Source: a candidate division WOR-3 bacterium | GTDB taxonomy: Bacteria > Hydrothermota > Tepidihabitantia > Tepidihabitantales > Tepidihabitantaceae | NCBI GenBank assembly: GCA_965649225.1 | Contig: CBFGJX010000008.1 | Span: forward strand, 21,512-85,511 | Length of the DNA stretch: 64,000 nucleotides | Direction: 5' to 3' | Shown here: one piece after another, positions 1 to 64,000 of the stretch | Position numbering within the stretch: position 1 is the first letter of the stretch | Layout: every line of letters starts with the position of its first letter | The notes under the pieces: generated by a model | Seen by the model: the letters and a program-made list of their open reading frames with translations, nothing else | Told to the model about the DNA's origin: nothing | Databases searched by the model: none | Position numbers and translations under genes: made by a program

Positions 1-135
1 CTGGGACAGATGGCCAATACTCAGGACCAGAAGGAATTGCGCAAACTCGCCGATCAGGCACACGAGGCCAATATCGCTGCACGAAAGGCATTGAAAGCCG
101 CAACCGGCAGCGATTCGGACGACGAAGGAAACTAG
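1..135 (+). CDS. 3' end of an unidentified protein (5'-truncated by the window edge)
   Basis: Frame 1 is open from the window edge to TAG at 133-135 (…KELRKLADQAHEANIAARKALKAATGSDSDDEGN*). A stem-loop follows downstream. There is no recognisable domain. Confidence 0.35.
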   Translation: MGQMANTQDQKELRKLADQAHEANIAARKALKAATGSDSDDEGN

Positions 136-149
136 CGTCCGTCCGCCGG

Positions 150-205
150 GCGGTTGAGAGCGGTCCGGCTCAGTCGGCGTAAACGGCTGGGCCGGACCGT
201 TTTCG
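150..205 (+). terminator. Stem-loop downstream of the truncated CDS (GGTCCGGC…GCCGGACC followed by GTTTTCG)
   Basis: An 8-bp inverted repeat with a long loop, followed by a short T-rich run. Confidence 0.3.
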
Positions 206-215
206 TGGTGGTTGC

Positions 216-243
216 TTGACGGGACAGGCGGGGCGGGGATAAT
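216..243 (+). promoter_or_regulatory. Putative sigma70-type promoter (TTGACG -N16/17- GATAAT) upstream of the 277 gene
   Basis: TTGACG at 216-221 and GATAAT at 238-243. A GAGGAGG ribosome-binding site at 265-271 precedes the TTG start at 277. Confidence 0.3.
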
Positions 244-276
244 TGCCCTGACCGGCAATGCGTTGAGGAGGTAAAT

Positions 277-525
277 TTGAACTGTCGAATCATCATGGCA
301 ATCCGTATTGCCCGCCGCAGTCAGGCGGCGGTGAAGGTACAGGAAGTCCTCACCCGGCACGGCTGCATCATCGGTCTGCGCATCGGTCTGCACGAGATCG
401 GTAATGTCTGTGCCGAGGATGGGCTGGTACTGCTGAATGTCTGTGGCAAGCCGAAGGAGGTCGCGGCCCTGAAAAAAGACCTGCGCGCCATCAAAGGGGT
501 GCGGGTCAAGTCGATGGAGGTTTAG
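277..525 (+). CDS. Small (82 aa) ACT-fold-like regulatory protein. It resembles the TM1266-type 'Fe-only hydrogenase system regulator' / NikR-C-like family.
   Basis: TTG start with a strong GAGGAGG ribosome-binding site. The pattern …CIIGLRIGLHEIGNVCAEDGLVLLNVCGKPKEVAALKKDLRAIKGVRVKS… matches, from memory, the small βαββαβ regulators of that family. The homology is recalled, not computed. Confidence 0.4.
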   Translation: MNCRIIMAIRIARRSQAAVKVQEVLTRHGCIIGLRIGLHEIGNVCAEDGLVLLNVCGKPKEVAALKKDLRAIKGVRVKSMEV

Positions 526-531
526 GGCGGC

Positions 532-1125
532 TTGAGCATTCTGAAGCGGCTGGGCGTGCCGGTATTCTACGCCGAGGGCATTCCGGCCAGCACAGAGCGG
601 GCTTTGTGGTTACTGACTGTTGATGGACTGGTCAAGGCTGCGCCGCAGCGGTACAGCTTTGCCGAGATCGAAGCGCTGCCATTGACAACGGTCAATGCCC
701 GGCTGACGTCAGTGAGCGGCTGGAGTGTCCGTTGCAACTGGCAGGGTGTGCGGTTTCTTGATCTGCTGGCCCGGCTTGAGCTGTTGCCCGGTGCCAGCCA
801 CGCGCTCTTTTCCAGTGCCGGCGGTTACACGACATCCCTGCCGCTGACGGCGCTGAGCTATGAGAAAGTGCTTCTGTGCTATCGCGTTGACGATGAATAC
901 TTGGAGCCGGAGTACGGCGGACCGCTGCGTCTGCTGGTTCCTCAGTTGTGGGGTTACAAGAGCGTGAAGGGACTGCAAACAATTACTTTCACCAGCCGGT
1001 CGGTGCCCGGCTGGTGGGAGAGTCGCGGTTATTCCGATGACGCGCGGATTGAACCGGGAGTCACGTTTGACATCAACACCCGCATGCGCCGACCGATACC
1101 CGGCGGTGAGGTTACCAGCTTCTAG
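532..1125 (+). CDS. Molybdopterin-binding oxidoreductase domain protein (sulfite-oxidase/YedY-fold, short form)
   Basis: GGPLRLLVPQLWGYKSVKGLQTITF matches the conserved C-terminal motif of the Oxidored_molyb family. TTG start at 532. Confidence 0.65.
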   Translation: MSILKRLGVPVFYAEGIPASTERALWLLTVDGLVKAAPQRYSFAEIEALPLTTVNARLTSVSGWSVRCNWQGVRFLDLLARLELLPGASHALFSSAGGYTTSLPLTALSYEKVLLCYRVDDEYLEPEYGGPLRLLVPQLWGYKSVKGLQTITFTSRSVPGWWESRGYSDDARIEPGVTFDINTRMRRPIPGGEVTSF

Positions 1126-1135
1126 GGGGTAGTCG

Positions 1136-1702
1136 ATGGATGTGACAACAGCAATTCACGAGCGGCGGGCCTTTCGGTCACTGGAGCCGGTACCAGTCGG
1201 TGAGGAACTGGCGCGCGACCTCGCCCGTCACGCGCAGCTTGCACCGAGCTGTTTCAATAATCAGCCGGCCCGGTTCTGCTTCGTCTGGGAACCGGCGGCG
1301 CTGGCGGCGGTAAAGGCGGCGCTGAACAAGGGTAACGACTGGGCCCGCGACGCATCGATGATTGTCGCGGTTTTCGCCGAAAAGGAGGCCGACTGCGTCA
1401 TCCGCGACCGGGAGTACTATCTCTTCGACACCGGACTGGCAACAGCTCTGTTGATCCTGCGGGCGACTGAGCTAGGGCTGGTGGCGCATCCAATCGCCGG
1501 CTATGACCCGGACAAGGTCCGGGTGGCACTGGCGATACCGGCCGAAATGCAGGTGATTACGCTGGTGATTATCGGCCGGCGTGCGCCGGAACCCAGTCCC
1601 GGGCTGAGCGAAGCTCAGCTCGAGGCCGAGCGGCAGCGGCCGGCACGTCTGCCGCTGGAGAGCGTGGCTTTTTTTAACCGCTGTCAGGAGGTCGAGGGGT
1701 GA
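1136..1702 (+). CDS. Nitroreductase-family NAD(P)H-flavin oxidoreductase
   Basis: IHERRAFRSLEP…CFNNQPARFCFV… are N-terminal nitroreductase signatures. The length is 188 aa. Confidence 0.8.
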   Translation: MDVTTAIHERRAFRSLEPVPVGEELARDLARHAQLAPSCFNNQPARFCFVWEPAALAAVKAALNKGNDWARDASMIVAVFAEKEADCVIRDREYYLFDTGLATALLILRATELGLVAHPIAGYDPDKVRVALAIPAEMQVITLVIIGRRAPEPSPGLSEAQLEAERQRPARLPLESVAFFNRCQEVEG

Positions 1703-1986
1703 ACCTGCTGCGTCGAGTGCATCTTTATGTCGGTGCGCTGGTGGCGCCTTTTCTGCTGGTTACGGCTGTTACCGCAGTTGTGATGCTTCTGGACATCGAT
1801 CACGACGCACTGCTGTTTCTGCGTCTGCACAGCTGGCGCATCATCCAGCAATACCTCGGCGTTGCAGTGGCAGCGGGGCTGGTGGTGCTGGCAGTGACCG
1901 GCGGCATTCTCTATGCCCAGTTCCGCATCAACCAGTTCCGACGGCTGCGGGCAAAGCGGGCGGCGCAGAAGGTAGCGGCGGGCTGA
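1699..1986 (+). CDS. Small integral membrane protein (2 TM helices), hypothetical
   Basis: GTG start overlaps the upstream stop. Two long hydrophobic stretches. Translationally coupled position within the operon. Confidence 0.35.
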   Translation: MNLLRRVHLYVGALVAPFLLVTAVTAVVMLLDIDHDALLFLRLHSWRIIQQYLGVAVAAGLVVLAVTGGILYAQFRINQFRRLRAKRAAQKVAAG

Positions 1987-2534
1987 TGGCGTACGGGTCG
2001 GGACGGGTTGTACGAACACTGGGTGGGCGGGTTGAGGTACGGGTGAATCCGCCCTCGGCATGCGGCGGCTGTGCCAACCGGGCCGGCTGTGCCGTTTTCG
2101 GCACGCCGGAACGGACGGTGCTTGCTGAGAATCCGATTGGTGCCGGAGTCGGCGAGCGGGTACTGCTGGTGACAACCGGGCAGGCCGGTTCGCTTTCGGC
2201 GCTGGCGGCTTTTGGCCTGCCGGCCGGACTGCTGCTGGCTGGTATCGTCGTCGGTAACCTGCTGGCCGGCGACATTGGCGCCGGACTGGGCGGTGGTGCC
2301 GGGCTGGGCATCGGAGCGGCGGCGGTGGTGTGGATCAACCATCGGTTCAGCGGTCGAATGCTGCCCCGGGTGGTGCGCCGGCTGGGCAATGACGAGGTGA
2401 GCGAACAGGAATTGACGGAGAATTGTCAGCAACTTCCCGGAGGTCTTAGCAATGAGATGGTTGATGGTAATCGGACTGGTGCTGGTGACGGTGGTCGCTC
2501 ACGGGCGGCCGGCGAAGGGCAACGTGGTTTTTGA
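1986..2534 (+). CDS. RseC/MucC-family protein (SoxR-reducing-system / sigma-E positive-regulator-like)
   Basis: VVRTLGGRVEVRVNPPSACGGCANRAGCAVFG carries the CxxC…C motif of the family. Gly-rich transmembrane helices follow. The 3' end overlaps the next gene by 83 nt. Confidence 0.5.
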   Translation: MAYGSGRVVRTLGGRVEVRVNPPSACGGCANRAGCAVFGTPERTVLAENPIGAGVGERVLLVTTGQAGSLSALAAFGLPAGLLLAGIVVGNLLAGDIGAGLGGGAGLGIGAAAVVWINHRFSGRMLPRVVRRLGNDEVSEQELTENCQQLPGGLSNEMVDGNRTGAGDGGRSRAAGEGQRGF

Positions 2535-3378
2535 CAACCCGGAGCAGGGCGAGCGGACACTCTGGCGGGATGTGAAATTTGTACCGGATTCGACTGACCC
2601 GACCGGCAAGCGCGGCAGCTGGCAGGGCTGGTTTCATCAGGACAACATTGATTTGTCGCGCCGGTCCGAGGGAATAATCCGGGCCCGGATTGAAGGCAAG
2701 TGGCGCGAGCTGCGGATTGTCGAGCTGCCGCAGGATTTTCTGGACTGGAACTTCGGCCGGCGGCTGGAACAGCTGGCCGAAATCAAGAAGATGATGAGCG
2801 GTGACGAGACAGCCGGTCGGCCCGAGGTTGCCGGACCGCACAACGCAATTGTCGCATCACACGGAGCCAGACGCCGGGACTCGGAGTTTACCCTCAACAA
2901 TGCGGTCAAGGGTACCGGCTGGCTGCCCCGGCCCGAGAAGCTGGCCGAGCTGATCGAGCTGCTGCGGCGTACTTGGGATGATCCGATGCCGGCGAAGCTG
3001 GCGCTGCTGGAAAGCCTGTACACCAAGGAGACCGCGATTTACGACCGCACCAAGCAGGTTTCACTTGAGTTGTATGCCCGGCCGGACTTTGCGACCCACA
3101 GTTTCCTCAACCAGATGGCCGATCCCGGAGTGGCAGTCGTGTTTCTTGACCTGCCGAAGTCGTACGAACTGCGTTGTGTGGTTCAGATGCTGCATCCGGA
3201 TGACCCCGGGCTGAGCGAATACGAACGGCAGGTGGTCGATTACATCAATCTTGTCCACGACTACTTTCACGGTGCTGCACCGCATCGTTCGATTGGTGTG
3301 ATTTACCATGTCGTCCAGGTGTTTGACAACTCGCCCGGCCGGGGCCGGGGGCGTCGGATTGTGCCGTCGCTGCCTTAG
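2452..3378 (+). CDS. Secreted hypothetical protein (signal peptide). It sits immediately upstream of an ECF sigma/anti-sigma pair.
   Basis: MRWLMVIGLVLVTVVAHG is a signal peptide. No domain is recognised. Codon usage is GC3-rich. Confidence 0.5.
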   Translation: MRWLMVIGLVLVTVVAHGRPAKGNVVFDNPEQGERTLWRDVKFVPDSTDPTGKRGSWQGWFHQDNIDLSRRSEGIIRARIEGKWRELRIVELPQDFLDWNFGRRLEQLAEIKKMMSGDETAGRPEVAGPHNAIVASHGARRRDSEFTLNNAVKGTGWLPRPEKLAELIELLRRTWDDPMPAKLALLESLYTKETAIYDRTKQVSLELYARPDFATHSFLNQMADPGVAVVFLDLPKSYELRCVVQMLHPDDPGLSEYERQVVDYINLVHDYFHGAAPHRSIGVIYHVVQVFDNSPGRGRGRRIVPSLP

Positions 3379-3380
3379 TT

Positions 3381-4115
3381 GTGGATAGAGAAAACACCAC
3401 CGTGAGCGATGATGGTCCCGGGTTGATGCCGGTCGTGCTGCCCGGTGATGCCGAAACTGAGGCGTCACCGCGCGATGTTCAGACCGGGACACCGGCGGCC
3501 GGGGCTGGAGAAGTCAGAGCCGGGCCACTGCTGCCGGCCCCGCAGGCGCTGCCGGTTACCGACGAAGAACTGGTCCGGCGGGCACAGGCCGGCAACGGCG
3601 AAGCTTTTGAGGAGCTGGTGCGGCGTTACGAACGCAAGGTTTACAATATTGCCTACCGGCTGATGGGCAACGAGCGGGACGCCAGCGAGGTGTTGCAGGA
3701 CACCTTCCTGCGGGCCTACCGCTTCCTGCCCAAGTTTCAGTTCAAATCGTCGTTTTTCACCTGGCTGTACCGGATTGCAACCAATGTCAGCCTGACGCGG
3801 TTGCGGCGGCGCGAGAAGGTTCAGCTGGTATCGCTGGACGAGCCGGCTGACAGCGACGGCGGTACGCCGCTGGACCTGCCTGACTACCGCTACAATCCAG
3901 AGAAGCTGATGCAGCAGCGGGAGCTGCGGGAGGCGCTGAATGAAGCAGTTGAGAAACTGCCTCCCGAGTATCGGTCGGTGGTGGTACTGCGTGACCTGGA
4001 GGGATTGAGTAACGAAGAAGCGAGCAAGGTGTTGAATCTGACCGTGGCGGCGGTGAAGTCGCGGCTGCATCGCGGGCGACTGGAGCTGCGCAAGGCACTG
4101 GCCAAATATCTTTAG
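3381..4115 (+). CDS. ECF (group IV) sigma-70 factor, RpoE-like, with about 60 aa of low-complexity N-terminal extension
   Basis: Sigma region 2 (FEELVRRYERKVYNIAYRLMGNERDASEVLQDTFLRAYR…FFTWLYRIATN) and region 4 (VVVLRDLEGLSNEEASKVLNLTVAAVKSRLHRGR). The start codon is uncertain (GTG at 3381 or ATG near 3426). Confidence 0.85.
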   Translation: MDRENTTVSDDGPGLMPVVLPGDAETEASPRDVQTGTPAAGAGEVRAGPLLPAPQALPVTDEELVRRAQAGNGEAFEELVRRYERKVYNIAYRLMGNERDASEVLQDTFLRAYRFLPKFQFKSSFFTWLYRIATNVSLTRLRRREKVQLVSLDEPADSDGGTPLDLPDYRYNPEKLMQQRELREALNEAVEKLPPEYRSVVVLRDLEGLSNEEASKVLNLTVAAVKSRLHRGRLELRKALAKYL

Positions 4116-4123
4116 GACAAACG

Positions 4124-4399
4124 ATGAAACCAATGGACACTAATTCCTGCCCGGATTGTCGCGAACTGGCGGACTGGGCGGCCGAATTTGTTGACGGCGA
4201 GATGAGCCCCGAGGCCCGGCGGGAGCTGTTGTTGCATATCCAGTCGTGCCGGGAATGCGCCGAGCTGCTGCGGTCAATGAAGCGGCTGGTGCATTACTGC
4301 ACGCTGGTGCCGAATTGCGAAGTGCCGCAATCGGTGCATCAGCAGCTGTGGTTTTCAATCCGCCGCGAAATCAGTTACCGTCAGGAAAAGTCCGACTAG
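4124..4399 (+). CDS. Zinc-finger (zf-HC2, ChrR/RsrA-type) anti-sigma factor
   Basis: CPDCRE…H…C..C is a Cys/His motif of putative zinc-binding anti-sigma factors. It lies directly downstream of the ECF sigma, which is typical co-transcribed placement. Confidence 0.7.
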   Translation: MKPMDTNSCPDCRELADWAAEFVDGEMSPEARRELLLHIQSCRECAELLRSMKRLVHYCTLVPNCEVPQSVHQQLWFSIRREISYRQEKSD

Positions 4400-4438
4400 A
4401 ACCACTGGTCCGGTGTCGGCCGGACAGGAGTACCAGCA

Positions 4439-5515
4439 GTGCGAGTTGTCGTAGCGATGAGCGGTGGGGTTGATTCGGCGGTCGCTGCGGCAATACTGAA
4501 AGAGCAGGGGCATCAGGTAATCGGCATTACGATGCGGTTACTGGAACAGCCGGCCGGGGCTGACGGGCGGGGCTGCTGTGGCGACGATGCGGTTGAGTCG
4601 GCCCGCCGAACTGCCGGTCAATTACGGATTCCCCACTATGTGCTGGACATGCGTGCCGAGTTCGAGCGGGAGGTCGTTGCCGATTTTATCGCCGAGTATG
4701 CCCGGGGGCGAACGCCAAACCCGTGTATTCGCTGCAACGAAGCGTTGAAGTTTCGGCGGCTCGTTGAGCGAGCTGAAGCACTGGGGGCACAGGCAGTCGC
4801 GACCGGCCACCATGCCCGGATCCGACTGCATCCCGGTGGTGGCTGGCGGTTGTTGCGGGGGCGGGATGCGGCAAAGGACCAGAGCTACTTCCTCTACCGG
4901 CTGACACAGGACCGGCTGGCGCGGGTGCTGATGCCGGTTGGTGAGTTGACCAAGGCCGAAGTGCGCGAACGGGCGCGGGCGCTGGGGTTGACCGCGGCCG
5001 CCCACCGACCGGAAAGCCAGGAGGCCTGTTTTATTCCGGACAACGACAGCGTGGCATTTCTGCAACGGCGCCGGCCGGAGCTGTTTCGGCGCGGGCCGAT
5101 ACTGGACGAGAACGGCCGGCAGGTGGGCACTCACGATGGAATTGCCGGTCTGACCCTCGGGCAGCGACGGGGAATCGGCGTGGCACTGGGTGAACGACGG
5201 TATGTTGTGGCGATTGATGTTGAGCGAAATACTATCGTTGTCGCCGGGGCAGCATCAGCGCGGGTGCAGGGTGTGGAAGCCGGCGATATCTGCTGGGTCT
5301 GGCCGGGGGCGCGGGAACTGCGGACCGGCGTAACCGCCCGAGTGCGGTCGCAGGGTCAGGATGTGCCGGTGCGGGTTGACTATGCTGCGCCGGACCGGTT
5401 GCTGGTCTTCTTTGAAGAACCACAGTGGCTGCCGGCACCGGGCCAGGCGGTGGTGTTGTGGCAGGGGGCAGTTGTACTCGGGGGCGGGGTGATTGAGCGG
5501 GCAATCCGGGAATGA
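4439..5515 (+). CDS. mnmA: tRNA-specific 2-thiouridylase MnmA
   Basis: The PP-loop VVAMSGGVDSAVAA, the catalytic NPCIRCNE, and a YFLY motif. Confidence 0.9.
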   Translation: MRVVVAMSGGVDSAVAAAILKEQGHQVIGITMRLLEQPAGADGRGCCGDDAVESARRTAGQLRIPHYVLDMRAEFEREVVADFIAEYARGRTPNPCIRCNEALKFRRLVERAEALGAQAVATGHHARIRLHPGGGWRLLRGRDAAKDQSYFLYRLTQDRLARVLMPVGELTKAEVRERARALGLTAAAHRPESQEACFIPDNDSVAFLQRRRPELFRRGPILDENGRQVGTHDGIAGLTLGQRRGIGVALGERRYVVAIDVERNTIVVAGAASARVQGVEAGDICWVWPGARELRTGVTARVRSQGQDVPVRVDYAAPDRLLVFFEEPQWLPAPGQAVVLWQGAVVLGGGVIERAIRE

Positions 5516-5566
5516 ACTGCCGCCGCCGGTGGTAAGTCGGGCAGACAGTTTAGCTGAGGAGGTTTC

Positions 5567-7126
5567 GTGATCTGGATTTTTCTGGCGGCGATGACGGTGA
5601 GTTCGCGGGTGGACTCGGCAATTGTGTATCCCAATCAGGTGGTGGTGGTGCGGCGGGCCGAGCTCAACATTGCCGGGGCAACCGAAGTGGTACTGCCCGG
5701 TCTGCCCGGGGCGCTGGACGACAACACGGTCCGGATTGCTGCCAGCGGGCTGCGGATTGGCGAGGTTCAGGTGCGGCGCGGTTATCAGGCTGAACCGACG
5801 CCTGAGGTGCGACGACTGGAACTACGGGTGCAGCTGCTGGAAGACTCGCTGGCGGGACTGGACAACGAAGCGACGGTGCTGAAGGCAAGAGAAGACTTTC
5901 TGACTTCGGTCAAGCTGGGGACACCGGAGATTATTGCCCGGGAACTGCAGCAGGGCCGGGTGGCACCGGAAGCGTGGCGGTCGGCACTGGTTTTCGTCGC
6001 CGACGAACTGACGCGGGTGAAGGCACGGGCGGTGAAGCTGGCGCGGGAACGCGGTGAACTCGACCGCCGGCTGACGGCGGCGCGGCAGGAGTATGCCGAT
6101 GCCCGGGCCGCAATCGAAAACCGCAAGGAAGTACGCTTCGACTGCACCGGCACGGGCAGTTTTACCCTGCGGCTGTCGTATGCGATTGCCGGTGCGGCGA
6201 GCTGGGCGCCCTACTATGAATTGCGCGCGCGACCCGGCGACAACCGGGTGACAGTCGGCTACTTCGCCCGGCTTGGTCAGCGCACCGGCGAAGACTGGGA
6301 ACGAGTGAAGCTGGTGCTCTCGACGATGCAGCCCAGCGGCGGCAATGTTCCTCCCGAGCCGCAGCCCTGGTATGTTGCGGCGGAAGAGCCAGCGCGGCCG
6401 CGCCGGGCGTTTTCGGCCAAGGCCACGGCCGAATCAGGAGTGATGATGGCGCCGGGGTATGACGGGGTTGCCGAAGCGGAACCGGAGCTGGCGGTTGTTG
6501 AAACCGGCATTGCGCTGCAGTATTCGATTCCGGGTCGCGTGAGCCTGAAGAGCGGTGAGCCGGCAAAGAAGCTCGCCCTCGATGAATCAGGACTGCCGGC
6601 CGATTTTGAGTATCTGGCGGTGCCACGCCAGCGCCCGGCCGCTTTTCTCACTGGTCGGCTGGTCAATTCCGGCAACATGGTATATCTGGCCGGACAGGGC
6701 AACACCTATGTCGGCGATGAGTTTACCGGCAGTGCCTGGTTACCGGCAGTGGCACCGGGCGAGACCGTGCCGGTGGCCTTCGGCGTCGATGAACGAATCC
6801 GGGTGAAACGGGAACTGGTGCGGACGTTCAGGTCACGGGCGGGTCTGTTCAGCAAAACCGAAAGAACCAAGTTTGTCTATCGGACAACGGTGGAGAATTA
6901 TCAGCCCGGCACCGTGCGGCTGCGGCTGGTGGAGAATGTGCCGGTATCACAGGACGAACGGGTAAAGGTAAGTGTCGACCGGGTTGAGCCGCGGCCGGAC
7001 GAAGAAGACCGTGACCGGGGACTGCTGACGTGGCGGCCTGAACTCGGAACGCAGAACCGGTTCAATGTCGAGATTGAGTTTACGGTTGAACATCCGGCCG
7101 GCCAGCCGGTCAACGGGCTGTTCTAG
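5567..7126 (+). CDS. DUF4140/DUF4139 protein (mucoidy-inhibitor MuiA-like family), secreted
   Basis: N-terminal signal-like segment. An N-terminal β domain, a central coiled coil, and a C-terminal DUF4139-like domain (…VRLRLVENVPVSQDERVKVSV…FNVEIEFTVEHP). Confidence 0.65.
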   Translation: MIWIFLAAMTVSSRVDSAIVYPNQVVVVRRAELNIAGATEVVLPGLPGALDDNTVRIAASGLRIGEVQVRRGYQAEPTPEVRRLELRVQLLEDSLAGLDNEATVLKAREDFLTSVKLGTPEIIARELQQGRVAPEAWRSALVFVADELTRVKARAVKLARERGELDRRLTAARQEYADARAAIENRKEVRFDCTGTGSFTLRLSYAIAGAASWAPYYELRARPGDNRVTVGYFARLGQRTGEDWERVKLVLSTMQPSGGNVPPEPQPWYVAAEEPARPRRAFSAKATAESGVMMAPGYDGVAEAEPELAVVETGIALQYSIPGRVSLKSGEPAKKLALDESGLPADFEYLAVPRQRPAAFLTGRLVNSGNMVYLAGQGNTYVGDEFTGSAWLPAVAPGETVPVAFGVDERIRVKRELVRTFRSRAGLFSKTERTKFVYRTTVENYQPGTVRLRLVENVPVSQDERVKVSVDRVEPRPDEEDRDRGLLTWRPELGTQNRFNVEIEFTVEHPAGQPVNGLF

Positions 7127-7168
7127 TGCCGGGGCGGCGGTGTAAGAAGGGCCAGTGACCCGGAGCGG

Positions 7169-8491
7169 ATGAAGACCGTTACTGTCGTCGGCGCCGGCCT
7201 GGCCGGCTGCGAGGCGGCACTGCAGCTGGTCCGGCGTGGTGTCAGCGTGCGGCTGGTGGAGATGCGACCGGGGAAGATGACCGAAGCGCATCAAACCGGC
7301 GAACCGGCCGAACTGGTCTGTTCCAATTCGCTGAAATCCGAGGAACCGGTAAATGCCCACGGGTTGCTCAAGGCCGAGCTGCGCCGGTTGGGCTGCGAGC
7401 TGCTGGAATGTGCCGAACAGGCAAGGGTGCCGGGAGGCAAGGCGCTGGTGGTGGACCGACGTCGGTTCTCGGCGCTGGTTGCGGCCCGGCTGGCGGCGGC
7501 CGGGATTGCAGTTGAGCAACGGGAAGCGGTTGATTTGCCCGAAGGGATAACGATCGTCGCCACCGGGCCGCTGACCTCGCCGGCGCTGGCCGATGCCTTG
7601 AACCGGCTGGTCGGCGTCGGGCGGCTGTTTTTTTACGATGCCATCGCGCCGATTGTGCTGGCAGAGACGCTTGACCGTTCCCGAGTGTTTGCCGCATCGC
7701 GCTACGGCGCGGGTGCCGATTATCTCAACTGTCCATTGACCGAGTCTGAGTATGACCGGCTGGTGGACGAGCTGCGCAATGCCGAGCTGTATCCGCTGCA
7801 CGATTTCGAGAGTGCCGGTTTCTTTGCCGGTTGTCTGCCGGTGGAGGAAATGGCCCGGCGCGGCCGGCTGGTACTGGCATTTGGCCCGCTGAAGCCGGTG
7901 GGGCTGATTGATCCGCGTACCGGTCGGCGGCCGTTTGCCGTTGTCCAGCTCCGGCCGGAGAACGAGACCGGCACGATGTACAATCTGGTTGGTTTTCAGA
8001 CCCGGCTGCGCCACGGCGAACAGCAGCGGGTGTTCCGGCTGATTCCGGGTCTGGAAACGGCCGAGTTTGTCCGCTTCGGCAGCATTCACCGCAACACCTA
8101 CCTGGACGGGCCGAAAACGCTGCGGCCGACACTGCAGACACGGGTAAGACCCGATTTGTTTGTTGCCGGTCAGCTTACAGGTGTTGAGGGTTATGTCGAG
8201 TCGATTGCTGCCGGGCTGGTAGCCGGAGTCAATGCCGCCCGGCTGGCGCTGGGCAGAGAACCGGTTGTGCTGCCGCCCGAAACGATGATTGGTGCGCTGC
8301 TGGCCTACGTCAGTGCGCCCAACAGCAGTTTCCAGCCGATGAATGCGAATTTCGGGCTGCTGCCACCGATCGGCAGGAGGTTGCGCGGCCGGGACCGCAA
8401 GGCAGCACAGGCCGAGCTGGCACTGGCGGCTGTCGCCAGTGTCTCCGGGCTGTTGAACAGTGAGACTGAACAAGTTTGTTTGCCGGGGTAA
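7169..8491 (+). CDS. trmFO: Methylenetetrahydrofolate--tRNA-(uracil54-C5)-methyltransferase TrmFO
   Basis: The FAD-binding VTVVGAGLAGCEAA, LVCSNSLK, and the conserved FFAGQLTGVEGYVESIAAG. Confidence 0.9.
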   Translation: MKTVTVVGAGLAGCEAALQLVRRGVSVRLVEMRPGKMTEAHQTGEPAELVCSNSLKSEEPVNAHGLLKAELRRLGCELLECAEQARVPGGKALVVDRRRFSALVAARLAAAGIAVEQREAVDLPEGITIVATGPLTSPALADALNRLVGVGRLFFYDAIAPIVLAETLDRSRVFAASRYGAGADYLNCPLTESEYDRLVDELRNAELYPLHDFESAGFFAGCLPVEEMARRGRLVLAFGPLKPVGLIDPRTGRRPFAVVQLRPENETGTMYNLVGFQTRLRHGEQQRVFRLIPGLETAEFVRFGSIHRNTYLDGPKTLRPTLQTRVRPDLFVAGQLTGVEGYVESIAAGLVAGVNAARLALGREPVVLPPETMIGALLAYVSAPNSSFQPMNANFGLLPPIGRRLRGRDRKAAQAELALAAVASVSGLLNSETEQVCLPG

Positions 8492-8495
8492 CGTA

Positions 8496-10004
8496 ATGAA
8501 GCAGTGGCTGACTGTTCTGGTGTTGGTGTGGGCCGGACTGGTGTCCGGGCGCGAGTGGCTGGCCCGACTTGACGGGCCAGAGCCCGGGACCGGGGTTGTC
8601 TTTGCGGCTGACGGCTGGAGCCTGGTCGTGGCCGGGGATGATGAACTGTCCCGGCGGGAAAGCGGGATGGTGGTGCTCGAACCGTGGGACGAACGGGCCG
8701 ATTACCTGTACGTTTTCTGCGACAACGAAGCTGTCCGCACTGCGGCGGCAGCCTGCGGTCGCGTGCTGACCGGGGATAGCAACGGACTGGTGCTGGCAAC
8801 CGACACGGCGGGGATAGTGGCGCTCAACCGTCTGCCGGTCCAGTTGTGCGGCATCGGGCGGACCGAGCGTCGGCTGCCCGGGAATGGGGAAAGCACCCTC
8901 AACCCGGCGGTGGTGCCGGACAGTCTGGTCTGGCGGCTGGTCGGCCGGGTAAGTGCCGATTCAGTCGGCGGGACGATTCAGCGGCTGTGGGATTTCCGAG
9001 TCCGTTACAGTGATACCGATTCCTGCCGGCGGGCAATGGACTGGGTGCGGCAGCGGTTGCAGGAGCATGGCTGTGACAGCGTCTGGCTTGATACCTTTCG
9101 CCGTGAGTGGGCGCCGAACGTGGTCGGTTTGAAACGCGGGACAATCAATCCGGACAGGTACTATGTTGTTTGTGCCCATGCCGACGCGACGTCGGAGTCT
9201 CCGCGAATCTATTCGCCCGGTTGTGAGGATAACGGTTCGGGTGTTGCCGCAGTGCTGGAGCTGGCCCGGGTGCTGGCCGATGCCACGGTCGAAAACAGTC
9301 TGCTTTACTGCGTGTTCGCAGGTGAAGAGCAGGGGCTGGTGGGTTCGGATTCACTGGCCCGTCGGGCGCGTGACCGTGGTGATTCAATCCGGCTGGCCAT
9401 CAACTTCGACATGATTTCCTACGGCCGGGCCGGTCGCGACAGCATCGTCATCTACGGTGCACGCAACCCGCCTAACTCGGAGGCGTTTGTGGCGTTTTTC
9501 CGGGCGCAGGCCGATACCTTTTCCAGTCTCAAACACTATGCGACAATCGAGAACACGCCGGCGGCGCGGTCTGACCATTACAGTTTCTGGAAGTATGGTT
9601 TTCCGGCAATCCGGGGCGGCTTTCATGACCGCACGCCGCTTTACCATACCACCGGTGACACCATCGGCCCGCTTTATTACGAACAATGCGGCACCAACAA
9701 CATTCCGATGGAGACCGAGCTGGTCAAAGCGCTGGTGGCGACGGTCGCTCGACTGGTCGGCACCGGGCTGCCGGTGGGAGTTGCGGCCGATCGGCCGGAA
9801 AGGACTGTCCGGCCCGGACTGCCGGCACTGGTTTCGGGTCAGCTGCTGCTGGCCGGCGACCGGCCGGCAATGCTCTGTGATAGGAGCGGGCGGCGGGTGC
9901 AGGTTGTCCGGCCGGGGGTAAACGATATCAGTCGGCTGCCGGCGGGAGTGTATTTTGCCTGCGGAATCGGTCTCCGGCCGCGGCGGGTGATTCTCTGGCA
10001 TTGA
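8496..10004 (+). CDS. M28-family Zn aminopeptidase, secreted, with a short C-terminal sorting-type tail
   Basis: Signal peptide MKQWLTVLVLVWAGLVSG. The M28 motifs …CAHADATSES…GCEDNGSGVAAVLELARV…FAGEEQGLVGS…NFDMIS…DHYSFW… The tail is …DRSGRRVQVVRPG…LPAGVYFACGIGLRPRRVILWH. The in-frame upstream GTG at 8460 overlaps trmFO, so ATG 8496 is preferred. Confidence 0.8.
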   Translation: MKQWLTVLVLVWAGLVSGREWLARLDGPEPGTGVVFAADGWSLVVAGDDELSRRESGMVVLEPWDERADYLYVFCDNEAVRTAAAACGRVLTGDSNGLVLATDTAGIVALNRLPVQLCGIGRTERRLPGNGESTLNPAVVPDSLVWRLVGRVSADSVGGTIQRLWDFRVRYSDTDSCRRAMDWVRQRLQEHGCDSVWLDTFRREWAPNVVGLKRGTINPDRYYVVCAHADATSESPRIYSPGCEDNGSGVAAVLELARVLADATVENSLLYCVFAGEEQGLVGSDSLARRARDRGDSIRLAINFDMISYGRAGRDSIVIYGARNPPNSEAFVAFFRAQADTFSSLKHYATIENTPAARSDHYSFWKYGFPAIRGGFHDRTPLYHTTGDTIGPLYYEQCGTNNIPMETELVKALVATVARLVGTGLPVGVAADRPERTVRPGLPALVSGQLLLAGDRPAMLCDRSGRRVQVVRPGVNDISRLPAGVYFACGIGLRPRRVILWH

Positions 10005-10080
10005 TGGTCCGACGACTTGACAACCGCAGTGGTCACACCAAGATTAATCAGGGCTGTCCGCAGCCCGGACAGGAGCAGCA

Positions 10081-10359
10081 ATGGATGAACAGCCAAAAGA
10101 AGAACGTACCAGGACCGAGGAGTTTGAGGTCGATGCCGGTGAGCTGGTTGATCGGGTAAAAGCACTGGTCGAGGCCGGCAATGTCCGGCGGTTGGTGATA
10201 AGGATGCCCGATGGCCGGGTGCTTTTCGAAGTGCCGCTGACCGCTGGCGTGGCGGTGGGCGGTGCGGTGGTTCTTCTGGCGCCGGTGCTGGCGGCACTGG
10301 GAGCACTGGCGGCAGTAGTGGCCCGCGTCAAGGTTCAGGTGGTGCGGGCAGTAGAGTAG
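10081..10359 (+). CDS. DUF4342-like small protein
   Basis: EEFEVDAGELVDRVKALVEAGNVRRLVIRMPDGRVLFEVPLTAGVAVGGAVVLLAPVLAALGA matches the remembered DUF4342 pattern. Confidence 0.5.
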   Translation: MDEQPKEERTRTEEFEVDAGELVDRVKALVEAGNVRRLVIRMPDGRVLFEVPLTAGVAVGGAVVLLAPVLAALGALAAVVARVKVQVVRAVE

Positions 10360-10428
10360 CAAAACAGGTTCAGCGAAACTGACGCCCGGGAGCTTTGCGC
10401 CGGCCCGGGCGTTGTTTATAATCCAACC

Positions 10429-11886
10429 ATGGCAGAATGGAATGGACCGCTGGAAAGGATTGACGACTGGCGGCTGAAAATACCGCGGACATACAAGCCG
10501 ACGATGCGGGTCGATGGCGTAATCTACGCCGATGCCCGGTTGCTTGATGATATCAAGGCTGATCAGGCGCCGGAGCAGGTGGCGAATGTTGCCACGCTGC
10601 CCGGAATCGTAGGTCAGTCAATGGCAATGCCGGATATTCACTGGGGGTACGGGTTCCCCATCGGCGGTGTGGCCGCCTTTGACGCCCGGGAGGGAGTGAT
10701 ATCGCCGGGCGGGGTCGGCTACGATATCAATTGCGGGGTGCGGCTGCTGCGGACGCAGCTGATGGCAGCGGAACTCAAACCGGAAGTACTGGAACGGCTG
10801 GTGCAGACAATCTACCAGAACGTTCCTTCCGGCGTGGGGTCAACCGGCAAGATCCGCATCAGTCAGCAGACGGTCGCCGAGGTACTGACCCACGGCGCGC
10901 GCTGGGCGGTTGACAACGGCTACGGTTTCGAAGAGGACCTCGAGTACACTGAGGAACACGGACAGATGGCCGGGGCCGAACTCGCCGGGGTGTCGAAGCG
11001 GGCGCTGGAGCGGGGGATGCCGCAGCTGGGTACACTCGGCGCGGGCAATCACTTTCTGGAAGTACAGGTTGTTGATGAAATCTACGATGCGACAGCGGCG
11101 GCAGCGCTCGGACTGGTATTGGGCGGGGTGACAGTGATGATTCACACCGGTTCGCGCGGGCTGGGGTATCAGATCTGCGACGACAATGTCCGCGAAATGG
11201 GCGCCGCCGCCCGCAAGTACGGGATCGAGCTGGTTGACCGTCAGCTGGCATGTGCGCCGGTGGATTCGCCCGAGGGCCGGCGTTATTTCGGAGCGATGGT
11301 CTGCGCCGCAAACTATGCCTGGGCAAATCGACAGGCAATCGCCCACTGGGTGCGGGAAGCTTTCGCCCGGGTTCTGGGTGTGCCGATTGAGCGACTGGGA
11401 ATGAGTCAGGTTTATGACGTCGCTCATAACATCGCCAAGTTCGAGGAACAGGTTGTCGGCGGTGAGCGCCGGCGGCTGTGCGTTCACCGCAAGGGAGCGA
11501 CCCGGGCATTCGGCCCTGGCCATCAGGCATTGCCGGCCCGCTATCGTCATCTCGGCCAGCCGGTGCTGATTCCGGGCGACATGGGTTCTTATTCCTATGT
11601 TCTGGTTGGCACCGCCGTTGCCGACCGGGAGACATTCGGTTCGGCCTGCCACGGGGCGGGCCGGGTCTGGTCGCGCACCCGGGCGCTGAACGAAACGAAG
11701 AAGCGCGATGTCGCCGCCGAACTGCGGCAGAAGGGCATCCGGGTGATGGCCGCGAGCCGGGAAGTGCTGCGTGAGGAAGTGCCGGATGCCTACAAGGATG
11801 TCGAAGCGGTGGTGGCGGTCTGTCACAATGCCGGGATTGCCCGCCGGGTCGCCCGGATGCGGCCGCTGGGGGTGGTCAAGGGTTAG
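10429..11886 (+). CDS. rtcB: RNA-splicing ligase RtcB (3'-phosphate/5'-OH RNA ligase)
   Basis: MPDIHWGYGFPIGGV…GYDINCGVR…GAGNHFLE…HNIA…CHGAGR are metal- and GTP-site motifs characteristic of RtcB. Confidence 0.9.
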   Translation: MAEWNGPLERIDDWRLKIPRTYKPTMRVDGVIYADARLLDDIKADQAPEQVANVATLPGIVGQSMAMPDIHWGYGFPIGGVAAFDAREGVISPGGVGYDINCGVRLLRTQLMAAELKPEVLERLVQTIYQNVPSGVGSTGKIRISQQTVAEVLTHGARWAVDNGYGFEEDLEYTEEHGQMAGAELAGVSKRALERGMPQLGTLGAGNHFLEVQVVDEIYDATAAAALGLVLGGVTVMIHTGSRGLGYQICDDNVREMGAAARKYGIELVDRQLACAPVDSPEGRRYFGAMVCAANYAWANRQAIAHWVREAFARVLGVPIERLGMSQVYDVAHNIAKFEEQVVGGERRRLCVHRKGATRAFGPGHQALPARYRHLGQPVLIPGDMGSYSYVLVGTAVADRETFGSACHGAGRVWSRTRALNETKKRDVAAELRQKGIRVMAASREVLREEVPDAYKDVEAVVAVCHNAGIARRVARMRPLGVVKG

Positions 11887-11888
11887 CG

Positions 11889-13721
11889 GTGGCTGACGTT
11901 GTGGCCGGCAGCACCGAACGAACGGGCGGAAACAGGTTGACGACGCTGGCCGAAAAGATTGCGTCGGCGCCGGAAAGCCCCGGGGTTTACCTGCTCAAAG
12001 ACGGGCGGGGCCGGGTGGTCTATGTCGGCAAGGCCCGGGTTCTGCGCGAGCGGCTGCGGGCCTATGCCGGTCCGCAGGACAATCCGCGGCTGCGGGCGCT
12101 GGTGAAGACGGTCGGCGACGTCGAAACTGTCGTAACCAGTTCTGAAGTCGAAGCGCTGGTGCTGGAGGAAAACTTCATCAAGTTTCACCGGCCCCGCTTC
12201 AATGTCCGGCTGCGGGACGACAAGAAGTTTCCGTACCTGAAACTGACGGCTGCCGAGCCTTTTCCCCGGATTTTTGTTACGCGCAACATCGCTCCCGACG
12301 GGTCGCTGCTGTTCGGGCCTTACACCAATGCCCGCGAGCTGCGCAAGGCACTGCGGGCGGTGAAACGGGTGTTCCGGCTGCGTACCTGTTCCTGGGCACT
12401 GCCGGAGAACCGGCCGCCCCGCCCCTGTCTGGAGTTTGATGTCGGCCGCTGCAGCGGGCCCTGTGCCGACCGGGTATCGGCGGCCGATTATGCCGGGCAG
12501 GTCAACGATGCGGTGCGATTTCTGTCCGGCCGGTCGGATGCGGTGGTGGCGGAACTGGAAAGGCGGATGTGGCAGGCCGCGCAGGCCCAGGAGTTTGAAG
12601 TGGCGGCGGCACTGCGTGACCAGTTGCTGGCACTGCGCGAGATTCGGCGCGAACAGCATGTTGCCGCGCCGGACCGGGCCAATCGTGACGTCATCGGACT
12701 GGCCCGCGGCGAACGAACGGCACTGGCGGTCGTGCTGCGAGTGCGTGAGGGCCGGCTGGTGGCGAAAGAGGAGTATCCGCTGGCGGCAGAACGGAACGTG
12801 CCCGACAGCGAGGTCGTTGCCGGGTTGATTCGTTCAGTACACACCCATACCGCCGACATCCCCGACGAGATTGTGGTGCCGACCGAGCCCGATGACCGGG
12901 CGACACTGGAAGAGTGGTTTGTCCGGCGCCATGACCGGCGGGTGGCGATTACCGTGCCGGAACGGGGCGGCAGGACGAGGTTGCTGGAACTGGCGCGGGT
13001 GAATGCGGAAAAGGCGCTGGTGGAGCTGGCGCCGGAACAGCGGGTGCCGGCGGCCAACGAGGAGCTGGCACGGATTCTCGGCCTGACAGCAGTGCCGCGG
13101 CTGATTGAGGGTGTTGACATTTCCAATACCCAAGGGACTAATGCGGTTGGTTCGGTGGTGGTGTTCCGCGACGACCGGCCGCTGAAACAGGGCTACCGAC
13201 TGTTCAAAATCCGGAGTGTCCAGGGGCCAAACGACTTCGCGATGATGGAAGAGGTGCTGGCGCGGCGGGTGCGCGGTCTGCTGGAGAAAAATCAGCCGTT
13301 GCCGGACCTGGTGCTGGTTGACGGCGGTAAGGGCCAGCTCTCGGCCGCAGTGCGTGCCTATCGCCGGTTTGATGCCGAGATTCCGATCCTCGGACTGGCC
13401 AAGCGCACCGACACGCTCTACTACGAAGACGGCCGGGAGATTTCGATTCCAGTTTCATCGCCGGCGCTGAAACTGCTGAAACGGGTGCGCGACGAGTCGC
13501 ACCGTTTCGCCAACACGTTTCACCGCAAGCTGCGGGGCAGGGCGATGACCTTCTCGGCGCTTGACACGATTCCGGGGCTGGGACCGGCACGCAGGAAGGC
13601 GCTGATCCAGCATTTCGGTTCGCTGGACAGGGTCAAGGCGGCCGGAATCGCGGATATTGCCCGTGTGAAGGGTATCGGCCCGGCGCTGGCCGAGCGAATC
13701 AGTCGAACGCTGCGGGAGTGA
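11889..13721 (+). CDS. uvrC: Excinuclease ABC subunit C (UvrC)
   Basis: GIY-YIG at the N-terminus (PGVYLLKDGRGRVVYVGKA), the UvrBC-interaction region, an RNase H-like endonuclease domain, and C-terminal (HhH)2 (GIGPALAERI). Confidence 0.9.
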   Translation: MADVVAGSTERTGGNRLTTLAEKIASAPESPGVYLLKDGRGRVVYVGKARVLRERLRAYAGPQDNPRLRALVKTVGDVETVVTSSEVEALVLEENFIKFHRPRFNVRLRDDKKFPYLKLTAAEPFPRIFVTRNIAPDGSLLFGPYTNARELRKALRAVKRVFRLRTCSWALPENRPPRPCLEFDVGRCSGPCADRVSAADYAGQVNDAVRFLSGRSDAVVAELERRMWQAAQAQEFEVAAALRDQLLALREIRREQHVAAPDRANRDVIGLARGERTALAVVLRVREGRLVAKEEYPLAAERNVPDSEVVAGLIRSVHTHTADIPDEIVVPTEPDDRATLEEWFVRRHDRRVAITVPERGGRTRLLELARVNAEKALVELAPEQRVPAANEELARILGLTAVPRLIEGVDISNTQGTNAVGSVVVFRDDRPLKQGYRLFKIRSVQGPNDFAMMEEVLARRVRGLLEKNQPLPDLVLVDGGKGQLSAAVRAYRRFDAEIPILGLAKRTDTLYYEDGREISIPVSSPALKLLKRVRDESHRFANTFHRKLRGRAMTFSALDTIPGLGPARRKALIQHFGSLDRVKAAGIADIARVKGIGPALAERISRTLRE

Positions 13722-13727
13722 GGCCGG

Positions 13728-14222
13728 CTAGTATTCGTCCCGGCTGCCGGTCAGCTCCTTTTCCATCGCATCGGCGCACTTGATGACTGCGGTGATCACC
13801 GCCTGCAGCGACTGGGGATCGGCATCGGCGTCAATCTTGGCGACATACTTGGCAACGTAGGCGTTGTCATTGTCACGGTAAACCGCCCAGGCACCGATCT
13901 TGTTTTCGTCGCTGTCGATAAGCAGGCGGTTGGCGACTGCCGCCGAGAACGGGTTTTCAGACTTGTAGGCCGGAGCCCAGACTTCACGGATTTCCAGACC
14001 GTGATAGGTTTCGGTCTTGGAGTTGATGAAGACGAGCTGGGTGCGGTCTTCATCCAGCGAGAATACCATCCGGAAATTGCCGAGCTCGGTTACCTTGTAA
14101 TTGAGGTCAAGCTGGTCGAGCGCCGAGCGGATTCGGGCATCGCCGGTGGCACTCTTGCCGAGCTGGGCAAACACCGGAACGGCACAGATCAGCAGGACCG
14201 CGACAGTCGAGCGAACAGACAT
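13728..14222 (-). CDS. Periplasmic YbjN-domain protein (putative sensory-transduction / T3SS-chaperone-like fold)
   Basis: ATG at 14222 is preceded by GGAGGAAG. Signal peptide MSVRSTVAVLLICAVPVFA. The central region carries YbjN-like patterns (…VFSLDEDRTQLVFINSK…AVYRDNDNAYVAKYV…). The ORF-track N-terminus (to 14525) is a spurious extension. Confidence 0.55.
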   Translation of the reverse strand: MSVRSTVAVLLICAVPVFAQLGKSATGDARIRSALDQLDLNYKVTELGNFRMVFSLDEDRTQLVFINSKTETYHGLEIREVWAPAYKSENPFSAAVANRLLIDSDENKIGAWAVYRDNDNAYVAKYVAKIDADADPQSLQAVITAVIKCADAMEKELTGSRDEY

Positions 14223-14401
14223 GCTTCCTCCTTGGTAAGTAAAATAATTATACCCGATAAACAGTGGTAGCGGCAATGGCGACGGCGGTGAAATCCGAAC
14301 TTGCCAGGACCGGTCGGGCCGGGTTATCATTTCACCAGTGCGGAGGACAGGGGGCATGTGGGCAGGCAACTGGTTTTTCCGGTAAAGAGAGGAATCAGAG
14401 T

Positions 14402-17392
14402 ATGAAGAGAACGGTGTTGCTGTGTGTGCTGGCGGTTTGTCTGGCGTTGGCCGCCAACCCGCTGAAACCGTCAGCCCGCGGCAGTTTTCTGCCGGCGGCA
14501 GGTCCCGACGACTTCCGGGTCGCATTCTGGGGCGAGCAGAGGTTTGATCCGCGTGATGGGCTGCCGTCGCTGGATGTGCCGACCATCAGTGCCTATCCGG
14601 GCGACGGTACCGGCTGGTATCTGGTGCAGTTTTCCGGCCCGGTGTTTGGCTATCAGATTGATGCCCTGCGCCGAACCGGTGCCTATTTTCACGGGTTTCA
14701 CTCGCGGTCGGTGGCGTTTGTCAAGGCCAGCGCGGCTCAGATGGAGGCGGTCAACGCATTGCCGTTTGTGCGCTGGACCGGCATCTACCAGCCGGGGTTG
14801 AAGTTCTGGCCGGGCACACTTGCCGATGAGGGCTATGGCCGGGTGGCGGTGATTCTGTTCTACCCCGAGGACATTGTTGCCGCCGAGGCGGCGATTCGCG
14901 CCCTCGGTGTTACCGTCGTCGCGACCGGTGTGTCCGAAGCGTGCAAGGCGATCGACGTCGAGTGCAGCCGCGCCGATGTCGCCCGACTGGCCGCACTGCC
15001 GTTTGTCCAGTCGCTGGAAGAGTGGCATCCGGCCGAGGCCGAGAATGAACAGTGTCAGTGGGTCGCCCAGACCTGGGCCCAGAATCAGCGCCGGGTGTGG
15101 GAGCAGGGACTCTACGGCGAGGGTGAAATCCTCGGCTATTCCGACGGCCAGCTGGACCATGCCCACTATGCGATGTACGACCCGACAGTGACGATTGCTG
15201 ACACCGGCGAGTTTCCGACCCACCGCAAGATTGTCGCACTGAAGAAATATCCGCCGGCCCGGCTGGGTTCGAGTGATTCGCACGGCAGTCACGTTGGCGG
15301 GACAATCGCCGGCGACGATTCCATCAACGGCGGCACCAATCTCAACGACGGCCATGCCAAGCGGGCCCGGCTGGTCCAGCTTTCGCCGATTCCACAGCCG
15401 ACCGGCAATGACTTCACCGAGCCGCTGAACATCATCTCCAACTATCTGCGTAATCCGGAGCTGCGGCCGCATACGATGTCGCACTCGTGGTGGACGCTGA
15501 CGATGGGACAGTACACCAATGCCGCAGCGACTTTCGACCAGTTCTCCTGGCGGAACAAGGACATCCAGCAGATCAAGTCCTGCGGTAATCAGGGCCAGTC
15601 GAGCCAGTACCGAATCACCGAACCGGGCAATGCCAAGTCAATCATTTCGGCGGCCTCGCTGCAGAACGGTACCAGCTCGACCGTGCTGTCGAGCTATTCA
15701 TCGCGCGGGCCGGCCCCGGACGGCCGGATCAAACCGGACATCAGTGTGCCGGGCGAAAACATCATGTCGGTGCAGTACCGGACGACCAATTCCTACACTG
15801 CGATGAGCGGCACCTCGATGGCGGCACCGGCCATCAACGGCAACATCGGGCTGCTGCGCAACTATCTGCGCAAGGGTTACTATCCGTCCGGTGCCGCCAA
15901 CCCGGCGGACACGTTCGGCTATGTCTCGGCGGCGCTTTTGAAGGCGATGGTGCTGGTTTCGGCCGACCCGAACATTGGTTCCTATGTGATACCTTCGGAG
16001 TACGTCGGCTGGGGCCGGATTGACCTCGACTCGGTGCTTTATTTCTCGACCCCGACCCCGGACTACCGCAAACTGCTGCTCGATGACGATACGCTCGGGC
16101 TGGCAACCGGCGAGTATGTCGAATACCAGTTGCAGGTGACCGATTCAATCCCGCTGCGCATTGCCGTGGTCTGGACCGACACGGCGGCGGCTGCCGGCGC
16201 GAATCCGGCGCTGATCAACGACCTGAACTGTCTGCTGACCGGACCGGACGCAAGCTTCTACAAGGGTAATCTCTACAGCGGCGGACAGTCGGTGCGTAAT
16301 CCGGCCGGTGCGTACGATGCGCTGAATCCGAACGAGCTGTTTCGCGTCAACCGGCCGATGCCCGGTACCTGGACGCTGCGGGTGGCGGCGCAGAATGTCG
16401 TTACCACGCGTCAGCCTTTTGCAGTGGTGGCAACCGGTGCGTTCTCGACCACCCGGCATGATGTCGGGGTCAGTCGGATTATTGCGCCGGTGGGCCGGAT
16501 TGACACCGGCACGGTGGTCACGCCGGCCTGCTCGGTGTACAATTACGGCACCGAGACCGAGAGCTATTCGGTGCGACTGCGCATCGCCGCTGACTACGAT
16601 ACGGCGGTGGCGGTTACCGCCCATCCGGCGGGCAGCGCACTGCGGGTAGAGTTTCCGCAGTGGACCGCAACCGCTCTGGGCAGCTTCGCGGTGAAGTGCT
16701 CGACAATGCTCGATGTTGACTTCAACCCGGCCAACGATTTTATTGCCGATTCGTTCACGGTACGCCGGCCGGTTCACGATGTCGGCGTGATTGCCGTGCT
16801 GGCACCGGGCGACACGGTCGAGGCCGGCACGGTGATTGTGCCGCGGGCACTGGTGCGCAATTTCGGCTCCTATCCGGAAAGCTTCCGGGTGCAGCTGACT
16901 ATCGGGCGCTGGGGCTCTTTCGACAGTCTCAGCCTCGAGCCGGGTGCAGTCGATACGGCGGTGTTCGAGGAGTGGATTGCCGGGCCGATTGGCAGTCTGG
17001 CACTGGCCGGCTACACGATGCTTGCCGGCGATGCCGACCCGGCCAACGATACGGTGCGGGGTACGGTTGTTGTTATCCCCGGTACCGGCGTCGAAGAGCT
17101 GCGGGGCGTGCCGCGCGAGTTCACTCTCGACCGGGCGGCTCCGACGCCGTTCGCCGGCCGGACGTCGGTGCGCTACGGTCTGCCGTATCCGACACCAGTG
17201 ACCGTGGCGGTGTATAACACTGCCGGCCGGCAGGTGCGGCGACTGTTTTCGGGCAGCGCCGAAGCCGGATATCACCGTGCCGAATGGGACGGCCGGGACG
17301 ATTCCGGTCAGCCGGTCGGGCCGGGGATTTACCTCTGCCGGATAGCGGCCGGCGGATTCCGGGCAATGACCAAGCTGGTCAAGCTTGACTAG
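14402..17392 (+). CDS. Subtilisin-like serine protease (peptidase S8) with two CARDB-like modules and a type-A T9SS-like C-terminal sorting domain
   Basis: ATG at 14402 after AGAGAGGAAT. Signal peptide MKRTVLLCVLAVCLALA. The catalytic triad reads DTGEF (Asp), HGSHVGGTIAG (His) and GTSMAAP (Ser). CARDB-like repeats are HDVGVSRIIAPVG… and HDVGVIAVLAPGD…. The C-terminus is …PTPFAGRTSVRYGLPYPTPVTVAVYNTAGRQVRRLFSG…WDGRDDSGQPVGPGIYLCRIAAGGF…TKLVKLD. Confidence 0.85.
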   Translation: MKRTVLLCVLAVCLALAANPLKPSARGSFLPAAGPDDFRVAFWGEQRFDPRDGLPSLDVPTISAYPGDGTGWYLVQFSGPVFGYQIDALRRTGAYFHGFHSRSVAFVKASAAQMEAVNALPFVRWTGIYQPGLKFWPGTLADEGYGRVAVILFYPEDIVAAEAAIRALGVTVVATGVSEACKAIDVECSRADVARLAALPFVQSLEEWHPAEAENEQCQWVAQTWAQNQRRVWEQGLYGEGEILGYSDGQLDHAHYAMYDPTVTIADTGEFPTHRKIVALKKYPPARLGSSDSHGSHVGGTIAGDDSINGGTNLNDGHAKRARLVQLSPIPQPTGNDFTEPLNIISNYLRNPELRPHTMSHSWWTLTMGQYTNAAATFDQFSWRNKDIQQIKSCGNQGQSSQYRITEPGNAKSIISAASLQNGTSSTVLSSYSSRGPAPDGRIKPDISVPGENIMSVQYRTTNSYTAMSGTSMAAPAINGNIGLLRNYLRKGYYPSGAANPADTFGYVSAALLKAMVLVSADPNIGSYVIPSEYVGWGRIDLDSVLYFSTPTPDYRKLLLDDDTLGLATGEYVEYQLQVTDSIPLRIAVVWTDTAAAAGANPALINDLNCLLTGPDASFYKGNLYSGGQSVRNPAGAYDALNPNELFRVNRPMPGTWTLRVAAQNVVTTRQPFAVVATGAFSTTRHDVGVSRIIAPVGRIDTGTVVTPACSVYNYGTETESYSVRLRIAADYDTAVAVTAHPAGSALRVEFPQWTATALGSFAVKCSTMLDVDFNPANDFIADSFTVRRPVHDVGVIAVLAPGDTVEAGTVIVPRALVRNFGSYPESFRVQLTIGRWGSFDSLSLEPGAVDTAVFEEWIAGPIGSLALAGYTMLAGDADPANDTVRGTVVVIPGTGVEELRGVPREFTLDRAAPTPFAGRTSVRYGLPYPTPVTVAVYNTAGRQVRRLFSGSAEAGYHRAEWDGRDDSGQPVGPGIYLCRIAAGGFRAMTKLVKLD

Positions 17393-17410
17393 CTTGACTG
17401 ACCGAGCCGC

Positions 17411-17443
17411 GCGCGGGCGGGGGTGACCCCGCCCGCGCCCTTT
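17411..17443 (+). terminator. Stable GC hairpin (12-bp stem GCGCGGGCGGGG/CCCCGCCCGCGC, GTGA loop) followed by CCTTT. Likely intrinsic terminator of the S8 gene.
   Basis: A perfect inverted repeat 19 nt downstream of the stop. The T-run is weak. Confidence 0.45.
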
Positions 17444-17470
17444 GACAACCGCCACTGCCTCTCTAAGCTG
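17442..17470 (+). promoter_or_regulatory. Putative sigma70 promoter TTGACA-N17-TAAGCT, ending 5 nt before the ATG of the ABC-F gene
   Basis: -35 TTGACA at 17442-47 and -10 TAAGCT at 17465-70 with a 17-nt spacer. There is no Shine-Dalgarno sequence before ATG 17476. Confidence 0.35.
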
Positions 17471-17475
17471 GGCCG

Positions 17476-19173
17476 ATGCTGGTGCGCGCGGAACGAATCA
17501 GCAAATCGTTGAACGGCCGGACGGTGCTGACCGGGGTTTCGTTTGTCGTCAACCGCGGCGACAAGATTGGCATTGTCGGCGCGAACGATGTCGGCAAGAC
17601 AACACTGCTGCGGCTGATTGGCCGTGAACTGGAACCGGACGAGGGGGAAATCGTCGTTGCCGGGCGGCCGGAAGTTGGCTGGTTTCGGTCCGAGCTGCCG
17701 ACGACAGTGGAAGCTACGCTTTATTCGGCCGTGCTGGGGGAGCTGGAGCAGATTCAGCGCCGGATTGATTCGGTCCGGCGGGAACTGGCCGAAGACCCGG
17801 CCGATGAGGCGGCACAGGCCAAGCTGGAAGCGTTCGAGGAGGAACTGAATCTGCGATTCGGTCCGGACTACCGTCGCCGGGCCGAGAAGGTTCTCGCCGG
17901 GCTGGGTTTCGGTCCGGAACGTTACCAGGATGCGGTGTCGGCGATGGCAGCGGGCGAGCGGGCGCGACTGGCGCTGGCACGGGTGCTGATCAGCCGGGCA
18001 GAACTGCTGCTGCTGGATGAGCCGACAGGCTGTCTCGACATCGGTCAGCGTCAGTGGCTGGAGCGGTATCTGGAAGACTACCAGGGCACGGTGCTGACTG
18101 TTGCCCGGGACCGGGCTTTTCTGAACGAAGTCGCCAACCGGATTTTCGAGCTGCGCGACGGCCGGCTGACGGTGTACGATGGTGGCTACTACGATTACCT
18201 GTTCCAGCAGGAGCAGGAGCGGCGGCGGCAGGAACGGGAGCAGGCGGAACATGACCGGGAAATCGCCCGGCTTGACCGGATTGCCCGGCGCCAGGATGCG
18301 CTGGTCAGTGGCCGGCAAAAGACCGGGGCCGGCGGCAAGAAGGCCAGAGCTGCTGCTGCCGGTCGGCCGGCCCGAAACGGCGGCAGGACCCCAGCGCGGG
18401 CTGAGACAGTCAGCACCAGCCATCAGGGTGAGTTCCGCGTGAGCGACAATCAGCCTGTGTCGGCCATTTTCCGGACAGTGGAGCCGGGCCGCCGGGCCGT
18501 GCTGGTCAAGGGACTGAGCAAGAGCTTCGGCGGGCGCTGCATCGTCCGCGATGCCGGATTTGAGATTCGCACCGGTGAACGTGTGGCACTGGTCGGGCCG
18601 AACGGCTGTGGCAAAACCGTGCTGCTGCGGATGCTGGTTGGCGAGCTGAAGCCGGACCGGGGAACGGTAACGACCGACGCGGCCACCCGGATTGGCTACT
18701 TTCCGCAGGACCTCGGCACGCTTGACCCCGAAAGTACCGCGTTGGAAAAAGTGATGAAATCCGGAGTGGAGCCGGATATTGCCCGGGTGGTGCTCGACCG
18801 GCTGCTGTTTGCCCGGGATTTGGCTGAGCGCCGGCTGAGCGAGCTTTCAGTCGGGGAACGGGCGAAAGTGCTTCTGGCGCGGGTGCTGACCGGCGGCGCC
18901 GACCTGCTGGTACTGGACGAGCCAGCGGCTCATCTTGACCTTGAAGCGATAGTCGCTCTGGAAACGCTGCTGCTGGGTTGTTCGGGCGCGATTGTGTTTG
19001 CCACGCATGACCGGGCGATGCTGGACCGGCTTGCCGGTCGTGTGTTTGAACTGCGTGATGGTCGACTGGTTGATTTTCCGGGCAGCTGGCAGGCATTTCT
19101 CGCCCAGCGGTCGGAGAGCATCCGGCCGGCCGGTCAGGAAAAAGACGACAGCGGCTGCCGGCCCCGGTCCTGA
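17476..19173 (+). CDS. ABC-F family ATPase (two tandem ABC domains, no TM domain; Uup/EttA/YheS-like translation factor)
   Basis: Two Walker A motifs (GANDVGKTTL, GPNGCGKTVL), signature motifs, and an inter-domain charged linker (QQEQERRRQEREQAEHDREIARL). Confidence 0.85.
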   Translation: MLVRAERISKSLNGRTVLTGVSFVVNRGDKIGIVGANDVGKTTLLRLIGRELEPDEGEIVVAGRPEVGWFRSELPTTVEATLYSAVLGELEQIQRRIDSVRRELAEDPADEAAQAKLEAFEEELNLRFGPDYRRRAEKVLAGLGFGPERYQDAVSAMAAGERARLALARVLISRAELLLLDEPTGCLDIGQRQWLERYLEDYQGTVLTVARDRAFLNEVANRIFELRDGRLTVYDGGYYDYLFQQEQERRRQEREQAEHDREIARLDRIARRQDALVSGRQKTGAGGKKARAAAAGRPARNGGRTPARAETVSTSHQGEFRVSDNQPVSAIFRTVEPGRRAVLVKGLSKSFGGRCIVRDAGFEIRTGERVALVGPNGCGKTVLLRMLVGELKPDRGTVTTDAATRIGYFPQDLGTLDPESTALEKVMKSGVEPDIARVVLDRLLFARDLAERRLSELSVGERAKVLLARVLTGGADLLVLDEPAAHLDLEAIVALETLLLGCSGAIVFATHDRAMLDRLAGRVFELRDGRLVDFPGSWQAFLAQRSESIRPAGQEKDDSGCRPRS

Positions 19174-19501
19174 ACCGAGCCCGGCCGGGTTGCAGTTGAA
19201 GCTAAATCCGGCATTTGGGGAGTAATGTCTTAACGCATTGACCACGCGTCAGTTGTCAAACGGCAATCCAACATCCCCCTCTCGTTCCCCCGGCGGTGAT
19301 GACGCAAGCTTGTGCCGGTGCCGCTGAACCGGTTTCAGTCAGACCTGTCAGCAAGCCGGACCGTGCGGCAGCCACTGGTTGCCGGATTGAGGTCGCCGGT
19401 GGGGCGGGACAAAAGCGATGATTGGTATCCGCGGCAGGCGAGTGTCCGAAACGGCGGTTGAGAGTCGGGCCGGACCGGTAATGGTGTATCAGGTCCGGCT
19501 G

Positions 19502-22500
19502 ATGCGTCTCGTGCGGCTCCTGCCACTGGCTGCGGCTGTCGCGCTCGGCGGCTGGTTGAACGAGGAACGCATCACCGCGCGCACCAACGCCGCCGACCGC
19601 ACCTCGCCTAACAACGCCCGCTGCCTCGCGGTCGATTCGGCCGGCAACGTCCACGCGGTGTGGTATGGCGAGGTCGGCGGAACACGCCAGATATGGTACT
19701 CACGGCGCGAGGCGGCGACAGGCGAATGGAGCGCAGACACCGCGGTCACTGCCGGCGTGAGGGATGCCGTCTTCCCTTCGGTCTCGGCCGACCCGGCCGG
19801 GAACGTTCACGTCATCTGGCAGGCGAATACGACCATCCCGGCCATCTGCTACAGGATGCGTGCGGTTGCAAGCGGGTGGGGCGCGGTCGAGACGGTCTGG
19901 CGCGGGTCGGGCGCGGCCAGCCCGAGCATCGCCAGTCCGGGCATGAGCGTGGCGCAGGCCGTTTGGATCGCCACTTTCCCGGCGCAGCACCAGAATGTCC
20001 TGTTCGCAGTCCGGGACAGCGCGGGCTGGCGGTCGCCGAGCGTGTTGAGCGAGGACAACGGGAGCGCGCACAGCAACCCGTGCATCGCCGCGGCATCGGA
20101 TACTCACGCAGCAGTCGTGTGGAATCGCGCGCCCACTCCACGCCTGGTGTGTGCCCGGTTGCTCGTGGACCATCAGCCTCAGACGCTGGAAACTCTCAGT
20201 GTCGGCGGGGGGCTGGCAAGCATCAGTGCCGGGCGCGGCGGCGTCTACAGGGCGGTCTGGAGCAAGTCCGGCGGGACAGCAGACTCTCTGCGCATCCGGA
20301 CATGGGCCGGGGGCGGCTGGCAGGCTGTTGCGCGCGTCGAGTGCGCCGGCCGGCAGGCCGGGCCGGCGTCCGTTGCCGACGACGCCGCAGGCCGGCCGAA
20401 CCTGTCGTGGTGCGCGCCCGGGCTGACATCGGTCGCCCAGGTCCATCACGCCGTTGCCGACTCCGCAGGTACGCAGTGGCATGACGCGCAGAGACTCACC
20501 GAGGCGTCAATCGGCCGGGAGAACCCGTCGATCGCGTGCGGGCCGGACGGCAGCATTCAGGTCATCTGGACCGACCAGCGGCACAGCAGCAGCAACACCG
20601 ATGTCTACTTCCGCCGGTGGGAGTTCGTGCGGGATGTGGCAGTGTTGGGATTTGAGGCGCTGGAGGACACCGTGGACTCGGGCGACGTTGTCGTGCCGAG
20701 GGTGAGCGTGGTGAACCTGGGCGATACGGTCGAACGGAACGTCCTGCTGTGGTTTCACGGGCCGGGCGTGAGCGCGGACACGGTGCTGGATACGATTGCC
20801 CGTGGTGACACGGTCGTTGTCCGGTTCGATTCGCTGGCCGGCCGCGTGCGCGGGTGGAACGTTGTTGTCTGTTCGACCCGCATCGAGGGGGACCGCCGGC
20901 GCGGCAACGATGCGGCGCGCGACAGCTTCTTCGTCGCGGTGCGGGATGCGGCGGTGGATTCGATTGTCGCACCGCGCGGGCAGGTGGTCGAGGATTCGGT
21001 CGCGCCGGAGGTGCTGCTCGCCAACCGCGGCAATCTGGCGGCGCGCTGCACCTGCATCGTGAGCATCGCGCGCGATTCCGCAGTTGTCTACGAGGCGGAT
21101 ACGGTGCTGGGTATCGCGCCGGGGTCGAGTGCGCGGATTGTGCTGCCGTACTGGCGAACCGCGCCGGGCGAATACGCGCTGCGCGCATCGGTACGGCTGG
21201 CCGGCGATATGGTGCGGGCCAATGACACGCTCTCGGCGCGGTTTTCGGTGCCGCGGCGCGATGTCGGAGTTGCCGGAATCATCGCGCCGGTCGGACAATT
21301 TGACTCGGGCGCGGCGGTCGAGCCGCAGGTCGTGGTGTTCAACGCCGGTGCGGCAGAAGAGTCTTTCGCCGCGCGACTGTGGATCGGGCAGGGCTGGCTC
21401 GACTCGGCGCGGGTCGAACGGCTTGGACCGGGCGAGAGCCTCGCGGTGCGATTTCGCGAGTGGCGGGCACTCGAACGCGGCGAGAGCGAGGTGCGCTGCT
21501 CGCTCGCGGTGCGGCCCGACCACGAGCCGGGCAACGACACCGCGGCCGGGGCGGTGTTCGTGCGGGTGATTGACGCGGCCGCGCGGTCAATCGAGCTGCC
21601 GCCCGAGGAGGTCGGGTTCGGGACGCTGTCGCCGCTGGTGAGGGTGCAGAACTCCAGCACGCAGGCAGAGTCGGTGCAGTGCCGGTTCGAGATCCGGGCC
21701 GGGGATTCGCTGGTCTGGGCCGATTCGGTCGCGGCCGGGCTGCCGGCCGGGGTTGACAGTACGGTTGAGTTCGGCGCGTGGGAGACGCGCGGCGGCTGGT
21801 ATCGCGCGGTCCTGCGGGTGAGCGCGGGTGGAGACATGCGGCCGGAGAATGATTCAGTCACGGTAGTGTTTCGCGTGCACCCGATTGATGCCGCGGCGCG
21901 CGCGATTGTTGCCCCGCGCGGGGTGATTCGCGCGGGCCTGGTCGCGCCGGCAGTGCGCATTGCCAATCTCGGGGACGAGACCGAGGACATCCGGCTTCGG
22001 CTCGGCATCGGTGCGGGCGGCGGCACGGGCTACGACGAGTCGACGCTGGTGACGGTCGAGCCGGGCCGGGAGACGACCGCAATGCTGCCGGCGTGGCGCG
22101 CGACGTGCGGCGAGTATTCGGTTTTCGCGCGCGTGGCCCTGCGCGGTGACATCAACCCGGGCAATGACCAGTTGGCGGGAAACGTCGTCGTGGAGTCGAC
22201 CGTGGTGTTGCGCTGGACCCGGCTGGCCGACATTCCGGCCGGGCCGCGCGGATTGCCGGTGCTGGACGGCGGCGCGCTGGCCGGGGCCGGCGGCAGGGTC
22301 TATGCACTCAAGGGCGGGTCGAGCGAGCTGTGGGCTTACTCACCACCAGAGAGCGTGTGGACCGCGCAGGCCGCGCTGGGCGAGAGCTGCCGGACCGGTG
22401 GCGGTGCCGCGCTGGCCTGGGACGGCGAGCGCTGGCTGTACGCGATTCGCAGCCGGCAGAGCGGTGAGCTGTGGCGGCTTGACCTTGCGGCCGATTCGTG

Positions 22501-23317
22501 GCAGGCGTGCCCGTCCCTGCCGCCCCATGTGCGGCGGTTCGGACACGGTGCGACGCTCGCATGCTGGCGTGGCGATACGCTCAAGCTTTTTGCGCTGCCG
22601 GGCGCGGGTTCGCTGGAGTTTTTCTGTTACCTGCCGGGACTGCGGCGCTGGCACGCGCGCCGGCCGCTGCCGGCCGGGCCGACCGGACGCCGTCCGCGCC
22701 GCGGCAGTTGTCTTGTCAGTGCCGGCAACCGGCTGTTCTGTCTGAAGGGTGGCACCGGCGAATTCTACGAGTATTTTCCCCGCCGCGATTCCTGGGTTGA
22801 ACGTTCCGGAATGCCGCGCATCAGCCGTGCCGGTCGGACCCGAAGCGGCGGTGACGGTGCCGCGGCGGGATGGGATGGCGGTGACCTGATTTACTTTACC
22901 AAGGGCCGCGGTCTGGAGTTCTGGCGTTATCGCATCAGTGCCGATACCTGGGAACAGCTTGAGGACGTGCCGCGGTCGGTGCCGCGCCGGGCCTGCCGCA
23001 AGGGTACCGGTCTGACCGTGCTGGGTGGCAACGTGTATCTGTTGCGCGGCAACGCAACGCGCGAGTTCTGGTGCTATGACCCGGACGCAAACAACCTCGG
23101 CACTCTGGCGGTCTTGCCGCCAGCCGGGCATGAGCCGTCGCGGGTCGGGCTGCGGCGCGGGCCGCTGGCGCACAACGGGAGCGATGCTGCCGGCTGGCGC
23201 TGGTACGACGCAGCCGGCAGACGGGTTTTGCCGGGCCGGCGGGCCGGGGTGGTGTTTGCGGTTGGGCCGGGTGGAGCAGTGAAGCTGGTTCTGGTGCGGC
23301 CACCGGCCGGGAGATAA
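19502..23317 (+). CDS. Giant secreted multidomain protein. It combines a sialidase/BNR-like β-propeller, 6× CARDB-like Ig modules and a Kelch-like β-propeller.
   Basis: Signal peptide MRLVRLLPLAAAVALGGW (ATG at 19502; the ORF-track start at 19418 is an extension). N-terminal blades resemble …D.AGN.H.VW…, e.g. AVDSAGNVHAVWYGE, SADPAGNVHVIWQAN, CGPDGSIQVIWTDQ. CARDB-like repeats include DVGVAGIIAPVGQFDSGAAVEPQVVVFNAG…. The C-terminal repeats follow G…Y…GG…ELW.Y.P..D.W (Kelch-like). The tail is …YDAAGRRVLPG..AGVVFAV…KLVLV…. Confidence 0.75.
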   Translation: MRLVRLLPLAAAVALGGWLNEERITARTNAADRTSPNNARCLAVDSAGNVHAVWYGEVGGTRQIWYSRREAATGEWSADTAVTAGVRDAVFPSVSADPAGNVHVIWQANTTIPAICYRMRAVASGWGAVETVWRGSGAASPSIASPGMSVAQAVWIATFPAQHQNVLFAVRDSAGWRSPSVLSEDNGSAHSNPCIAAASDTHAAVVWNRAPTPRLVCARLLVDHQPQTLETLSVGGGLASISAGRGGVYRAVWSKSGGTADSLRIRTWAGGGWQAVARVECAGRQAGPASVADDAAGRPNLSWCAPGLTSVAQVHHAVADSAGTQWHDAQRLTEASIGRENPSIACGPDGSIQVIWTDQRHSSSNTDVYFRRWEFVRDVAVLGFEALEDTVDSGDVVVPRVSVVNLGDTVERNVLLWFHGPGVSADTVLDTIARGDTVVVRFDSLAGRVRGWNVVVCSTRIEGDRRRGNDAARDSFFVAVRDAAVDSIVAPRGQVVEDSVAPEVLLANRGNLAARCTCIVSIARDSAVVYEADTVLGIAPGSSARIVLPYWRTAPGEYALRASVRLAGDMVRANDTLSARFSVPRRDVGVAGIIAPVGQFDSGAAVEPQVVVFNAGAAEESFAARLWIGQGWLDSARVERLGPGESLAVRFREWRALERGESEVRCSLAVRPDHEPGNDTAAGAVFVRVIDAAARSIELPPEEVGFGTLSPLVRVQNSSTQAESVQCRFEIRAGDSLVWADSVAAGLPAGVDSTVEFGAWETRGGWYRAVLRVSAGGDMRPENDSVTVVFRVHPIDAAARAIVAPRGVIRAGLVAPAVRIANLGDETEDIRLRLGIGAGGGTGYDESTLVTVEPGRETTAMLPAWRATCGEYSVFARVALRGDINPGNDQLAGNVVVESTVVLRWTRLADIPAGPRGLPVLDGGALAGAGGRVYALKGGSSELWAYSPPESVWTAQAALGESCRTGGGAALAWDGERWLYAIRSRQSGELWRLDLAADSWQACPSLPPHVRRFGHGATLACWRGDTLKLFALPGAGSLEFFCYLPGLRRWHARRPLPAGPTGRRPRRGSCLVSAGNRLFCLKGGTGEFYEYFPRRDSWVERSGMPRISRAGRTRSGGDGAAAGWDGGDLIYFTKGRGLEFWRYRISADTWEQLEDVPRSVPRRACRKGTGLTVLGGNVYLLRGNATREFWCYDPDANNLGTLAVLPPAGHEPSRVGLRRGPLAHNGSDAAGWRWYDAAGRRVLPGRRAGVVFAVGPGGAVKLVLVRPPAGR

Positions 23318-23321
23318 AGCA

Positions 23322-23351
23322 GGCAGGGGATGGAGGAATGCATCCCCTGCC
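23322..23351 (+). terminator. Hairpin (11-bp stem GGCAGGGGATG/CATCCCCTGCC) 5 nt after the giant gene's stop
   Basis: A perfect inverted repeat. No U-tract. Confidence 0.35.
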
Positions 23352-23459
23352 TGAGGCAACGCGGAGTCTTGCCCCCCTGTGCGTGCTGAGCGACTTGCGG
23401 ATTGAGTCTGCCCGGCGGCGTTTTGCTGGTAGAAACTGCCAGTTAAGATACCGCAAAGA

Positions 23460-23488
23460 CCGGCGGGGTGTGGTCAGCACCCCGCCGG
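23460..23488 (-). terminator. Hairpin (11-bp stem CCGGCGGGGTG/CACCCCGCCGG) about 18 nt downstream of the M14 gene stop, on the minus strand
   Basis: A perfect inverted repeat. On the minus strand it is followed by GTCTTTGCGGTATCTT, which is T-rich. Confidence 0.45.
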
Positions 23489-23505
23489 ATGTGGTAAAGC
23501 TCTGA

Positions 23506-26500
23506 TTAATCCAGTCTTACCGCTTTGACCGTTGTTCGCTGCCCCGCGGCTTCAAGCTGCAGGAAGTAGATGCCCCGGGCAAGGGGTTGGCCGGCAGCGT
23601 CGGTGCCGTCCCAGCGGACAGTGCCGGCGCCGGCCGGCTGGTTGCCGGAAAGCAGTTGTTTCACCATGCGGCCGGAGTTGTCATAGACGGCCAGATTCGC
23701 TATGCCCGGCTGAGGCAGAACATAGCGGATTGAGGCCGGATCGCGCAGCGGGTTGCGGTCGATGCCAAGAACCGGCAGCAGGGTGGGACCGGTCAATGGT
23801 TCGCTGATGGCGGTGGACTGACTGGTGGTGTACCTGATCGCGCGGCCGGGCCCGAGCGGCGCTGCGCCGCGATGATAGGTGCCATCAAACAGGCAGTTGA
23901 TGCCGATGGCGCAGGTCGGGTCTTCGATCCCCACCGTCGCCGAGCCGAAGTCGTTGCCGCCGCGGTACTGCAGGATTATCTCGTTGTCGCGGGTCGGGGT
24001 CTGCACCGTGGTGTCGTAGATGATGAACTGGCCAATGACATAGCTGGTGCGCGGGCTGTACTTGCAGACCGAGTCGTATTCGATGATGAAGCGATGGTTG
24101 GTTGCATCGTGCCAGTACCACACCCCGCGCCCGGCCTGAGGATACAGGTCGTCCCAGAGCAGACAGAGGTTGGCCGGCTGAGCACCGTCGGGCAGACTGA
24201 CATTGGAGTAGCTCGAGCTGGTGGTCGAGCCGGGCGCTATCCAGCCGTTGGAGCAGATGCTGACCTGCGTGAAGCTCTGACCGTAGTAGCGCCAGGGCCC
24301 GAACGCCGGCGGCAGACTGACAACCGCGGTCTGGTCGTCGGAGAGCGTCAACCGGGTGCCGACACCGTTGATTTCCACCCACTCGAACTGGGGCCGCTGG
24401 GCATAGCCCGAATCGACGTCGTCGTAGGCCCAGTAGCGGGCCGGCTGCCGCGGCCCGTCCGGTATCGGGTCAACCGCCCGCAGTTCACCGACGACGATGT
24501 CGAAGGCAAGCGTGTCGGTGTAGCCGGTGCCGGCAACGAAGAGCTGCATCGTAACCGGATATTCGCGCGGCGTGAAGGGCGAGGAGCGGATTTGAAACCG
24601 GTCGGACCAGTTGGTCCGGCTGGAATCGGGCAGGATGGTGCCGTAGCTTGCCTGGGCGTCGATTACCGTGATGAGGGTATCGGGACTGAACAGTGTTGCA
24701 ACGACATTCTGAGCCGGCAGGCGGCCGACGTTGCCGAGGCGGACAGCGAGCTCGGCGGTTTCGCCCGGATCGAGCCGGTTGTTGTTGTTACCGCCGGGCG
24801 GAGAGTCGATGATATATTGCTGCTGGTACACCAGCGCGGCTGAATTGGTGGCAATCGCTTCGACCGCATCGAGGTCAAAGCCGGCAGTGGCGCCGGAGAC
24901 CGCGCCGGAGTCGTCAACAATCTTGATGAAGCGAAAAGCGCTGACGCTGCCGCGGCTGAGGTCGAAGCTGTCGGTGCCGGTGGCCCAGCCAAGGCTGGTC
25001 CAGGGGCCGGCCCAGTCCAGTGCGACTTCGACGCGGTAGCCTTCGGGGTCGGCGTCGTCCTCATACACCGTGAAGTCGCTGCCCGGGCCATTGACCAGAG
25101 TGCGGCCGAAATCGTAGATGGCGAAGCCGCCGCGGCCGAGCGAGAAGCGGCGGCCGTCGCGCGGGCCGAGGGCCCAGTCCGGGGTCGAAACGATCAAAGT
25201 GTCGCTGACCCCGCGGCCGCTGATGAACTGGTGCAAGGCGACGGGCAAAGTGGTGTCGGGCACGAGCGCAACATTGAGGCGGGTAACCGTGTCGGCGGTG
25301 ACCGTGACACCGGTGATGGTCTTGCTGCGATAGCCGTTGGCTTCGAAGACCACGTCATAGGTGCCCGGCCGCAGATAGCGGTGGTAGTCGCCGATGCTGT
25401 CGCAGAAACTGGGAAAATTGATGGGCATCGGCCGGACCCGGGCACGCACCGGCGCGCCGGTGACCGAGTCGGTGACGATGCCGCGGATGCCGCGGTCGAT
25501 GTTGGCCAGTATCATCTTCATCGCGGCGTGCTCGCGTGCGATTATCTGGGCGAGCGACTCGACCGGCGGAGTCTTGTAGATGCAGGTTTCGACGGTCCAG
25601 CCGATGGCGCCGGTAGTGCCGTAGGCGTAGTCCTTGGACGAGCCGTTGATGCGGTACATTCCCCGGTACCCGGGGGCGTTGGGGTAGCCGGTGATGTCGT
25701 GGTAGCGGCCGCCCAGATACCAGAACTCCATCGAGTCGCGCGTGCCGAAGGGCGAGTAGCTCCAGGGCGTGGAGATGAAGTAGGTGCCGCCGTGGCCCGA
25801 CTGCCAGAAGTTGAAGCAGTTGCGCTGCATCAGCCGGAGCTGGACCCGGGTCTCGGGCTGGGTGAAGCCTTCGCGCGCCGAGGTCTCGTACCACCACATG
25901 AAGCCGTAGTCGCGGTTGCAGTCGTAGCCGTTGCGGTTGGTGCGCGCGCCGGCGATGTGGCCGTATGGGTTGGTCGGGCAGAGCACCCAGATTTCCCGGG
26001 TGTTGACCCAGTAGGTGACGTCGGGGTCGACCCCGTAGTTGCGCGCGAGGTAGACCGCGAACTCGAAGGCGGGTTCGGTGGCGCATTTTTCGTCGCCGTG
26101 GATGGCGGCTTCAAACATCAGTTCGGGCTCGTCTTCTTCGAGCTGCGGGTTGTCGGTTATTTTCAGGGCGAAGATGAGGCTGTCGTTGGATGCGAACCCG
26201 AGCGTCTCGAACTTGATGAAGGTCGGGTTGTTCTGCGCCATCAGCAGAAAAGTGTCTTTAATCTGAGTGTAGGTGTGAAACCGGTAGTCGAGCGCGTTCT
26301 TCTCGTAAAAGCCGGTGATGTCGCGCTTGAGTACCGCGACACTCCAGCCGTCGCGCTCGAGCCGGGCGACGCGGTCCTGGGGCACCTCGACGAGCATCCG
26401 GCCGTCCGGTCCCGGGCCGTTGATGATGCAGCCGAGGTCTTCAAGCTCGCGGATGTCCTCGCGGGTACGGACATCGACGGTGACAAGGTCGTAGCGCGGT

Positions 26501-26550
26501 GCGGCCGAAGCCGCGAGCGCCAGGGCGGCAAGGACAAGAACAATTCTCAA
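23506..26550 (-). CDS. M14-family Zn carboxypeptidase with a carboxypeptidase-regulatory-like domain, extra β domains and a type-A T9SS-like C-terminal sorting domain
   Basis: TTG at 26548-50 follows AGGAGG. Signal peptide MRIVLVLAALALAASA. The M14 Zn motif HGDE in …AIHGDEKCATEP…. A CarbopepD_reg-like segment (GIVTDSVTGAPVRARVRP…). The C-terminus is …PASIRYVLPQPGIANLAVYDNSGRMVKQLLSG…WDGTDAAGQPLARGIYFLQLEAAGQRTTVKAVRLD. Confidence 0.75.
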   Translation of the reverse strand: MRIVLVLAALALAASAAPRYDLVTVDVRTREDIRELEDLGCIINGPGPDGRMLVEVPQDRVARLERDGWSVAVLKRDITGFYEKNALDYRFHTYTQIKDTFLLMAQNNPTFIKFETLGFASNDSLIFALKITDNPQLEEDEPELMFEAAIHGDEKCATEPAFEFAVYLARNYGVDPDVTYWVNTREIWVLCPTNPYGHIAGARTNRNGYDCNRDYGFMWWYETSAREGFTQPETRVQLRLMQRNCFNFWQSGHGGTYFISTPWSYSPFGTRDSMEFWYLGGRYHDITGYPNAPGYRGMYRINGSSKDYAYGTTGAIGWTVETCIYKTPPVESLAQIIAREHAAMKMILANIDRGIRGIVTDSVTGAPVRARVRPMPINFPSFCDSIGDYHRYLRPGTYDVVFEANGYRSKTITGVTVTADTVTRLNVALVPDTTLPVALHQFISGRGVSDTLIVSTPDWALGPRDGRRFSLGRGGFAIYDFGRTLVNGPGSDFTVYEDDADPEGYRVEVALDWAGPWTSLGWATGTDSFDLSRGSVSAFRFIKIVDDSGAVSGATAGFDLDAVEAIATNSAALVYQQQYIIDSPPGGNNNNRLDPGETAELAVRLGNVGRLPAQNVVATLFSPDTLITVIDAQASYGTILPDSSRTNWSDRFQIRSSPFTPREYPVTMQLFVAGTGYTDTLAFDIVVGELRAVDPIPDGPRQPARYWAYDDVDSGYAQRPQFEWVEINGVGTRLTLSDDQTAVVSLPPAFGPWRYYGQSFTQVSICSNGWIAPGSTTSSSYSNVSLPDGAQPANLCLLWDDLYPQAGRGVWYWHDATNHRFIIEYDSVCKYSPRTSYVIGQFIIYDTTVQTPTRDNEIILQYRGGNDFGSATVGIEDPTCAIGINCLFDGTYHRGAAPLGPGRAIRYTTSQSTAISEPLTGPTLLPVLGIDRNPLRDPASIRYVLPQPGIANLAVYDNSGRMVKQLLSGNQPAGAGTVRWDGTDAAGQPLARGIYFLQLEAAGQRTTVKAVRLD

Positions 26551-26630
26551 CACAGCCTCCTGAGTTGCTGAAAATGACAGACAGTTGATTTTAAAGTCGG
26601 CCCCGGGCCGGTCAACCCGGCCGGCTGTCA

Positions 26631-27332
26631 TCACATCCGAAACGGCGGTCGTGCCGCGGAGCCGAACCGCAGGCCGGCATCCCAGGACAGCCCGCCCAGG
26701 CCAAAACGCGGCGGCTGACCCCGGCCGGTGTAAACTTCGGGGCCGCCGATTGGAATGAACCAGCCGGCGCGGGTATAGAGCGCAACGTAATGCTCTTCGC
26801 CGTAGCGCAGCCGTCCCATCAGTTCGAGCGCCGGCATGACGCCGACGGTCCAGCCCCAGAAAACATCCCAGATGTCCGGGTCAGCAACAAACAGCGCGCC
26901 GTCTTCGATGGAGTGGGCATAGAGAAACCAGGCGCCGAAACCGACATTGACATGGGGTCGGACCCAGAAGAAATCACGCGGTACCCAGGCGTAACCACAG
27001 TCGAAGCTGCCGCGCAATCCGACCAGTTCGGCCGCCAGCGAGTCGGCCCGCTGGGTGGAGGCGGTGACAGAACCCTCACCACCGAGGGTGATGTTGCCAA
27101 CCGCGCCGGCACGATGGCCGCCCAGCCACCATACCGGCCGGCGCAGGCGGAACGAGTCGTTGCCGCGATAGCGGTCCGGGTCGCGGTTGAGCCGGGAAAG
27201 GGTCTGGTTCAATCCTGATGTTCTGAGCCAGGTGGCACTGATGCCGAAGCCACCATAGCCGGCCAGGGCGGTGCCGGTGAGCAGAAAAAACAGTACAGCC
27301 GGAGTGAGATTCCGGCGGATTTCAGTTGTCAT
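26631..27332 (-). CDS. Putative outer-membrane β-barrel protein (hypothetical), upstream of and co-oriented with the M14 gene
   Basis: ATG at 27332 is preceded by AAGGAGA. Signal peptide MTTEIRRNLTPAVLFFLLTGTALA. Alternating aromatic/Gly-rich β-strand-like segments and a C-terminal …F-R-M aromatic end. The ORF-track N-terminus (to 27665) is spurious. Confidence 0.45.
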   Translation of the reverse strand: MTTEIRRNLTPAVLFFLLTGTALAGYGGFGISATWLRTSGLNQTLSRLNRDPDRYRGNDSFRLRRPVWWLGGHRAGAVGNITLGGEGSVTASTQRADSLAAELVGLRGSFDCGYAWVPRDFFWVRPHVNVGFGAWFLYAHSIEDGALFVADPDIWDVFWGWTVGVMPALELMGRLRYGEEHYVALYTRAGWFIPIGGPEVYTGRGQPPRFGLGGLSWDAGLRFGSAARPPFRM

Positions 27333-27891
27333 CTGATTCTCCTTCGGGCCGGCCCGCACGGCCGACCGGGTTGGTGAAGTCGTATTCAGTGTTGCCAATC
27401 CGGACCGCGTCGCCGCCGATGCCAGCGGGGCGCAGCGAGCGGGAGAGCCCCGGGTCGGTCCAGATTGCCATTGCCCGCCATTGCATCGGCCGAGCCGAGT
27501 CGCTTTCGACCAGGTAGGCCCAGACCACCCGGACGCGGCGGCGCTGACGACGGTTGGCCATTTCCAAAGTTGTGTAGAGCAACCGGTCGAGCGCAATGCG
27601 CAGGGCGGAGTCGGAAAGCCCGGCCGGGACAACGGCCCGAACCGTGAGTCGCTCGATGCTGCCAAGCGGCTGTTCGATTGTTTCGAGCAACCGCCACTGC
27701 GGTCCGGGTTCGGTCGGCTCCGGCGGCACCAGGCCGGGACGCCGGGGGGGCGATATGAGTAACAGTCCGGCGCCGACCGCCGACAGTATCAGAACGAAAA
27801 GCCAGTAACGGCTGCGGCCGCGGCCCCAGCGCATCCGGTCAACAAGCGAGGGCTTTTCGAGCTGGCGTGGCCGGGAGCGCAAAGATATCAT
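27322..27891 (-). CDS. Hypothetical membrane-anchored protein (N-terminal TM helix)
   Basis: YWLFVLILSAVGAGLLLIS is a TM segment. It overlaps the downstream gene start by 11 nt (operonic). No domain is recognised. Confidence 0.4.
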   Translation of the reverse strand: MISLRSRPRQLEKPSLVDRMRWGRGRSRYWLFVLILSAVGAGLLLISPPRRPGLVPPEPTEPGPQWRLLETIEQPLGSIERLTVRAVVPAGLSDSALRIALDRLLYTTLEMANRRQRRRVRVVWAYLVESDSARPMQWRAMAIWTDPGLSRSLRPAGIGGDAVRIGNTEYDFTNPVGRAGRPEGESDDN

Positions 27892-27993
27892 TACCCGCTG
27901 GTAATTCTATCGGTGTCGGCGCGTCGCGCAAGCCGGACCGGGCGGCCAGTCGCCTTGACAGGCCAGAGGTCGTGACTAGTATTGGGCGCAATC

Positions 27994-28066
27994 GCCGGCG
28001 TAGCTCAGTCGGCAGAGCAGCGGTTTCGTAAACCGCAGGTCATCGGTTCGAATCCGATCGCCGGCT
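27994..28066 (+). tRNA. tRNA-Thr (anticodon CGU)
   Basis: GCCGGCGTAGCTCAGTCGGCAGAGCAGCGGTTTCGTAAACCGCAGGTCATCGGTTCGAATCCGATCGCCGGCT folds as a cloverleaf with the anticodon loop TTCGTAA. The ORF track translates straight through it. Confidence 0.85.
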
Positions 28067-28107
28067 TGACTGGCACGGCAGTGCCGTTATTCTCTGCGCA
28101 CCTGGGT

Positions 28108-30057
28108 ATGGAACGTAAACTGGTCCTGCTCTTCGGACTGTTGCTGGTGCTGACTCCGTCGGCGTCGGCGGCAACGCGCCGGGCCGCCCCATTCGCGCTT
28201 GCCTCACCACTGCTTTTCGCCGCGATTCTGAGCCGTGGCCGCGACCCGCGGCGTGAGGCCGAGGAACAGGCGGCGTTTGAGGAGGCCGAACGTCAGCGGG
28301 CCGAACGCCGGGCCCGGGCAGTCTTCGATCACTTTGTTGATGCCAGCCCGGTCAGCATTGAGATTTTTGACCCGAAGGGCAAACCCCTGCGCAGCAACAA
28401 GGCGGCCGAGCGGCTGCTGGGCAAGGTGCCACCACCGGGCATTTCGCTTTTTGAGCCGCGCGGACTGAAGCGGGCCGGGCTGCTCGAGCCGCAACTGAAA
28501 CGGGTGCTGGCCGGCACCCGGGTCGAGACGCCGCCAACATGGTACGACCCGACCGAAATCGGCCTGCCCGGCATTCCGGGGCGCAAGGTTTGCTTCCGGG
28601 CAACGGTTTTCCCGCTGTTCGACAACGAGGGCAGGCTGGTTGGTATCGCGGTGATGCATGAGGACCTGACCGAGCTCAAGGCAGCTCAGCAGGCGGCAAA
28701 AGAGGCGGAAGAACGGGCACGGGAAGCCGCGGCGGCGGTGCCGGAGCCGGTACCCGAGCCGGTGGTGCTGCCGCCGGATGCCGACCCGCGCGATATCGAG
28801 TTTCAACGGCGCAAGCTGGAAGCGGCGCTGCGCGAGAGTGAGGAGCGGTTCCGGTCGGTGTTTGATTCGGCGCGCGGGTACGCGCTGGTTCGATTCGGCG
28901 AGCCGGGGCAGATTATCTGCGCCAGCCCGACCGTGGTCGAAATCTGGGGCGTTGCCCGGGACGATATCGTCCGCAACGGCACGCTGTACTTTGCTCAGGT
29001 CCATCCGCAGGACCTGGATCGGGTAATGGATGTTGAAGCCCAGGCCCGTCGGGCCGGTGCCTATCCGGTCGGCTACGAGTTTCGGGTTGTCAACAAGACC
29101 ACCGGGGCCGTACGCTGGGTCGAGGTGCGCGGTTCACAGGTCGCAATCGGCAACCGCAAGGTGATGGATGCGCTGATTCAGGACGTTACCGATCGCCACG
29201 CGGTTGAAGCGGCACTGAATCAGCGGCAGCAGGATATCGGTGTTCTGATCAACAGCGCCATTGACGGAGTCGTAACCGTTGACCGGGAGTGGGTTGTCAA
29301 GGCCTGGAGTCCGGGAGCAGAGCGGGAAACCCGGCTGCCGGCAGCGGCTACGGTCGGCAAGCGGCTCTGGGATGTCTATCCGCAGCTGGAGCAGGCGGGT
29401 TTTGCCGCCGGCCTGCGGCGGACGATGACCGATCGGACACCGGTGACTTTTGAAGGATTCTATGGCGATGGCCGGGAGCGTTTTTCCGGCTGGTTCTGTT
29501 TCAGTTCCTATCCTCTTGATGACGGGCTGCTGCTGTTGGTGCGCAATACCACCCAGCGGCGCCGGGCGGAACTGGCCTGGCAGGAGGCCGAAACCCGGCT
29601 GCGGTCGCTGTTTGACCAGCCCGGGCTGGCGATAACTCTGAAAGACCTGCAGTTGCGTTACATTCTGGCCAATGATGCCGCGTTGAAGGCCTATGCCGTT
29701 TCGGCCGGAGAGGTGGTGCTGGGCAAAACCGACCCCGAGCTGTTCAATGCCCGGGTTTCAGCGCTGCTGGCAACTCACGACCGGCAGGTGATTGAAACCG
29801 GTCGGCCGGTTGAAATTGAAATCGCCCTCCCAGATGGCGCCGCCGCCAACGCAATGTGGTATCACATCGTCAAGCAACCGTGGAAAAACGCCGCCGGCGA
29901 AGTGCTGGGCGTTTTTGACATCGCCTGGGATATCACTGCCCGGGTCAATGCGCAGAACGAACTGGCCCGCCGGCGTGAGTATGTTGCCGGTCTGGTTGCC
30001 GAGGGCAGCCAGCTGTTGCAGCGGGCGCAGGAAGACCTAAAGCGCTGGTCGAGCTGA
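28108..30057 (+). CDS. Multi-PAS-domain sensor protein (about 4 PAS/PAC modules, coiled coil) with no recognisable output domain
   Basis: ATG at 28108 (MERKLVLLFGLLLVLTPSASA is a signal/TM segment). The repeated PAS signatures are …VSIEIFDPKGKP…, …GQIICASPTVVEIWGV…, …GVLINSAIDGVVTVDREWVVKAW… and …LAITLKDLQLRYILANDAALKAY…. No HisKA, HATPase, GGDEF, EAL or HTH follows. Confidence 0.7.
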   Translation: MERKLVLLFGLLLVLTPSASAATRRAAPFALASPLLFAAILSRGRDPRREAEEQAAFEEAERQRAERRARAVFDHFVDASPVSIEIFDPKGKPLRSNKAAERLLGKVPPPGISLFEPRGLKRAGLLEPQLKRVLAGTRVETPPTWYDPTEIGLPGIPGRKVCFRATVFPLFDNEGRLVGIAVMHEDLTELKAAQQAAKEAEERAREAAAAVPEPVPEPVVLPPDADPRDIEFQRRKLEAALRESEERFRSVFDSARGYALVRFGEPGQIICASPTVVEIWGVARDDIVRNGTLYFAQVHPQDLDRVMDVEAQARRAGAYPVGYEFRVVNKTTGAVRWVEVRGSQVAIGNRKVMDALIQDVTDRHAVEAALNQRQQDIGVLINSAIDGVVTVDREWVVKAWSPGAERETRLPAAATVGKRLWDVYPQLEQAGFAAGLRRTMTDRTPVTFEGFYGDGRERFSGWFCFSSYPLDDGLLLLVRNTTQRRRAELAWQEAETRLRSLFDQPGLAITLKDLQLRYILANDAALKAYAVSAGEVVLGKTDPELFNARVSALLATHDRQVIETGRPVEIEIALPDGAAANAMWYHIVKQPWKNAAGEVLGVFDIAWDITARVNAQNELARRREYVAGLVAEGSQLLQRAQEDLKRWSS

Positions 30058-30103
30058 CCCGCGACAGCTTGGATTCATTTCCGAACGGTTCGCGGACACT
30101 ACC

Positions 30104-31840
30104 GTGAAAAAGAAGCAGCGACCACCGGTGACAGCAAAACCTCAGGCTGAGTCAACCGGCCTGACCCGGTTCGCGCGCCGGTGGGGACTGCTGCTGGCGG
30201 TTGCCATCGCAGTGCTGGGTCTGGCGCTGCGGGCGTCAGACCTGCGCGCTGACCCGCCGCCCGATCTGAGCTGGAGTTTTGCACCCTACACCGACGAGGG
30301 GCTGAATACCTATTCGGCGCGCAATTTCGTCCTCTACGGTGCGTGGAAAACCGACGACTTTTTCCCGTTTGTGGTGTATCCGCTGGTGAATTATCTGGTG
30401 GCACTGGTGTTTCGACTGTTTGGCATCGGTTTTGTCCAGGTGAAGCTGGTGTCGCTGGTCGCAGCGGTGCTGGGCGTGCTGGCCGCCTGGTTGCTGGCCC
30501 GCGAGGGCGGTGGTGAGTTGGGCGGGGTACTGGCGGCACTGCTGGTCGCGACGTCCTATCCGCTGGTAATGTATGGCCGGCTCGGTCTGATCGAGACCGT
30601 GCAGATTCTCTTCCTGCTGTTTACCGGCTGGTGCTGGGTGCGGGGGCTTGACCGGCCGCTGCCGATGATTCTGGCCGGGTTTTTTGCCGCAGCCACGGTG
30701 CTGCTGGTCAAAATCTCGGCAGTATTCATCGCCCCGGTAATGGTGGTGGTGTTCGCCTGGGAGTTTTTCGAGCGGCGCGACCGGGCCGGTCGGGTTGAAC
30801 TGCTGCGCCGGCTGGGACTGTTTATTGCCGGGGTTGGCGTCGCAGTTGCGGTCTGGCTGATTGCGGTCTTGCTGCCGCATCGGGCCGACTATCTGCGTTA
30901 TGTGCTGCGTCACTCGTTTGAGTCGCCGGCCGGACATCCTGAGGGGCTGACGGCTTATCTGTTCAATACTTTCACCGTCGGCGTGCGTTCCCGAATCGTG
31001 CCGCGCACTGCCTGGACCGCATTGCTGGGAATCATCGCCCTGCCGGTGCTGGCGCTGGGTCGCCGACCGGCGCTGCGCTATGTGCTGGCATGGTTCGTCT
31101 TTGGAGTCCTGCTGCTGGGCTATATGAACTACCGGCCGCCCCGGTACGAGATTATCATCATTCCGGCACTGGCCGTTGCGGCCGCGGTGATGCTTGCCCG
31201 GCTGCTTGAAGGCGGTGTGCTGCTGCCCCGGCTCCGGCCGACAATTGGCAAGAGCATCCTCGCCGCGCTGTGGCTGTGGCCGGTTTGTCTGCAACTTGCC
31301 CTGTACACGGGCGGGTTTTGGGGTCTGCTCAAACCGCGCAGCGAGGGCGAACTGCTGGTGGCGGCGGCGGTCGTTGCGGCAGTGCTGGCGGCGCTGGCTC
31401 ATCTGCTTTTCCGCATCGTCAAGTCGCCGCGGCTGGTGCGGGGGACGTTTGCCCGGCTGGCGCTAGCCGCAGTGCCGCTGCTGCTGATACTGCAGCTGGA
31501 CCTGGGTCAGTATGGCCGCTGGTTTGAGAATCGGACCCACAATATGGTGGCATTCGCGCGCGAACTGGATGCCGCTTTGCCCGAAAAGGCGGTGCTGGCC
31601 GGCGGCTGGGCACCGGCGCTGTTGCTGGAGTCGCGCAAGCGGGCCTTGTGTATTACCGACTGGGCCAACATCGACGACCCGGTGGGGCGGTTTGGTGTTA
31701 CGCACCTGGTTTCGCCGGAAAACGGCTTCGACTATCGGCTGTTCAGCGAGCAGTATCCGGAACTGATGGCCCGTGCCGAAGTGCTGCGCCGGTTCAATGT
31801 CCGGGGCCTGGTGCTGACCGTGTACAGTCTGCCGCGCTAG
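30104..31840 (+). CDS. GT-C membrane glycosyltransferase of the GT39/PMT_2 (ArnT / protein O-mannosyltransferase-like) family
   Basis: At least 10 predicted TM helices. An N-terminal loop with DE (APYTDEGLNTYSARN), reminiscent of the PMT/ArnT catalytic loop. The C-terminal periplasmic domain is about 120 aa. Confidence 0.6.
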   Translation: MKKKQRPPVTAKPQAESTGLTRFARRWGLLLAVAIAVLGLALRASDLRADPPPDLSWSFAPYTDEGLNTYSARNFVLYGAWKTDDFFPFVVYPLVNYLVALVFRLFGIGFVQVKLVSLVAAVLGVLAAWLLAREGGGELGGVLAALLVATSYPLVMYGRLGLIETVQILFLLFTGWCWVRGLDRPLPMILAGFFAAATVLLVKISAVFIAPVMVVVFAWEFFERRDRAGRVELLRRLGLFIAGVGVAVAVWLIAVLLPHRADYLRYVLRHSFESPAGHPEGLTAYLFNTFTVGVRSRIVPRTAWTALLGIIALPVLALGRRPALRYVLAWFVFGVLLLGYMNYRPPRYEIIIIPALAVAAAVMLARLLEGGVLLPRLRPTIGKSILAALWLWPVCLQLALYTGGFWGLLKPRSEGELLVAAAVVAAVLAALAHLLFRIVKSPRLVRGTFARLALAAVPLLLILQLDLGQYGRWFENRTHNMVAFARELDAALPEKAVLAGGWAPALLLESRKRALCITDWANIDDPVGRFGVTHLVSPENGFDYRLFSEQYPELMARAEVLRRFNVRGLVLTVYSLPR

Positions 31841-32670
31841 GCACGGGGCCGGCCGCAGACCCGGCAGGGGCGGCGTTTGGGCGAGAAGATGGCCGCGAGT
31901 GCAAACAGTGCCGTCGCAACGATCACAATCGCCGCACCCGACGGCAGTTCAAGAAAGTAGGAAAGCGCCAGACCGGCGACGCACGACAGCACCGCTGCCA
32001 GCCACGACAGCACGAACAGTCGGCGGAAACTGGTGGTGAGCTGGAACGCGGTCGCGGCCGGCGTCACCAGCAGCGCTTCGACCAGGATGATGCCGACCGC
32101 CTTGATGGCGATGACTACCGAGAGCGCGAGCAGGCCGAGCAGTACCGCACCGAGCCGGCCAGTGGCGAGGCCGCTCGCCTCGGCCATTTCTTCATCGAAA
32201 GCGAGAAACTGCAGTTCCTTGAACAGCAGTGCGACCGTGGCGAGCACGACGACCGCGAGGACGGCCATCAACGCAAGATTCCCGGGTGTGATGCCCAGCA
32301 CGTTGCCGAAGAGGTAGCCATAGACCCGTGCGTCGTAGCGCCGCATCAGGCCGATGAAAAGCACGCCCAGCGCCATGGTGAAGGCAAAGAAGATACCGAT
32401 GGCCGAGTCGGCGCGCAGCCGGGTGCGACGGATTGCGACCTGAATGAGCCCGGCGGTACCGAGACAGAACATTATCGCCGTCACCAGCGGGTTGAGTGCG
32501 AGGAGAAACCCGAGCGCAACTCCGCCGAAAGAGGCATGGGCTAGTCCCGACCCGGCGAATGCCATCCCGCGTAGCACCACGAACACGCCGACGATTGAAC
32601 AGACGGTGGCGACCAGGAGCGCCCCGGCGAGTGCCCGCTGCATGAATGTCTGTTCGAGGAACTCAAGCAT
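31837..32670 (-). CDS. ABC-3 family metal (Zn/Mn) ABC transporter permease (ZnuB/MntB-like)
   Basis: ATG at 32670. A polytopic permease with the conserved …NPLVTAIMFCLGTAGL… and …ILVEALLVTPAATA… segments. Confidence 0.8.
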   Translation of the reverse strand: MLEFLEQTFMQRALAGALLVATVCSIVGVFVVLRGMAFAGSGLAHASFGGVALGFLLALNPLVTAIMFCLGTAGLIQVAIRRTRLRADSAIGIFFAFTMALGVLFIGLMRRYDARVYGYLFGNVLGITPGNLALMAVLAVVVLATVALLFKELQFLAFDEEMAEASGLATGRLGAVLLGLLALSVVIAIKAVGIILVEALLVTPAATAFQLTTSFRRLFVLSWLAAVLSCVAGLALSYFLELPSGAAIVIVATALFALAAIFSPKRRPCRVCGRPRA

Positions 32671-33445
32671 GGCTGTCACCGACGTAGATATAGCGGCGCC
32701 CGGCCTCTTCACTGATCATCACCGGCGCACCGTAGAGCCGTTCAAGCATCGAGCGGGTGAGCACCTCGGTACAGGGGCCGAAGGCCTGAACCGTGCGCTT
32801 CAGGTACATCACTTTGTCGACACAGGACATCACTTCGTTGATGTCATGGGTGACATAGAGCGTGGTCAGGCTGCGCTCAGTGTGAAGCCGGCGAATCAGT
32901 TCGACCATCGTCTGGCGCGTGGCAGCATCGACAGCCGAGGTCGGTTCATCGAGCAGCAGTACCGCCGGTTCGTTGACGAGAGCACGGGCCAGAAGCAGGC
33001 GTTGCTGTTGCCCGCCGGAGAGATGGCCGGCGACATGGCCGGCGGAATCGGCGAGGCCAACTGCGGCCAGCGCCGCTAGGGCACGTTCCCGCTCACGCCG
33101 GCCCGGGCTCCGCCCGATGCCCAGCCGGGGATAGGTACCCATCAGTACCGCTTCCAGTACCGAAATCGGAAAGTCCGGGTCAATCGCCCGGCGTTGCGGC
33201 ACGTAGCCGATGCGAGACCGGGCTCTGGGCGGGGTGGTGCCGAGCACCGTTATCCGGCCGGCAGCGGGTTTTACCAGTCCGAGGATTGCCTTGAACAGCG
33301 TGGTCTTGCCCGAGCCGTTCGGGCCGACCACACCGAGAAACTCGCCCGAGTCAAGCCGGAAGGTGATATCTTCAAGTGCCGGCCCGCGCGAAAAGACCAC
33401 GGTCAGTCGGTCGCAGTCGATTGCCGGCGGCGGGGCGGTATTCAC
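32663..33445 (-). CDS. Metal ABC transporter ATP-binding protein (ZnuC/MntA-like)
   Basis: GTG at 33443-45 overlaps the pepA stop (GTGA). Walker A GPNGSGKTTL, signature LSGGQQQR, Walker B LLLDEP. Confidence 0.85.
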   Translation of the reverse strand: MNTAPPPAIDCDRLTVVFSRGPALEDITFRLDSGEFLGVVGPNGSGKTTLFKAILGLVKPAAGRITVLGTTPPRARSRIGYVPQRRAIDPDFPISVLEAVLMGTYPRLGIGRSPGRRERERALAALAAVGLADSAGHVAGHLSGGQQQRLLLARALVNEPAVLLLDEPTSAVDAATRQTMVELIRRLHTERSLTTLYVTHDINEVMSCVDKVMYLKRTVQAFGPCTEVLTRSMLERLYGAPVMISEEAGRRYIYVGDSHA

Positions 33446-34926
33446 TGGCCGTGGGCGTGGACGAGGGCAATCATCGTGCGCAGGGGCACGCCAGTGGCGC
33501 CGGCCGGAGTGTATTCCCAGTCTTCCTTGGTAAACGAGGGGCCGGCGATGTCGATGTGCACCCAGGGTGTGCCCTCGGTGACGAACTCCTGCAGAAACAG
33601 GCCGGCGGTGATGGTGCCGGCGACGCCCGGCTTGCCGGTGTTTTTGATGTCGGCAACCTTGCTCTTGATGTGCTCGCGGTAACGTTTCACCAGCGGCAGT
33701 TCCCAGAAAAACTCGTCCTCTGCCAGTCCAAGCCGGATGATCTGTTCGATTGCGTTGCGGTCGGTTCCCAGCACTGCCGAGTATTCGTCGCCGAGTGCGA
33801 CGACACAGGCACCGGTGAGAGTGGCGATGTCCACAATCAGGTCGGGTTTGAACTGCCGGCAGGCGTAGGCGAGGGCGTCGGCCAGTATCAACCGGCCTTC
33901 GGCGTCGGTCGAGATTATTTCCGAGGTCTTGCCGCCATAGTGACGGACAACATCGCCCGGTTTGTGGGCGCCGCCACCGGGCATGTTTTCGGCCAGCGGA
34001 ACAAGGCCGTGCACCGCTACCGGAACGTCCACTTTCCGGAGATAGTGAAACAGACCCAGCACCGCGGCGGCGCCAGCCATGTCGTCTTTCATTGTCTCCA
34101 TGCCGGCGGCCGGCTTGATTGAGAGACCGCCCGAGTCGAAGGTGATGCCCTTGCCGATGAAGCAAAGGGTCTTTTTGGGTTTCGTCTTGGGCCGATAGGC
34201 GAGATGGACCAGACAGGGGGGTTCGTGCGAACCCCGGCCGACACCGAGGATGCCGCCCATGCCGAGTTTTTTCAGTTCGGCAGGCGTGAAAATCCGGACA
34301 CTGATACGGTTCGGCTGGGCCAGTTCGCTGCAGCGACGGGCCAGTCTGGGCGGTACTTTCGGGCTGGGGGGTTCATTGACGAGGTCGCGGGCAAAAGCCA
34401 CGGCGGCACAGCGCGTCGTGGCCAGTTCCACTGCCCGGGTGAGAGCAGTGTTGCGGGCTTTGGGGTCAGGCAGCACGAGTTCAAGCGTCTGCGGCGGACA
34501 GGGTTCATCGGGTTTCGGCGTGCGCCAGGCATCGAAGCGGTAGGTTGACAACGCGAATCCTTCGATTCCCCATGCAGCCCAGCGGTCCGGCTCGTTGGGA
34601 GTTTCGCCGGACACGGGTAACAGCAGACTGACTTTCTCAAGGCCGAGTTCGGCAGTGCGCCGGGCAGCGTTGGCCAGTGCGGCGCGGGCGCGCAGCGGCT
34701 CGAATTCCGCCCGCCGGCCGAGGCCACAGAGCAGCAGCCGGTATCCGCCGGCGTTGACCAGCGCGGTGCGTTTGAACTGGCCCTTGAAGTTTTCCGCCCT
34801 CGCGGCGGCAAGCAGTGGCGCAGCCTCGGACGCAGCGATGCCCAGCGGCGTTTTCTCATCCTCAAACAGAAGTGCAGTGAGTACCGGGCCGGCCCACCGC
34901 TGGCGATTGACAATCGTTACTTTCAT
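33442..34926 (-). CDS. pepA: Leucyl aminopeptidase (peptidase M17, PepA)
   Basis: ATG at 34926 is preceded by AAGGAG. The M17 signature NTDAEGRL is present as STDAEGRLILADAL, with GKGITFDSGG and MKDDMAGAAAV metal-site motifs. Confidence 0.85.
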   Translation of the reverse strand: MKVTIVNRQRWAGPVLTALLFEDEKTPLGIAASEAAPLLAAARAENFKGQFKRTALVNAGGYRLLLCGLGRRAEFEPLRARAALANAARRTAELGLEKVSLLLPVSGETPNEPDRWAAWGIEGFALSTYRFDAWRTPKPDEPCPPQTLELVLPDPKARNTALTRAVELATTRCAAVAFARDLVNEPPSPKVPPRLARRCSELAQPNRISVRIFTPAELKKLGMGGILGVGRGSHEPPCLVHLAYRPKTKPKKTLCFIGKGITFDSGGLSIKPAAGMETMKDDMAGAAAVLGLFHYLRKVDVPVAVHGLVPLAENMPGGGAHKPGDVVRHYGGKTSEIISTDAEGRLILADALAYACRQFKPDLIVDIATLTGACVVALGDEYSAVLGTDRNAIEQIIRLGLAEDEFFWELPLVKRYREHIKSKVADIKNTGKPGVAGTITAGLFLQEFVTEGTPWVHIDIAGPSFTKEDWEYTPAGATGVPLRTMIALVHAHGQ

Positions 34927-35146
34927 TTCCAACTCCTTGTGCGGTCTGGCTGTTATCGAGCGTATCATACGCCGGTGTGTGCCACGGGCAAGTCCAGTCA
35001 ACGTTTTGTCCGGCTGCCGGCGGCGAAGTTCGGCCGGCAGACCGGCGGTTAGTCGGCTGAGAAGATCGGTGAAACCGCTAGTTTCTGGCTGATTGACGTT
35101 GCCAGTTTGGGCAATAGCATTTCTCGTCCAACCGACAGGAGGTAAT

Positions 35147-36697
35147 TTGCTGCTTGTCCTGCTGACGATTCTTACGCAGACGCCGACTGTGCCGATGCGC
35201 TGCGCGACGCCGCTGTTCGAGAGCCTGAAGGCCGGCGGGTTGCCGCCGGCGCCGAAGCCCCGTCCGGCCGGCGAACGACTGCGCGTGGGCGATTCGCGCG
35301 TGATGTGGCTGCAGAACATGAGCGTGATGCCGCCGGTTCAGTTTCAGGCCAGTCTGACCTGTCGCGCGGTCGGCCCGCACTGCTACGTGATGGTCGAGGA
35401 CTCGGCATGGAACGCCGGCCAGGTTGATTCAGCCGACGTCGCGCGCATCGTCGAACGGTTCGATTTCTCCAGCCCGCGCGACAGCACGAAGGGCGTGTGG
35501 GGGCACAACACTTCGGTGCTGGGGATGCCGCCCGACGCCATCGACAACGACTCGGCCATCTACCTGCTCTACTACGACGTCGGCTCTTTCCACGGCTACT
35601 CTTTCGACGGGTTCTGGCAGTACTTCGACCAGTACTACGATACGACCGCGATGCGGCTGTGGGGCTACCATTCCAACGAGGTCGAGTGCGTGTACCTTGA
35701 CTGCTGGCCCAACAATCCGGCCGGCGATTACCGCATCGCCATTGTCGCGCACGAGTTCGGCCACATGATTCACTGGAACTATGACCCGGCCGAGTCGCTC
35801 TGGGTGGTCGAGGGCAACTGTGAGCTGGCGATGTGGCTGTACGGCACGCCCGACCCGGTGTCTTCCTTCCCGTCCAACCCGGACAATGACCTGACGAGCT
35901 GGACTGGGGCTTGGGCCGATTACATCAAGACCTACCTGTTTTTCCTCTACCTTTACGAGCAGTATGGCGGCCGGGTTGGTCTGGACCTGATTCACAATGT
36001 CATTGCCTCGCCGTTTGTCAGCATCGAGGGTATTGACTCGGCCTTCGCTGCAACCGGGCGGGACGAGCGGTTTACCGATGTCTTCGATAGCTGGGTGCTG
36101 GCCAACCGCATCAACGACACATCTTTCGCCGGCGGCCGGTACGGCTACTACGGTGAGCGCGTGCCGCGGTTCGGGGTTGCCGGTTACCATTTCACCTTCC
36201 CGGTAGCACGCAGCGGCGACCTGAACCGCTGGGCCGGCGAGTACATTCTCTTTCAGGGTGGGACCGGGCTTGCCGCGACTTTTGATGCCGCCGACAACGC
36301 CGATTTCCGGTTGTTTGTTGTCGGGCTGGACACGGTGAGACGGCGGCTGTTTCTGGACACGATTACGCTCGACTCGGCGGGCCGGGCCGACATCAGCGTG
36401 CCGGGGTTTGGCACGGACTGGCAGTCGGTATATCTCGTGCCGGTAAACCACACGCTTTCAGGGCGGCGGTCGTACAGCTACACCGCGAACGCTTCCGGTC
36501 TCGCCGAAGCAACGTCGGCCGGGCGTGGCCGTCTGTCTGTGCCAACGGTCTGTCGGGCAGGAGATTTGCGGCCGGGACTTGCCGACCGCCTGTTCGCTGC
36601 CGATGGACGCGTGATCCGGTCGCCCGCAGAACTCAAACCCGGAGTCTATTGGCTCAAGGCCGGCGAGGAGATTCGCCGGGTCGTGCTGGTGCCCTAG
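35147..36697 (+). CDS. Secreted HEXXH gluzincin metallopeptidase with a short class-B C-terminal sorting-type tail
   Basis: TTG at 35147 after AGGAGG (the alternative in-frame TTG at 35093 has no Shine-Dalgarno sequence). The zincin motif is AIVAHEFGHMIHWNYDP…E. The tail is …FAADGRVIRSPAELKPGVYWLKAGEEIRRVVLVP. Confidence 0.65.
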   Translation: MLLVLLTILTQTPTVPMRCATPLFESLKAGGLPPAPKPRPAGERLRVGDSRVMWLQNMSVMPPVQFQASLTCRAVGPHCYVMVEDSAWNAGQVDSADVARIVERFDFSSPRDSTKGVWGHNTSVLGMPPDAIDNDSAIYLLYYDVGSFHGYSFDGFWQYFDQYYDTTAMRLWGYHSNEVECVYLDCWPNNPAGDYRIAIVAHEFGHMIHWNYDPAESLWVVEGNCELAMWLYGTPDPVSSFPSNPDNDLTSWTGAWADYIKTYLFFLYLYEQYGGRVGLDLIHNVIASPFVSIEGIDSAFAATGRDERFTDVFDSWVLANRINDTSFAGGRYGYYGERVPRFGVAGYHFTFPVARSGDLNRWAGEYILFQGGTGLAATFDAADNADFRLFVVGLDTVRRRLFLDTITLDSAGRADISVPGFGTDWQSVYLVPVNHTLSGRRSYSYTANASGLAEATSAGRGRLSVPTVCRAGDLRPGLADRLFAADGRVIRSPAELKPGVYWLKAGEEIRRVVLVP

Positions 36698-36718
36698 ATC
36701 GCTGACAATGGAGGCTCT

Positions 36719-38272
36719 ATGACACGCATCGTGATTCTGAGTGCAATGCTCTGTGCCGCTGCCGCCGCGCAAACCGGTGTGGTCGACACCGTCGGTGGCA
36801 CGACGTTTGACAACCAGAACACCGGACCGGCCCTGCAGTGGATAATCAATGACCCGCATAACGGCATCCATGTGACCTGGCTTTACAGCGCGCTGGCGCG
36901 CGGATCGAACTGGCCTGACCGGACGATGAAGTACAACTATCTGGACCGCGCGACCGGCGAGTGGAACTGGATGGATCCGAATGATTACATGCTGTCGGGC
37001 CTTAACTCCCAGAACCGGCGCACCGGGTACGGAACGATGGAAATTGACCCGACCGATGGTGCAGCGTTGATTGCGGCACACTACAGCTTGGGCGGGATGC
37101 CACCGCAGTGGTGCCCGGTCGTGGCGCGGGACGTCGCTCCAGGGGGTGGAATCTTCGACTGGTGCGTTGGCGAGCCGAACTTGGTGAATCACTTCCTGCC
37201 CGTAGTGGCGGTCTCGCCGGGCGGCATCATCCACCTGCTGCACATTCAGTTTGCCACTTCGGACAATCTGTTCTACTCACGCTCGACCAGCTGGTGTAAC
37301 TGGGACGGACCGCAAGGCTGGCAGCAGTCAGGCGCGTACGGCCACAATCTGTGCGCGTCGCACCAATCCGACGCCGTGGTCGCATCTTGGCTCCGTGGTT
37401 CGGGTAGTGAAGCGGCCCTGTTCGTGCGAATGTCGACCGACGCGGGCGCGAGCTGGGCCATACCCACCGAACTCGTGCCGCCGAGCGTATACGGCGGCGA
37501 TACGGTCACCGCCTGCGGCCAGGGCGCGAATGTACTGTTTGACCGCAATGACGACTGGCTGCTGGCGACCGTGCTGGTGCCAGTGGTGGCCGAGACCGCA
37601 CGCAGCAACCCGGCCGAGATATGGGTGTTCAAATCGGCCGGGGCAAGCTGGCACCGGGTGCGCCGGGCCGGCGCACGGACGCCGGCAGGGTCTTTGGGGT
37701 CGAACGCGACATTCTGCGGCCGGCCTTCGCTTGGGCAGAATCCGGTGACCGGGCGATTCTGGATCACTTGGGAAGAGTTCGACTCACTCGACGTTGAGCC
37801 GAGCACCGGACTGTTGCGAGCCGAGGTCTGGTGCGCATGGTCGGACGACGGAGCTGCCTGGTCAGAGCCGGTTCGGCTGACGTCGCCTGACGGCACCTCA
37901 AAGCGGTTCCCGGTTCTGGCGCGTGACTGCACGGACGATTCGCTGGCGGTGTTCTACGTCCAGGACCTCATTGCCGGATTCAACTCCGATTCGGTCGGGG
38001 CAGTGTCGAATAACCCGGTTTGCGTCTGGCGGGGCGCGCTCGCGGGTATCGCCGAGGCTGCCAGAAGCGGGCCGCACATCCGTCTGGCCGGGCACGGTAT
38101 CGCGCGCGCCGGTGTGTCGCTGACAGTTGCCGGCCGGGCAAGGCTGCTCGGGCCGGATGGCCGCGTCGCGGTCGCAGGCCGGGGCGGGCGCGTTGCGACG
38201 GCCGGACTGAGAGCCGGCGTTTACTGGCTTGATGACGGGGTCGCGCGCCGCCGGTTTGTTATCCTGCGCTGA
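36719..38272 (+). CDS. Secreted BNR/Asp-box sialidase-like β-propeller protein with a class-B C-terminal tail
   Basis: Signal peptide MTRIVILSAMLCAAAAAQ. Asp-box-like STDAGASW and SDDGAAWS. Blades similar to the N-terminus of the giant protein (…DPHNGIHVTWLY…). The tail is …LLGPDGRVAVAGRGGRVATAGLRAGVYWLDDGVARRRFVILR. Confidence 0.65.
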   Translation: MTRIVILSAMLCAAAAAQTGVVDTVGGTTFDNQNTGPALQWIINDPHNGIHVTWLYSALARGSNWPDRTMKYNYLDRATGEWNWMDPNDYMLSGLNSQNRRTGYGTMEIDPTDGAALIAAHYSLGGMPPQWCPVVARDVAPGGGIFDWCVGEPNLVNHFLPVVAVSPGGIIHLLHIQFATSDNLFYSRSTSWCNWDGPQGWQQSGAYGHNLCASHQSDAVVASWLRGSGSEAALFVRMSTDAGASWAIPTELVPPSVYGGDTVTACGQGANVLFDRNDDWLLATVLVPVVAETARSNPAEIWVFKSAGASWHRVRRAGARTPAGSLGSNATFCGRPSLGQNPVTGRFWITWEEFDSLDVEPSTGLLRAEVWCAWSDDGAAWSEPVRLTSPDGTSKRFPVLARDCTDDSLAVFYVQDLIAGFNSDSVGAVSNNPVCVWRGALAGIAEAARSGPHIRLAGHGIARAGVSLTVAGRARLLGPDGRVAVAGRGGRVATAGLRAGVYWLDDGVARRRFVILR

Positions 38273-38444
38273 GCAGTCGGCAACAGCCGGCTGGGCCGGG
38301 CATGCAAGCGGTCGTGATGAGAGGCAAGGACGACATCGGCCCGGGTCAGACGCGGCGATCGAAATGAGCGGCAAAACCGGAAGCGGCTCGCCTGGACTGC
38401 CGTTGATTGACGAGCCGAATGAGATTGTCAACCAGGAGGAATAA

Positions 38445-38765
38445 GTGGCAGGTGACAAACAGAAGTCGTTGTGGGATGAGGTTGCCGGCTGGCTGACCGG
38501 TACGGCCGATTCGGCAATCCGCGAGGCTGAAGACCTGACCCGGCGCGGCCGGCTGAAAATGGAGATGATGCGGCTGAGCCGGGATATCGAGAAGGTGATG
38601 GCCCGGCTGGGCGCGCGAGTTTACCGGCTGATCGAAAGCGGTGAGGATGCTCTGACGACTGACGACGAAGTCGTAAAACTGGCAGCCGAGCTGCGGGAAC
38701 TGGAGGCCGAACTCAAACAGCGCCGGGCCGAGTACGAGGCAGAGAAGAAAAAGAAACGCCGTTAG
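38445..38765 (+). CDS. Small coiled-coil protein, hypothetical
   Basis: GTG after AGGAGGAATAA. Highly charged helical sequence (…ELRELEAELKQRRAEYEAEKKKKRR). Confidence 0.45.
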   Translation: MAGDKQKSLWDEVAGWLTGTADSAIREAEDLTRRGRLKMEMMRLSRDIEKVMARLGARVYRLIESGEDALTTDDEVVKLAAELRELEAELKQRRAEYEAEKKKKRR

Positions 38766-39337
38766 CCGGCACGCTTGCCGCTGCGGCCGGGTTCCTCCAG
38801 CGGCAGGCCGGCGCGGCAGAGCGGACAGTCCTCGGCCGCGTAGGTGGTAACCTGTTGCCGGTAGGCGCTGAACAGCGTCAGGCCGAAGTCAACGCCCGGG
38901 CTGCGATCGATGAAGACACCGACGCCGATGATGCCGGCTCCGGTGGCCTGTACTGCGGCAATGGTTTCCCTAATCGAACCGCCGGTGGTCATCACGTCGT
39001 CCACGACCAGCACCCGGTCGTCCGGTCCGAGTCTGAACCCGCGGCCGATGCGGCGGCCGGTGTCGGCTTTTTCGGCGATGATGCAGCGGGTGCCGAGCTG
39101 ACGCGCGACCTCGTAGGCGATGATGACGCCGCCGGTGGTCGGGCCGCAGACCGCGCTCGGAGCACTGGCGCGAAACCGGTCGGCGACCGTCCGGGCGAAA
39201 GCTTCACATACCGGCGGTTGTTCCAGAATACGGAACTTCTCGAAGTAGCGGTCCGAGTGCCGGCCTGAGGTCAGAAGGAAATGGCCCTCGCGCAGCACCC
39301 CGTATTGTTTCAGCAGGGCGGCAAGCTCAGCGTTCAC
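38762..39337 (-). CDS. pyrE: Orotate phosphoribosyltransferase
   Basis: The PRPP-binding motif VLVVDDVMTTGGS. Typical PyrE length of 191 aa. Confidence 0.9.
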   Translation of the reverse strand: MNAELAALLKQYGVLREGHFLLTSGRHSDRYFEKFRILEQPPVCEAFARTVADRFRASAPSAVCGPTTGGVIIAYEVARQLGTRCIIAEKADTGRRIGRGFRLGPDDRVLVVDDVMTTGGSIRETIAAVQATGAGIIGVGVFIDRSPGVDFGLTLFSAYRQQVTTYAAEDCPLCRAGLPLEEPGRSGKRAG

Positions 39338-40038
39338 TGCGCTCCTCCCGGTTTGAGTTCCTGGCGGATTCGCTCCAGTGCGGCCAGGGGGTCAGCCGCA
39401 GCATACACCGGCCGGCCGACCACGATGTAGTCGGCACCGGCCCGCGCCGCCTCGGCCGGGGTCATGGTGCGGGCCTGGTCGTCAGGCGCGTCCGTGCTCA
39501 TTCTGATGCCCGGAGTGACAATTTTCAGCGTGCTGCCGCAGACGGAGCGAATCACGGCAATCTCATTGGGCGACGATACGACGCCACCGCAGCCCGCGTC
39601 CCGCGCCATCCGGGCAAGCGCCGCCACCCGCTCCGTTACCGGCTGGCGCCGGCCGGTAACCTGCTCCAGTGCCGCCACGTCAAGACTGGTGAGGACGGTT
39701 ACGCCGAGGACCAGCGGCCGGGTCGGCGATTTTTCGGCGGCCTGTGCTGCGGCCTCCAGCATTTTCGGCCCGCCCATCGTGTGCACGGTCAGCATGTTCA
39801 CGCCGAGTTCGGCTGCGGCACTCACCGCCCTGGCCACGACCGAGGGAATGTCCGAGAACTTCAGGTCGAGAAATACCGCTGCCTTCCGGCTGGTAAACTG
39901 CTGCACCAGCGCCGGGCCGGAACGGGTAAACAGGTCAATGCCGATTTTGTAAACATCGACTGCACTGCCGAGTCGGTTCAGCCAGCCGAGTGCCTGTTCG
40001 GCGGTGTCAACATTGAGGGCGAGAACAATTCTGGTCAT
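39334..40038 (-). CDS. pyrF: Orotidine-5'-phosphate decarboxylase
   Basis: YKIGIDLF…LDLKFSDIP…VHTMGG are ODCase active-site motifs. Confidence 0.85.
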   Translation of the reverse strand: MTRIVLALNVDTAEQALGWLNRLGSAVDVYKIGIDLFTRSGPALVQQFTSRKAAVFLDLKFSDIPSVVARAVSAAAELGVNMLTVHTMGGPKMLEAAAQAAEKSPTRPLVLGVTVLTSLDVAALEQVTGRRQPVTERVAALARMARDAGCGGVVSSPNEIAVIRSVCGSTLKIVTPGIRMSTDAPDDQARTMTPAEAARAGADYIVVGRPVYAAADPLAALERIRQELKPGGAQ

Positions 40039-40940
40039 TGGTCACTCCGTTGAGTTCGTCCAATCAGTTCTCCGATGGTTCTGATGCCGTGTTGCCGACA
40101 CCAGCCGGCAAGTCCGTCGGCGATTTCGGCCGCAGCCGCCGGATTGGCCAGACTGGCGGTGCCGACCTGGACCAGCGTTGCGCCGGCGGACAGGAAGTCA
40201 ATGGCATCGGCAACCGTCATGATTCCACCCGAGCCGATGATCGGTATTTTCACTGCCCGGGCGACCCGGTCGACGCAGAAGAGAGCAAATGGTTTGATTG
40301 CCGGGCCGGAGATGCCGCCGCTGCGGCCGCCCAGAAAAGGCCGACCCGCGGCATCCAGTGCTAGACCGAAAAGGGTATTGATGAGCGTTACTGCGTCAGC
40401 GCCGCCCTCGGCCGCCGCCGCGGCCGTTTCGACCGGGTCAACAAAGTTGGCGGTCAGTTTGACCGCGAGAAACTTGGCCGTTTTCTCTCGGCAGGCACGG
40501 GTGATGCGCTCGACCGCAGTGGCCGACTGGCCGAACTGGGTGCCGCCGGATTTGACATTGGGACAGGAGACGTTCAGTTCGAAGCCGTCCACCGGCGTGG
40601 CAGTCAATCGTTCGACGATGGCGGCATATTCCTCGAGGCCGAAGCCGGCGACGTTGACAATCAGCCGGGTGCGGCGGCGGCTGAGACCGGGCAGGATGTC
40701 GGTTATGAATGATTCCAGACCGGGATTCTCCAGCCCGACCGAGTTCAGGATGCCACCGGGAAATTCAAAAATCCGCGGCGGCGGGTTGCCGGGTCGGGGC
40801 AGCAGTGAAACACCTTTGGTGACGATGCCGCCGAGCCGGGCCGTCACCGTCGGAAAGTCGTTGCCGAAACCGAAAGTCCCGGATGCCGTCAGCACCGGAT
40901 TGGCAAATTCCAGCGGCCCGAGCCGGACGGTCAGGTTCAC
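40035..40940 (-). CDS. pyrD: Dihydroorotate dehydrogenase (class 1B) catalytic subunit
   Basis: NPVLTASGTFGFG…GGI…NVSCPN…GSGGI are class-1 DHOD motifs. It overlaps pyrK and pyrF by 4 nt each. Confidence 0.9.
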   Translation of the reverse strand: MNLTVRLGPLEFANPVLTASGTFGFGNDFPTVTARLGGIVTKGVSLLPRPGNPPPRIFEFPGGILNSVGLENPGLESFITDILPGLSRRRTRLIVNVAGFGLEEYAAIVERLTATPVDGFELNVSCPNVKSGGTQFGQSATAVERITRACREKTAKFLAVKLTANFVDPVETAAAAAEGGADAVTLINTLFGLALDAAGRPFLGGRSGGISGPAIKPFALFCVDRVARAVKIPIIGSGGIMTVADAIDFLSAGATLVQVGTASLANPAAAAEIADGLAGWCRQHGIRTIGELIGRTQRSDQ

Positions 40941-41671
40941 AACACCACCTCGTTCAGCAGCAGTACCGGGCCGTCACGGCAGAACCGGGCCCAGCCACCG
41001 TCACGCCGGGGCAGGGCACAGCAGTAGCAGATGCCGGTGCCGCAGCCCATTCTTTCCTCGACAAATCCCCAGACCGGAATCGGGTCAAGACGCCGTACCA
41101 GCTCGGCCAGCATCGGTTTCGGGCCACAAGCGTAGACAACCGGATCGCGGGCAGCGCGGGCGGCCGGAATCGCGAGGTCGGTGACCGGGCCCTGCCGGCC
41201 GCGGCTGCCGTCATCGGTGGCGATGTGTGGTCGGACGCCCAGTCGGCGAAACTCGGCCGCAAGCACTATTCCGGCAGCCGTGCGGGCACCCAGAAATGCC
41301 TGCAGGTGGTTCTGCCGATGGGCATGGCGGGCGAGAAACAGCAGTGGCGGGATGCCGATGCCGCCGCCGCAGATGATGACGTCGCGGCCGGTTGGAATCG
41401 GCGCCGGCCGGCCGAGTGGGCCGAGGAGGTCGAGTCTGTCGCCAGTACGGACCCGGGACAGCAGTTCGGTGCCACGGCCGGCGATTCGAAACACCAGCCG
41501 CAGTCGGCCGCCGGCGCAATCAGCGACCGAAAGCGGTCGGCGCAGCAGCGGATCGAGGCCGGGACTGACCCGGACGTTGAAGAACTGGCCGGGGTGGATT
41601 TTTCGGGCCGGGAGCGGTTGTTTGAGCCAGAGAGAAATGATATCCGGGGCCAGGTTTCGGCGCGCCAGCAC
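40937..41671 (-). CDS. pyrK: Dihydroorotate dehydrogenase electron-transfer subunit (FAD/NAD + [2Fe-2S])
   Basis: RPLSVA, GGGIGIPPL, and the C-terminal cluster CGTGICYCC. Confidence 0.85.
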   Translation of the reverse strand: MLARRNLAPDIISLWLKQPLPARKIHPGQFFNVRVSPGLDPLLRRPLSVADCAGGRLRLVFRIAGRGTELLSRVRTGDRLDLLGPLGRPAPIPTGRDVIICGGGIGIPPLLFLARHAHRQNHLQAFLGARTAAGIVLAAEFRRLGVRPHIATDDGSRGRQGPVTDLAIPAARAARDPVVYACGPKPMLAELVRRLDPIPVWGFVEERMGCGTGICYCCALPRRDGGWARFCRDGPVLLLNEVVL

Positions 41672-41688
41672 GGGACACTGGTGTGGCC

Positions 41689-43584
41689 CTAGCGAAGTTC
41701 GAATTCCACCCTCCGGTTAAGCGCGTACTGCCGGGGGTCAAGAGTTACCGGTCGACTCTCACCTTCACTGGCAGCCTCGAGCCGGTCCGGATTGATCCCC
41801 TCGGCGATCAGCAGTGCGCGGACAGTCTCGGCGCGGCGCTGGCCGAGAGCCTGATTGTATGATTCGGAGCCCCGCGGGTCACAGTGGCCGACGAGTCTGA
41901 TCCGGGCAGTGATGCTGTCCTGAATCAGCCGGGCGTTGCGGCGCAGTTTTTCCAGCTGGTCGGAACGGAGCGAGGCACTGTCGGTGTCGAAGTAGAGCGG
42001 CAGGAGCTGACTTGCAGTTGTCGGGGTTGTGTCGGAGGCTGGCAGCGGCCTGGCGGGTTCCGGCGCCGGGGTGGATTCGCCAGCCAGCTGTTGCAGTTGC
42101 TCCGGCTGCTCCGGTTTGGGTTCGGGTTGGTCCGGAAGCGGCGGCGTTGCCGGCTGAGAGCGGGCGGGCGGGGTCGAGTCGGCCTTTTCCGGCAGAGCAG
42201 TTGACGCAGTTCGACGCTGCGGTACCGGCAGCCCCAGCCAGCGCCGGGCTTCATCGGCGTGCTCGCTGTCCGGATATCGGGCAATCAACCGGTGCAGCAG
42301 CGGTTCGGCGGCAGCGCTGTCGCGCAATGGCGTTCGGAGTATCCAGGCCTGTGCCAGCATCGCCTGGGGTGCGAAGGGACTGTCGGGGAAGGAATCGCTG
42401 ACCTGACCGTACAGTTCGAGTGCCTGCTGGTATTCACCGAGTGCCGCATTGTAGGCTTCGGCGAGCAGAAACAGTGCTTCATCGGCCGGCCGGGTATTGT
42501 TGTTGCGGGCATCGAGCGCTTCGACCAGCAGGCCGCGTCGGGCGGCGTTGATGCCCCAGACCGATTCCGGGCGGCGCAGGCGGGCGGTGTCGTAGCAGGC
42601 CCGGGCAGTGGCGAGGTCGCCGCTGGCCTCAAAGTGGCGGCCGATGCGGAACATCGCCTCGGCGCCATAGTCGTTCTGGCCGCGGACACTGCGCCAGGTC
42701 GTTACCGCTTCGTCGGTGCGCCCCAGTGCCGCCAGCGCGCGGCCGAGCAGCAGGTTGGCCTGGTCGTCGAGTTGAGGATAGCGACCGACGACTTCCCGGG
42801 CCGCCCGTGCGGCCGGCGCCGCCTTGCCCTGTTCAAGGAGCGCGGCGGCCAGCCGGAGCTGGACTTCGGCGCGGCGCCGGGGGTCGGGTGCGGCCCGCAG
42901 GTATTCACGGTAGTTGCGCTCGGCTTCGGCGTAGCTGCCGGCGTCAAAACGGGCGTCGGCCAGCAGTTTCAGTGCTTCGGTGCGCCAGCGTGAGCGGCGG
43001 GAGCGGTTGAGCAGTACCGAAAGCGAATCGAGGCCCCGCTCGGTGTCACCGTGTTCAATCAGGGCAAGTGCGGCAGTGTAGGCGGCGGCATCGGCTTCAC
43101 GCGGCCAGTCGCGCCGGACCGTTGCCAGCGCCAGCATCGCCTCGGCAAAACGTTTCTCGCCCAGCATTGCCCGGGCGCGCCAGAGCGAAGCCGGGCCGGT
43201 GTAGCGCGATTTCGGAAAGGCAAGCAGCAGCCCGTCAAACTGCCGGATGGCCCGGCCGTACTGGCCGGTTTCAAAGTAACTGCGACCGATGAGAAAGAGG
43301 GCATCGTCCACCCAGCGGGAATTGGGCCAGCGCTGGACAACCCGGGCCGACTTTTCAATCGCTTTGTCAAACTTGGCCTTGGCCTGCACCTGCTGATTCT
43401 GTTCCTTCAGGCGCAGGCCTTCGTTGAAGCTTTTCTGGGCATTGTAGAAGGTGTTGAAGTAGGCGCAGCCGGTAATGAACGGCAGCACGAACAGCAGCGG
43501 TACCAGCAATAGTTCCGACCGGAATGCCCAAGGCAGACGCCGGTTCCGGCTAGGAGTTCTGGTGACGCGCAGGGGATGGGTCAA
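41689..43584 (-). CDS. TPR-repeat lipoprotein with a C-terminal OmpA/MotB peptidoglycan-binding domain
   Basis: Lipobox …LPFITGC. More than 8 TPR-like repeats. The C-terminus reads …LYFDTDSASLRSDQ…LVGHCDPRGSESYNQALGQRRAETV…NRRVEF, the OmpA_C signature. A Pro/Glu-rich linker precedes it. Confidence 0.75.
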   Translation of the reverse strand: MTHPLRVTRTPSRNRRLPWAFRSELLLVPLLFVLPFITGCAYFNTFYNAQKSFNEGLRLKEQNQQVQAKAKFDKAIEKSARVVQRWPNSRWVDDALFLIGRSYFETGQYGRAIRQFDGLLLAFPKSRYTGPASLWRARAMLGEKRFAEAMLALATVRRDWPREADAAAYTAALALIEHGDTERGLDSLSVLLNRSRRSRWRTEALKLLADARFDAGSYAEAERNYREYLRAAPDPRRRAEVQLRLAAALLEQGKAAPAARAAREVVGRYPQLDDQANLLLGRALAALGRTDEAVTTWRSVRGQNDYGAEAMFRIGRHFEASGDLATARACYDTARLRRPESVWGINAARRGLLVEALDARNNNTRPADEALFLLAEAYNAALGEYQQALELYGQVSDSFPDSPFAPQAMLAQAWILRTPLRDSAAAEPLLHRLIARYPDSEHADEARRWLGLPVPQRRTASTALPEKADSTPPARSQPATPPLPDQPEPKPEQPEQLQQLAGESTPAPEPARPLPASDTTPTTASQLLPLYFDTDSASLRSDQLEKLRRNARLIQDSITARIRLVGHCDPRGSESYNQALGQRRAETVRALLIAEGINPDRLEAASEGESRPVTLDPRQYALNRRVEFELR

Positions 43585-43707
43585 GCTGTGCTCAGGGCTA
43601 TCTTAATCGGCGCCGCGCCGACCTGTCAAGCCGGCCGCCCCACTTGCCAGAACGACGGTATCGGGCATAATCACTACTGCACTGGCAGATAATCATTAGG
43701 AGTCATT

Positions 43708-45186
43708 GTGAACCGAGAATCGATCGCTGCGGCAGTCAGGTCTGAACTGGACCGAATGGGTGCGGCAGGGTGCAGCTTTGCCGATGCCCGCTTCTACGAT
43801 GAGGACCGGAGTGAAACGCTGGTTTTGCGCGATGGCAACCTCGAAGCCAACCACGGGGCGCTGGAGCGCGGCATCGGCGTGCGCGTGCTCTGTGACGGGG
43901 CGTGGGGTTTTGCCGCTTCGGCGGAACTGGGGGCGATAGCTTCGGTGTTTGACCGGGCGCTGGCCAATGCCCGTGCCGCCGCCCGGCTGCCTGGTTTTCC
44001 CAAGACCATGGGTACGGCCAGTCCGGTCAAGGGCAGTTACCGGCCGCCGGTTGAGCGTGACCCGTTTGAACTACCGCTCGCCGACAAGCTCGGACTGCTG
44101 AAGGGCATCGATGCGGCACTGGCCGACCCGGCGGTGGCGCACCGGATGGTGATGGCCCGGTTTCAGCGCCGACGGATTCACTACTGGAACAGTGAAGGAA
44201 CGGAAATTGACCGGGCGGTGCTCAACATTTTCGCTCAGATGATGGTAATGGCGCCGGATGCCGATGGCCGGATGCAGCGGCGCAGCTGGGAGCTGGCCGG
44301 CGACGGTGGCGGTACCCGTGGCTGGGAGTGGTTGGCCGATGACAACTGCTTCGGCGGCCACGCCGAGCGGATCAAGTCCGAACTCGGTCAGATTGTCGCG
44401 GCGCCGCCGATGCCGCCCGGGCGCCGGCAACTGATCATTCTGCCCGGCCAGGGGTTTTTGCAGGTGCACGAAACCATCGGCCACGCGCTCGAGCTTGACC
44501 GCATCCTCGGCTACGAGCTGTCGTTTGCCGGCGGTTCGCATGTCCGGCCGGAGATGATTGGCAGTCTGCGCTACGGTTCGAAGCTGCTCAACTGCCGGGC
44601 CGGAGTGACACCCAATTCGCCCGGCACCTTCGGTTATGACGACGAGGGTACGCCGCAGTACGAATACTATCTGATCAAAGAGGGGATACTGGTCAACGTG
44701 CTGTCGTCACGCGCCGACCTGGCCGAAGCCAATGCCAAGGCCGGTCGGACAGTGGTGAGCCGGTCCGGGGCCGCGGCGCGGGCCTGCGCATTCTACCGGA
44801 CACCGATTGACCGGATGACCAACATCAACATCGACCCGGGCGACGGCGGAACGCTTGAAGACATTATCGCCGCCACCGAGGACGGCTGTATCGTCGATGT
44901 GCCGGTGTCGTGGTCGATTGGCTCCAACCGCGAGCATTTCCACTTCGGCTGCGAGATTGCCTGGCAGGTGAAGGACGGCCGCCGGCTGGGGGTCTGGAAG
45001 AATGCGACCTATCACGGCCACACGCTGGAGTTCTGGAATTCGCTCGACCGGGTCGGTTCGGCGCCGACCTGGCGGCTGCAGCAGGTGCCCAATTGCGGCA
45101 AGGGCGAGCCGAACCAGATTATGGAACTTGGTCACGGCATCCCGGTGATGCGTTTCGCCGGCGTCGAGACCGGGGAGAAGGAGTAA
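43708..45186 (+). CDS. tldD: TldD-family metalloprotease
   Basis: HETIGHALELD is the TldD HExxxH zinc site. Length 492 aa. Confidence 0.85.
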   Translation: MNRESIAAAVRSELDRMGAAGCSFADARFYDEDRSETLVLRDGNLEANHGALERGIGVRVLCDGAWGFAASAELGAIASVFDRALANARAAARLPGFPKTMGTASPVKGSYRPPVERDPFELPLADKLGLLKGIDAALADPAVAHRMVMARFQRRRIHYWNSEGTEIDRAVLNIFAQMMVMAPDADGRMQRRSWELAGDGGGTRGWEWLADDNCFGGHAERIKSELGQIVAAPPMPPGRRQLIILPGQGFLQVHETIGHALELDRILGYELSFAGGSHVRPEMIGSLRYGSKLLNCRAGVTPNSPGTFGYDDEGTPQYEYYLIKEGILVNVLSSRADLAEANAKAGRTVVSRSGAAARACAFYRTPIDRMTNINIDPGDGGTLEDIIAATEDGCIVDVPVSWSIGSNREHFHFGCEIAWQVKDGRRLGVWKNATYHGHTLEFWNSLDRVGSAPTWRLQQVPNCGKGEPNQIMELGHGIPVMRFAGVETGEKE

Positions 45187-45189
45187 GTC

Positions 45190-46566
45190 ATGCTGGAAAA
45201 TCGCATCCGTGAAATGCTGTGCGATGCGCGCGACCGCTGCCGCAAAGCCGGGATGCAGGTTGAGTTTCTGTTTCACCGCGAACGGTCTTCACTGATCCGG
45301 CTGGGAAATTCTGCCGTGGCGCTTGCGACCGCCGAGCAGCTGACCCGGCTCGATGTCGCCGTGACCGACGGCCGGCGGACCGGTTCCTATTCGCTGACCG
45401 CGGACCTGGCGTCGCGGGCGATACTGGACGACGCGATCGAACGGGCCCGGGCGGCGGCAGCGGCAGCACTGCCGAAGGATTACGATCCGATTTTCTGCAC
45501 GGTGCAGGAGCCGGTTGATGACAGCCGGGGGTTTGACCCGGCGCTGGAGGCACTCTCGCCCGAAGCCAAGACCGCACTCTGCGCCGAGGTAATCCGGGAA
45601 CTGGGGCCGCGCGGCCATTATGACTTCTCCGGTTCGTGGTCAACCGGTTCGACCGAGATTTACCTTGTCAGTACCGCCAACGACAACGAGGCCTACCGCC
45701 GGCTCACCGACGGCCGGCTGGTGATTGTGCTGAAAGAGCAGAACCGGAAATGGGAGCTGTCGGTCGAGCGTACCCAGAAGGCCGCGGGCGGTTTTTCGGC
45801 CGCCGATATCATCGCCGAGTTTGCCGCGCTGCTGCCGCTGTATGAGCGGAATGCCGGCTACAAGACGCCGACCGGCCGGCAGCGGGTGGTTTTTGCCGGA
45901 CAGGCGGTGGCGGAACTGGTGGCGCTGGCGGTCTGGGGCGGGTTCATCGGCCGGATGTGGGAAGAGAAGCGTGCTTATACCGCCGGACTGAAGCCGGGGG
46001 AGCGGCTGTTTGCCGAATCAATCACGCTGGTGGATGACCCGGAGAATCCGGACTGCTTCGGAATGCCGTTTGACTTCAACGGCATGCGGCGGCGGCGTTT
46101 CACCATGGTCGAAAACGGAGTTTTCCGTTCGGTGATGTATGACAGCAACACCGCGGCTAAATACGGCCGGAAGCCGACCGGTCACGACGGCCCGAACGAC
46201 CTGGCGCTTTTGCCCGGCAACGGACCGGCCGGTATCGAAGCCGGGCTCAAACTTGCCGGTGATGCGCTGTTCATTCCCCATCTGCACTACATTCATCTGC
46301 CTGACCCGACCCGGGGGCTTTTTACCGGTTCGTCACGGTTCAACGCGCTGCGGGTCGAGGGCGGCCGCCTGACCGCGCCGCTTTTTTCCACCCGGGTGAC
46401 CGATGAGATACCGTCGGTTTTCAACCATGTCGTTGCGGTCAGCTCGAAGTCGGTGCCGGTGAATGTCTCGGCGACCTATGACCGGCGCTCGCCCGACGCG
46501 GTCAGCGTGCCCGAGTACATCGTTTGTGATGAAGTGCGGATTAACGATGTAGCGGACAGCTTCTAG
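45190..46566 (+). CDS. pmbA: PmbA/TldE-family protein (TldD partner)
   Basis: PmbA_TldD fold without the HExxxH site. Translationally coupled 4 nt after tldD. Confidence 0.8.
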   Translation: MLENRIREMLCDARDRCRKAGMQVEFLFHRERSSLIRLGNSAVALATAEQLTRLDVAVTDGRRTGSYSLTADLASRAILDDAIERARAAAAAALPKDYDPIFCTVQEPVDDSRGFDPALEALSPEAKTALCAEVIRELGPRGHYDFSGSWSTGSTEIYLVSTANDNEAYRRLTDGRLVIVLKEQNRKWELSVERTQKAAGGFSAADIIAEFAALLPLYERNAGYKTPTGRQRVVFAGQAVAELVALAVWGGFIGRMWEEKRAYTAGLKPGERLFAESITLVDDPENPDCFGMPFDFNGMRRRRFTMVENGVFRSVMYDSNTAAKYGRKPTGHDGPNDLALLPGNGPAGIEAGLKLAGDALFIPHLHYIHLPDPTRGLFTGSSRFNALRVEGGRLTAPLFSTRVTDEIPSVFNHVVAVSSKSVPVNVSATYDRRSPDAVSVPEYIVCDEVRINDVADSF

Positions 46567-46667
46567 ACCGGGTTTTTCGCGCGGCGGGCAGGTTTTTCTG
46601 TCCGCCGCGCTGCTTGTCCTTGACTGATAAAAGTCGTCGGCTATTCTTAGCGTGTCCGACAATCTTT

Positions 46668-46751
46668 GCCGAGGTGGCGGAAATGGCAGACGCGCTAGCC
46701 TCAGGAGTTAGTGGACTCACCTCCATGGGGGTTCAAATCCCCCCCTCGGCA
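46668..46751 (+). tRNA. tRNA-Leu (anticodon CAG), type II with a long variable arm
   Basis: GCCGAGGTGGCGGAAATGGCAGACGCGCTAGCCTCAGGAGTTAGTGGACTCACCTCCATGGGGGTTCAAATCCCCCCCTCGGCA is near-identical in architecture to the E. coli tRNA-Leu(CAG) I remember. The anticodon loop is CTCAGGA. Confidence 0.85.
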
Positions 46752-46935
46752 TAATCATAAGGTGGGGATTTGCTGCGGCGGGCCAGAAAGCCGCCGCAGT
46801 GCACCTCCCCCCCTCAGCTCAATCGTAAGGCCGGGATTTGCTGCGGCGGGCCAGAAAGCCGTCGCAGTGCACCTCCCCCCTCGGCATAGAGCTGCAGTCA
46901 GCTGCGGCGGGATGAAGCCCCGCCGCAGTACAGTT
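46752..46935. repeat. Tandem repeats that re-iterate the tRNA-Leu 3' end (TCCCCCC(C)TCGGCATA) plus a conserved 9–10-bp GC hairpin (CTGCGGCGG…CCGCCGCAG), three copies
   Basis: Units run about 46751-46815 and 46816-46888. A third degenerate hairpin lies at 46889-46933. Unit consensus: ATC[AG]TAAGGnnGGGATTTGCTGCGGCGGGCCAGAAAGCCG[CT]CGCAGTGCACCTCCCCCC(C)TC. Confidence 0.6.
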
Positions 46936-47309
46936 CTGAGCGAGCGGTTTCTTTCAGTGTTGACGCCGACAGGGACTGCCTGACCGGCACTCCCCATCAT
47001 TAGAGCCGCGCCAGCGTCTTTCGGCGACAATGACGATGGCAGAAAAGTCGGGCAGCGGCGGCCAGCTCGATGATTTTCAAGCAGTTGCTTTTCTGAGCTG
47101 GAGCAGGAAAAGGGGTTGGTTACCCCACCGTTCCCATGGGGGTGCTGGCCGGTGTGGGGCCAGGTGCTGCCGGCAGGCAGGGTGAGAGCCGGGACGGGTG
47201 AAAGTTCAAAGAGTCGAGACGGACATTGCCGGCTGGCGCCGGCGACTGTCTTCGGGGTGGCATCGGGTTATCAGTGAGCTGATGGTCAGGTGCGAGTGCG
47301 GCCGCGGTG

Positions 47310-48044
47310 TCAGTCCCGGCCGAACCAGCGGCGCAGTCGCAGTTTGATGACCAGCCAGAACGCCTGCCAGATGATCCGGCGCGACATCTTTGAGACGCCG
47401 GCCGAGCGTTCGGTGAAGACGATTGGAGTTTCGATGAACTTCAGCCCCCGGCGCACAATCGCGAAGACAATCTCAATCTGAAAGCCGTAGCCGTCAACGC
47501 GGAGCCGGTCGAGGTCGATCGATTCCAGCGCCCGGCGGGTGTAGCCCTTGAAGCCGGCGGTGAGGTCCCGCACCGGGATGCCGGTGCCGATGCGGGCATA
47601 AATCGATGCGCCGTAGGAGAGCAGCAGCCGCTTCATCGGCCAGCGAACGATCGAGATGCCGTCGCAATAGCGCGAGCCGATGACCAGGTCGTGGTCTTTG
47701 AGCAGCTCCAGCATCACCGGCAGCCGGTCGGCCGGGTGGGAGAAGTCGGCATCCATCTCAAAGAAGCGGTCGTAGTCCCGCGCCAGGCCCCACTTGAAGG
47801 CAGCGACATAGGCCGTGCCCAGTCCCTGTTTGCCGGAGCGACGCAAGAGATGAACCCGCGGATTGTTGCGGGCCAGTTCGGCGACGATGTCGGCGGTGCC
47901 GTCCGGCGAGCCGTCGTCAATCACCAGAACGTCCAGCTCGGGTGACTGAGCGAGTACGAGCGGAATGATGCGGCCGATGTTTTCGGCCTCGTTGTAGGTG
48001 GGGATGCAGACCAGCGCGCGCGGCACGGGCAATGATATTGACAT
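47310..48044 (-). CDS. GT2 polyprenol-phosphate mannosyltransferase (Dpm1/Ppm1-like dolichol-phosphate mannose synthase)
   Basis: VCIPTYNEAENIGRI…LVIDDGSPDGT…EMDADFSH are the DPM1/GT2 DXD signatures. Length 244 aa. Confidence 0.8.
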   Translation of the reverse strand: MSISLPVPRALVCIPTYNEAENIGRIIPLVLAQSPELDVLVIDDGSPDGTADIVAELARNNPRVHLLRRSGKQGLGTAYVAAFKWGLARDYDRFFEMDADFSHPADRLPVMLELLKDHDLVIGSRYCDGISIVRWPMKRLLLSYGASIYARIGTGIPVRDLTAGFKGYTRRALESIDLDRLRVDGYGFQIEIVFAIVRRGLKFIETPIVFTERSAGVSKMSRRIIWQAFWLVIKLRLRRWFGRD

Positions 48045-48119
48045 ACCGGAGAGGTGTCAACCGCCAGTGACCGGCCGAACAGGGGCAGGATTTGCGAAGT
48101 TTCGCAATAACAGGCGGTT

Positions 48120-48180
48120 AGTGGTTAAGAAATGCTAACGGCCAGCTTATTGCCCGATAACCGACGGTCTTAACATCAGG
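48120..48180 (+). promoter_or_regulatory. About 11-bp-periodic direct repeats (TTAAG…TAAC…TTAT…TAAC…TTAAC) upstream of the porin-pst operon. Candidate PhoB binding (Pho-box-like) array.
   Basis: Repeat cores at about 48125, 48136, 48147, 48158 and 48170. They lie 30-90 nt upstream of the GTG start at 48209 (ribosome-binding site AAGGAGG). Confidence 0.3.
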
Positions 48181-48208
48181 CCAAACCCGACCGCAAAAGG
48201 AGGCATGT

Positions 48209-49396
48209 GTGAAGAAGACCGTCGTCATTGCGCTGCTGGCGCTGCTGGCAGCCGGCGCACTGGCCCAGGACCCGGGCCACACGCAACTGGAGATGAACGG
48301 CTGGTTCCGCTACACGAATCAGTCCAGCAACTTCAGCATTACCGACCCGACGGTGAGCCGCTTCGCTCTCGAGCGCGGCTACATCCGTCTGGCACACCGC
48401 TGGACTCCGGCACTGTATTCCAAGTTCACGGTTGACATGTTTTCGTCCGACAAGTATCCGGAAGGGTCAACGGTCCGGCTCAAGGAAGGATACATGGATT
48501 TCGCGATTCCCTTCCTGCCGGATTTTCTGCTGACCGCGGGTCTGCAGAAGCACTACTTCGGACTGATGTACTCCTGGGACTATCTGAACCCGGACAAGGA
48601 CCTGGCGGACGACCGCGGCGTATGTTCCAGTGCCGACTACGGTATCACGCTCAATGGTTTTCTGCCCAGCGGTCTGGGTGAACTGCAACTCGGTGTCTAC
48701 AACGGCGAAGGCTACAAGATGGCTGGCAAGTACGTGAGCACCTCGCCCGAGCTGCTGGCCAACCTGCGACTCAATCCGTTTGCCGGCTTGCAGTTCGGCG
48801 GCTCGGTCTTCACTCACGACCGGGACATCTCGCATTACAAGAACGATGTTGCCGGCGGCAAGCGTTCAAGCGACAACAAGCTGCGGCTGATGCCGGATAC
48901 GGCCAATACCAAGCGGCTGGCGTTCAGCCCGATGGTGCGGCTGGCGGTCGGTCCGGTTTACGTGCTGGGCAGCTATATCGGCTACAGCTACACCCGTTCC
49001 TACAGTCAGTACAAGCTTGTTTACGACACCGCCAATGTGCTGATTGATTCGACGCTTGAGACCAAGACCAAGGACTATGCGATGGGCGGGTTCGACGTGA
49101 TGCCGGTCGTGACACTGCTGGGGCGCAGGCTCGAGGCCTGGGGCCGGTTCTCGACCTGGGAGCGCAAGGAGCAGTCGGGTGATTCGATGCCGGTCAATCT
49201 CGGGGTGAGTTTTTCGCGCATCGGCGCGGGAGCAAACTGGCATTTCTACCGCCGCAGCGGCGGCAAGCCCGGTGCCGTGCTCCAGCTGGCCTGGATAAGG
49301 GAAAACTCACGCCAGGAAGGCGTGGACCCAAAGGATACTTTCATGGCCCAGTTCCGGTTTGAGTGGGTTGCGGACGTTCCGCCGCCGCAGAATTAA
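48209..49396 (+). CDS. Phosphate-selective porin O/P family outer-membrane protein
   Basis: Signal peptide MKKTVVIALLALLAAGALA. The β-barrel-like sequence ends …RFEWV-type aromatic C-terminus. It sits immediately upstream of pstS, which is the conserved position. Confidence 0.55.
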   Translation: MKKTVVIALLALLAAGALAQDPGHTQLEMNGWFRYTNQSSNFSITDPTVSRFALERGYIRLAHRWTPALYSKFTVDMFSSDKYPEGSTVRLKEGYMDFAIPFLPDFLLTAGLQKHYFGLMYSWDYLNPDKDLADDRGVCSSADYGITLNGFLPSGLGELQLGVYNGEGYKMAGKYVSTSPELLANLRLNPFAGLQFGGSVFTHDRDISHYKNDVAGGKRSSDNKLRLMPDTANTKRLAFSPMVRLAVGPVYVLGSYIGYSYTRSYSQYKLVYDTANVLIDSTLETKTKDYAMGGFDVMPVVTLLGRRLEAWGRFSTWERKEQSGDSMPVNLGVSFSRIGAGANWHFYRRSGGKPGAVLQLAWIRENSRQEGVDPKDTFMAQFRFEWVADVPPPQN

Positions 49397-49411
49397 ATAA
49401 AGGAGACCAAG

Positions 49412-50269
49412 ATGAAGCGATTCGGTACAATTCTTGCGCTGGCCGCACTGGTCGGTGCTGCCCTGGCCGGCGAGATACTGGTCAAGGGCTCGGACACGAT
49501 GCTCAATCTGACCCAGCGGCTGGCCGAGGCGTTCTCGGCCACCCGGGGGGATGTGACCGTATCCATCACCGGCGGTGGTTCCGGGGTCGGTATCAACGCC
49601 ATCACCAACCGTGAGGCCGACATTGCCAACGCCTCGCGGCCGATCCGGTCGAAGGAAATCGGTACGGCCCGGGCCAATGGCGTCAATCCGGTCGAGATTG
49701 CCATTGCCATTGACGGGCTGTCGGTGATTGTCAATCAGTCAAACACGGTCGAGCGGCTGACAATCGACCAGCTGGGCAAAATCTACCGCGGCACGATCAA
49801 GAACTGGAAGGAAGTCGGCGGGCCGGACCGGAAGATAACACTCTACGGCCGCCAGCCGTCTTCGGGTACGTTCATGTTCTTCCGTGACGAAGTCTTGCGG
49901 GGCGAGTATTCGTCGGCGATGCGCCAGATGAACGGCAATGCCCAGATTATCGAAGGGGTCAAGGCTGACCTCGGCGGTATCGGCTATGTCGGTCTTGGTT
50001 ACCTCAATGATGCAACCGGCATCAAGCCGGTGAAGCTGTCGCGGGACGGGACGACCTACGTCTCGCCGCTGGACGAGGAACTGGTGAAGTCGGGACGCTA
50101 TCCGTTGACCCGGCCGCTGTTCCAGTACACCAACGGCAAACCCAAGGGTGATGTGCGGGCGTTCATCGAGTTCGAGCTCAGCCCGGCCGGCCAGCGGATT
50201 GTCGAGGAAGAAGGCTTCCTGCCGGTCACCCAGGACTGGGTCGAAAAGAACAACGCCAAGTTGAAGTGA
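49412..50269 (+). CDS. pstS: Phosphate ABC transporter substrate-binding protein PstS
   Basis: Signal peptide. The PBP motif GSDTM…ITGGGSGVG…GYVGLGY. Confidence 0.85.
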   Translation: MKRFGTILALAALVGAALAGEILVKGSDTMLNLTQRLAEAFSATRGDVTVSITGGGSGVGINAITNREADIANASRPIRSKEIGTARANGVNPVEIAIAIDGLSVIVNQSNTVERLTIDQLGKIYRGTIKNWKEVGGPDRKITLYGRQPSSGTFMFFRDEVLRGEYSSAMRQMNGNAQIIEGVKADLGGIGYVGLGYLNDATGIKPVKLSRDGTTYVSPLDEELVKSGRYPLTRPLFQYTNGKPKGDVRAFIEFELSPAGQRIVEEEGFLPVTQDWVEKNNAKLK

Positions 50270-50315
50270 GGTTGTCCGGTGGCGGGAGGCCGGCCGGCCT
50301 CCCGCCACCGGTACC

Positions 50316-51206
50316 GTGATGAAGACACGCTATCTGGCTGACCGGACCGCCCGGGCGGTTTTCTTTCTCAATGCCCTGGTCGGGTCGCTGACGCTGCTGG
50401 GGATTCTGGCGTTTCTGGCGGTCTACGGGTTGCGGGCATTCCGGGAAACCAGCCTGCTGAAGTTTCTCTTCGGTACGGTCTGGAATCCGGACGCTTATGG
50501 CGAGCCCAGCTACGGACTGTTGCCGATGCTGGTGGGCAGCCTGGTGACGACACTGCTGGCGCTGCTGATCGCGGTGCCGCTGGGGATTGCTGCGGCCGTA
50601 TTCATTTCCGAGCGGCTGCGCGGCTGGCGGCGGGTGGCGGTGAAGACAGTCGTTGAGCTGTTTGCCGGTTTCCCGTCGGTGGTGCTGGGGTTCTTTGGCC
50701 TGGTGGTGGTGGCGCCGTTCATTGCCCGGCTGTTCAATGTGCCGTCCGGGCTGGGGGTGCTGAATGCCGGGTTGCTGCTGGCGCTGATGGCACTGCCGAC
50801 AATCATCTCGGTGTCGGACGACGCCCTGCGGGTTGTGCCGCATTCCTACCGGGAGGCGGCGGCGGCGCTGGGTGCGACCCCGTGGACGACTGCAACCCGG
50901 GTGGTACTGCCGGCAGCCAAGTCCGGGATTCTCGCCGGCTGTATGCTCGGCTTCGGTCGGGCAGTGGGCGAGACCATGGCAGTGCTGATGGTGGCGGGCA
51001 ATGCTCCGCACATGCCGAAATCGCTGTTTGATGCCACCCGGACGATAACGACCACCATCGCGATCGAGCTGGGGGAGACGCCGTTCTTCACCACTCACTA
51101 CTATGTGCTTTTCGCGCTCGGGCTGGTGCTGTTTATCATTACCCTGAGTACCAATCTGCTGGCCGAGGCGATGATCCGGCGCGAGAAACGGAGCTTCATG
51201 CTGTGA
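50316..51206 (+). CDS. pstC: Phosphate ABC transporter permease PstC
   Basis: 6-TM permease with the EAA-like loop …SYREAAAALGATPWTT…. Confidence 0.85.
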   Translation: MMKTRYLADRTARAVFFLNALVGSLTLLGILAFLAVYGLRAFRETSLLKFLFGTVWNPDAYGEPSYGLLPMLVGSLVTTLLALLIAVPLGIAAAVFISERLRGWRRVAVKTVVELFAGFPSVVLGFFGLVVVAPFIARLFNVPSGLGVLNAGLLLALMALPTIISVSDDALRVVPHSYREAAAALGATPWTTATRVVLPAAKSGILAGCMLGFGRAVGETMAVLMVAGNAPHMPKSLFDATRTITTTIAIELGETPFFTTHYYVLFALGLVLFIITLSTNLLAEAMIRREKRSFML

Positions 51207-52114
51207 GCGTGACAAGGGAAAAGCCGCGGCCGGCAATTTCCGACCGACAGGAGCTGCGGCGGGCGCGCTATGCCTCGAACGCGCTGTTTGCGCTGCTGGC
51301 ACTGCCGCTGGTGCTGTTTGTCGGCTTTATCGTGCTGATGGTGGTCTATCTGCTCGGCAACGGGTTGTCGGTGCTGTCGTGGCGTTTTCTCAGCCAGCCG
51401 CCGCTGGAAGGCATGACCGCCGGCGGCATCCTGCCCTGCATCGTCGGTACTGCGTTCGTCACTTTCATTTCACTGGTGTTCTCGATACCGGTCGGGGTAA
51501 GCGGCGGCATCTATCTGGCCGAATACGCACCGGCCAACTTTGCCACCCGGCTGCTGCGGACCGCAATCCGCAGCCTGGCCGGGATTCCGTCGATCGTCTA
51601 CGGCCTTTTCGGGGTGGCGCTGTTCGTTGCGGCGCTGCGGTTCGGCATGTCGGTGCTGGCATCGGGAATGACGCTGGGGCTGATGAACCTGCCCTGGATC
51701 ATCACCACCGCCGAGGAGGCAATCACCGCCATCCCGTCGTCGTTCCGCGAGGGCGCGCTGGCACTCGGGGCGACGCGCTGGGAGGCAATCCGCAAGAACG
51801 TCCTGCCCTATGCGTTCCCCGGCATTCTGACCGGGGTGCTGCTGGCACTGGCGCGGACAATCGGCGAGACGGCGCCGATACTTTTCACCGGCGTCACCTA
51901 CTACACCAGGCAGCTGCCGACTTCGCTTTCCAGCAAGTTCATGGCCCTGCCTTACCATCTTTTCACGCTGTCAACCCAGCACGACAAGATCATGCAGGTG
52001 CGGCCGCTGGCATTCGGCACTGCGATTGTGCTGCTGGTGGCGGTGCTGGCGTTCGATGCGCTGGCCTTTGCCATCCGACTGCGAATCGCCCGCACCAACA
52101 GCTGGCAGGTATAG
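51203..52114 (+). CDS. pstA: Phosphate ABC transporter permease PstA
   Basis: Second permease with the loop …[16 protein letters not shown]…. It overlaps pstC by 4 nt. Confidence 0.85.
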
Positions 52115-52121
52115 GAGCAAG

Positions 52122-52880
52122 ATGGCGGAACAAACTCGAATCTCAATCCAGAATCTCTCGCTGTGGTTCGGCACCAACCATGTGCTGAAGTCCTGCAGTC
52201 TGGACATTCCGGCCAATGCGGTTACCGCAATCATGGGGCCGTCGGGCTGCGGCAAGTCGACGCTGCTGCGCACGATTAACCGGATGAACGACCTTGTCGC
52301 CGGGGTGCGCATCGAGGGCCGGATAATCATCGACGGTCAGAACATTTTTACCGATGTCGACGTCATCGAGCTGCGCAAACGGGTCGGGATGGTCTTTCAG
52401 AAGCCCAATCCGTTTCCGAAGTCAATCTTCGAGAACGTTGCTTTCGGGCTGCGGATTCACCATCAGGGTGACCGCAGCGAGATCAGCGCCCGGGTTGAGG
52501 AGGCGCTGCGGGCGGCCAACCTCTGGGACGAGGTCAAGGACCGACTGCATGACAGCGCTTTCAGCCTTTCCGGCGGCCAGCAGCAGCGGTTGTGTCTGGC
52601 CCGGGCGATTGCCGTCCGGCCCGAGATTATCCTGCTCGACGAGCCGGCGTCGGCACTGGACCCCCATTCGACCGCCCGGCTGGAGGAGCTGGTGATTCAA
52701 CTCAAACGCGATTACACCATCGTCATCGTTACTCATAACATGCAGCAGGCAGCGCGGGTTTCCGACTGCTGTGCGTTTCTGATGCTGGGCGAAATCGTCG
52801 AGACCGGGCCGACTTCGACCGTGTTTACCCGGCCGCGTGACAAACGCACCGAGGATTTCCTGACCGGCAAGTTCGGATGA
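52122..52880 (+). CDS. pstB: Phosphate ABC transporter ATP-binding protein PstB
   Basis: ATG at 52122 after AGGAG. Walker [10 protein letters not shown], signature LSGGQQQRL, and the characteristic RMNDL and [13 protein letters not shown]. Confidence 0.9.
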
Positions 52881-52946
52881 TGGCGCTTGCATTGTTTCGC
52901 CGGCTGGATGATAATCATCTGACCGCGACCGGAACAGGAGTCTAAT

Positions 52947-53636
52947 GTGACAGTACTTGAAGGCCGAATCGCCGAGGTGAAGGAACGACTGCTGGAGATG
53001 GCGGGCATCGTCGAGGACATGGTCGCCAGCAGTGTCAAGGCACTGGTGGAACGTGATGCGGCGGCGGCACGCCGGATCATCGATGAACAGGAAGCCCGGG
53101 TCAACCGGCTGGAAATCGAAAACGAAGACGCGATCATCAGTCTGCTGGCGCTGCACCAGCCCGAGGCAGGCAATCTGCGGACACTGGCTGCCTGCATCAA
53201 AATCAACAACGATCTTGAGCGCATCGGCGACCATGCCGTCAACATTGCCGAGGCGGCAGATTTTCTCGTCGGTCTGCCTCAGCTCAAGCCGCTGGTCGAT
53301 ATTCCGCGGATGGCCGAGCAATCGGTGGCGATGCTGAAAGATGCCCTTGATGCCTTCACCCGTTCCGACCCCCGGCTGGCCCGCGATGTCTGTGCCCGCG
53401 ACAGTATCGTCGATGCTCTCAACGACCAGATCAAGCGCGAACTGGTGACCTACATGACATCGGATGCCCGGGCAATCGACCGGGCGCTGAAGCTGATGAT
53501 GGTTTCGCTCAACCTGGAGCGCATCGCCGACCTGGCGACCAATCTCGCCGAGGACGTCATCTACATGACTACCGGCGAGGTCATCAAGCACCATTTCACG
53601 GATAGTGATGAACAGCCGGCTGGTGGCAATCGTTGA
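52947..53636 (+). CDS. phoU: Phosphate signalling complex protein PhoU
   Basis: Two PhoU repeats (…INNDLERIGDHAVNIAE… and …VSLNLERIADLATNLAE…). Confidence 0.85.
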   Translation: MTVLEGRIAEVKERLLEMAGIVEDMVASSVKALVERDAAAARRIIDEQEARVNRLEIENEDAIISLLALHQPEAGNLRTLAACIKINNDLERIGDHAVNIAEAADFLVGLPQLKPLVDIPRMAEQSVAMLKDALDAFTRSDPRLARDVCARDSIVDALNDQIKRELVTYMTSDARAIDRALKLMMVSLNLERIADLATNLAEDVIYMTTGEVIKHHFTDSDEQPAGGNR

Positions 53637-54294
53637 CGACGAGCCCGACCTGCTTGAGCTCGTTGCCGGCGCCTTTGAGCGCGCCGGGTTTCGCACCGTT
53701 GAGTTCGCTGACCTGGAGCGTTTCCAGCGCTGGCTGGACGAAAACCTGCCCGATGTGCTGATACTGGATCTGATGCTGCCGGACGGCGACGGGATGGAGT
53801 TCTGCCGCCGGCTTCGCGCCGACTCCCGGACCGCGACGGTGCCGGTGGTGATGCTCACCGCCCGGGCGGAAGAAACCGACAAGGTGCTCGGGCTGGAACT
53901 GGGCGCCGACGACTACGTTACCAAACCGTTCTCGCCCCGGGAACTGGTGGCGCGGGTGAAGGCGGTGCTGCGGCGCCGCGAGGCACCGGCGCCGGGCGCG
54001 CCGCGGGAGATCGCTCCCGGGCTGTCAATCGATACCAACCGCTACGCCGTGACGGTGGACGGCGAGCGGGTCAACCTGACCACCACTGAGTTCCGGATTC
54101 TGAACATTCTTGCCGAACATCCGGGCTGGGTGTATTCGCGCGACGAGATTCTCAACCGGCTCTGGGGTCACGACAAGGCGGTGATTGACCGCACCGTCGA
54201 TGTTCACATCACCAATCTGCGGCGCAAACTCGGCCGACACGGCGCGCTGCTGCGCAATGTCCGCGGTGTCGGCTACAAGCTCGAACTCGAGTGA
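53605..54294 (+). CDS. phoB: OmpR-family response regulator, PhoB-like
   Basis: Receiver domain (VDDEPDL…LILDLMLPDGDG…KPF) plus a winged-helix C-terminus (…LTTTEFRILNIL…). The start may be the internal GTG about 53623. Confidence 0.8.
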   Translation: MMNSRLVAIVDDEPDLLELVAGAFERAGFRTVEFADLERFQRWLDENLPDVLILDLMLPDGDGMEFCRRLRADSRTATVPVVMLTARAEETDKVLGLELGADDYVTKPFSPRELVARVKAVLRRREAPAPGAPREIAPGLSIDTNRYAVTVDGERVNLTTTEFRILNILAEHPGWVYSRDEILNRLWGHDKAVIDRTVDVHITNLRRKLGRHGALLRNVRGVGYKLELE

Positions 54295-55610
54295 ACCGTC
54301 CGCTGGTATTTGCGCTCGCCGGTTTCTGGCTGCTGGGGGCGGTTGCGCTGCTGTTGCTGCCCGGGCTCAGGCAACTGGGCCCGGCGCCACTGCTGGTCTG
54401 GCTGGCGCTGGGCGCCGTTGCCGGGCTGCTGCAATTGCTGGTTACCGACCGGCGGCTGGCTGAGTTTGTGCGGGCATTCCGGCGGGTGGGCGAAGGCGAC
54501 TTTTCGGTCCGACTGGAACCGGGGTCACACCGGCTGCTGCGCGAGCTGGCCCGGGCGTTCAACGACTCGGCGTTCCGCACCGGTGAGATGGTGCATCGGC
54601 TGGAGGCGCAGCGCGAGATGCTGGACAGCGTCATCGCGGCGATGGATGACGGAGTTCTGGTCGTTGACCGGCTCGGGCGCATCACGCTGGCCAATGCGGC
54701 ATTCCGCCGGCTCTGCGGCCGCGATGATGTCGATAACCGGTTTCACTGGGAAGCGGTGCGGGAGCCGGAACTGGCCGAGGCACTGCGGACGGCCGGCACG
54801 GTCGAGAGCGCGCAACCGCGGCGGATGGAAGTCGGCGGCCGGGTCTGGCTCTGTCGCGCGGCCCGGCTGGAGCGTACCAGCAGCGTGCTGGTGACTTTTC
54901 ACGACATCACCGACATCGAAAAGACCGTGCAGATGAAGCGCGAGTTCGTGCGCAACGTCGCCCATGAACTGCGCACGCCGCTGGCGGCGATCAAAGGTTT
55001 CGTCGAAACGATGGAGGAGAACGTCAGCCCGCCGAACCGGCGGCCGCTGGAGATTATCGGGCGCCATACCGACCGGCTGGTGCGGCTGGTGCAGGACCTG
55101 GCGCTGCTGGCCGAGGTGGAGGAGGGCCAGTCGGCCGGCCGGGAGCTGGAGCCGGTTGAGCTGGCCGATGTTGTCCAGTCGGTGGTGGCGCTGTTTGAGG
55201 CGCGGGCGCGCGAACGCGGCATCACCCTGACAGTCAGCGCCGAAGCCGGGCTGCCGCCGGTGCCAGCCGACCGTTACCGGCTGGAACAGGTTTTCGTCAA
55301 TCTGGTTGACAATGCCTTGAACTACACCGAACGCGGCGGCACGGTGACGGTCCGGCTGCGCCGTGACGACGGCCGGGTAGCGGTTGATGTCGCCGACACC
55401 GGCATCGGCATCGAGCGCCGGCATCTGAGCCGGATTTTCGAACGTTTCTATGTCGCTGACAAATCGCGGTCACGTCAGGCCGGGGGCACCGGGCTCGGGC
55501 TGGCAATCGTCAAGCACATCGTCGCGCTCTATGGCGGCGAGGTGACGGTACAGAGCGAACCCGGGGTGGGTTCGACTTTCACGGTCCGGCTGCCGACCGT
55601 GGCGGTTTGA
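54291..55610 (+). CDS. phoR: Sensor histidine kinase, PhoR-like (TM-HAMP-PAS-HisKA-HATPase)
   Basis: GTG overlaps the phoB stop (GTGA). H-box NVAHELRTPL. The N, G1 and G2 boxes are …DNALNYT…DTGIGI…GGTGLGL…. Confidence 0.8.
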   Translation: MNRPLVFALAGFWLLGAVALLLLPGLRQLGPAPLLVWLALGAVAGLLQLLVTDRRLAEFVRAFRRVGEGDFSVRLEPGSHRLLRELARAFNDSAFRTGEMVHRLEAQREMLDSVIAAMDDGVLVVDRLGRITLANAAFRRLCGRDDVDNRFHWEAVREPELAEALRTAGTVESAQPRRMEVGGRVWLCRAARLERTSSVLVTFHDITDIEKTVQMKREFVRNVAHELRTPLAAIKGFVETMEENVSPPNRRPLEIIGRHTDRLVRLVQDLALLAEVEEGQSAGRELEPVELADVVQSVVALFEARARERGITLTVSAEAGLPPVPADRYRLEQVFVNLVDNALNYTERGGTVTVRLRRDDGRVAVDVADTGIGIERRHLSRIFERFYVADKSRSRQAGGTGLGLAIVKHIVALYGGEVTVQSEPGVGSTFTVRLPTVAV

Positions 55611-55643
55611 CGCCGGACCGCTGGTCCTCTATCATATCGCTCT

Positions 55644-56588
55644 ATGGCTGACAGACCGACGGCAGTGCTGGCGATCGGCGGCAATTCGCTGATCCGCACC
55701 AAGGACAAGAGTTCTTTTGCCGACCAGCTCGAGACGGTGACCGAAACCAGCCGACACATTGCCGCGCTGGTCGAGTCGGGCTGGGAAGTCGTTGTCACCC
55801 ACGGCAACGGACCGCAGGTCGGTTTTCTGCTGCTGCGTTCTCATCTTTCTCGCCAGCGGCTGCCAGAGATTCCTCTCGATGCCTGCAATGCCCTGACTCA
55901 GGCCGAGGTCGGCTACATGATTCAGCAGGCGCTCGGCAACGAGCTGCGGCGGCGCGGGATCGACAAAGGGGTGGCAACGGTTGTCACTCAGGTGATCGTC
56001 GACCCGTCCGATCCGGCCTTTGGCGAGCCGTCGAAGCCGGTGGGACCATTCTACACCAAGGCGGAGGCGAACCGGCTGGTCAAGGAGCTCGGCTGGCATG
56101 TCCGTGAGGACGCCGGTCGGGGTTTTCGCCGGATGGTGGCGTCACCGCGCCCGCAAAGAGTGGTCGAGCGCGACCAGATCGTGCGGTTACTGGAGAGCGG
56201 TACCGTGGTCGTGGCCTGCGGCGGGGGCGGGATTCCGGTGGTCGAGACCGCGGCCGGCCTGCGCGGAGTGGCGGCAGTGATTGACAAGGACCTGGCTTCA
56301 AGCCTGCTGGCGGGTGCAATCGGTGCCCGGCGGCTGGTGATTACCACGGCGGTCGATGCCGTGTATCTGAACTGGGGACAACCGGAACAGAAGCAGCTTG
56401 GGCGGGTGCGGGCGGCCGAGATGGAACGTTACGCCGCCGCAGGCCATTTCGCCCCGGGCAGTATGGGACCGAAGGTCGAGGCGGCGCTGGACTTTCTTGC
56501 CCGCGGCGGCGAGGAAACGATTATCACCGACCCCGAGCACCTGCCAGCGGCGATGGCGGGCCGGGCCGGTACGATCATCACTGCCTAG
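55644..56588 (+). CDS. arcC: Carbamate kinase
   Basis: AVLAIGGNSL…VTHGNGPQVG…VACGGGGIPV are carbamate-kinase family motifs. Confidence 0.85.
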   Translation: MADRPTAVLAIGGNSLIRTKDKSSFADQLETVTETSRHIAALVESGWEVVVTHGNGPQVGFLLLRSHLSRQRLPEIPLDACNALTQAEVGYMIQQALGNELRRRGIDKGVATVVTQVIVDPSDPAFGEPSKPVGPFYTKAEANRLVKELGWHVREDAGRGFRRMVASPRPQRVVERDQIVRLLESGTVVVACGGGGIPVVETAAGLRGVAAVIDKDLASSLLAGAIGARRLVITTAVDAVYLNWGQPEQKQLGRVRAAEMERYAAAGHFAPGSMGPKVEAALDFLARGGEETIITDPEHLPAAMAGRAGTIITA

Positions 56589-56607
56589 TCACAAACCGGG
56601 AGCAGCG

Positions 56608-57897
56608 TTGTTGAGACACAATCAGCCGGTTCGCCAGCCGAAAGTGCGCACCGCCGGCGTAGTGGCAGCGCTGCTGTTGCTGGCCGGGCTGGCACTGGCG
56701 CAGGAGATGGTGCTGATTCCGATGGACCTGACGCAGACTGACCATCTGAAAGCCTACGGCGTCGCCTGGCGGCTGCTGCAGCGTGGCAATACGGTTGAAT
56801 GGCTGCTCAACTACCGGGGCGGGTCGTTCCTGTTTCGCTACGACCAGCAAGCGGTTGAGGAATGCCGGCTCAACGGTGTTCTCTGCCGGACAGTCGGTCC
56901 GGCCGAGCTGGCTGGCATTCGTTCGACCATCGAGGCCGGCAATATGGAGTCGGTGCTGTTGGAGCGGGCGACCCGGCTGGCAGTGTACGTGCCGCCGACC
57001 GCCGATCCGTGGGACGATGCGGTGCGGCTGGTACTGGATTATGCCGGCATCAAGTATGACCGACTGTGGGATGACGAAGTGCTGGCCGGCCGGCTGAGTG
57101 AGTACGACTGGTTGCACCTGCATCACGAGGATTTCACCGGTCAGTTTGGCAAGTTCTATGCCGGTTACCGGCAGGAGCAGTGGTATCAGCAGGAAGTGGC
57201 AATCAACCGGCGCTCGGCGGCAAAGCATGGCTTCAACAAGGTCAGCCGGTTGAAGCTGGCGGTGCTGGAACAGGTGCGGCGCTATGTCGCTGAGGGCGGG
57301 ATGCTGTTTGCAATGTGCTCGGCAACCGACACGCCGGATATCGCCTGGGCCGCGCGCAATACCGATATCTGCGCCGCGGTCTTCGACGGCGACCCGGTTG
57401 ATCCCGACTATGCCGCCAAGCTGAACTACGAGGGTTGTTTCGCGTTCGAGAATTTTTCGGTGGTTACCGATCCGCTGGTTTACGAGCATTCCGACATCGA
57501 TACCTATCTCGAGGCCACTGCCCGCGGGCCGGACGTGTACTTTTCGCTCTTTGACTTTTCGGCCAAGTATGACCCGGTGCCGACGATGCTGGTGCAGAAC
57601 CACGTCGGACTGGTGAAAGAATTTCTCGGCCAGAACTGCGGGTTTCGTCGCAGCCGGCTGAAGCCGGATGTGCTGGTGCTGGGCGAAATCGCCAACACCG
57701 AGGAAGTGAAGTATATCCACGGCAAGTTCGGCACCGGCACGTTCACTTTCCTCGGCGGCCACGACCCGGAAGACTACGCACACCGGATTCATGACAAGCC
57801 GACCGAGCCGGGGCTGCACCGCAATTCCCCCGGTTATCGACTGATACTGAACAACGTGCTGTTCCCGGCGGCGGAGCAGAAGAAACTGAAGACCTGA
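56608..57897 (+). CDS. Secreted hypothetical protein (about 429 aa)
   Basis: TTG at 56608/56611 after GGGAG. An N-terminal hydrophobic signal (TAGVVAALLLLAGLALA). The internal …DWLHLHHEDFTGQFG… resembles a class-I-glutamine-amidotransferase-like/ThuA-like fold, but I cannot assign it. The ORF-track N-terminus (56398) overlaps arcC and is spurious. Confidence 0.45.
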   Translation: MLRHNQPVRQPKVRTAGVVAALLLLAGLALAQEMVLIPMDLTQTDHLKAYGVAWRLLQRGNTVEWLLNYRGGSFLFRYDQQAVEECRLNGVLCRTVGPAELAGIRSTIEAGNMESVLLERATRLAVYVPPTADPWDDAVRLVLDYAGIKYDRLWDDEVLAGRLSEYDWLHLHHEDFTGQFGKFYAGYRQEQWYQQEVAINRRSAAKHGFNKVSRLKLAVLEQVRRYVAEGGMLFAMCSATDTPDIAWAARNTDICAAVFDGDPVDPDYAAKLNYEGCFAFENFSVVTDPLVYEHSDIDTYLEATARGPDVYFSLFDFSAKYDPVPTMLVQNHVGLVKEFLGQNCGFRRSRLKPDVLVLGEIANTEEVKYIHGKFGTGTFTFLGGHDPEDYAHRIHDKPTEPGLHRNSPGYRLILNNVLFPAAEQKKLKT

Positions 57898-57904
57898 CCG
57901 AGCA

Positions 57905-58798
57905 GTGAAATCGCATCCCGATTGCTTTGACTGTGCGCTCAGGCAGTGCCGGCGGATTGCCGAGCTGGCGGGCGGCGATGCGACCGTTGCCGACCGGGTG
58001 GCCGCCTATGTCGCCGCCGGCGCGCGCGGTCTGAACCAGGACGACCCGCCCAGTACCTATACTTCGCATATGCTGCTGGCCGCGATGGAGCTGCTGGATG
58101 AGCCTGACCCGTTTGCCGAGATGAAGCGACAGCAGAATCAGGTTGCGGCAGTGGTGGCAGCCCGGTTTGACCGTGAGCTGGACCGTCAACCGGAACCGCT
58201 GCGGGCGGCGCTGGAGCTGGCGGCCGCGGGCAATGTACTGGATTCAGGGCCGCGGCGGAGTTTCAGCCTCGACGCGGCGCTGGCCGAACTGAGTTTTGCC
58301 CACGACGACACGGCACAGTTGTTGGCCGCGCTGGCCAGGGCGCGACGGGTGATGTATATTCTCGACAACGCCGGCGAGGTGATGTTTGACCGGCTGGTGC
58401 TCAAACGTCTGCCGCGGGTCGAACTGACCATCGTCGCCCGCAGCAGCCCGATACTCAATGACGTGACGGTTGACGAGGCAAGAGAGCTGGGACTGAGTGA
58501 TTACGGCCGGGTGATCGGCACCGGTTCGCGCCTGCTCGGTATCGACTTCGGTACGGTGTCGGATGAGTTCAGGGCGGCCTATGCTGCTGCGGATGTCGTA
58601 ATCGCCAAGGGCCATGCCAACTTCGAGTCACTGGTTGACGATGGCCGGGACGGCTGGTATCTGCTCAGGGCCAAGTGCGAGTATGTTGCAGAGCGGCTGA
58701 GGGTCGAGCCGGGTCAGGCGGTGTGCATCTATTCGGCGGGCAGACAATCGGCCACCGGAGTCTTGGGTTCGGCGGCTGGTACGCCGGAAGGCAGGTAG
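57905..58798 (+). CDS. DUF89 (ARMT1-like damage-control phosphatase) family protein
   Basis: CFDC…C at the N-terminus. The core YILDNAGEVMFD and IAKGHANFE match the DUF89 metal-site motifs. Confidence 0.7.
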   Translation: MKSHPDCFDCALRQCRRIAELAGGDATVADRVAAYVAAGARGLNQDDPPSTYTSHMLLAAMELLDEPDPFAEMKRQQNQVAAVVAARFDRELDRQPEPLRAALELAAAGNVLDSGPRRSFSLDAALAELSFAHDDTAQLLAALARARRVMYILDNAGEVMFDRLVLKRLPRVELTIVARSSPILNDVTVDEARELGLSDYGRVIGTGSRLLGIDFGTVSDEFRAAYAAADVVIAKGHANFESLVDDGRDGWYLLRAKCEYVAERLRVEPGQAVCIYSAGRQSATGVLGSAAGTPEGR

Positions 58799-58802
58799 TC
58801 GG

Positions 58803-59057
58803 ATGTGCCTGGCGGTTCCAACCCGGATTGTTTCAGTCAAGGGCGACATGGCAGTTGGCGAGGTCGGCGGGGTCGAGCGTGACATTTCAATCGTGCTCAC
58901 TCCCGACGTCAAACCCGGCGATTACGTGATTGTTCATGCCGGCTTCGCCATCCAGACGATTGATCAGTCGGAGGCCCGGGAGAATCTCGATATCCTGCGG
59001 CAGCTGGCGGCGGCAGCCGCGGCGCGGCAGAGAGCGGTTCGCCGCCGGCGCGATTAG
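58803..59057 (+). CDS. hypC: [NiFe]-hydrogenase maturation chaperone HypC/HybG/HupF family
   Basis: N-terminal MCLAVPTRIV is the invariant MC(L/I)A(I/V)P motif. The 84 aa have a Pro/Ala-rich C-terminal extension. Confidence 0.8.
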   Translation: MCLAVPTRIVSVKGDMAVGEVGGVERDISIVLTPDVKPGDYVIVHAGFAIQTIDQSEARENLDILRQLAAAAAARQRAVRRRRD

Positions 59058-60157
59058 GCGCGGCGTTCCCCGAAACTGACAACCAGTTCGATGATGCGGT
59101 CGACCGCAGCGTCGGCAAGACTGGCGCGGACAGGCAGATTCAGGACCGCGCGGGCGGCCTGCTCGGTGACAGGCAGCGAGCCGGGTGCAAGCCCGATGGC
59201 CGGCTCGAGATGACAGGGGTAGTCGTAGTAGCTTGCGGTTTCGACGCCGTTCTCGCGCAGGTATGCGCGCAGGGCGTCGCGTTCGGTGGTGAGCAGGGCA
59301 TACTGGTGGCGGTTGGAAACGACCTCGGGCGGCAGAGCGAGCGTGCGGAAGCGGCCCGAGAACGCGGCATCATAGCGGGCGGCGATGGCACGGCGACGCT
59401 CGTTCTCGGTCGCGACCGCGCGCAGCCGCTCGCGCAGGAAAGCGGCCTGCAAGTCACCAAGCCGGGAGCTGTAGCCAATCGAAGCGTAGCGGCCAGACGA
59501 ATCAATGCCGTGACGGCGCAGGCTGTCGATGCGCGGGGCCAGTTCGGGCCGGTTGGCCACCACGGCACCGGCGTCGCCCAGCGCGGCGAGGTTCTTGGTC
59601 GGGTAGAAACTGAACGCCGCGATGTCGCCGAACGAGCCGAGGCGCCGACCGCGCCACTGCGAGCCGATGGCCTGACAGGAATCTTCGACCAGCGCGATGC
59701 CGCGGTCCTTGCAGAGCGCGATGATTTCATCCAGCCCGGTGCAATGGCCGTACAGCTCGACCAGCAGGACCGCCCGGGTATGCGGCGAAAGCACCGGTTC
59801 GATTGTCGCGGCGGTGATGCAGAGCGTGGCCGGGTCGATGTCGGCGAACACCGGCCGGGCGCCGACGCGCAGAATCGACTCGGGCGTGGCGAAGAAGGTG
59901 AACCCGGTGGTGATGACTTCGTCGCCGGGGCCGATGCCCAGCGCCATCAGCGCCATCACCAGGGCGTCGGTGCCGGTGTTGACGCCGAAGACCGGGCCGG
60001 AACCAAGATACCAGGCCAGCTCGCGTTCGAACGCGGCCGCCTCGGGCCCGAACACGAACTTGCCCGAGTCGAGCACGCGGCCGAACGCAGCCTCGAGCGC
60101 GGCCCGGTCGCGGGCGGTGTCGCCGGCGACGTCGGAGAAGCGAATGAGGTCAGGCAC
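59054..60157 (-). CDS. DegT/DnrJ/EryC1/StrS-family PLP-dependent sugar aminotransferase
   Basis: …GFTFFATPESI…, a lysine-containing …FSFYPTKNLAALGDAGAV… segment, and typical length. Confidence 0.8.
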   Translation of the reverse strand: MPDLIRFSDVAGDTARDRAALEAAFGRVLDSGKFVFGPEAAAFERELAWYLGSGPVFGVNTGTDALVMALMALGIGPGDEVITTGFTFFATPESILRVGARPVFADIDPATLCITAATIEPVLSPHTRAVLLVELYGHCTGLDEIIALCKDRGIALVEDSCQAIGSQWRGRRLGSFGDIAAFSFYPTKNLAALGDAGAVVANRPELAPRIDSLRRHGIDSSGRYASIGYSSRLGDLQAAFLRERLRAVATENERRRAIAARYDAAFSGRFRTLALPPEVVSNRHQYALLTTERDALRAYLRENGVETASYYDYPCHLEPAIGLAPGSLPVTEQAARAVLNLPVRASLADAAVDRIIELVVSFGERRA

Positions 60158-60247
60158 GGTTCAGGATAGGCGCGCGGCGAAGGGAGTCAAAGGGGGCAAC
60201 CGGCAGCGAAAGGAGATAACCGCCCGTAACGAGCGCCGGCAGTTGGC

Positions 60248-62314
60248 TTGACCGCCCGGGGTGGTGTTCTAGAATTGGCCGTGGACGATTCCCCGAAGAA
60301 ATTCAGACTCGTCGCGTCCTACGAACCGGCCGGCGACCAGCCGGCGGCCATCGAGCGGCTGGTCGAGTTTCTGCAGCCCGGGGCGAAGTTCTCGACCCTG
60401 CTCGGGGTGACCGGGTCGGGCAAGACGTTCACGATGGCCAACGTCATCGCGCGGTTGAACCGGCCGACGATCGTCATCTCGCACAACAAGACACTCGCGG
60501 CCCAGCTCTACGGCGAGTTCAAGGGATTCTTTCCGGAGAACGCGGTCGAGTATTTCGTGTCCTACTATGACTACTACCAGCCCGAGGCGTATGTGCCCGA
60601 GCACGACCTCTACGTCGAAAAGGACGCCAGCATCAACGAGGAGATTGAGCGGCTGCGCCTGCGCGCGACCTCGAGCCTCATCGAGCGGCGCGATGTCGTG
60701 GTCGTGGCGTCGGTGTCGTGCATCTACAATCTGGGCGAGCCCTGGGAGTTCCGTGATTCGCTTTTCCCGATCGAGCTGGGGCGGGACCTGGACCGCGAAC
60801 GGCTGCTGGAACAGCTCGTCAAGCTGCAGTACACCCGCAACGACTTCGAGCTGAAGCGGGCGACGTTCCGCGTGCGCGGGGATACCGTCGAGTTGCACCC
60901 GTCGCACCGCGACTACGGCATCCGGGTCGAGTTTGACGGTGACCAGGTCGGGCGGATTTCGATATTCGACGTGCTGACCGGTGACACGATCGAGCGGATG
61001 CCGCGGATAGTCGTCTATCCGGCCAAGCAGTTCGTGACGACGGACGAACAGATCAGAGCGGCAAGCGTGACGATTGAAGAGGAGCTCGCGCAGCGGGTCG
61101 CGGAACTGGAAGCTCAGGGGAAACTGCTGGAAGCCCAGCGGTTGAAGACGCGCACCCGGTTCGACCTCGAGATGATGCAGGAATTCGGCTACTGCCCGGG
61201 TATCGAGAACTACTCACGCCACCTGCTGGGCAAGGCGCCGGGTGAGCGGCCCTACACGCTGCTGGACTATTTCCCGGCCGACTATCTGATGATTATCGAC
61301 GAATCGCACGTCACCGTGCCGCAGGTGCAGGGAATGTACAACGGCGATCGCGCCCGGAAACAGACGCTGGTGGATTATGGTTTCCGGCTGCCGTCGTGCC
61401 TGGACAACCGGCCGCTGCGATTCGATGAGTTCGAGACACTGATCAACCAGGCCGTTTTCACCTCGGCCACGCCCGGGCCGTACGAGGTGCTGCGGTCGCA
61501 GGAGCGGGTGGCCGAGCTGGTGGTGCGGCCGACCGGGCTGGTTGACCCGAAGATGACGGTGCGGCCAACCGCCGGTCAGGTTGATGACCTGATCGGCGAA
61601 ATCAGAAAGCGGGTGGCGCGCGGCGAGCGGACGCTGGTAACGACACTGACCAAGCGGATGGCCGAGGACCTTGCCGAGTATCTGACCGAGATGGGTGTCC
61701 GGGTGCGCTATCTGCATTCGGAAATCGATGCCATCGAACGGGTCGAGATACTGCGCGGTCTGCGGCTGGGCGAATTCGACGTGCTGGTCGGCATCAATCT
61801 GCTGCGCGAGGGGCTGGACCTGCCCGAGGTTTCGCTGGTCGCGATTCTCGATGCCGACAAGGAAGGGTTCCTGCGCGACGAGCGTTCGATCATTCAGACC
61901 GCCGGCCGGGCCGCGCGCAATGTCCGGGGCGAGGTGATTCTTTATGCCGACCATCTGACCGGGTCAATGCGCCGGGCCCTGCGCGAGACCGAGCGTCGGC
62001 GGCAGAAGCAGCTTGCCTATAACGAGGCGCACGGGATTGAACCGAAGTCAATCAGCAAGTCGGTTGACGAGGTGCGATTGACGACGGCAGTGGCCGATGC
62101 CCACGCGGTTGAGTTGCCACAGGAAACCGAGCCGGACACCACTGAAGACAGGCTGTCGTTGCTGGCCCGGCTGCAGCGGGAGATGGAGCGGGCGGCGGAG
62201 GCGCTCGAGTTCGAACAGGCAGCGAAGCTGCGTGACCGCATTCGTCAGCTGCGGCAGGAGCTGGACGAGGAAGATATCAAACGCAGCCGTCGGCGCCGGA
62301 TGAAAAGAAGGTAG
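60248..62314 (+). CDS. uvrB: Excinuclease ABC subunit B (UvrB)
   Basis: [15 protein letters not shown], the β-hairpin region [10 protein letters not shown], helicase motifs, and the C-terminal UVR domain ([14 protein letters not shown]). The true start is possibly the GTG/TTG near 60275-60284. Confidence 0.9.
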
Positions 62315-63424
62315 CTAGCGGCGGAAGAGGTTCTGGGCGACGCCGCCCCAGAATCCGGGCACGCGCATCGCCTTCACCGGGCAAATTTCGGCACAACAAT
62401 AGCAGCGGATGCACCGGGTCCGGTCGATGACCGGCAGGGGCGACATTGTGATGGCTTTGGCCGGGCAGTTGTCGGCGCAGCGGCGGCACTTGATGCACAC
62501 GCGCTTCTGCACGGCTGGCCAGCGGCGCATCAGCAGGTAGACCCAGCGAATCGGGCCGGACATCGCGCGCAGAATGCGGCGTGTGGGCAGGCGGAATCCC
62601 GGTATCGGCGCGAAGTCGCCCACCACCTCGACGTCGCCGGGCGCAATCGGGCCCAAACCCCGCTCGGCCGCGATGCGGACCATCGGAATCGTTTCGGGCG
62701 CGACCCCGGCCATGCGGGCCAGCACCGAATCGACCGCGACCGGATTGGCGCCGGCGATGAGCTTGCCGATGGCCAGCACCCGGCCGCCGCTGGGGCCGTT
62801 CTGGCCGTCCATCCCGCGTTGGGCGTCGACGATGGTCAGCACCGGCACGGGCACGGCCTGGTAGATGTCGATGAGCAGTTCCGCGAAGTCGAACGGGTCG
62901 GGCGCAAGTGTGTGCAGATGGCCTTTCTGCCCACCCGGGACAATGCCGAAGAGGTTCTTGACCGCGCCGGTGAGCAGGGTGAGCGCGTGGGTCTTGAACA
63001 CCGGCAGATTGACGATGACGTCGACCTCGGTCAGAATGCGCGAGACGTGGACTTCCGGCACGAAGCGGGAGTTGAGCCTGAGCGGCACCGGCGTGCGCGA
63101 GATGTCGCGGAAACTGTCGGGGCAGGCCGCGGGCACGCCGGTTTTCGCGATGTAGTCGGCGACGCTGCCGTGGAGCGCGCCGCCCGGGTTGTCCGCGACC
63201 CAGACCTCGGCCGCACCGCGTCGGCGCAGTCCGGCGACGACCAGACGGACGAGCTCGGGGTCGGTCGTGACCGAGGCCTCGGGTCGGTGCGGGGCGAGCA
63301 GGTTGGGCTTGACCCAGACCCGTCTGTCCTTGAAGTCGTAGCCGAGGAAATCGAGCGCCTCTTCAACTGCGGCCGCGAGGTCGCCGATCCGACGTACCAG
63401 AACACGGGCAGCAGGCGGGTTCAC
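62315..63424 (-). CDS. DUF362-domain protein with a C-terminal 2×[4Fe-4S] ferredoxin domain
   Basis: A DUF362-like core (…WVKPNLL…VNLPVFKTH…) and C-terminal CIKCRRCADNCP…CIRCYCCAEICP. Confidence 0.7.
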   Translation of the reverse strand: MNPPAARVLVRRIGDLAAAVEEALDFLGYDFKDRRVWVKPNLLAPHRPEASVTTDPELVRLVVAGLRRRGAAEVWVADNPGGALHGSVADYIAKTGVPAACPDSFRDISRTPVPLRLNSRFVPEVHVSRILTEVDVIVNLPVFKTHALTLLTGAVKNLFGIVPGGQKGHLHTLAPDPFDFAELLIDIYQAVPVPVLTIVDAQRGMDGQNGPSGGRVLAIGKLIAGANPVAVDSVLARMAGVAPETIPMVRIAAERGLGPIAPGDVEVVGDFAPIPGFRLPTRRILRAMSGPIRWVYLLMRRWPAVQKRVCIKCRRCADNCPAKAITMSPLPVIDRTRCIRCYCCAEICPVKAMRVPGFWGGVAQNLFRR

Positions 63425-63440
63425 TGGCTGGCGATAGTGG

Positions 63441-63626
63441 TCAGCGGCCCGGAATGATGTAGAGGATATTGGCCGGCGAGATGTCGGCGTTGCTCATTGC
63501 CGATTTCTCCTCCGGAATGCCGGGTACGTCATTGAACTTGACATCGACGGCTCGAATCATTCCTTCCTTCAGAGTGTAGGCGGTGCAGCTGACAGTGCCA
63601 CCGGATTTGAGATGGATGACGGGCAT
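63441..63626 (-). CDS. Small (61 aa) hypothetical protein downstream of the DUF362 gene
   Basis: ATG is preceded by AAAGGAG at an 8-nt spacing. GC3-rich codons. Confidence 0.4.
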   Translation of the reverse strand: MPVIHLKSGGTVSCTAYTLKEGMIRAVDVKFNDVPGIPEEKSAMSNADISPANILYIIPGR

Positions 63627-63629
63627 GGT

Positions 63630-64000
63630 TCAGACTCCTTTGCCGGTTGGGGTCGGTCGTTCAACAGATCTCAGGCCGGCCCGATTGTAGACGGCGTTGA
63701 CATGGCGCAGCAGCCGATTGAGGTCAAATACCCGGGCGAGCTGGCGCCGGTCGAGACGGGCGGTGATTGCCGCTTCGGCTGCGGCAAGTTCGGCCAGCGG
63801 CCGGTTTTCGGCGCGGGCGCGGAATGCCAGCGACTGGACAAGCCGGTAGGCTTCGTCGCGGTCGAGGCCGGCTTTTACCAGTGCCAGCAGGAGTGCCTGG
63901 GAGAAAAAGACCCCGCCGCTCAACTGCAGATTGGCGGCCATCCGGTCGGTGCGGACCACCAGCCCGCTGAGTACCGGCGTGAACTTGACCAGCATGTAGT
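63630..64000 (-). CDS. purB: Adenylosuccinate lyase, C-terminal part (5'-truncated by the window edge)
   Basis: The ADSL C-terminal domain reads …LVKAGLDRDEAYRLVQSLAFRA…. The reading frame continues beyond nt 64000. Confidence 0.7.
   Translation of the reverse strand, partial: YMLVKFTPVLSGLVVRTDRMAANLQLSGGVFFSQALLLALVKAGLDRDEAYRLVQSLAFRARAENRPLAELAAAEAAITARLDRRQLARVFDLNRLLRHVNAVYNRAGLRSVERPTPTGKGV

Follow-up and report, generated by a model that had tools for sequence, protein, structure and literature searches.

The C-terminal tails of five predicted secreted proteins encoded in one 64-kb stretch of a candidate division WOR-3 genome (hereafter, the window) are probably all versions of the T9SS type A CTD. 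Two of these tails are long and three are short. By comparison of their sequences, the short tails are trimmed, lineage-specific compact relatives of the type A CTD and not a separate signal. The type A sorting domain itself is already known. The likeness to the type A CTD (TIGR04183 Por_Secre_tail; PF18962) lies in position and in motif order: the tails occupy the extreme C-terminus of signal-peptide-bearing hydrolases, and the compact ones keep the series yD..GR.V, L.pGVYf and basic-x-V-V. However, the compact tails are 51-59 aa long compared with about 70-85, their central hairpin is shortened or deleted, PT[VI]VRG stands where canonical tails have PNPF, and the copies in the window score below every curated threshold. 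They also carry Arg for Lys in this genome, and their host belongs to a phylum, WOR-3, without a described T9SS.

All six open reading frames of the first-pass annotation are present where it placed them. Five lie on the forward strand: an M28 aminopeptidase (8496..10004; Peptidase_M28, 1.1e-34), an S8 subtilase (14402..17392; Peptidase_S8, 1.4e-28) that probably starts at M47 of an ORF opening at 14264, a giant BNR-like/CARDB-repeat/Kelch protein (19418..23317; Kelch_3, Kelch_6 and CARDB matches) with a probable start near 19502 (MRLVRLLPLAAAVALGG), a HEXXH zincin (35147..36697) whose start was set as in the database protein P0002 (516 aa, 100% identical), and a BNR/sialidase-like β-propeller protein (36719..38272). 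The sixth, an M14 carboxypeptidase with a CarboxypepD_reg domain (23506..26634; Peptidase_M14, 2.1e-23; CarboxypepD_reg, 3e-11), is on the reverse strand and probably starts near 26553 (VLRIVLVLAALALAASAAP). Pfam matches uphold the assignments for M28, S8, M14 with its CarboxypepD_reg domain, and the CARDB/Kelch protein. Those of the remaining two are softer, as the HEXXH protein is MXAN_6640-like below the threshold of the NCBIfam model (NF045524, 34 bits vs a cut-off of 140) and BNR_2 matches the BNR protein weakly. The proposed signal peptides are borne out in that every one of the six has an N-terminal hydrophobic segment, signal-peptide-like by Kyte-Doolittle hydrophobicity alone; examples are M28 (MKQWLTVLVLVWAGLVSG...), S8 (MKRTVLLCVLAVCLALAA, at the N-terminus) and BNR (MTRIVILSAMLCAAAAAQ). 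The six genes do not form the “secretome island” suggested earlier, because housekeeping genes intervene: between them lie RtcB, UvrC, an ABC-F ATPase, a PAS protein, a PMT-type glycosyltransferase, an ABC-3 permease, an M17 aminopeptidase and pyrimidine-synthesis genes. The genome has a G+C content of 64%, and there is no compositional break in the window except at the Ala/Arg/Gly-rich giant gene.

The long tails belong to the S8 subtilase (17141..17389, forward strand) and the M14 carboxypeptidase (23509..23754, reverse strand), and their reading as T9SS type A, FlgD-Ig-like domains is sound. On TIGR04183 (cut-off 23), S8 scores 28.6 bits as a whole protein and 33.3 bits with the tail alone, and M14 scores 25.4 and 30.7 bits. 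On the FlgD Ig-like model PF13860 (cut-off 27), the corresponding values are 40.8 and 45.5 bits for S8 and 44.2 and 49.1 bits for M14, with the match including a WDG insert that separates the GR.V strand from the GVY strand. An HMM made from the canonical CTDs of non-WOR-3 orthologues scores the two tails at 1.3e-21 (S8) and 7.4e-19 (M14). The short tails, in contrast, lack the WDG segment and do not match PF13860. This model is in use for the C-terminal sorting tails of FCB-related candidate phyla. A relationship to the flagellar hook-capping protein FlgD itself was rejected, with only the Ig-like part matching at 26-40 bits compared to equivalog cut-offs of 230-383; the 64-kb window contains no flagellar genes.

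Three of the four short tails could be confirmed. The M28 tail (9825..10001, forward strand; 59 aa) reads PALVSGQLLL...DRSGRRV...PGVNDISRLPAGVYF...RRVILWH, the HEXXH tail (36542..36694, forward strand; 51 aa) reads PTVCRAG...FAADGRVIRSPAELKPGVYWLKAGEEIRRVVLVP, and the BNR tail (38096..38269, forward strand) reads GIARAG...LLGPDGRVAVAGRGGRVATAGLRAGVYW...RRRFVILR. Neither Pfam nor NCBIfam returned a match to any of the four short tails, even with the limit set at E<=10. Their relationship was assessed with two independent HMMs made from foreign sequences. One, built from 129 unrelated metagenomic tails and searched against the 910 six-frame segments of the window, recovered M28 (1.8e-15), BNR (2.8e-5) and HEXXH (4.6e-4); the other, from 46 external HEXXH-orthologue tails, scored BNR at 4e-13, HEXXH at 1.8e-11 and M28 at 2.2e-8. 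The candidate tail of the giant protein (23153..23299, forward strand; WYDAAGRRV...AGVVFAV...VKLVLVR, then five extra residues) was not significant with either (E=2.2 with the 129-tail HMM and 2.6 bits with the 46-tail HMM), and hhalign gives it a probability of 70% with the shortest class and of 84% with the 15-spacer family. A paralogue in locus L001 (28% identity) does have a CTD at its end, and the giant’s tail may be a degenerate compact CTD, which these comparisons support weakly. Conservation of the short tail is thus confirmed for M28, HEXXH and BNR but not for all four proteins as first claimed. Nor do the three form a uniform class, since “GRxV” and “GVY” are separated by 15 residues in M28 and BNR, the latter without the PG.ND motif, and by 8 in HEXXH. 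All tails in the window end 0-5 residues from the stop codon.

The M28, HEXXH and BNR tails fall, with significant scores, into a single large family. Searching globally with a profile returned 2,222 cluster representatives (E<=1e-3, 50% identity), and this compact subfamily is very common among WOR-3-like bacteria. Among the matches listed (150 of the 2,222), 132 have a single domain, which in 128 of them ends within two residues of the C-terminus, and the cargo is diverse and unrelated, with many YVTN β-propeller proteins. The 15-spacer family is strikingly regular: its spacing is exactly 15 in 124 of 130 sequences, and it has motifs of its own, PT[VI]VRG and PG.ND[VI]. The near-C-terminal position is always basic, with K in 96 of 129 (74%) and R in 33 (26%). 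The first-pass contrast between Arg and Lys endings holds within the window, where the M28, HEXXH and BNR tails have Arg and the long tails Lys, but not for the compact family as a whole, which mostly has Lys. The tail HMM also matches internal “YD..GR” repeats within unrelated giant proteins.

Orthologues of the HEXXH zincin connect the compact tails to canonical CTDs. Among 79 genomes, the WOR-3 orthologues carry the short tail, while those of Eisenbacteria, Fermentibacteria, Krumholzibacteria, Coatesbacteria and Bacteroidota carry a canonical PNPF...D..GR.V...WDG...GVY CTD in the same position. Together with 91 database homologues, these orthologues show that one site can be occupied by a short, 15-spacer, 23-spacer or WDG-type tail, the spacer measuring about 7-8, 14-15, 23 or about 30 residues depending on lineage; close database homologues have no recorded Pfam match, and distant ones have PF18962 or PF13860. 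Orthologues that share 57-86% overall identity have kept the tails. In L001, the gene immediately downstream of HEXXH encodes a tail-bearing orthologue of the BNR protein. Compact and canonical tails are therefore interchangeable at the C-terminus of orthologous proteins.

Profile comparisons agree with this replacement. With hhalign, the short and 15-spacer tails together align to canonical CTDs at 96.2% (E 2e-9), the 15-spacer family alone at 97.0% (E 9.3e-11) and the shortest class, a profile of 22 sequences with none from the window, at 93.5% (E 2.2e-7). The last alignment contains a single 22-residue gap, located between GR.V and GVY. When an HMM that starts from short tails is iterated over WOR-3 loci, it picks up WDG-type tails, the S8 tail of the window among them. 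Individual sequences mostly fall short of the curated threshold: TIGR04183 matches 10 of 24 WOR-3 tails at E<=10 (best 8.5e-6), gives 13-25.5 bits in eight of ten cargo proteins (cut-off 23), and has its cut-off roughly reached by 3 of 54 compact family members. The two kinds of tail do not reach comparable scores on the type A model as single sequences, but they converge at the level of profiles.

For M28, structure prediction points the same way. The M28 tail is modeled as a seven-strand β-sandwich whose best fold matches are T9SS CTDs and PorU, which resembles the solved type A examples; these comprise the CTDs of RgpB, PorZ, PorU and mirolase as well as those of NucA, FspA, RemA and RemZ bound to SprA-PorV. 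The AF2 model of the HEXXH tail (pLDDT 74.5) has five strands, with two of the seven predicted to be lost from its 51 aa, and its fold search was not decisive. Taken together, the orthologue replacement, the hhalign values of 93-97%, the M28 fold and the sub-threshold scores favor the suggestion that the short tail is a previously unclassified minimal CTD.

Could the two kinds of tail instead be distinct signals, with the compact family using its own carrier or anchor, such as a PorV paralogue or a PorP-like partner, to reach a different fate? The discrete length classes, the uniformity and private motifs of the 15-spacer family, and the Arg/Lys difference between the window’s three confirmed short tails and its long ones would fit such a division. 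Both kinds also occur side by side in 14 of 78 metagenomic loci and in several WOR-3 genomes. Type A and type B CTDs, which use different carriers (PMC10994853), set a precedent for such a pair of classes. Nevertheless, spacing varies by lineage within the HEXXH orthologues, and tail class is therefore not tied to cargo identity. The profile searches link the classes, a G-[IVL]-x-E linker motif precedes both, and Lys prevails across the compact family. Type B (TIGR04131; CHU_C, PF13585) is also a C-terminal β-sandwich T9SS signal, but CHU_C reaches only 13-18 bits on the long tails (cut-off 27) and does not match the short ones, and TIGR04131 is absent from the NCBIfam families returned for the six proteins. 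We identified no adjacent PorP/SprF-like gene; an OMP-like ORF lies upstream of M14, and it matches no family and no PDB entry. We consider distinct signals unlikely, and we found no evidence for the released and surface-attached fates that had been proposed for the two tails, given the variable spacing in HEXXH orthologues and an iterated HMM that joins the classes.

It is less probable still that the tails are C-terminal Ig-like domains outside any T9SS, serving surface or substrate binding or another export or anchoring route. This reading arises because WOR-3 may lack a T9SS: crude screens found no core genes in the window or in related loci, the papers found describe the system as specific to the Bacteroidota or the FCB superphylum, and NCBI taxonomy gives WOR-3 (Caldifarciminota) a phylum of its own, whose lineage includes no FCB group. 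FlgD_ig-like β-sandwiches are known outside secretion as well. Against it, the tails are strictly C-terminal in nearly all listed proteins and on unrelated cargo, the window proteins have signal-peptide-like N-termini, the M28 model most resembles T9SS CTDs and PorU specifically, and tails in the same window pass TIGR04183; moreover, the first cultured WOR-3 strain is a diderm (PMC12285271). Chance similarity among the Arg/Gly/Val-rich C-termini of a high-G+C genome deserves hardly any credence. The failure of the giant’s tail in both HMM tests and the recovery of internal repeats would fit it, but with foreign-sequence HMMs the E-values of M28, BNR and HEXXH range from 1e-15 to 5e-4, compared to a best E=0.027 among 2,310 shuffled tails with the 46-tail HMM. 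Ten cytoplasmic controls all stayed at or below 2.6% hhalign probability, and the tails are kept in orthologues. Chance is refuted for these three proteins; only the giant’s tail may still owe its resemblance to it.

Two changes set the compact subfamily apart from the canonical CTD. Where canonical CTDs have about 23-30 residues from yD..GR.V to L.pGVYf, the compact tails have 15 (M28 and BNR) or 7-8 (HEXXH), and PT[VI]VRG takes the place of the N-terminal PNPF strand; the fold-specifying motifs and the near-C-terminal basic residue are retained. The near-C-terminal Lys of type A CTDs, almost invariant and functionally important (PMC10994853), corresponds to the basic position of the compact family. 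According to the same paper, the conserved CTD motifs determine the fold and not the contacts, and the translocon has a plastic pocket. We infer that each hydrolase would cross the inner membrane by its signal peptide, a PorV/SprA-type outer-membrane translocon would receive the folded CTD, and the cargo would then cross the outer membrane. A PorU-type sortase would probably cleave off the CTD, leaving the enzyme released or surface-attached. Neither the 64-kb window nor, in crude, low-power screens, about 770 kb of related WOR-3 and metagenomic loci yielded recognizable T9SS core genes (SprA/Sov, PorV, PorU, GldK/L/M/N or PorK/L/M/N). We found no paper linking WOR-3 with T9SS, and the dedicated WOR-3 genome papers are silent on secretion.

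Prediction of T9SS cargo rests on TIGR04183, PF18962 and PF13860. These standard models miss compact tails, and with them the majority of cargo proteins in this lineage; the WOR-3 secretome is therefore under-counted. With 3 of 54 compact members near the cut-off and none of the window’s short tails, secretomes and degradative capacity are underestimated in WOR-3 MAGs, and a dedicated compact-tail HMM would recover thousands of proteins. The spacings of about 30, 23, 15 and 7-8 residues make up a natural deletion series showing which parts of a CTD are dispensable. This series is informative about the minimal export signal, and it agrees with the structural finding that conserved motifs specify fold and not contacts. 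The compact tails also point to T9SS-type export in a phylum whose secretion is not discussed in the literature we found. The uniformity of the 15-spacer family could reflect selection by a dedicated partner instead of mere drift. We tentatively raise, as a doubtful extension, that the compact tails, in particular the 51-aa HEXXH type, are a natural minimal T9SS signal or that the 15-spacer family is matched to a dedicated WOR-3 carrier. If either were true, T9SS-type secretion with a remodeled signal would reach a phylum in which it is undescribed.

All six open reading frames (ORFs) that the first-pass annotation had picked out as secreted, tail-bearing proteins are present where it placed them, and its assignments of an M28 peptidase, an S8 subtilase, an M14 peptidase with a CarboxypepD_reg domain and a giant CARDB/Kelch protein were upheld by Pfam and NCBIfam. 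The HEXXH zincin matches MXAN_6640 below threshold (NCBIfam), and the BNR propeller has a weak BNR_2 match. Each of the six begins with a signal-peptide-like hydrophobic segment, as judged by hydrophobicity only. The term "secretome island" did not survive, because the genes are not contiguous and the window otherwise consists of ordinary chromosomal genes (TldD/PmbA, pst-phoU-phoBR, UvrB and similar). Genes for RtcB, UvrC, an ABC-F ATPase, a PAS protein, a PMT-type glycosyltransferase, an ABC-3 permease and an M17 aminopeptidase, along with pyrimidine-synthesis genes, lie between the tail-bearing ones, many of them housekeeping functions, and we rejected a genomic island. WOR-3 loci typically hold clusters of tail-bearing genes. 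Overall, G+C in the window is 61-70%; the fraction of 0.68-0.70 over the giant gene (20000-24000), compared to ~0.64 elsewhere, fits that protein's Ala/Arg/Gly/Val-rich repeats and not a foreign origin. The host belongs to candidate division WOR-3, for which NCBI's present phylum name is Caldifarciminota, and its HEXXH protein is 86% identical to the orthologue in one WOR-3 metagenome-assembled genome (MAG) and 57-65% identical to those of a dozen others. Separately, a porin-like secreted ORF without a family match (48209-49393, +) sits directly upstream of the pstSCAB-phoU-phoB-phoR cluster (49412-55610) and is probably a phosphate-selective porin.

The S8 and M14 proteins end in long tails with a WDG segment, which had been labeled type A sorting domains for a type IX secretion system (T9SS), or FlgD-Ig-like. 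Profile scores bear this out: both tails exceed the cut-offs of TIGR04183 (25.4-33.3 bits; cut-off 23) and PF13860 FlgD_ig (40.8-49.1 bits; cut-off 27). Neither reaches the PF18962 cut-off or that of CHU_C, the type B model, and on the latter ground we rejected a type B C-terminal sorting domain (CTD). FlgD proper was likewise rejected as the identity of the tails.

The short tails of the M28, HEXXH, BNR and giant proteins get no match in Pfam or NCBIfam, not even with the threshold relaxed to E ≤ 10. Tail-only word-index queries of a 5.8-billion-protein database, in which a 60-aa domain cannot reach significance, returned nothing or one fragment. We tested the four tails with profiles free of window sequences, one built from 129 unrelated metagenomic tails and one from 46 external tails of HEXXH orthologues. 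Against the first and second profiles, respectively, the M28 tail scored E values of 1.8e-15 and 2.2e-8, the BNR tail 2.8e-5 and 4e-13, and the HEXXH tail 4.6e-4 and 1.8e-11. Among 2,310 shuffled tails, the best reached E = 0.027 against the 46-tail profile. The M28, BNR and HEXXH tails, three of the four short ones, are thus a genuine family. The 129-tail profile also matches the long tails weakly (M14, 1.6e-3; S8, 6.5e-3), in two pieces flanking the WDG insert. The giant's tail was not significant with either profile (E = 2.2 and 2.6 bits, respectively), but in profile alignments it reached 70-84% hhalign probability, compared to at most 2.6% for ten cytoplasmic C-termini. Its orthologues were absent from our metagenome scan. 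A CARDB-Kelch paralogue with 28% identity, found in the closest relative (locus L001, 1773-4835, +), ends in a divergent but recognizable CTD that has 23 residues between its GRxV and GVY motifs and 89% hhalign probability to canonical CTDs. The giant's own tail is possibly a degenerate copy of the compact domain.

What are the short tails related to? The decisive observation comes from comparing HEXXH orthologues across 79 genomes, in which one kind of CTD replaces another. Those from WOR-3 end in ...PTVVRAG...S.DGR.V......PGVYW.....RK.VV.R, while at the same position orthologues from Eisenbacteria, Fermentibacteria, Coatesbacteria, Krumholzibacteria, Bacteroidota and others carry textbook CTDs of the form PNPF...D..GR.V...WDG...GVY.... 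The spacer from GRxV to GVY changes in steps of ~7-8, 14-15, 23 and ~30 residues in 91 database homologues, of which only distant ones have PF18962 or PF13860 on record. Profile-profile comparisons with canonical CTDs gave probabilities of 96.2% (E 2e-9) for the short and 15-residue-spacer tails together, 97.0% for the 15-residue-spacer family, and 93.5% (E 2.2e-7) for the shortest class, whose alignment was curated by hand because sorting spacers by regular expression misassigns WDG-type tails. In this last alignment, a single 22-residue gap falls exactly between the two strands. Additionally, a profile iterated from short tails pulls in WDG-type tails, including the S8 tail of the window. 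TIGR04183 sees the compact family just under its threshold: 10 of 24 WOR-3 tails match at E ≤ 10, eight of ten compact-tail cargo proteins score 13-25.5 bits, and 3 of 54 family members come in at about the cut-off. Taken together, these comparisons indicate that the short tails are a version of the known T9SS type A sorting domain that is compact, specific to this lineage and missed by current models. The HEXXH proteins themselves (window 35147-36697; database proteins P0002-P0092) are a widespread, uncharacterized family of secreted metalloproteases, conserved from WOR-3 to Bacteroidota; most have no Pfam domain on record, and they keep a cysteine immediately following the signal peptide (P[MI][RH]C[GA]T).

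The compact domain is common and nearly always C-terminal. Searching 1.84 billion cluster representatives with HMMER retrieved 2,222 proteins at E ≤ 1e-3. About 130 of the best 150 are single matches, on cargo of all sizes that includes many YVTN beta-propeller proteins, and the domain ends within two residues of the C-terminus in 128 of 132 single-domain matches. Their consensus is PTVVRG.L.L...LLD.sGRKV..L.PG.NDV..LAPGVYFVR...RKVVv.R, and in 124 of 130 the spacer from GRxV to GVY is exactly 15 residues long. The remaining ~20 of the best 150 are false positives, namely internal repeats of giant proteins with a YD..GR motif. In P0093, P0095, P0096, P0098 and other very large database proteins, the profile matches 5-20 internal stretches via YD..GR.V, resembling YD repeats, and a genome-wide census of tails must therefore require a C-terminal position. 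Scanning metagenomes with two peptide patterns gave at least 464 confirmed matches. Across 548 kb of metagenomic loci, 139 ORFs carry compact tails and 20 carry canonical ones, and both kinds occur together in 14 of 78 loci.

According to Lauber et al. (PMC10994853), CTDs are 7-stranded beta-sandwiches, and what the conserved motifs of type A determine is the fold, not contacts with the translocon. These authors also describe the SprA/PorV pocket as plastic and largely hydrophobic, and a near-C-terminal Lys, almost invariant, as important for function. Modeling gives good evidence for a predicted CTD fold of the 15-residue-spacer type; for the shortest type, a Foldseek search with the HEXXH tail model returned no significant PDB match. 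A basic residue occupies the near-C-terminal position in all 129 compact-family sequences (96 Lys, 33 Arg), and the M28, HEXXH and BNR tails of the window have Arg. The contrast drawn earlier between RR.V[IL] and K.VKLD endings can thus be read as a conservative substitution at a known site. Both flavors also share a G-[IVL]-x-E motif 10-20 residues upstream (e.g., S8, ~17080-17100; BNR, ~38050-38070), which reads GVEE in S8, AISE in M14, GLAE in HEXXH, GIAE in BNR and, as a variant, GVAAD in M28. It is enriched in the global compact family (59/110, compared to 9/69 in a control segment) and may be a linker or processing site.

The first-pass annotation had suggested that two tail classes could mean two sorting fates. 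Although the remarkable uniformity of the 15-residue-spacer family speaks for this idea, it is not supported, since tail class varies within a single orthologous family and profile comparisons join the classes. That annotation was partly confirmed in what it observed, three of its four short tails grouping together, and partly supported in its interpretation, where a compact CTD held up and separate fates gained no support. We infer a single route: cargo with either flavor of tail would be exported by Sec, its folded tail would be recognized by a PorV/SprA-type translocon, and the tail would then probably be removed by a PorU-type sortase.

We found no T9SS core genes in the 64-kb window, where ORFs were annotated with Pfam and, when Pfam-negative, also with NCBIfam. 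In ~770 kb drawn from related loci, crude screens for long ORFs (minimum 1,300 or 1,500 aa), outer membrane proteins with a terminal aromatic residue and an FGE motif gave no SprA-sized ORF or recognizable T9SS component. A lipoprotein with TPR and OmpA_C domains (41692-43584, -), whose lipobox is followed by an AYFNTFYNA motif, stays within a few kb of the HEXXH cargo gene across WOR-3 genomes, with orthologues in related loci L002 (11720-13810), L005 (5266-7365), L008 (10746-12851), L012 (12748-14928) and L013 (14935-17280). It scores below threshold for PorE (87.6 bits; cut-off 600) and PorW/SprE (82.6 bits; cut-off 250), matches only generic Pal/OmpA/TPR chains in the PDB, and might be a peptidoglycan-anchoring accessory or unrelated. 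Directly upstream of the M14 gene, with a 4-bp overlap, lies a signal-peptide-bearing ORF (26634-27665, -; real start probably near 27330) that is rich in aromatic residues and beta-barrel-like in appearance; no Pfam or NCBIfam family and no PDB sequence matches it. One PorU-like candidate, a C25 peptidase (3-3293, -) on a metagenomic locus reached via a compact-tail gene (L152), was rejected as a gingipain-like cargo protease: its matches are to the catalytic domain of RgpB (2.7e-10) and the prodomain of Kgp (7.3e-6), and the contig end cuts off its C-terminus. A literature search found no link between WOR-3 and the T9SS, and two papers devoted to WOR-3 never mention secretion; a cultured WOR-3 strain is diderm (PMC12285271).

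The main value of the compact CTD is practical, for annotation and secretome prediction. Its tails also form a series of natural deletions from which the minimal signal could be defined.

Follow-up and report, generated by a model that had tools for sequence, protein, structure and literature searches.

A WOR-3 protein with two β-propellers joined by a CARDB-like stalk and its predicted role as a displayed binding protein

Gene structure and domain architecture

We found a single uninterrupted ORF at 19418..23317 on the forward strand of the window (the whole 64-kb stretch of candidate division WOR-3 DNA analyzed here), for which the start codon is ambiguous between 19418, 19487 and 19502. No clear ribosome-binding site is seen near these candidates; homologs start 17–21 aa ahead of a conserved Trp18, and a start at 19502 gives a protein of 1271 aa followed by the stop codon. 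The ortholog P0002 shows 89% identity over 99% of the protein in an end-to-end alignment, and the ortholog at locus L004 is 85% identical across residues 6–1270. Since the orthologs align end to end, the ORF is free of frameshifts and the gene is intact, in agreement with the single unbroken ORF called in the first-pass annotation. Relative to the 85% ortholog, dN/dS is 0.28 for the whole ORF, with per-domain values of 0.12–0.39 that indicate purifying selection on every domain and the highest value, 0.56, in the linker and tail. The gene has its own upstream region of 329 bp and a convergent downstream neighbor, and hence shows no operon link. A hairpin with a 13-bp stem (23320..23353), detected by a scan for terminator-like structures between the convergent gene ends, is a likely terminator; it starts 3 nt past the stop codon and also lies downstream of the convergent M14 peptidase gene, which ends at 23506.

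The protein, in which Ala, Gly, Val and Arg are abundant, begins with a probable Sec signal peptide (19502..19552, forward strand; MRLVRLLPLAAAVALGG), read from the sequence as a hydrophobic stretch after Arg residues. Three classes of repeats had been proposed for the rest of the translation; in a leave-one-out HMM test, where each unit is compared with the best of 200 shuffles, all three prove to be real and beyond chance, but the module count and the blade type differ from those first described.

The N-terminal class forms a seven-bladed β-propeller of a degenerate BNR/Asp-box type (the head; 19553..20626, forward strand; aa 18–375), which is delineated by AF2 modeling, Foldseek searches and a blade alignment. 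The alignment yields seven sequence repeats of about 50 aa, rather than the earlier estimate of ~45 aa, that feature the motif 'P.[IV].[AV]D..GN.H.[VI]W' and, after it, a decayed Asp-box ('SRREAATGEW'), and the AF2 model (pLDDT 86, pTM 0.90) also has seven blades. Blades 1, 2, 4 and 7 score 12–28 bits in the leave-one-out test, while blades 3, 5 and 6 fail to beat the shuffles. The Asp-box pattern [ST].[DN].G.[TS][WFY] has no match in the protein, as against 5–6 canonical Asp-boxes in distant head relatives (P0009, P0010 and P0012) at the positions where this protein displays 'S-R-x-x-x-x-x-G-x-W'. A head profile that includes Asp-box-bearing relatives reaches pseudaminidase in the PDB at E 1.8e-4, and the matches of the family profile to sialidases and pseudaminidase span E 1.8e-4 to 8e-3; the sole lectin among its matches is CV39L (E 0.096). 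The head stems from the BNR/Asp-box propeller lineage, with its Asp-boxes decayed. At the level of individual models, none of the BNR/sialidase Pfam HMMs is significant on the protein (BNR_4 at E 0.056, 13.2 bits against a cut-off of 27.3), BNR_2/Sialidase and the NCBIfam sialidase models give no match to it and the NCBIfam PDIAV_lipo model ('PDIAV motif-containing lipoprotein', NF053835) matches at E 7.7e-4, with all BNR/PDIAV-type scores for the head falling under the curated cut-offs.

In Foldseek searches, the best matches of the head are seven-bladed PLL/PHL lectins and members of PL42 and GH145 (TM 0.65–0.73). The seven-bladed enzymes (e.g., the PL42 rhamnose-glucuronate lyase 7esl at TM 0.73 and GH145 BT3686) match almost as well as the lectins, whereas sialidases fit the head model poorly (TM ~0.5, rmsd ~11 Å). 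The likeness to lectins is at the level of the fold only (12–18% identity), and PLL/PHL chains are absent from the profile and phmmer matches to the head. The description of the head as sialidase-like consequently stands in part: its remote superfamily ancestry is borne out by the pseudaminidase match at E 1.8e-4, but it has seven blades and no Asp-box. The seven blades, the zero Asp-boxes, the lack of HMM membership and the TM of ~0.5 all speak against an identity as a six-bladed sialidase (GH33). In a sequence comparison of 12 family members, the positions conserved in 11 or more are mainly structural Trp/Gly or repeat-motif residues, among which we saw neither a sialidase-type catalytic set (Arg triad, Tyr/Glu, Asp) nor a blade-independent polar constellation. 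In every blade, the invariant head arginines fall at an equivalent place of the repeat; 'ERIT', in the N-terminal part, is a recurring fourth-strand motif, not FRIP.

The head is followed by a stalk of CARDB-like Ig-type modules, all on the forward strand, of which there are five and not the six first counted: module 1 (20627..20941; aa 376–480; 44.8 bits leave-one-out against at most 6.1 for shuffles), module 2 (20942..21253; aa 481–584; 69.6 bits), module 3 (21254..21565; aa 585–688; 60.0 bits), module 4 (21566..21880; aa 689–793; 53.7 bits) and module 5 (21881..22198; aa 794–899; 87.4 bits). The class itself is real, with each unit at 45–87 bits and the best of 200 shuffles at or below 11.4. 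Pfam CARDB (PF07705) narrowly passes its cut-off on the whole protein (24.3 bits against 22.7), and this match comes from module 2, with its best stretch at aa 485–564. Taken singly, only two of seven units match Pfam CARDB at E 0.1 or lower, and a search with a unit profile yields no homolog of solved structure (best E 0.66); the assignment of the stalk modules to CARDB, which is made from sequence, is marginal. Precomputed PF07705 matches are present in relatives P0003, P0004, P0005 and P0007.

Downstream of the stalk is a six-bladed Kelch β-propeller (22199..23119, forward strand; aa 900–1206), detected by Pfam (Kelch_3 at 36.4 bits against a cut-off of 22; Kelch_6 at 32.9 bits against 25.3), by AF2 (24 strands, pLDDT ~90), by Foldseek (KEAP1 and the designed SAKe6 at E ~1e-14, TMt ~0.7, 20–22% identity) and by a profile search against PDB Kelch proteins (E down to 2.6e-11). 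All six blades score 26–36 bits leave-one-out against at most 7.2 for shuffles. The Kelch fold is confirmed, and the earlier count of about six C-terminal Kelch repeats was correct.

A predicted disordered linker (23120..23188, forward strand; aa 1207–1229; pLDDT 27–37 at model residues 299–329) leads to a shortened T9SS-like C-terminal tail that ends with the stop codon (23189..23317, forward strand; 'WRWYDAAGRRV..GVVFAV..VKLVLVR'). The tail aligns with the fuller CTD-like tails of relatives, with equivalents of motifs D and E present; among the relatives' tails tested, only that of P0015 approaches the Pfam Por_Secre_tail model. It spans ~37 aa against the ~70–80 aa β-sandwich of a CTD (model pLDDT ~65) and is missing the PNP strand, as well as the N-terminal strands and central loop seen in a canonical CTD. 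Its GRxV-to-GVYF spacing is 6 aa, where the TIGR04183-positive CTDs encoded by the neighboring S8 and M14 genes have 29. TIGR04183 exceeds its cut-off of 23 in these neighbors (28.6 bits for S8 and 25.4 bits for M14), whereas the T9SS CTD models (TIGR04183/PF18962) do not match this tail even at E 10. As the tail is unrecognized by these models and truncated relative to a canonical CTD, the T9SS export suggested by its sequence is tentative. No T9SS machinery genes occur among the ORFs scanned in the window, and no paper naming WOR-3 together with T9SS came up.

Family and genomic neighborhood

The propeller-CARDB-Kelch architecture occurs in at least 17 protein clusters, the named members of which are from candidate division WOR-3 MAGs. 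The arrangement of two propellers around a CARDB stalk, described at first as unusual, is indeed uncommon but recurrent, and it is not unique to this protein. Across the family, conservation is highest in the Kelch base (mean identity 47%), intermediate in the CARDB units (35%) and lowest in the head (31%). The stalk comprises 3–11 CARDB units per member and changes its length via internal duplication and loss; module 1 is orthologous to unit 1 of P0003 (62%), in which the type of module 5 is tandemly duplicated. In two related proteins, a protease domain replaces the head on a CARDB-Kelch-Por_Secre_tail cassette (Peptidase_C25 in P0005 and Peptidase_M6 in P0007). One MAG codes for two paralogs (L004 and L009), and a distant Kelch relative (P0019) carries the JGI label 'N-acetylneuraminic acid mutarotase'. 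The family is small and uncharacterized; all of its modules are of known folds, and no new mechanism is indicated.

The gene is flanked by secreted S8 and M14 peptidase genes, with M28 and HExxH peptidases nearby; the M14 neighbor is retained at L004, the locus of the 85% ortholog, and the neighborhood of distant family members is not conserved (L001 and L002 adjoin pho/pst genes, and L003 and L005 lie elsewhere). We recovered two CARDB-like modules in the S8 protease (16454..17077, forward strand; aa 731–938 of the ORF 14264-17392), as the first-pass annotation had noticed; an HMM from the five stalk units matches them at 7e-23 and 1e-14, and BLASTP of the protein against the protease gives E 5e-21 with 31–32% identity. 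The S8 units are 25–39% identical to those of the stalk (39% between module 3 and S8 unit a), no closer than the stalk units are to each other (25–38%), and no DNA-level repeats were found. CARDB units are positionally orthologous between species, which indicates that their sharing is ancient and family-wide rather than the product of the domain shuffling within an island that had been suggested. The same suggestion extended the head blade type to the ORF at 36719-38272, for which no significant similarity emerged: the blade HMM gives no match and the best BLASTP E is 0.26 (hhalign probability 40%). With housekeeping genes as neighbors and a GC3 inside the local range, no island is visible; the region is core chromosome.

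Functional predictions

On balance, we predict a non-catalytic binding protein that is secreted and probably displayed on the cell surface, a reading that we hold with moderate confidence. The signal-peptide-like N-terminus and the T9SS-like tail point to export. Together with these ends, the seven-bladed lectins as nearest fold and the lack of a sialidase-type catalytic set among the conserved residues make an adhesin or lectin, as was proposed at the outset, a better-supported reading than an enzyme.

The head might instead be a carbohydrate-active glycosidase or lyase, akin to GH33, GH145 or PL42, that is displayed by the CARDB-Kelch-tail cassette in the manner of proteases. This accords with the catalytic domains that fill the head position elsewhere (C25 and M6 in P0005 and P0007, respectively, and S8 within the window), with the Foldseek matches to 7esl (TM 0.73) and BT3686 and with the family profile matches to sialidases and pseudaminidase (E 1.8e-4 to 8e-3). 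Nevertheless, we consider it unlikely: sialidases are six-bladed and superimpose at TM ~0.5 (rmsd ~11 Å), BNR_2/Sialidase HMMs do not match, the conserved positions hold no Arg triad, Tyr/Glu or Asp set, with the invariant arginines being repeat positions, and conservation is lowest in the head, which would be unusual for a domain bearing an active site. A second enzymatic reading would pair a sialidase head with a NanM-type Kelch mutarotase in a bifunctional sialic-acid enzyme. NanM/YjhT is also a six-bladed Kelch propeller, and the JGI label of P0019 names this activity; yet the NCBIfam NanM and sialidase models fail to match even at E 1, NanM is missing from the profile matches of the Kelch domain to the PDB and the head is seven-bladed without an Asp-box, all of which render this proposal highly improbable.

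Two further readings dispense with catalysis. The protein could act as a partner of extracellular proteolysis, in which the Kelch propeller, perhaps together with the head, would bind proteins or peptides and keep substrates or prey surfaces near the CTD-bearing peptidases of the neighborhood. The nearest solved Kelch relatives (KEAP1, KLHL) bind peptides, the gene lies between the S8 and M14 peptidases with M28 and HExxH peptidases close by, the M14 neighbor is conserved at L004 and the cassette is common to C25 and M6 peptidases; on the other hand, the different loci of distant members (L001 and L002 by pho/pst; L003 and L005 elsewhere) and the absence of an operon link leave us doubtful of such a role. 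A structural component of the envelope or surface layer, in which the propellers provide lattice or anchoring contacts and there is no specific external ligand, would be in line with the large repetitive architecture of Ig-like and propeller modules, the Ala-, Gly-, Val- and Arg-rich composition, the conserved base and the paralogs L004 and L009 within one MAG. However, a stalk that varies from 3 to 11 units among close relatives is hard to square with a regular lattice and S-layer models gave no match in HMM scans of the protein, and we regard this role as improbable.

Under the favored prediction of a displayed binding protein, the protein would cross the inner membrane by Sec, and its C-terminal tail would export or anchor it by the route taken by its CTD-bearing S8 and M14 neighbors. 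The Kelch propeller would then be proximal to the cell, with the protein standing on it, and, on the assumption of ~4 nm for each Ig-like module, the stalk would hold the head roughly 20 nm out. By analogy to seven-bladed propeller lectins, the head may bind its ligand, most likely a glycan, multivalently. Across the family, the CARDB-Kelch-tail cassette could serve as a generic display scaffold, with the N-terminal domain as an exchangeable functional module. A more specific proposal, which we put forward as quite speculative and rather unlikely, is that the family, as seen in WOR-3 MAGs, consists of long-stalked double-propeller adhesins in which the much reduced, approximately three-strand tail continues to function in outer-membrane sorting or anchoring, and the variable head and variable length of the stalk mediate attachment to glycans of particles or other cells. 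If true, the tail would represent either a minimal CTD or a separate kind of sorting signal beyond Bacteroidota. For WOR-3, an uncultured phylum with hardly any known surface biology, the family offers a handle on protein display, attachment targets and the minimum size of a T9SS-type signal; its main value lies in the annotation of 'hypothetical' proteins and the correction of the sialidase label.

Comparison with known systems

In overall layout, the protein resembles T9SS cargo (gingipain-type C25 proteins; P0005, P0007 and the S8 and M14 proteins of the window), with which it shares a probable signal peptide, an N-terminal functional domain, Ig-like/CARDB repeats and a putative C-terminal β-strand tail with equivalents of the 'YD..GR.V' and 'G.YF....K.V..R' motifs. 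It differs in having a propeller in place of the peptidase, a Kelch propeller ahead of the tail and a tail of ~37 aa that is unrecognized by TIGR04183/PF18962. Within the sialidase superfamily, the BNR/Asp-box propellers, exemplified by the pseudaminidase of Pseudomonas aeruginosa (2w38/3h6j), are remotely related to the head in sequence (profile to 2w38 at E 1.8e-4); the head departs from them in its seven rather than six blades, the lack of an Asp-box and of a catalytic set among the residues conserved in sequence and the TM of ~0.5. The PLL/PHL lectins of Photorhabdus (PDB 6fhx, 5mxf, 6rgg, 8q82; PMC5584973, PMC6943638), the best Foldseek matches of the head (E 3e-10, TM 0.65–0.75), are likewise seven-bladed, ~350 aa long and built of Trp-rich ~50-aa blades. 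These lectins are non-enzymatic and multivalent. A PHL monomer is reported to have as many as seven sites for fucose (PMC6797808). They show no detectable sequence homology to the head (14–18% identity), so that the likeness is known from the fold alone, and, unlike this protein, they are free-standing and soluble, without a stalk, Kelch domain or sorting tail. The C-terminal domain has its counterparts in the Kelch propellers of KEAP1, KLHL12 and the designed SAKe proteins, with which it shares six blades and the 'GG..Y...W' pattern. In contrast to KEAP1 and KLHL12, this protein is bacterial, probably extracellular and devoid of BTB/BACK partner domains, and its blade motif, 'LKGG..EFW.Y....D.W', sets it apart from KEAP1, KLHL12 and SAKe as peculiar to this group of environmental bacteria.

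Gene integrity and domain architecture of the two-propeller protein

The two-propeller protein is encoded on the + strand by a single, continuous ORF (19418..23317). The first-pass annotation had read it as 1272 aa from 19502; the continuous frame stands, and the length is 1271 aa plus the stop. There is no clear ribosome-binding site to choose among its start codons, and starts at 19502 or 19487 are likelier than the first ATG at 19418 because the homologs begin 17-21 residues ahead of the conserved Trp18. From 19502 the protein reads MRLVRLLPLAAAVALGG followed by this W, a signal-peptide-like N-terminus. The possibility that a genuine frameshift splits the ORF, raised at first pass, was checked and, like that of a pseudogene, is ruled out by the unbroken frame, by full-length orthologs that align across it and by dN/dS. 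The related protein P0002 is 89% identical across 99% of the length. Residues 6-1270 show 85% identity to the ortholog on the contig L004, which comes from a candidate division WOR-3 MAG; the overall dN/dS for this pair is 0.28 (0.56 for linker plus tail, and 0.12-0.39 in every folded domain). Along the same comparison (19553-23119) dS is uneven, being 0.18 in the head, 0.21 in the fifth CARDB-like unit and 0.45-0.53 in the first and third units and the Kelch propeller, and may reflect recombination between strains. In our view the long antisense ORFs are not genes but a common consequence of 70% GC. The 329-bp leader has no Rfam match to a regulatory RNA, and a search for a sigma-70-like promoter found none. 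A strong hairpin with a 13-bp stem (23320-23353) lies between the convergent ends of this gene and the M14 peptidase gene, and is likely a terminator common to both.

Self-BLASTP, run for a dot-plot, returned the identity match alone; repeat-built HMMs with leave-one-out tests, judged against 200 shuffles, were used instead. Together with alignment, these delineate seven N-terminal blades (aa 28-375), five CARDB-like units (aa 376-480, 481-584, 585-688, 689-793 and 794-899), one fewer than first counted, and six Kelch blades (aa 905-1206). All five CARDB-like units (45-87 bits) and all six Kelch blades (26-36 bits) are recovered by leave-one-out, as are N-terminal blades 1, 2, 4 and 7 (12-28 bits); blades 3, 5 and 6 are too decayed for such detection and are supported by the structure model. 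Among Pfam models, Kelch_3 and Kelch_6 pass their own thresholds and CARDB passes narrowly over the whole protein (24.3 versus 22.7 bits), while the sialidase/BNR domain remains sub-threshold. Of seven units scanned separately, only two match CARDB at E ≤0.1, and we therefore prefer the term "CARDB-like". The feature is thus real and for the most part had been accurately described.

A degenerate seven-bladed head on a conserved Kelch base

The AF2 model of the head (aa 18-376; 11 aligned sequences; pLDDT 86, pTM 0.90) is all-beta, with seven blades of four strands each. The N-terminal "ERIT" is not a FRIP motif but the recurring motif of the fourth strand, by which the ring is closed. Foldseek searches of the PDB place seven-bladed propellers on top, including the Photorhabdus PHL/PLL lectins (E 3e-10, TM 0.65-0.75); the six-bladed sialidases reach a TM of about 0.5 at most, with an rmsd of about 11 Å. 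No Asp-box is found by sequence motif search, and HMM matches are sub-threshold only (BNR_4, E 0.056; NCBIfam "PDIAV motif-containing lipoprotein", E 7.7e-4). The more distant homologs P0009, P0010 and P0012 each carry 5 or 6 canonical Asp-boxes, at positions that read "SRREAATGEW", "MRAVASGW" and similar in the studied protein, and a profile including such homologs reaches a Pseudomonas pseudaminidase (E 1.8e-4) and other sialidases (about 4e-3). Accordingly, we see the head as degenerate and as descended from BNR/Asp-box propellers: the "sialidase-like" label holds as remote descent, and fails as family membership, as the domain is seven-bladed and outside the sialidase family.

The AF2 model of aa 900-1271 has a pLDDT of about 90 across the six Kelch blades, followed by a disordered stretch (model 299-329, aa 1198-1228) and a small low-confidence beta unit. 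The Kelch domain matches KEAP1-type and designed six-bladed Kelch propellers in structure (E about 1e-14, 20-22% identity), and its family profile finds six-bladed Kelch propellers by sequence with E down to 2.6e-11.

A proposed display cassette and its interchangeable N-terminal domains

We searched cluster representatives by word-indexed and exhaustive methods. Heads of this type abound (24,661 representatives at E ≤1e-3; 365 at ≤1e-30), and the exact head-CARDB-Kelch order occurs in 16 of the best 150 representatives and in the query's own cluster. The architecture, first thought unusual, is hence a recurring assembly of known folds, and the family is uncharacterised but recurrent and present in WOR-3 MAGs. 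GTDB species representatives supply further members (L004-L008, L010 and L016), with L004, L005 and L016 recorded as candidate division WOR-3, a phylum now named Caldifarciminota by NCBI. The MAG of L004 additionally encodes a second head domain (L009, 10001-11170; 42% identical), which ends at a contig edge; paralogs of the family thus coexist in one genome. In the literature searched, no paper mentioned WOR-3 together with T9SS, no paper treated Caldifarciminota, and nothing relevant turned up for CARDB plus Kelch.

Across the family the stalk has 1 to 11 units, most commonly five. Its units are positionally orthologous between the studied protein and its relative P0003 (43-62%), and P0003 owes its extra unit to tandem duplication of the unit-5 type (54%). 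Mean pairwise identity among 18 representatives is 47% for Kelch, 35% for the first and last CARDB units and 31% for the head. A protease replaces the propeller head in two relatives, Peptidase_M6 in P0007 and Peptidase_C25 with its propeptide in P0005. Behind it come 9-10 CARDB units, then a Kelch propeller and lastly a Por_Secre_tail, which suggests that the CARDB-Kelch-tail part serves as a display cassette onto which different N-terminal modules can be placed.

The genomic neighborhood

The first-pass annotation had also proposed domain shuffling within an island. Its S8 protease (14264-17392) does share the CARDB repeat type, as two units (aa 731-938; 16454-17077; roughly 16440-16900 at first pass) detected by the repeat HMM (7e-23 and 1e-14) and BLASTP (5e-21). 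Identity between these two and the five units of the studied protein is 25-39%, a level no different from that within the five (25-38%), and DNA-level repeats are absent. That the ORF at 36719-38272 has the same blade type could not be demonstrated (no blade HMM match; best BLASTP E 0.26; hhalign probability 40%); Pfam BNR_2 stays below its cut-off (E 6.6e-4), and this ORF may encode a further remote relative of BNR proteins. In the flanks lie core genes of an ordinary chromosome (MnmA, a GidA-family protein (Pfam GIDA), RtcB, UvrC, ABC-F, M17, UvrB, a TldD/PmbA pair and a pst/pho cluster), with secreted peptidases scattered between housekeeping genes. The GC3 of 0.82 falls inside the local range (0.72-0.83), and the higher overall GC stems from second codon positions, i.e., an Ala/Gly/Arg-rich composition. 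These core flanks, the normal GC3, the absence of DNA repeats and the ancient, positionally orthologous units exclude both a genomic island and recent domain shuffling.

The + strand pst/pho cluster (48209-55610) comprises a 395-aa protein, PstS, PstC, PstA, PstB and then PhoR, as scanned up to 52.9 kb and from 54.3 kb on; at the place of the PstB-PhoR interval between these two points, the related loci L001 (cluster at 5021-12433) and L002 (13273-20902) have PhoU and a response regulator. The family gene adjoins phoR convergently in both, a position that we would read as rearranged lineage synteny; a functional link to the pho/pst regulon was set aside, as the window's cluster is 25 kb away and other members are located elsewhere. 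The 395-aa protein upstream of pstS (48209-49396, +) keeps its position in L001 (68%) and L002 (57%). No Pfam or NCBIfam model matches it, and it might be an outer-membrane protein or a binding protein connected with phosphate.

Functional predictions

On balance, we favor a surface-displayed binding protein, a reading in which we infer export route, orientation and ligand alike. The signal-peptide-like start, head, stalk, Kelch base with tail and protease siblings together make this the best account: the head is lectin-like, non-catalytic-looking and fast-evolving, the Ig-type stalk is length-variable, and the conserved Kelch base adjoins a tail probably derived from a T9SS-type C-terminal sorting domain (CTD). 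That the head is a CAZyme is unlikely; the PL42 rhamnose-glucuronate lyase and GH145 BT3686 are also among its top-ranked seven-bladed Foldseek matches, and no catalytic constellation is evident among residues conserved across 12 family members. Most of those kept in at least 11 of the 12 are Trp, Gly or repeat-motif positions, with a few additional polar residues in blade 1 (T25, R40, Q63 and Y66), and the arginines invariant in the five closest sequences occupy the same position in successive blades. A fusion of sialidase and mutarotase (NanM) into a bifunctional enzyme finds no support from any model and was dropped as extremely improbable.

Secreted-looking peptidases are many in the window, fitting a proteolytic lifestyle: M28 (8460-10004), the S8 protein with its two CARDB units and a CTD, M14 (23506-26634; CarboxypepD_reg and CTD) and an MXAN_6640-like HExxH protein (35093-36697). 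We doubt that the studied protein is a partner capturing proteins or substrates for these neighbors, and a role as a structural component of the envelope is improbable. The S8 ORF as listed has a GTG start and 45 codons (14264-14398) ahead of a typical signal peptide MKRTVLLCVLAVCLALA; its real start is probably near 14399.

Sorting tails and the cell envelope

In relatives the C-terminal tail is longer, and the last ~40 residues of the binding-protein candidate (WRWYDAAGRRVLPGRRAGVVFAVGPGGAVKLVLVR) can be aligned with it. The candidate's own tail has no match to the CTD models even at E 10; PF18962 (Por_Secre_tail) has precomputed matches in P0005 and P0007, and among four other relatives' tails scanned only P0015 comes near (24.8 bits versus a cut-off of 27), with P0004 very weak and P0006 and P0018 without a match. 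The flanking S8 and M14 peptidases have TIGR04183 sorting domains above cut-off, in which the "GRxV" to "G[IV]Y[FL]" strand spacing is 29 residues, versus 6 in the studied protein and about 7-19 in other family members. On account of this spacing, we take the tail of the studied protein to be a strongly shortened CTD, which may or may not still act as a sorting signal. The C-terminus of the BNR-like ORF (38147-38269) is likewise a shortened CTD-like tail ("...GLRAGVYWLDDGVARRRFVILR") resembling the studied one (23189-23314). With full TIGR04183 domains in S8 and M14 and short tails in these two proteins, the genome may employ sorting tails of two kinds, full and "mini".

A 631-aa protein (41689-43584, -) combines TPR repeats, a YfiO/BamD-like region and a C-terminal OmpA domain; it is outer-membrane-associated and argues for a diderm envelope. 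With PorE it has only the TPR and OmpA_C-like parts in common, the four-domain description of PorE adding WD40 and CRD.

Follow-up and report, generated by a model that had tools for sequence, protein, structure and literature searches.

Protein mannosyltransferases of family GT39, represented by yeast Pmt1/2/4 and by actinobacterial Pmt, which works with Ppm1, are GT-C enzymes with an acidic motif in the first loop, and they use polyprenyl- or dolichyl-phosphate-mannose made by a Dpm1-type GT2 synthase. ArnT, the lipid A 4-amino-4-deoxy-L-arabinose transferase (GT83; PDB 5ezm and 5f15), has about 13 transmembrane helices, a small C-terminal periplasmic domain and a loop-1 Asp-Glu pair with an aromatic residue and then an Arg further on. 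A third arrangement is that of the three-component periplasmic systems, comprising a GT2 synthase, a flippase and a GT-C enzyme, as in GtrB/GtrA/GtrC, CsbB/GtcA/YfhO, the streptococcal GtrB/PgtC2 and PgfS/PgfM1 systems, and mycobacterial PpgS with its GT-C partner. Acceptors in such systems include O-antigen, teichoic acids, arabinogalactan and proteins (PMC12041528, PMC11127046), and protein O-glycosylation by a GT2 together with a GT-C enzyme occurs outside Actinobacteria in streptococci (PMC12041528). In animals, TMTC1-4 are protein O-mannosyltransferases that combine a GT-C region with TPR repeats, and their closest structural template is ArnT (PMC7801869).

We analyzed a 64,000-nucleotide stretch of DNA from a candidate division WOR-3 bacterium (the window). 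A preliminary description had proposed that it encodes a GT39/PMT-like protein mannosyltransferase and, as its pair, a polyprenol-phosphate-mannose synthase, which together may mannosylate secreted hydrolases or sorting tails. If true, protein O-mannosylation of the Pmt/Ppm1 kind would extend to an uncultured phylum. What is presented below points instead to a GT-C enzyme that is conventional, though uncharacterised, and to a synthase that makes mannose donor in a housekeeping role, without dedicated linkage between the two. Both glycosyltransferase reading frames were confirmed, and the features on which the analysis turns are as follows.

28108 to 30057, plus strand: multi-PAS protein, 649 amino acids, about four PAS domains, no output domain, N-terminal hydrophobic hairpin
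30104 to 31840, plus strand: GT-C glycosyltransferase, 578 amino acids, GTG start, Pfam PF13231
47310 to 48044, minus strand: Dpm1/Ppm1-type GT2, putative GDP-mannose:polyprenyl-phosphate mannosyltransferase, 244 amino acids, ATG start

The GT-C protein contains at least 11 strongly hydrophobic segments and about 13 transmembrane helices. Its N-terminus is basic (seven Lys/Arg in residues 1–25) and its first loop acidic (seven Asp/Glu within residues 45–92), and the positive-inside rule places loop 1 on the periplasmic side. The AF2 model (pLDDT 91, pTM 0.91) ends in a small α/β periplasmic domain of roughly 100 residues (about 477–578). A word search retrieved 83 full-length homologous clusters, nearly all from WOR-3 MAGs, at 50–97% identity. 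Across 33 orthologues, Asp64 in loop 1 is invariant and Glu65 is at least 90% conserved, and the counterpart of Asp64 is also invariant among 18 distant relatives. The catalytic-loop motif and the other motifs, which are invariant in the 33 orthologues and kept in distant relatives, comprise Y-T-D64-E65, D84-D85, R159..E164, K203, H270-S271..G277-H278-P279 and N-Y343-R-P345-P-R347-Y348-E349. The polytopic GT-C architecture with a DE pair in the first loop, as given in the preliminary description, thus stands, and the pair is conserved.

In Pfam, the GT-C protein matches PF13231 (PMT_2; RgtA/B/C/D-like) over residues 93–225 with 47.2 bits (cut-off 26.1), a domain that precomputed annotation assigns to all of its orthologues. 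PF13231 is a catch-all family, and PF02366 is the model that takes in both PMT and ArnT. On PF02366 the protein reached 17.7 bits, below the gathering cut-off of 22.7, while E. coli ArnT, the positive control, scored 211 bits. Of these two models the protein matches PF13231 only. It would be wrong to read the Pfam name 'PMT_2' as 'protein mannosyltransferase', as genuine ArnT far outscores the GT-C protein on the 'PMT' model. No Pfam match was obtained to PMT_4TMC (PF16192), the C-terminal four-TM module of PMTs, at E up to 1 or to the MIR domain, which eukaryotic PMTs carry. The NCBIfam ArnT equivalog was not matched either, the sole NCBIfam match being Agl23, whose 23.8 bits fall short of the cut-off (126). 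Searches against all PDB chains returned no match by phmmer or by hmmsearch with a 33-sequence profile, and aligning the orthologue profile by hhalign to E. coli ArnT, as one single sequence, gave nothing meaningful. Since these sequence and profile comparisons found nothing, relatedness to ArnT and PMT was judged by Pfam scores and fold only.

A Foldseek search with the AF2 model placed ArnT (5f15/5ezm) first, with an E value of 4e-10 and a TM score of 0.55–0.60 over the full length (about 600 aligned columns), the C-terminal periplasmic domain included. STT3/AglB, ALG9/12 and DPY19 followed. The Pmt4 and Pmt1/2 structures appeared at ranks 24–34 (E 1e-4 to 3e-3), mostly with about 275 aligned columns. 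Loop 1 also recalls ArnT in that D-E precedes an aromatic residue and an Arg ('TDEGLNTYSAR' in the GT-C protein, 'PDETRYAEISR' in ArnT). As E. coli ArnT carries the DE pair as well ('QPDETRYAE'), this motif does not discriminate PMT from ArnT. The modelled fold is ArnT-like, a resemblance of fold only, the identity to ArnT being 18%. The GT-C protein is not an orthologue of PMT/GT39 or of ArnT/GT83, and belongs to an uncharacterised family inside PF13231. The proposed GT39/PMT membership was accordingly not borne out, with PF02366 below threshold, PMT_4TMC absent and PMT structures at rank 24 or lower. Grouping with ArnT, which had been named as evidence against it, applies to the fold, which is nearer ArnT than PMT, but not to orthology.

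The full-length structural match to ArnT is consistent with an ArnT- or Rgt-type activity, in which the phosphates of lipid A or the sugars of the LPS core would receive Ara4N, GalA, a hexosamine or a hexose carried on polyprenyl phosphate. One UniRef homologue is named 'RgtA/B/C/D-like', and the host appears to be diderm, the window encoding an OmpA-TPR protein, a BamD-like match and a porin. The low identity, the subthreshold PF02366 score and the absent NCBIfam match argue against this assignment, however, and so does the genomic setting. No arnA/B/C/D/E/F context was found among about 50 window ORFs, and the sole lipid-sugar synthase in the vicinity resembles DPMS, not ArnC. The only DegT-family sugar aminotransferase of the window (59054–60157, 27 kb from the GT-C gene) could serve such a pathway, but it scores 162 bits, far under the ArnB cut-off of 631, and fits PseC/WecE no worse. 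We therefore regard lipid A or core modification of this type as unlikely.

The GT2 carries Glycos_transf_2 (PF00535, 103 bits) and has more than 8000 full-length homologues by word search. Its best solved match is DPMS (5mlz, 8e-30, GT2 residues 10–242), with a much weaker match to ArnC (1.5e-7; 26% identity to E. coli ArnC) and none to GtrB at E up to 1e-3. Fourteen of the 16 residues that contact donor or acceptor in PfDPMS (PMC5526996) are kept. They are Y17, E19, D44, G74, L75, D98, D100, H103, R125, R139, S143, F188, R213 and K219, and include the two Asp residues of the DAD motif at residues 98–100. The two changed contacts, Q93 to Ser and K178 to Gln, are the same substitutions that human DPM1 has. 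In PGAP annotation the orthologues bear the name 'polyprenol monophosphomannose synthase', and no curated NCBIfam equivalog scored above cut-off for the GT2. At the level of sequence, the GT2 is a Dpm1/Ppm1-type polyprenyl-phosphate-mannose synthase of the cytoplasmic face, in agreement with the preliminary description; the ArnC-type affinity that would have spoken against it was not seen. Residue conservation suggests mannosyl-transfer activity and the corresponding sugar specificity. In contrast to the type III PfDPMS, the GT2 has no transmembrane domain, and it ends in an amphipathic tail. For lack of such a domain it may depend on a partner protein in the membrane, in the manner of human DPM1 or the catalytic domain of mycobacterial Ppm1.

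The GT-C and GT2 genes are separated by 15.5 kb and 13 unrelated genes, in a window that consists of housekeeping DNA (about 50 ORFs scanned). In no related locus does the GT2 gene, or any of the 13 intervening genes, lie within 10 kb of the GT-C gene. Throughout WOR-3, the GT2 is conserved as a stand-alone gene beside tldD/pmbA. The proposed pairing thus dissolves on inspection of related loci: the GT-C and GT2 genes are not genetically tied and are not a dedicated pair. A 963-residue ORF that follows the GT2 in one locus (L005) was considered as a GT-C candidate and rejected, as it is a TPR-repeat protein.

The nearest sister clade, probably a Zixibacteria-related lineage, has a GT-C protein with 31% identity to that of the window (E 1e-75). 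Its gene abuts an AglJ/PpgS-like GT2 (GT2-B) in about 24 of the 26 loci that were informative, and the two belong to a cluster of roughly 15 kb with GT4s, LPG_synthase_TM flippase-like proteins and methyltransferases. The whole cluster, including a Dpm1-like GT2 behind a YfhO-like GT-C, is present in three loci (L058, where these last two genes are 4 nt apart, L049 and L059), and L046 and L061 hold parts of it, both ending before the last genes. Within the cluster, the Dpm1-like GT2 is the partner of the YfhO-like GT-C and not the neighbour of the ArnT-shaped one. The combination of AglJ/PpgS-like GT2, flippase-like protein and GT-C is precisely that of the three-component systems, and its mechanism would be expected to be alike. 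Because these nearest relatives are the GT-C component of a synthase/flippase-like/GT-C module in multi-gene glycan clusters, the acceptor class is, by analogy, most likely not protein Ser/Thr but a glycoconjugate of the envelope, such as a glycolipid, a lipoglycan or a polysaccharide/LPS.

The sister clusters also suggest that the two window genes could be functionally unrelated, with the GT-C enzyme drawing its donor from an AglJ/PpgS-like GT2 elsewhere in the genome and the Dpm1-like GT2 serving other GT-Cs, such as a YfhO-like one. The adjacency of GT2-B to the GT-C gene and the position of the Dpm1-like GT2 behind the YfhO-like GT-C are consistent with this, as is the far greater abundance of the Dpm1-like family (more than 8000 word-search matches against 83). 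Against it, the window and 34 WOR-3 loci yielded neither a GT2-B orthologue nor a YfhO-like gene, and if WOR-3 lacks both, the Dpm1-like enzyme would be the only donor synthase available. We hold such a separation of the two genes to be possible, though tentative. The converse, that the GT2 supplies the donor of the GT-C enzyme, we place not far short of an even chance.

The WOR-3 loci differ from the sister clade in composition. A flippase gene or a glycan-building GT4 or GT2 was found neither in the window nor in the 34 WOR-3 loci, so the WOR-3 GT-C gene lies in another genetic setting than its relatives, and the context of those 29–35%-identical relatives may not carry over. In comparison with the three-component systems, the synthase in the window is 15.5 kb away and of another GT2 subtype, and the GT-C gene is coupled instead to the multi-PAS gene, which ends 46 nt upstream of the GT-C start. 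Of 27 WOR-3 genome loci that were informative, 20 have a PAS gene upstream of the GT-C gene with short gaps, and the two would usually be co-transcribed in WOR-3. As many orthologues of the PAS protein have no N-terminal hydrophobic segment at all, it is cytoplasmic; a role as a periplasmic acceptor was considered and rejected on the same ground. The neighbourhood of the GT-C family is now defined: in the sister lineage it is a conserved glycan cluster that holds two synthase/GT-C modules, and in WOR-3 the partner is a PAS protein.

We propose that the GT-C protein is an active glycosyltransferase, which, like all enzymes of this fold, would take a sugar from a polyprenyl-phosphate-linked donor already flipped to the periplasmic face and pass it to an extracytoplasmic acceptor. 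Judging from fold and conservation, Asp64 and Glu65 of loop 1, together with basic and aromatic residues that are conserved (K203, R347 and Y348), would serve catalysis and phosphate binding. The GT2, on the cytoplasmic face, would make polyprenyl-phosphate-mannose. In WOR-3 the GT-C gene appears to have left the glycan cluster and to be now usually co-transcribed with a cytoplasmic multi-PAS protein. The best reading of the window genes is ordinary envelope-glycosylation machinery, not a dedicated protein O-mannosylation system. We assign a probability of about 0.55 to this explanation as a whole, namely an ArnT-fold GT-C of an uncharacterised family, with an envelope glycoconjugate as the likeliest acceptor and the GT2 as no dedicated partner.

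Protein O-mannosylation by the GT-C enzyme with the Dpm1-like GT2, in the manner of actinobacterial Pmt/Ppm1, has several points of contact with these data. The GT2 is a credible polyprenyl-phosphate-mannose synthase, the GT-C protein shares the GT-C fold and an acidic loop-1 motif with PMTs, and members of both families occur in one cluster in the three sister-lineage loci, although there the Dpm1-like GT2 belongs with the YfhO-like GT-C. ArnT-likeness does not exclude a protein acceptor, because for the TMTCs, too, ArnT is the nearest structure (PMC7801869), and streptococci provide a GT2 and GT-C precedent for protein O-glycosylation (PMC12041528). C-terminal TPR repeats were found in three of seven long GT-C relatives tested, and such relatives could point to protein acceptors. 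The GT-C protein, however, lacks the PMT_4TMC and MIR domains, scores below threshold on the PMT domain and aligns only partially with PMT structures, and WOR-3 shows no conserved linkage between it and the synthase. The clusters of its relatives, with their GT4s and methyltransferases, resemble glycan assembly. The Ser/Thr/Pro-rich secretome cited in the preliminary description was not recovered: the secreted proteins of the window have an ordinary S+T+P content of 0.15–0.20, without long S/T/P tracts. Nothing specifically supports protein O-mannosylation by the GT-C enzyme, and we judge it improbable.

With TMTC1-4, the likeness is one of layout, some GT-C relatives having the same combination of GT-C and C-terminal TPR. 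TPR repeats are absent from the window protein and from every WOR-3 orthologue, and DUF1736 gave no match. For these proteins the likeness is that of a shared fold. A more far-reaching version would have the GT-C enzyme act under the multi-PAS protein, detached from the ancestral synthase/flippase/GT4 cluster, as a signal-controlled envelope glycosyltransferase, perhaps a TMTC-like protein O-mannosyltransferase fed by the Dpm1-type synthase of the genome. In its TMTC-like form, the idea would mean that an uncultured, FCB-related phylum carries out protein O-mannosylation with a GT-C family other than GT39; we consider this version the least probable of those discussed here. Preferred over it is the envelope glycosyltransferase described above, without a dedicated synthase.

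An Rfam search of the window identified only two tRNAs. A longer ORF for the PAS gene, from 27982, passes through tRNA-Thr, and the gene probably starts at ATG 28108. A promoter and terminator scan directed at the stretch between the PAS and GT-C genes gave 10 terminator-like sites, against 4.9 ± 2.6 expected, with one weak site in the 46-nt gap between the two genes.

The two glycosyltransferase genes lie in a window with a G+C content of 64%, which its homologues assign to a candidate-division WOR-3 bacterium:

30104-31840, + strand, ORF for a 578-aa protein, designated GT-C
47310-48044, - strand, ORF for a 244-aa protein, designated GT2

Homologues of GT-C formed 83 clusters, nearly all from WOR-3 MAGs, with 50-97% identity over the full length. 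The protein has a basic N-terminus (7 K/R in 25 residues), at least 11 strongly hydrophobic segments and an acidic, periplasmic first loop. Alignment of 33 orthologues revealed that, in the loop-1 motif 'YTDE', Asp64 is invariant and Glu65 at least 90% conserved, bearing out the preliminary description of a polytopic GT-C enzyme with an Asp-Glu in its first loop. Other invariant motifs in this alignment are D84, R159-E164, K203, H270/S271, G277-H278-P279 and Y343-P345-R347-Y348-E349.

The preliminary description also called GT-C GT39/PMT-like. In Pfam, GT-C matched only PF13231 'PMT_2' (47.2 bits, cut-off 26.1); PF02366 'PMT' was under threshold (17.7 versus 22.7 bits), PMT_4TMC gave no match, and NCBIfam returned a single, far sub-threshold match to Agl23. 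The control, E. coli K-12 ArnT, reached 211 bits with PF02366 and 37 bits with PF13231; the 'PMT' model therefore spans both GT39 and GT83, with a genuine member scoring about tenfold above GT-C, and the names 'PMT' and 'PMT_2' are uninformative on protein mannosylation. The loop-1 motif is likewise present in E. coli ArnT ('QPDETRYAEISR'), so the DE motif cannot tell PMT from ArnT.

Searches of the PDB with GT-C by sequence and by profile returned no matches. An AlphaFold2 model built from the 33-sequence alignment (pLDDT 91, pTM 0.91) was compared with the PDB using Foldseek, giving C. metallidurans ArnT as the top match (E 4e-10, TM 0.55-0.60, ~600 aligned columns, 18% identity), followed by STT3/AglB, ALG12/ALG9, DPY19 and EmbC. 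PMT structures came much lower, between ranks 24 and 34 (E 1e-4 to 3e-3, with ~275 columns in most cases). Based on the Pfam and NCBIfam scores and this ranking, GT-C is ArnT-shaped but belongs to neither the PMTs nor the ArnT orthologues: it resembles ArnT in fold and architecture but differs in family, and it shares the logic of Pmt/Ppm1 but falls outside GT39. ArnT is also the closest template of the animal TMTC O-mannosyltransferases (PMC7801869), so this proximity in fold leaves the acceptor class of GT-C, an uncharacterised protein, unfixed.

For GT2, the best solved match was Pyrococcus furiosus dolichyl-phosphate mannose synthase (PfDPMS; 5mlz, E 7.8e-30, residues 10-242), far ahead of the ArnC chains (1.5e-7 to 3.4e-6), with no GtrB among the solved-structure matches; GT2 and E. 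coli ArnC are 26% identical. The ligand-contact residues of PfDPMS (PMC5526996) were transferred to GT2 via pairwise alignment with 5mlz. Fourteen of 16 are kept (Y17, E19, D44, G74, L75, D98, D100, H103, R125, R139, S143, F188, R213 and K219), giving a DPMS-like active site, while Q93 and K178 are replaced by Ser102 and Gln189. GT2 lacks a TM domain. It has more than 8000 homologues, those from WOR-3 being named 'polyprenol monophosphomannose synthase' by PGAP, and no curated NCBIfam equivalog scored above its cut-off. The proposed Dpm1/Ppm1-like identity of GT2 is thus supported at the sequence level, and its sugar is predicted to be mannose.

The pairing of the two genes did not hold up. 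They are 15.5 kb apart, separated by a Znu-type ABC permease and ATPase, an M17 peptidase, two unannotated secreted proteins, pyrE-like, pyrF, pyrD and pyrK genes, a TPR-OmpA protein, tldD/pmbA and a tRNA-Leu; the remainder of the window comprises housekeeping genes, so the stretch does not form a glycosylation island. In 28 GTDB-species and 4 metagenome loci of GT-C, neither a GT2 of any kind nor any intervening window gene was found within 10 kb of it, and other WOR-3 genomes keep GT2 beside tldD/pmbA without GT-C nearby. Conserved linkage is absent.

An exhaustive profile search extended the GT-C family to 355 representative clusters at E <=1e-30 and to 1476 at the looser limit of E <=1e-10. 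Most of these match along their entire length, many have a C-terminal extension of 100-250 residues, and three of seven long relatives tested have TPR repeats. The closest clade outside WOR-3 contains a Zixibacteria MAG protein (31% identity over the full length, E ~1e-76, motifs kept). In this sister clade, GT-C directly adjoins GT2-B, a protein of 245-290 aa that belongs to another GT2 subtype, at ~24 of 26 informative loci. GT2-B shares 21-24% identity with the window GT2. AglJ, PpgS and dolichyl-phosphate hexose transferase are its top NCBIfam matches, all sub-threshold, and DPMS scores best in the PDB (7e-12). A co-directional ~15 kb cluster is conserved in three related loci (L058, L049, L059) and partially in two (L046, L061):

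L058, 94-15343, 13 co-directional genes, low-GC (40% GC) lineage, probably Zixibacteria-related
first half, in order: TPR, GT4, LPG_synthase_TM (flippase-like), two methyltransferases, GT2-B, GT-C family member
second half, in order: GT2, GT4, LPG_synthase_TM, methyltransferase, YfhO-like GT-C, Dpm1-like GT2

Alongside two GT4s, a third GT2, two to three methyltransferases and a TPR protein, the cluster apparently holds two synthase/flippase-like/GT-C modules, GT2-B with the PF13231 GT-C and the Dpm1-like GT2 with the YfhO-like GT-C. This Dpm1-like GT2 shares 55% identity with the window GT2, and in L058 a 4-nt gap separates it from the YfhO-like gene before it. Co-occurrence of the two window families is therefore seen within one pathway-level cluster of the sister lineage, but not as immediate partners. 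The earlier interpretation is only partly supported. The cluster looks like a system for glycan or glycolipid assembly and decoration rather than two-gene protein mannosylation. Its logic is that of three-component periplasmic glycosylation systems, seen in these relatives and not in the window; its other genes were not found in the window, nor in any of 34 WOR-3 loci.

In the proposed mechanism, GT2 would make polyprenyl-phosphate mannose at the cytoplasmic face, a putative flippase would expose it to the periplasm, and GT-C would move the sugar from such a lipid-phosphate donor onto a periplasmic acceptor. The donor may be the product of the Dpm1-like GT2, with an estimated probability of about 40%, or it may come from a GT2-B-type enzyme whose gene lies in another part of the genome, which would fit the adjacency in the sister clade. 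The gene context of the relatives favours an envelope glycoconjugate as the likely acceptor. Several genes of the window bear on two other acceptors:

14264-17392, + strand, S8 subtilase with a FlgD_ig-type C-terminal domain
23506-26634, - strand, M14 carboxypeptidase with a FlgD_ig-type C-terminal domain
8460-10004, 35093-36697, 36719-38272 and 19418-23317, further secreted proteins with related tails
59054-60157, - strand, DegT/DnrJ/EryC1-family sugar aminotransferase

Some three-component systems, streptococcal ones, O-glycosylate Ser/Thr-rich protein regions (PMC12041528). A tail 'GVYW/F...RR.V.L' ends an M28 peptidase, a BNR-like protein and an unannotated 534-aa protein, resembles the ends of the S8 and M14 proteins (both 1042 aa, counted from the first possible start codon), and recurs more loosely in a Kelch/CARDB protein; it probably serves as a sorting signal common to these proteins. 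None of the tail-bearing proteins is notably Ser/Thr/Pro-rich, and the Ser/Thr/Pro-rich secretome described earlier was not recovered (S+T+P of the window's secreted proteins 0.15-0.20, without long tracts). A protein acceptor is unlikely. Lipid A/LPS, suggested by the ArnT-like fold, is an equally improbable acceptor. The aminotransferase, with PseC and dTDP-4-amino-4,6-dideoxygalactose transaminase as best NCBIfam matches, all below cut-offs, is well under the ArnB cut-off and so is not evidence for an Ara4N pathway.

Besides the sister-clade cluster, the only mildly unusual point is a recurring PAS/GT-C gene pair:

27994-28066, tRNA-Thr, upstream of the multi-PAS gene
28108-30057, + strand, multi-PAS protein, directly upstream of GT-C

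The true start is probably ATG 28108, because the mechanically listed ORF from 27982 crosses the tRNA. A multi-PAS gene (45-77% identity) immediately precedes GT-C, in the same orientation, in 20 of 27 informative WOR-3 genome loci and in L066/L067, with spacing from a 4-nt overlap to ~70 nt; neither the complete chromosome CP070680.1 nor the 73%-identical locus L009 has this neighbour. The protein lacks an output domain. An N-terminal two-helix membrane hairpin is present in some orthologues, but many lack any N-terminal hydrophobic segment, and the protein is thus cytoplasmic.

Downstream, the GT-C stop overlaps by 4 nt (31837-31840) that of a convergent ABC-3 (Znu-type) permease gene. A ZnuA binding-protein gene separates the two in the related loci L001 and L003 and is missing in the window and L009. 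In L003, one WOR-3 genome, PIN-domain and TIR-domain (ThsB-like) genes, which look like defence genes, are inserted at 18893-20027 in the otherwise conserved block. Divergent from GT2 lies a further block:

48209-55610, + strand, phosphate-uptake block

It encodes a 395-aa beta-barrel-like protein without a Pfam match, a PstS-like binding protein, two permeases, an ATPase, PhoU and a PhoB/PhoR-type two-component pair. In another WOR-3 genome (L005, 8730-11621), the Dpm1-like GT2 is directly followed by a 963-aa protein made up of about two dozen TPR repeats, each 34 residues long and almost identical to the others; the C-terminus of this protein has hydrophobic segments.
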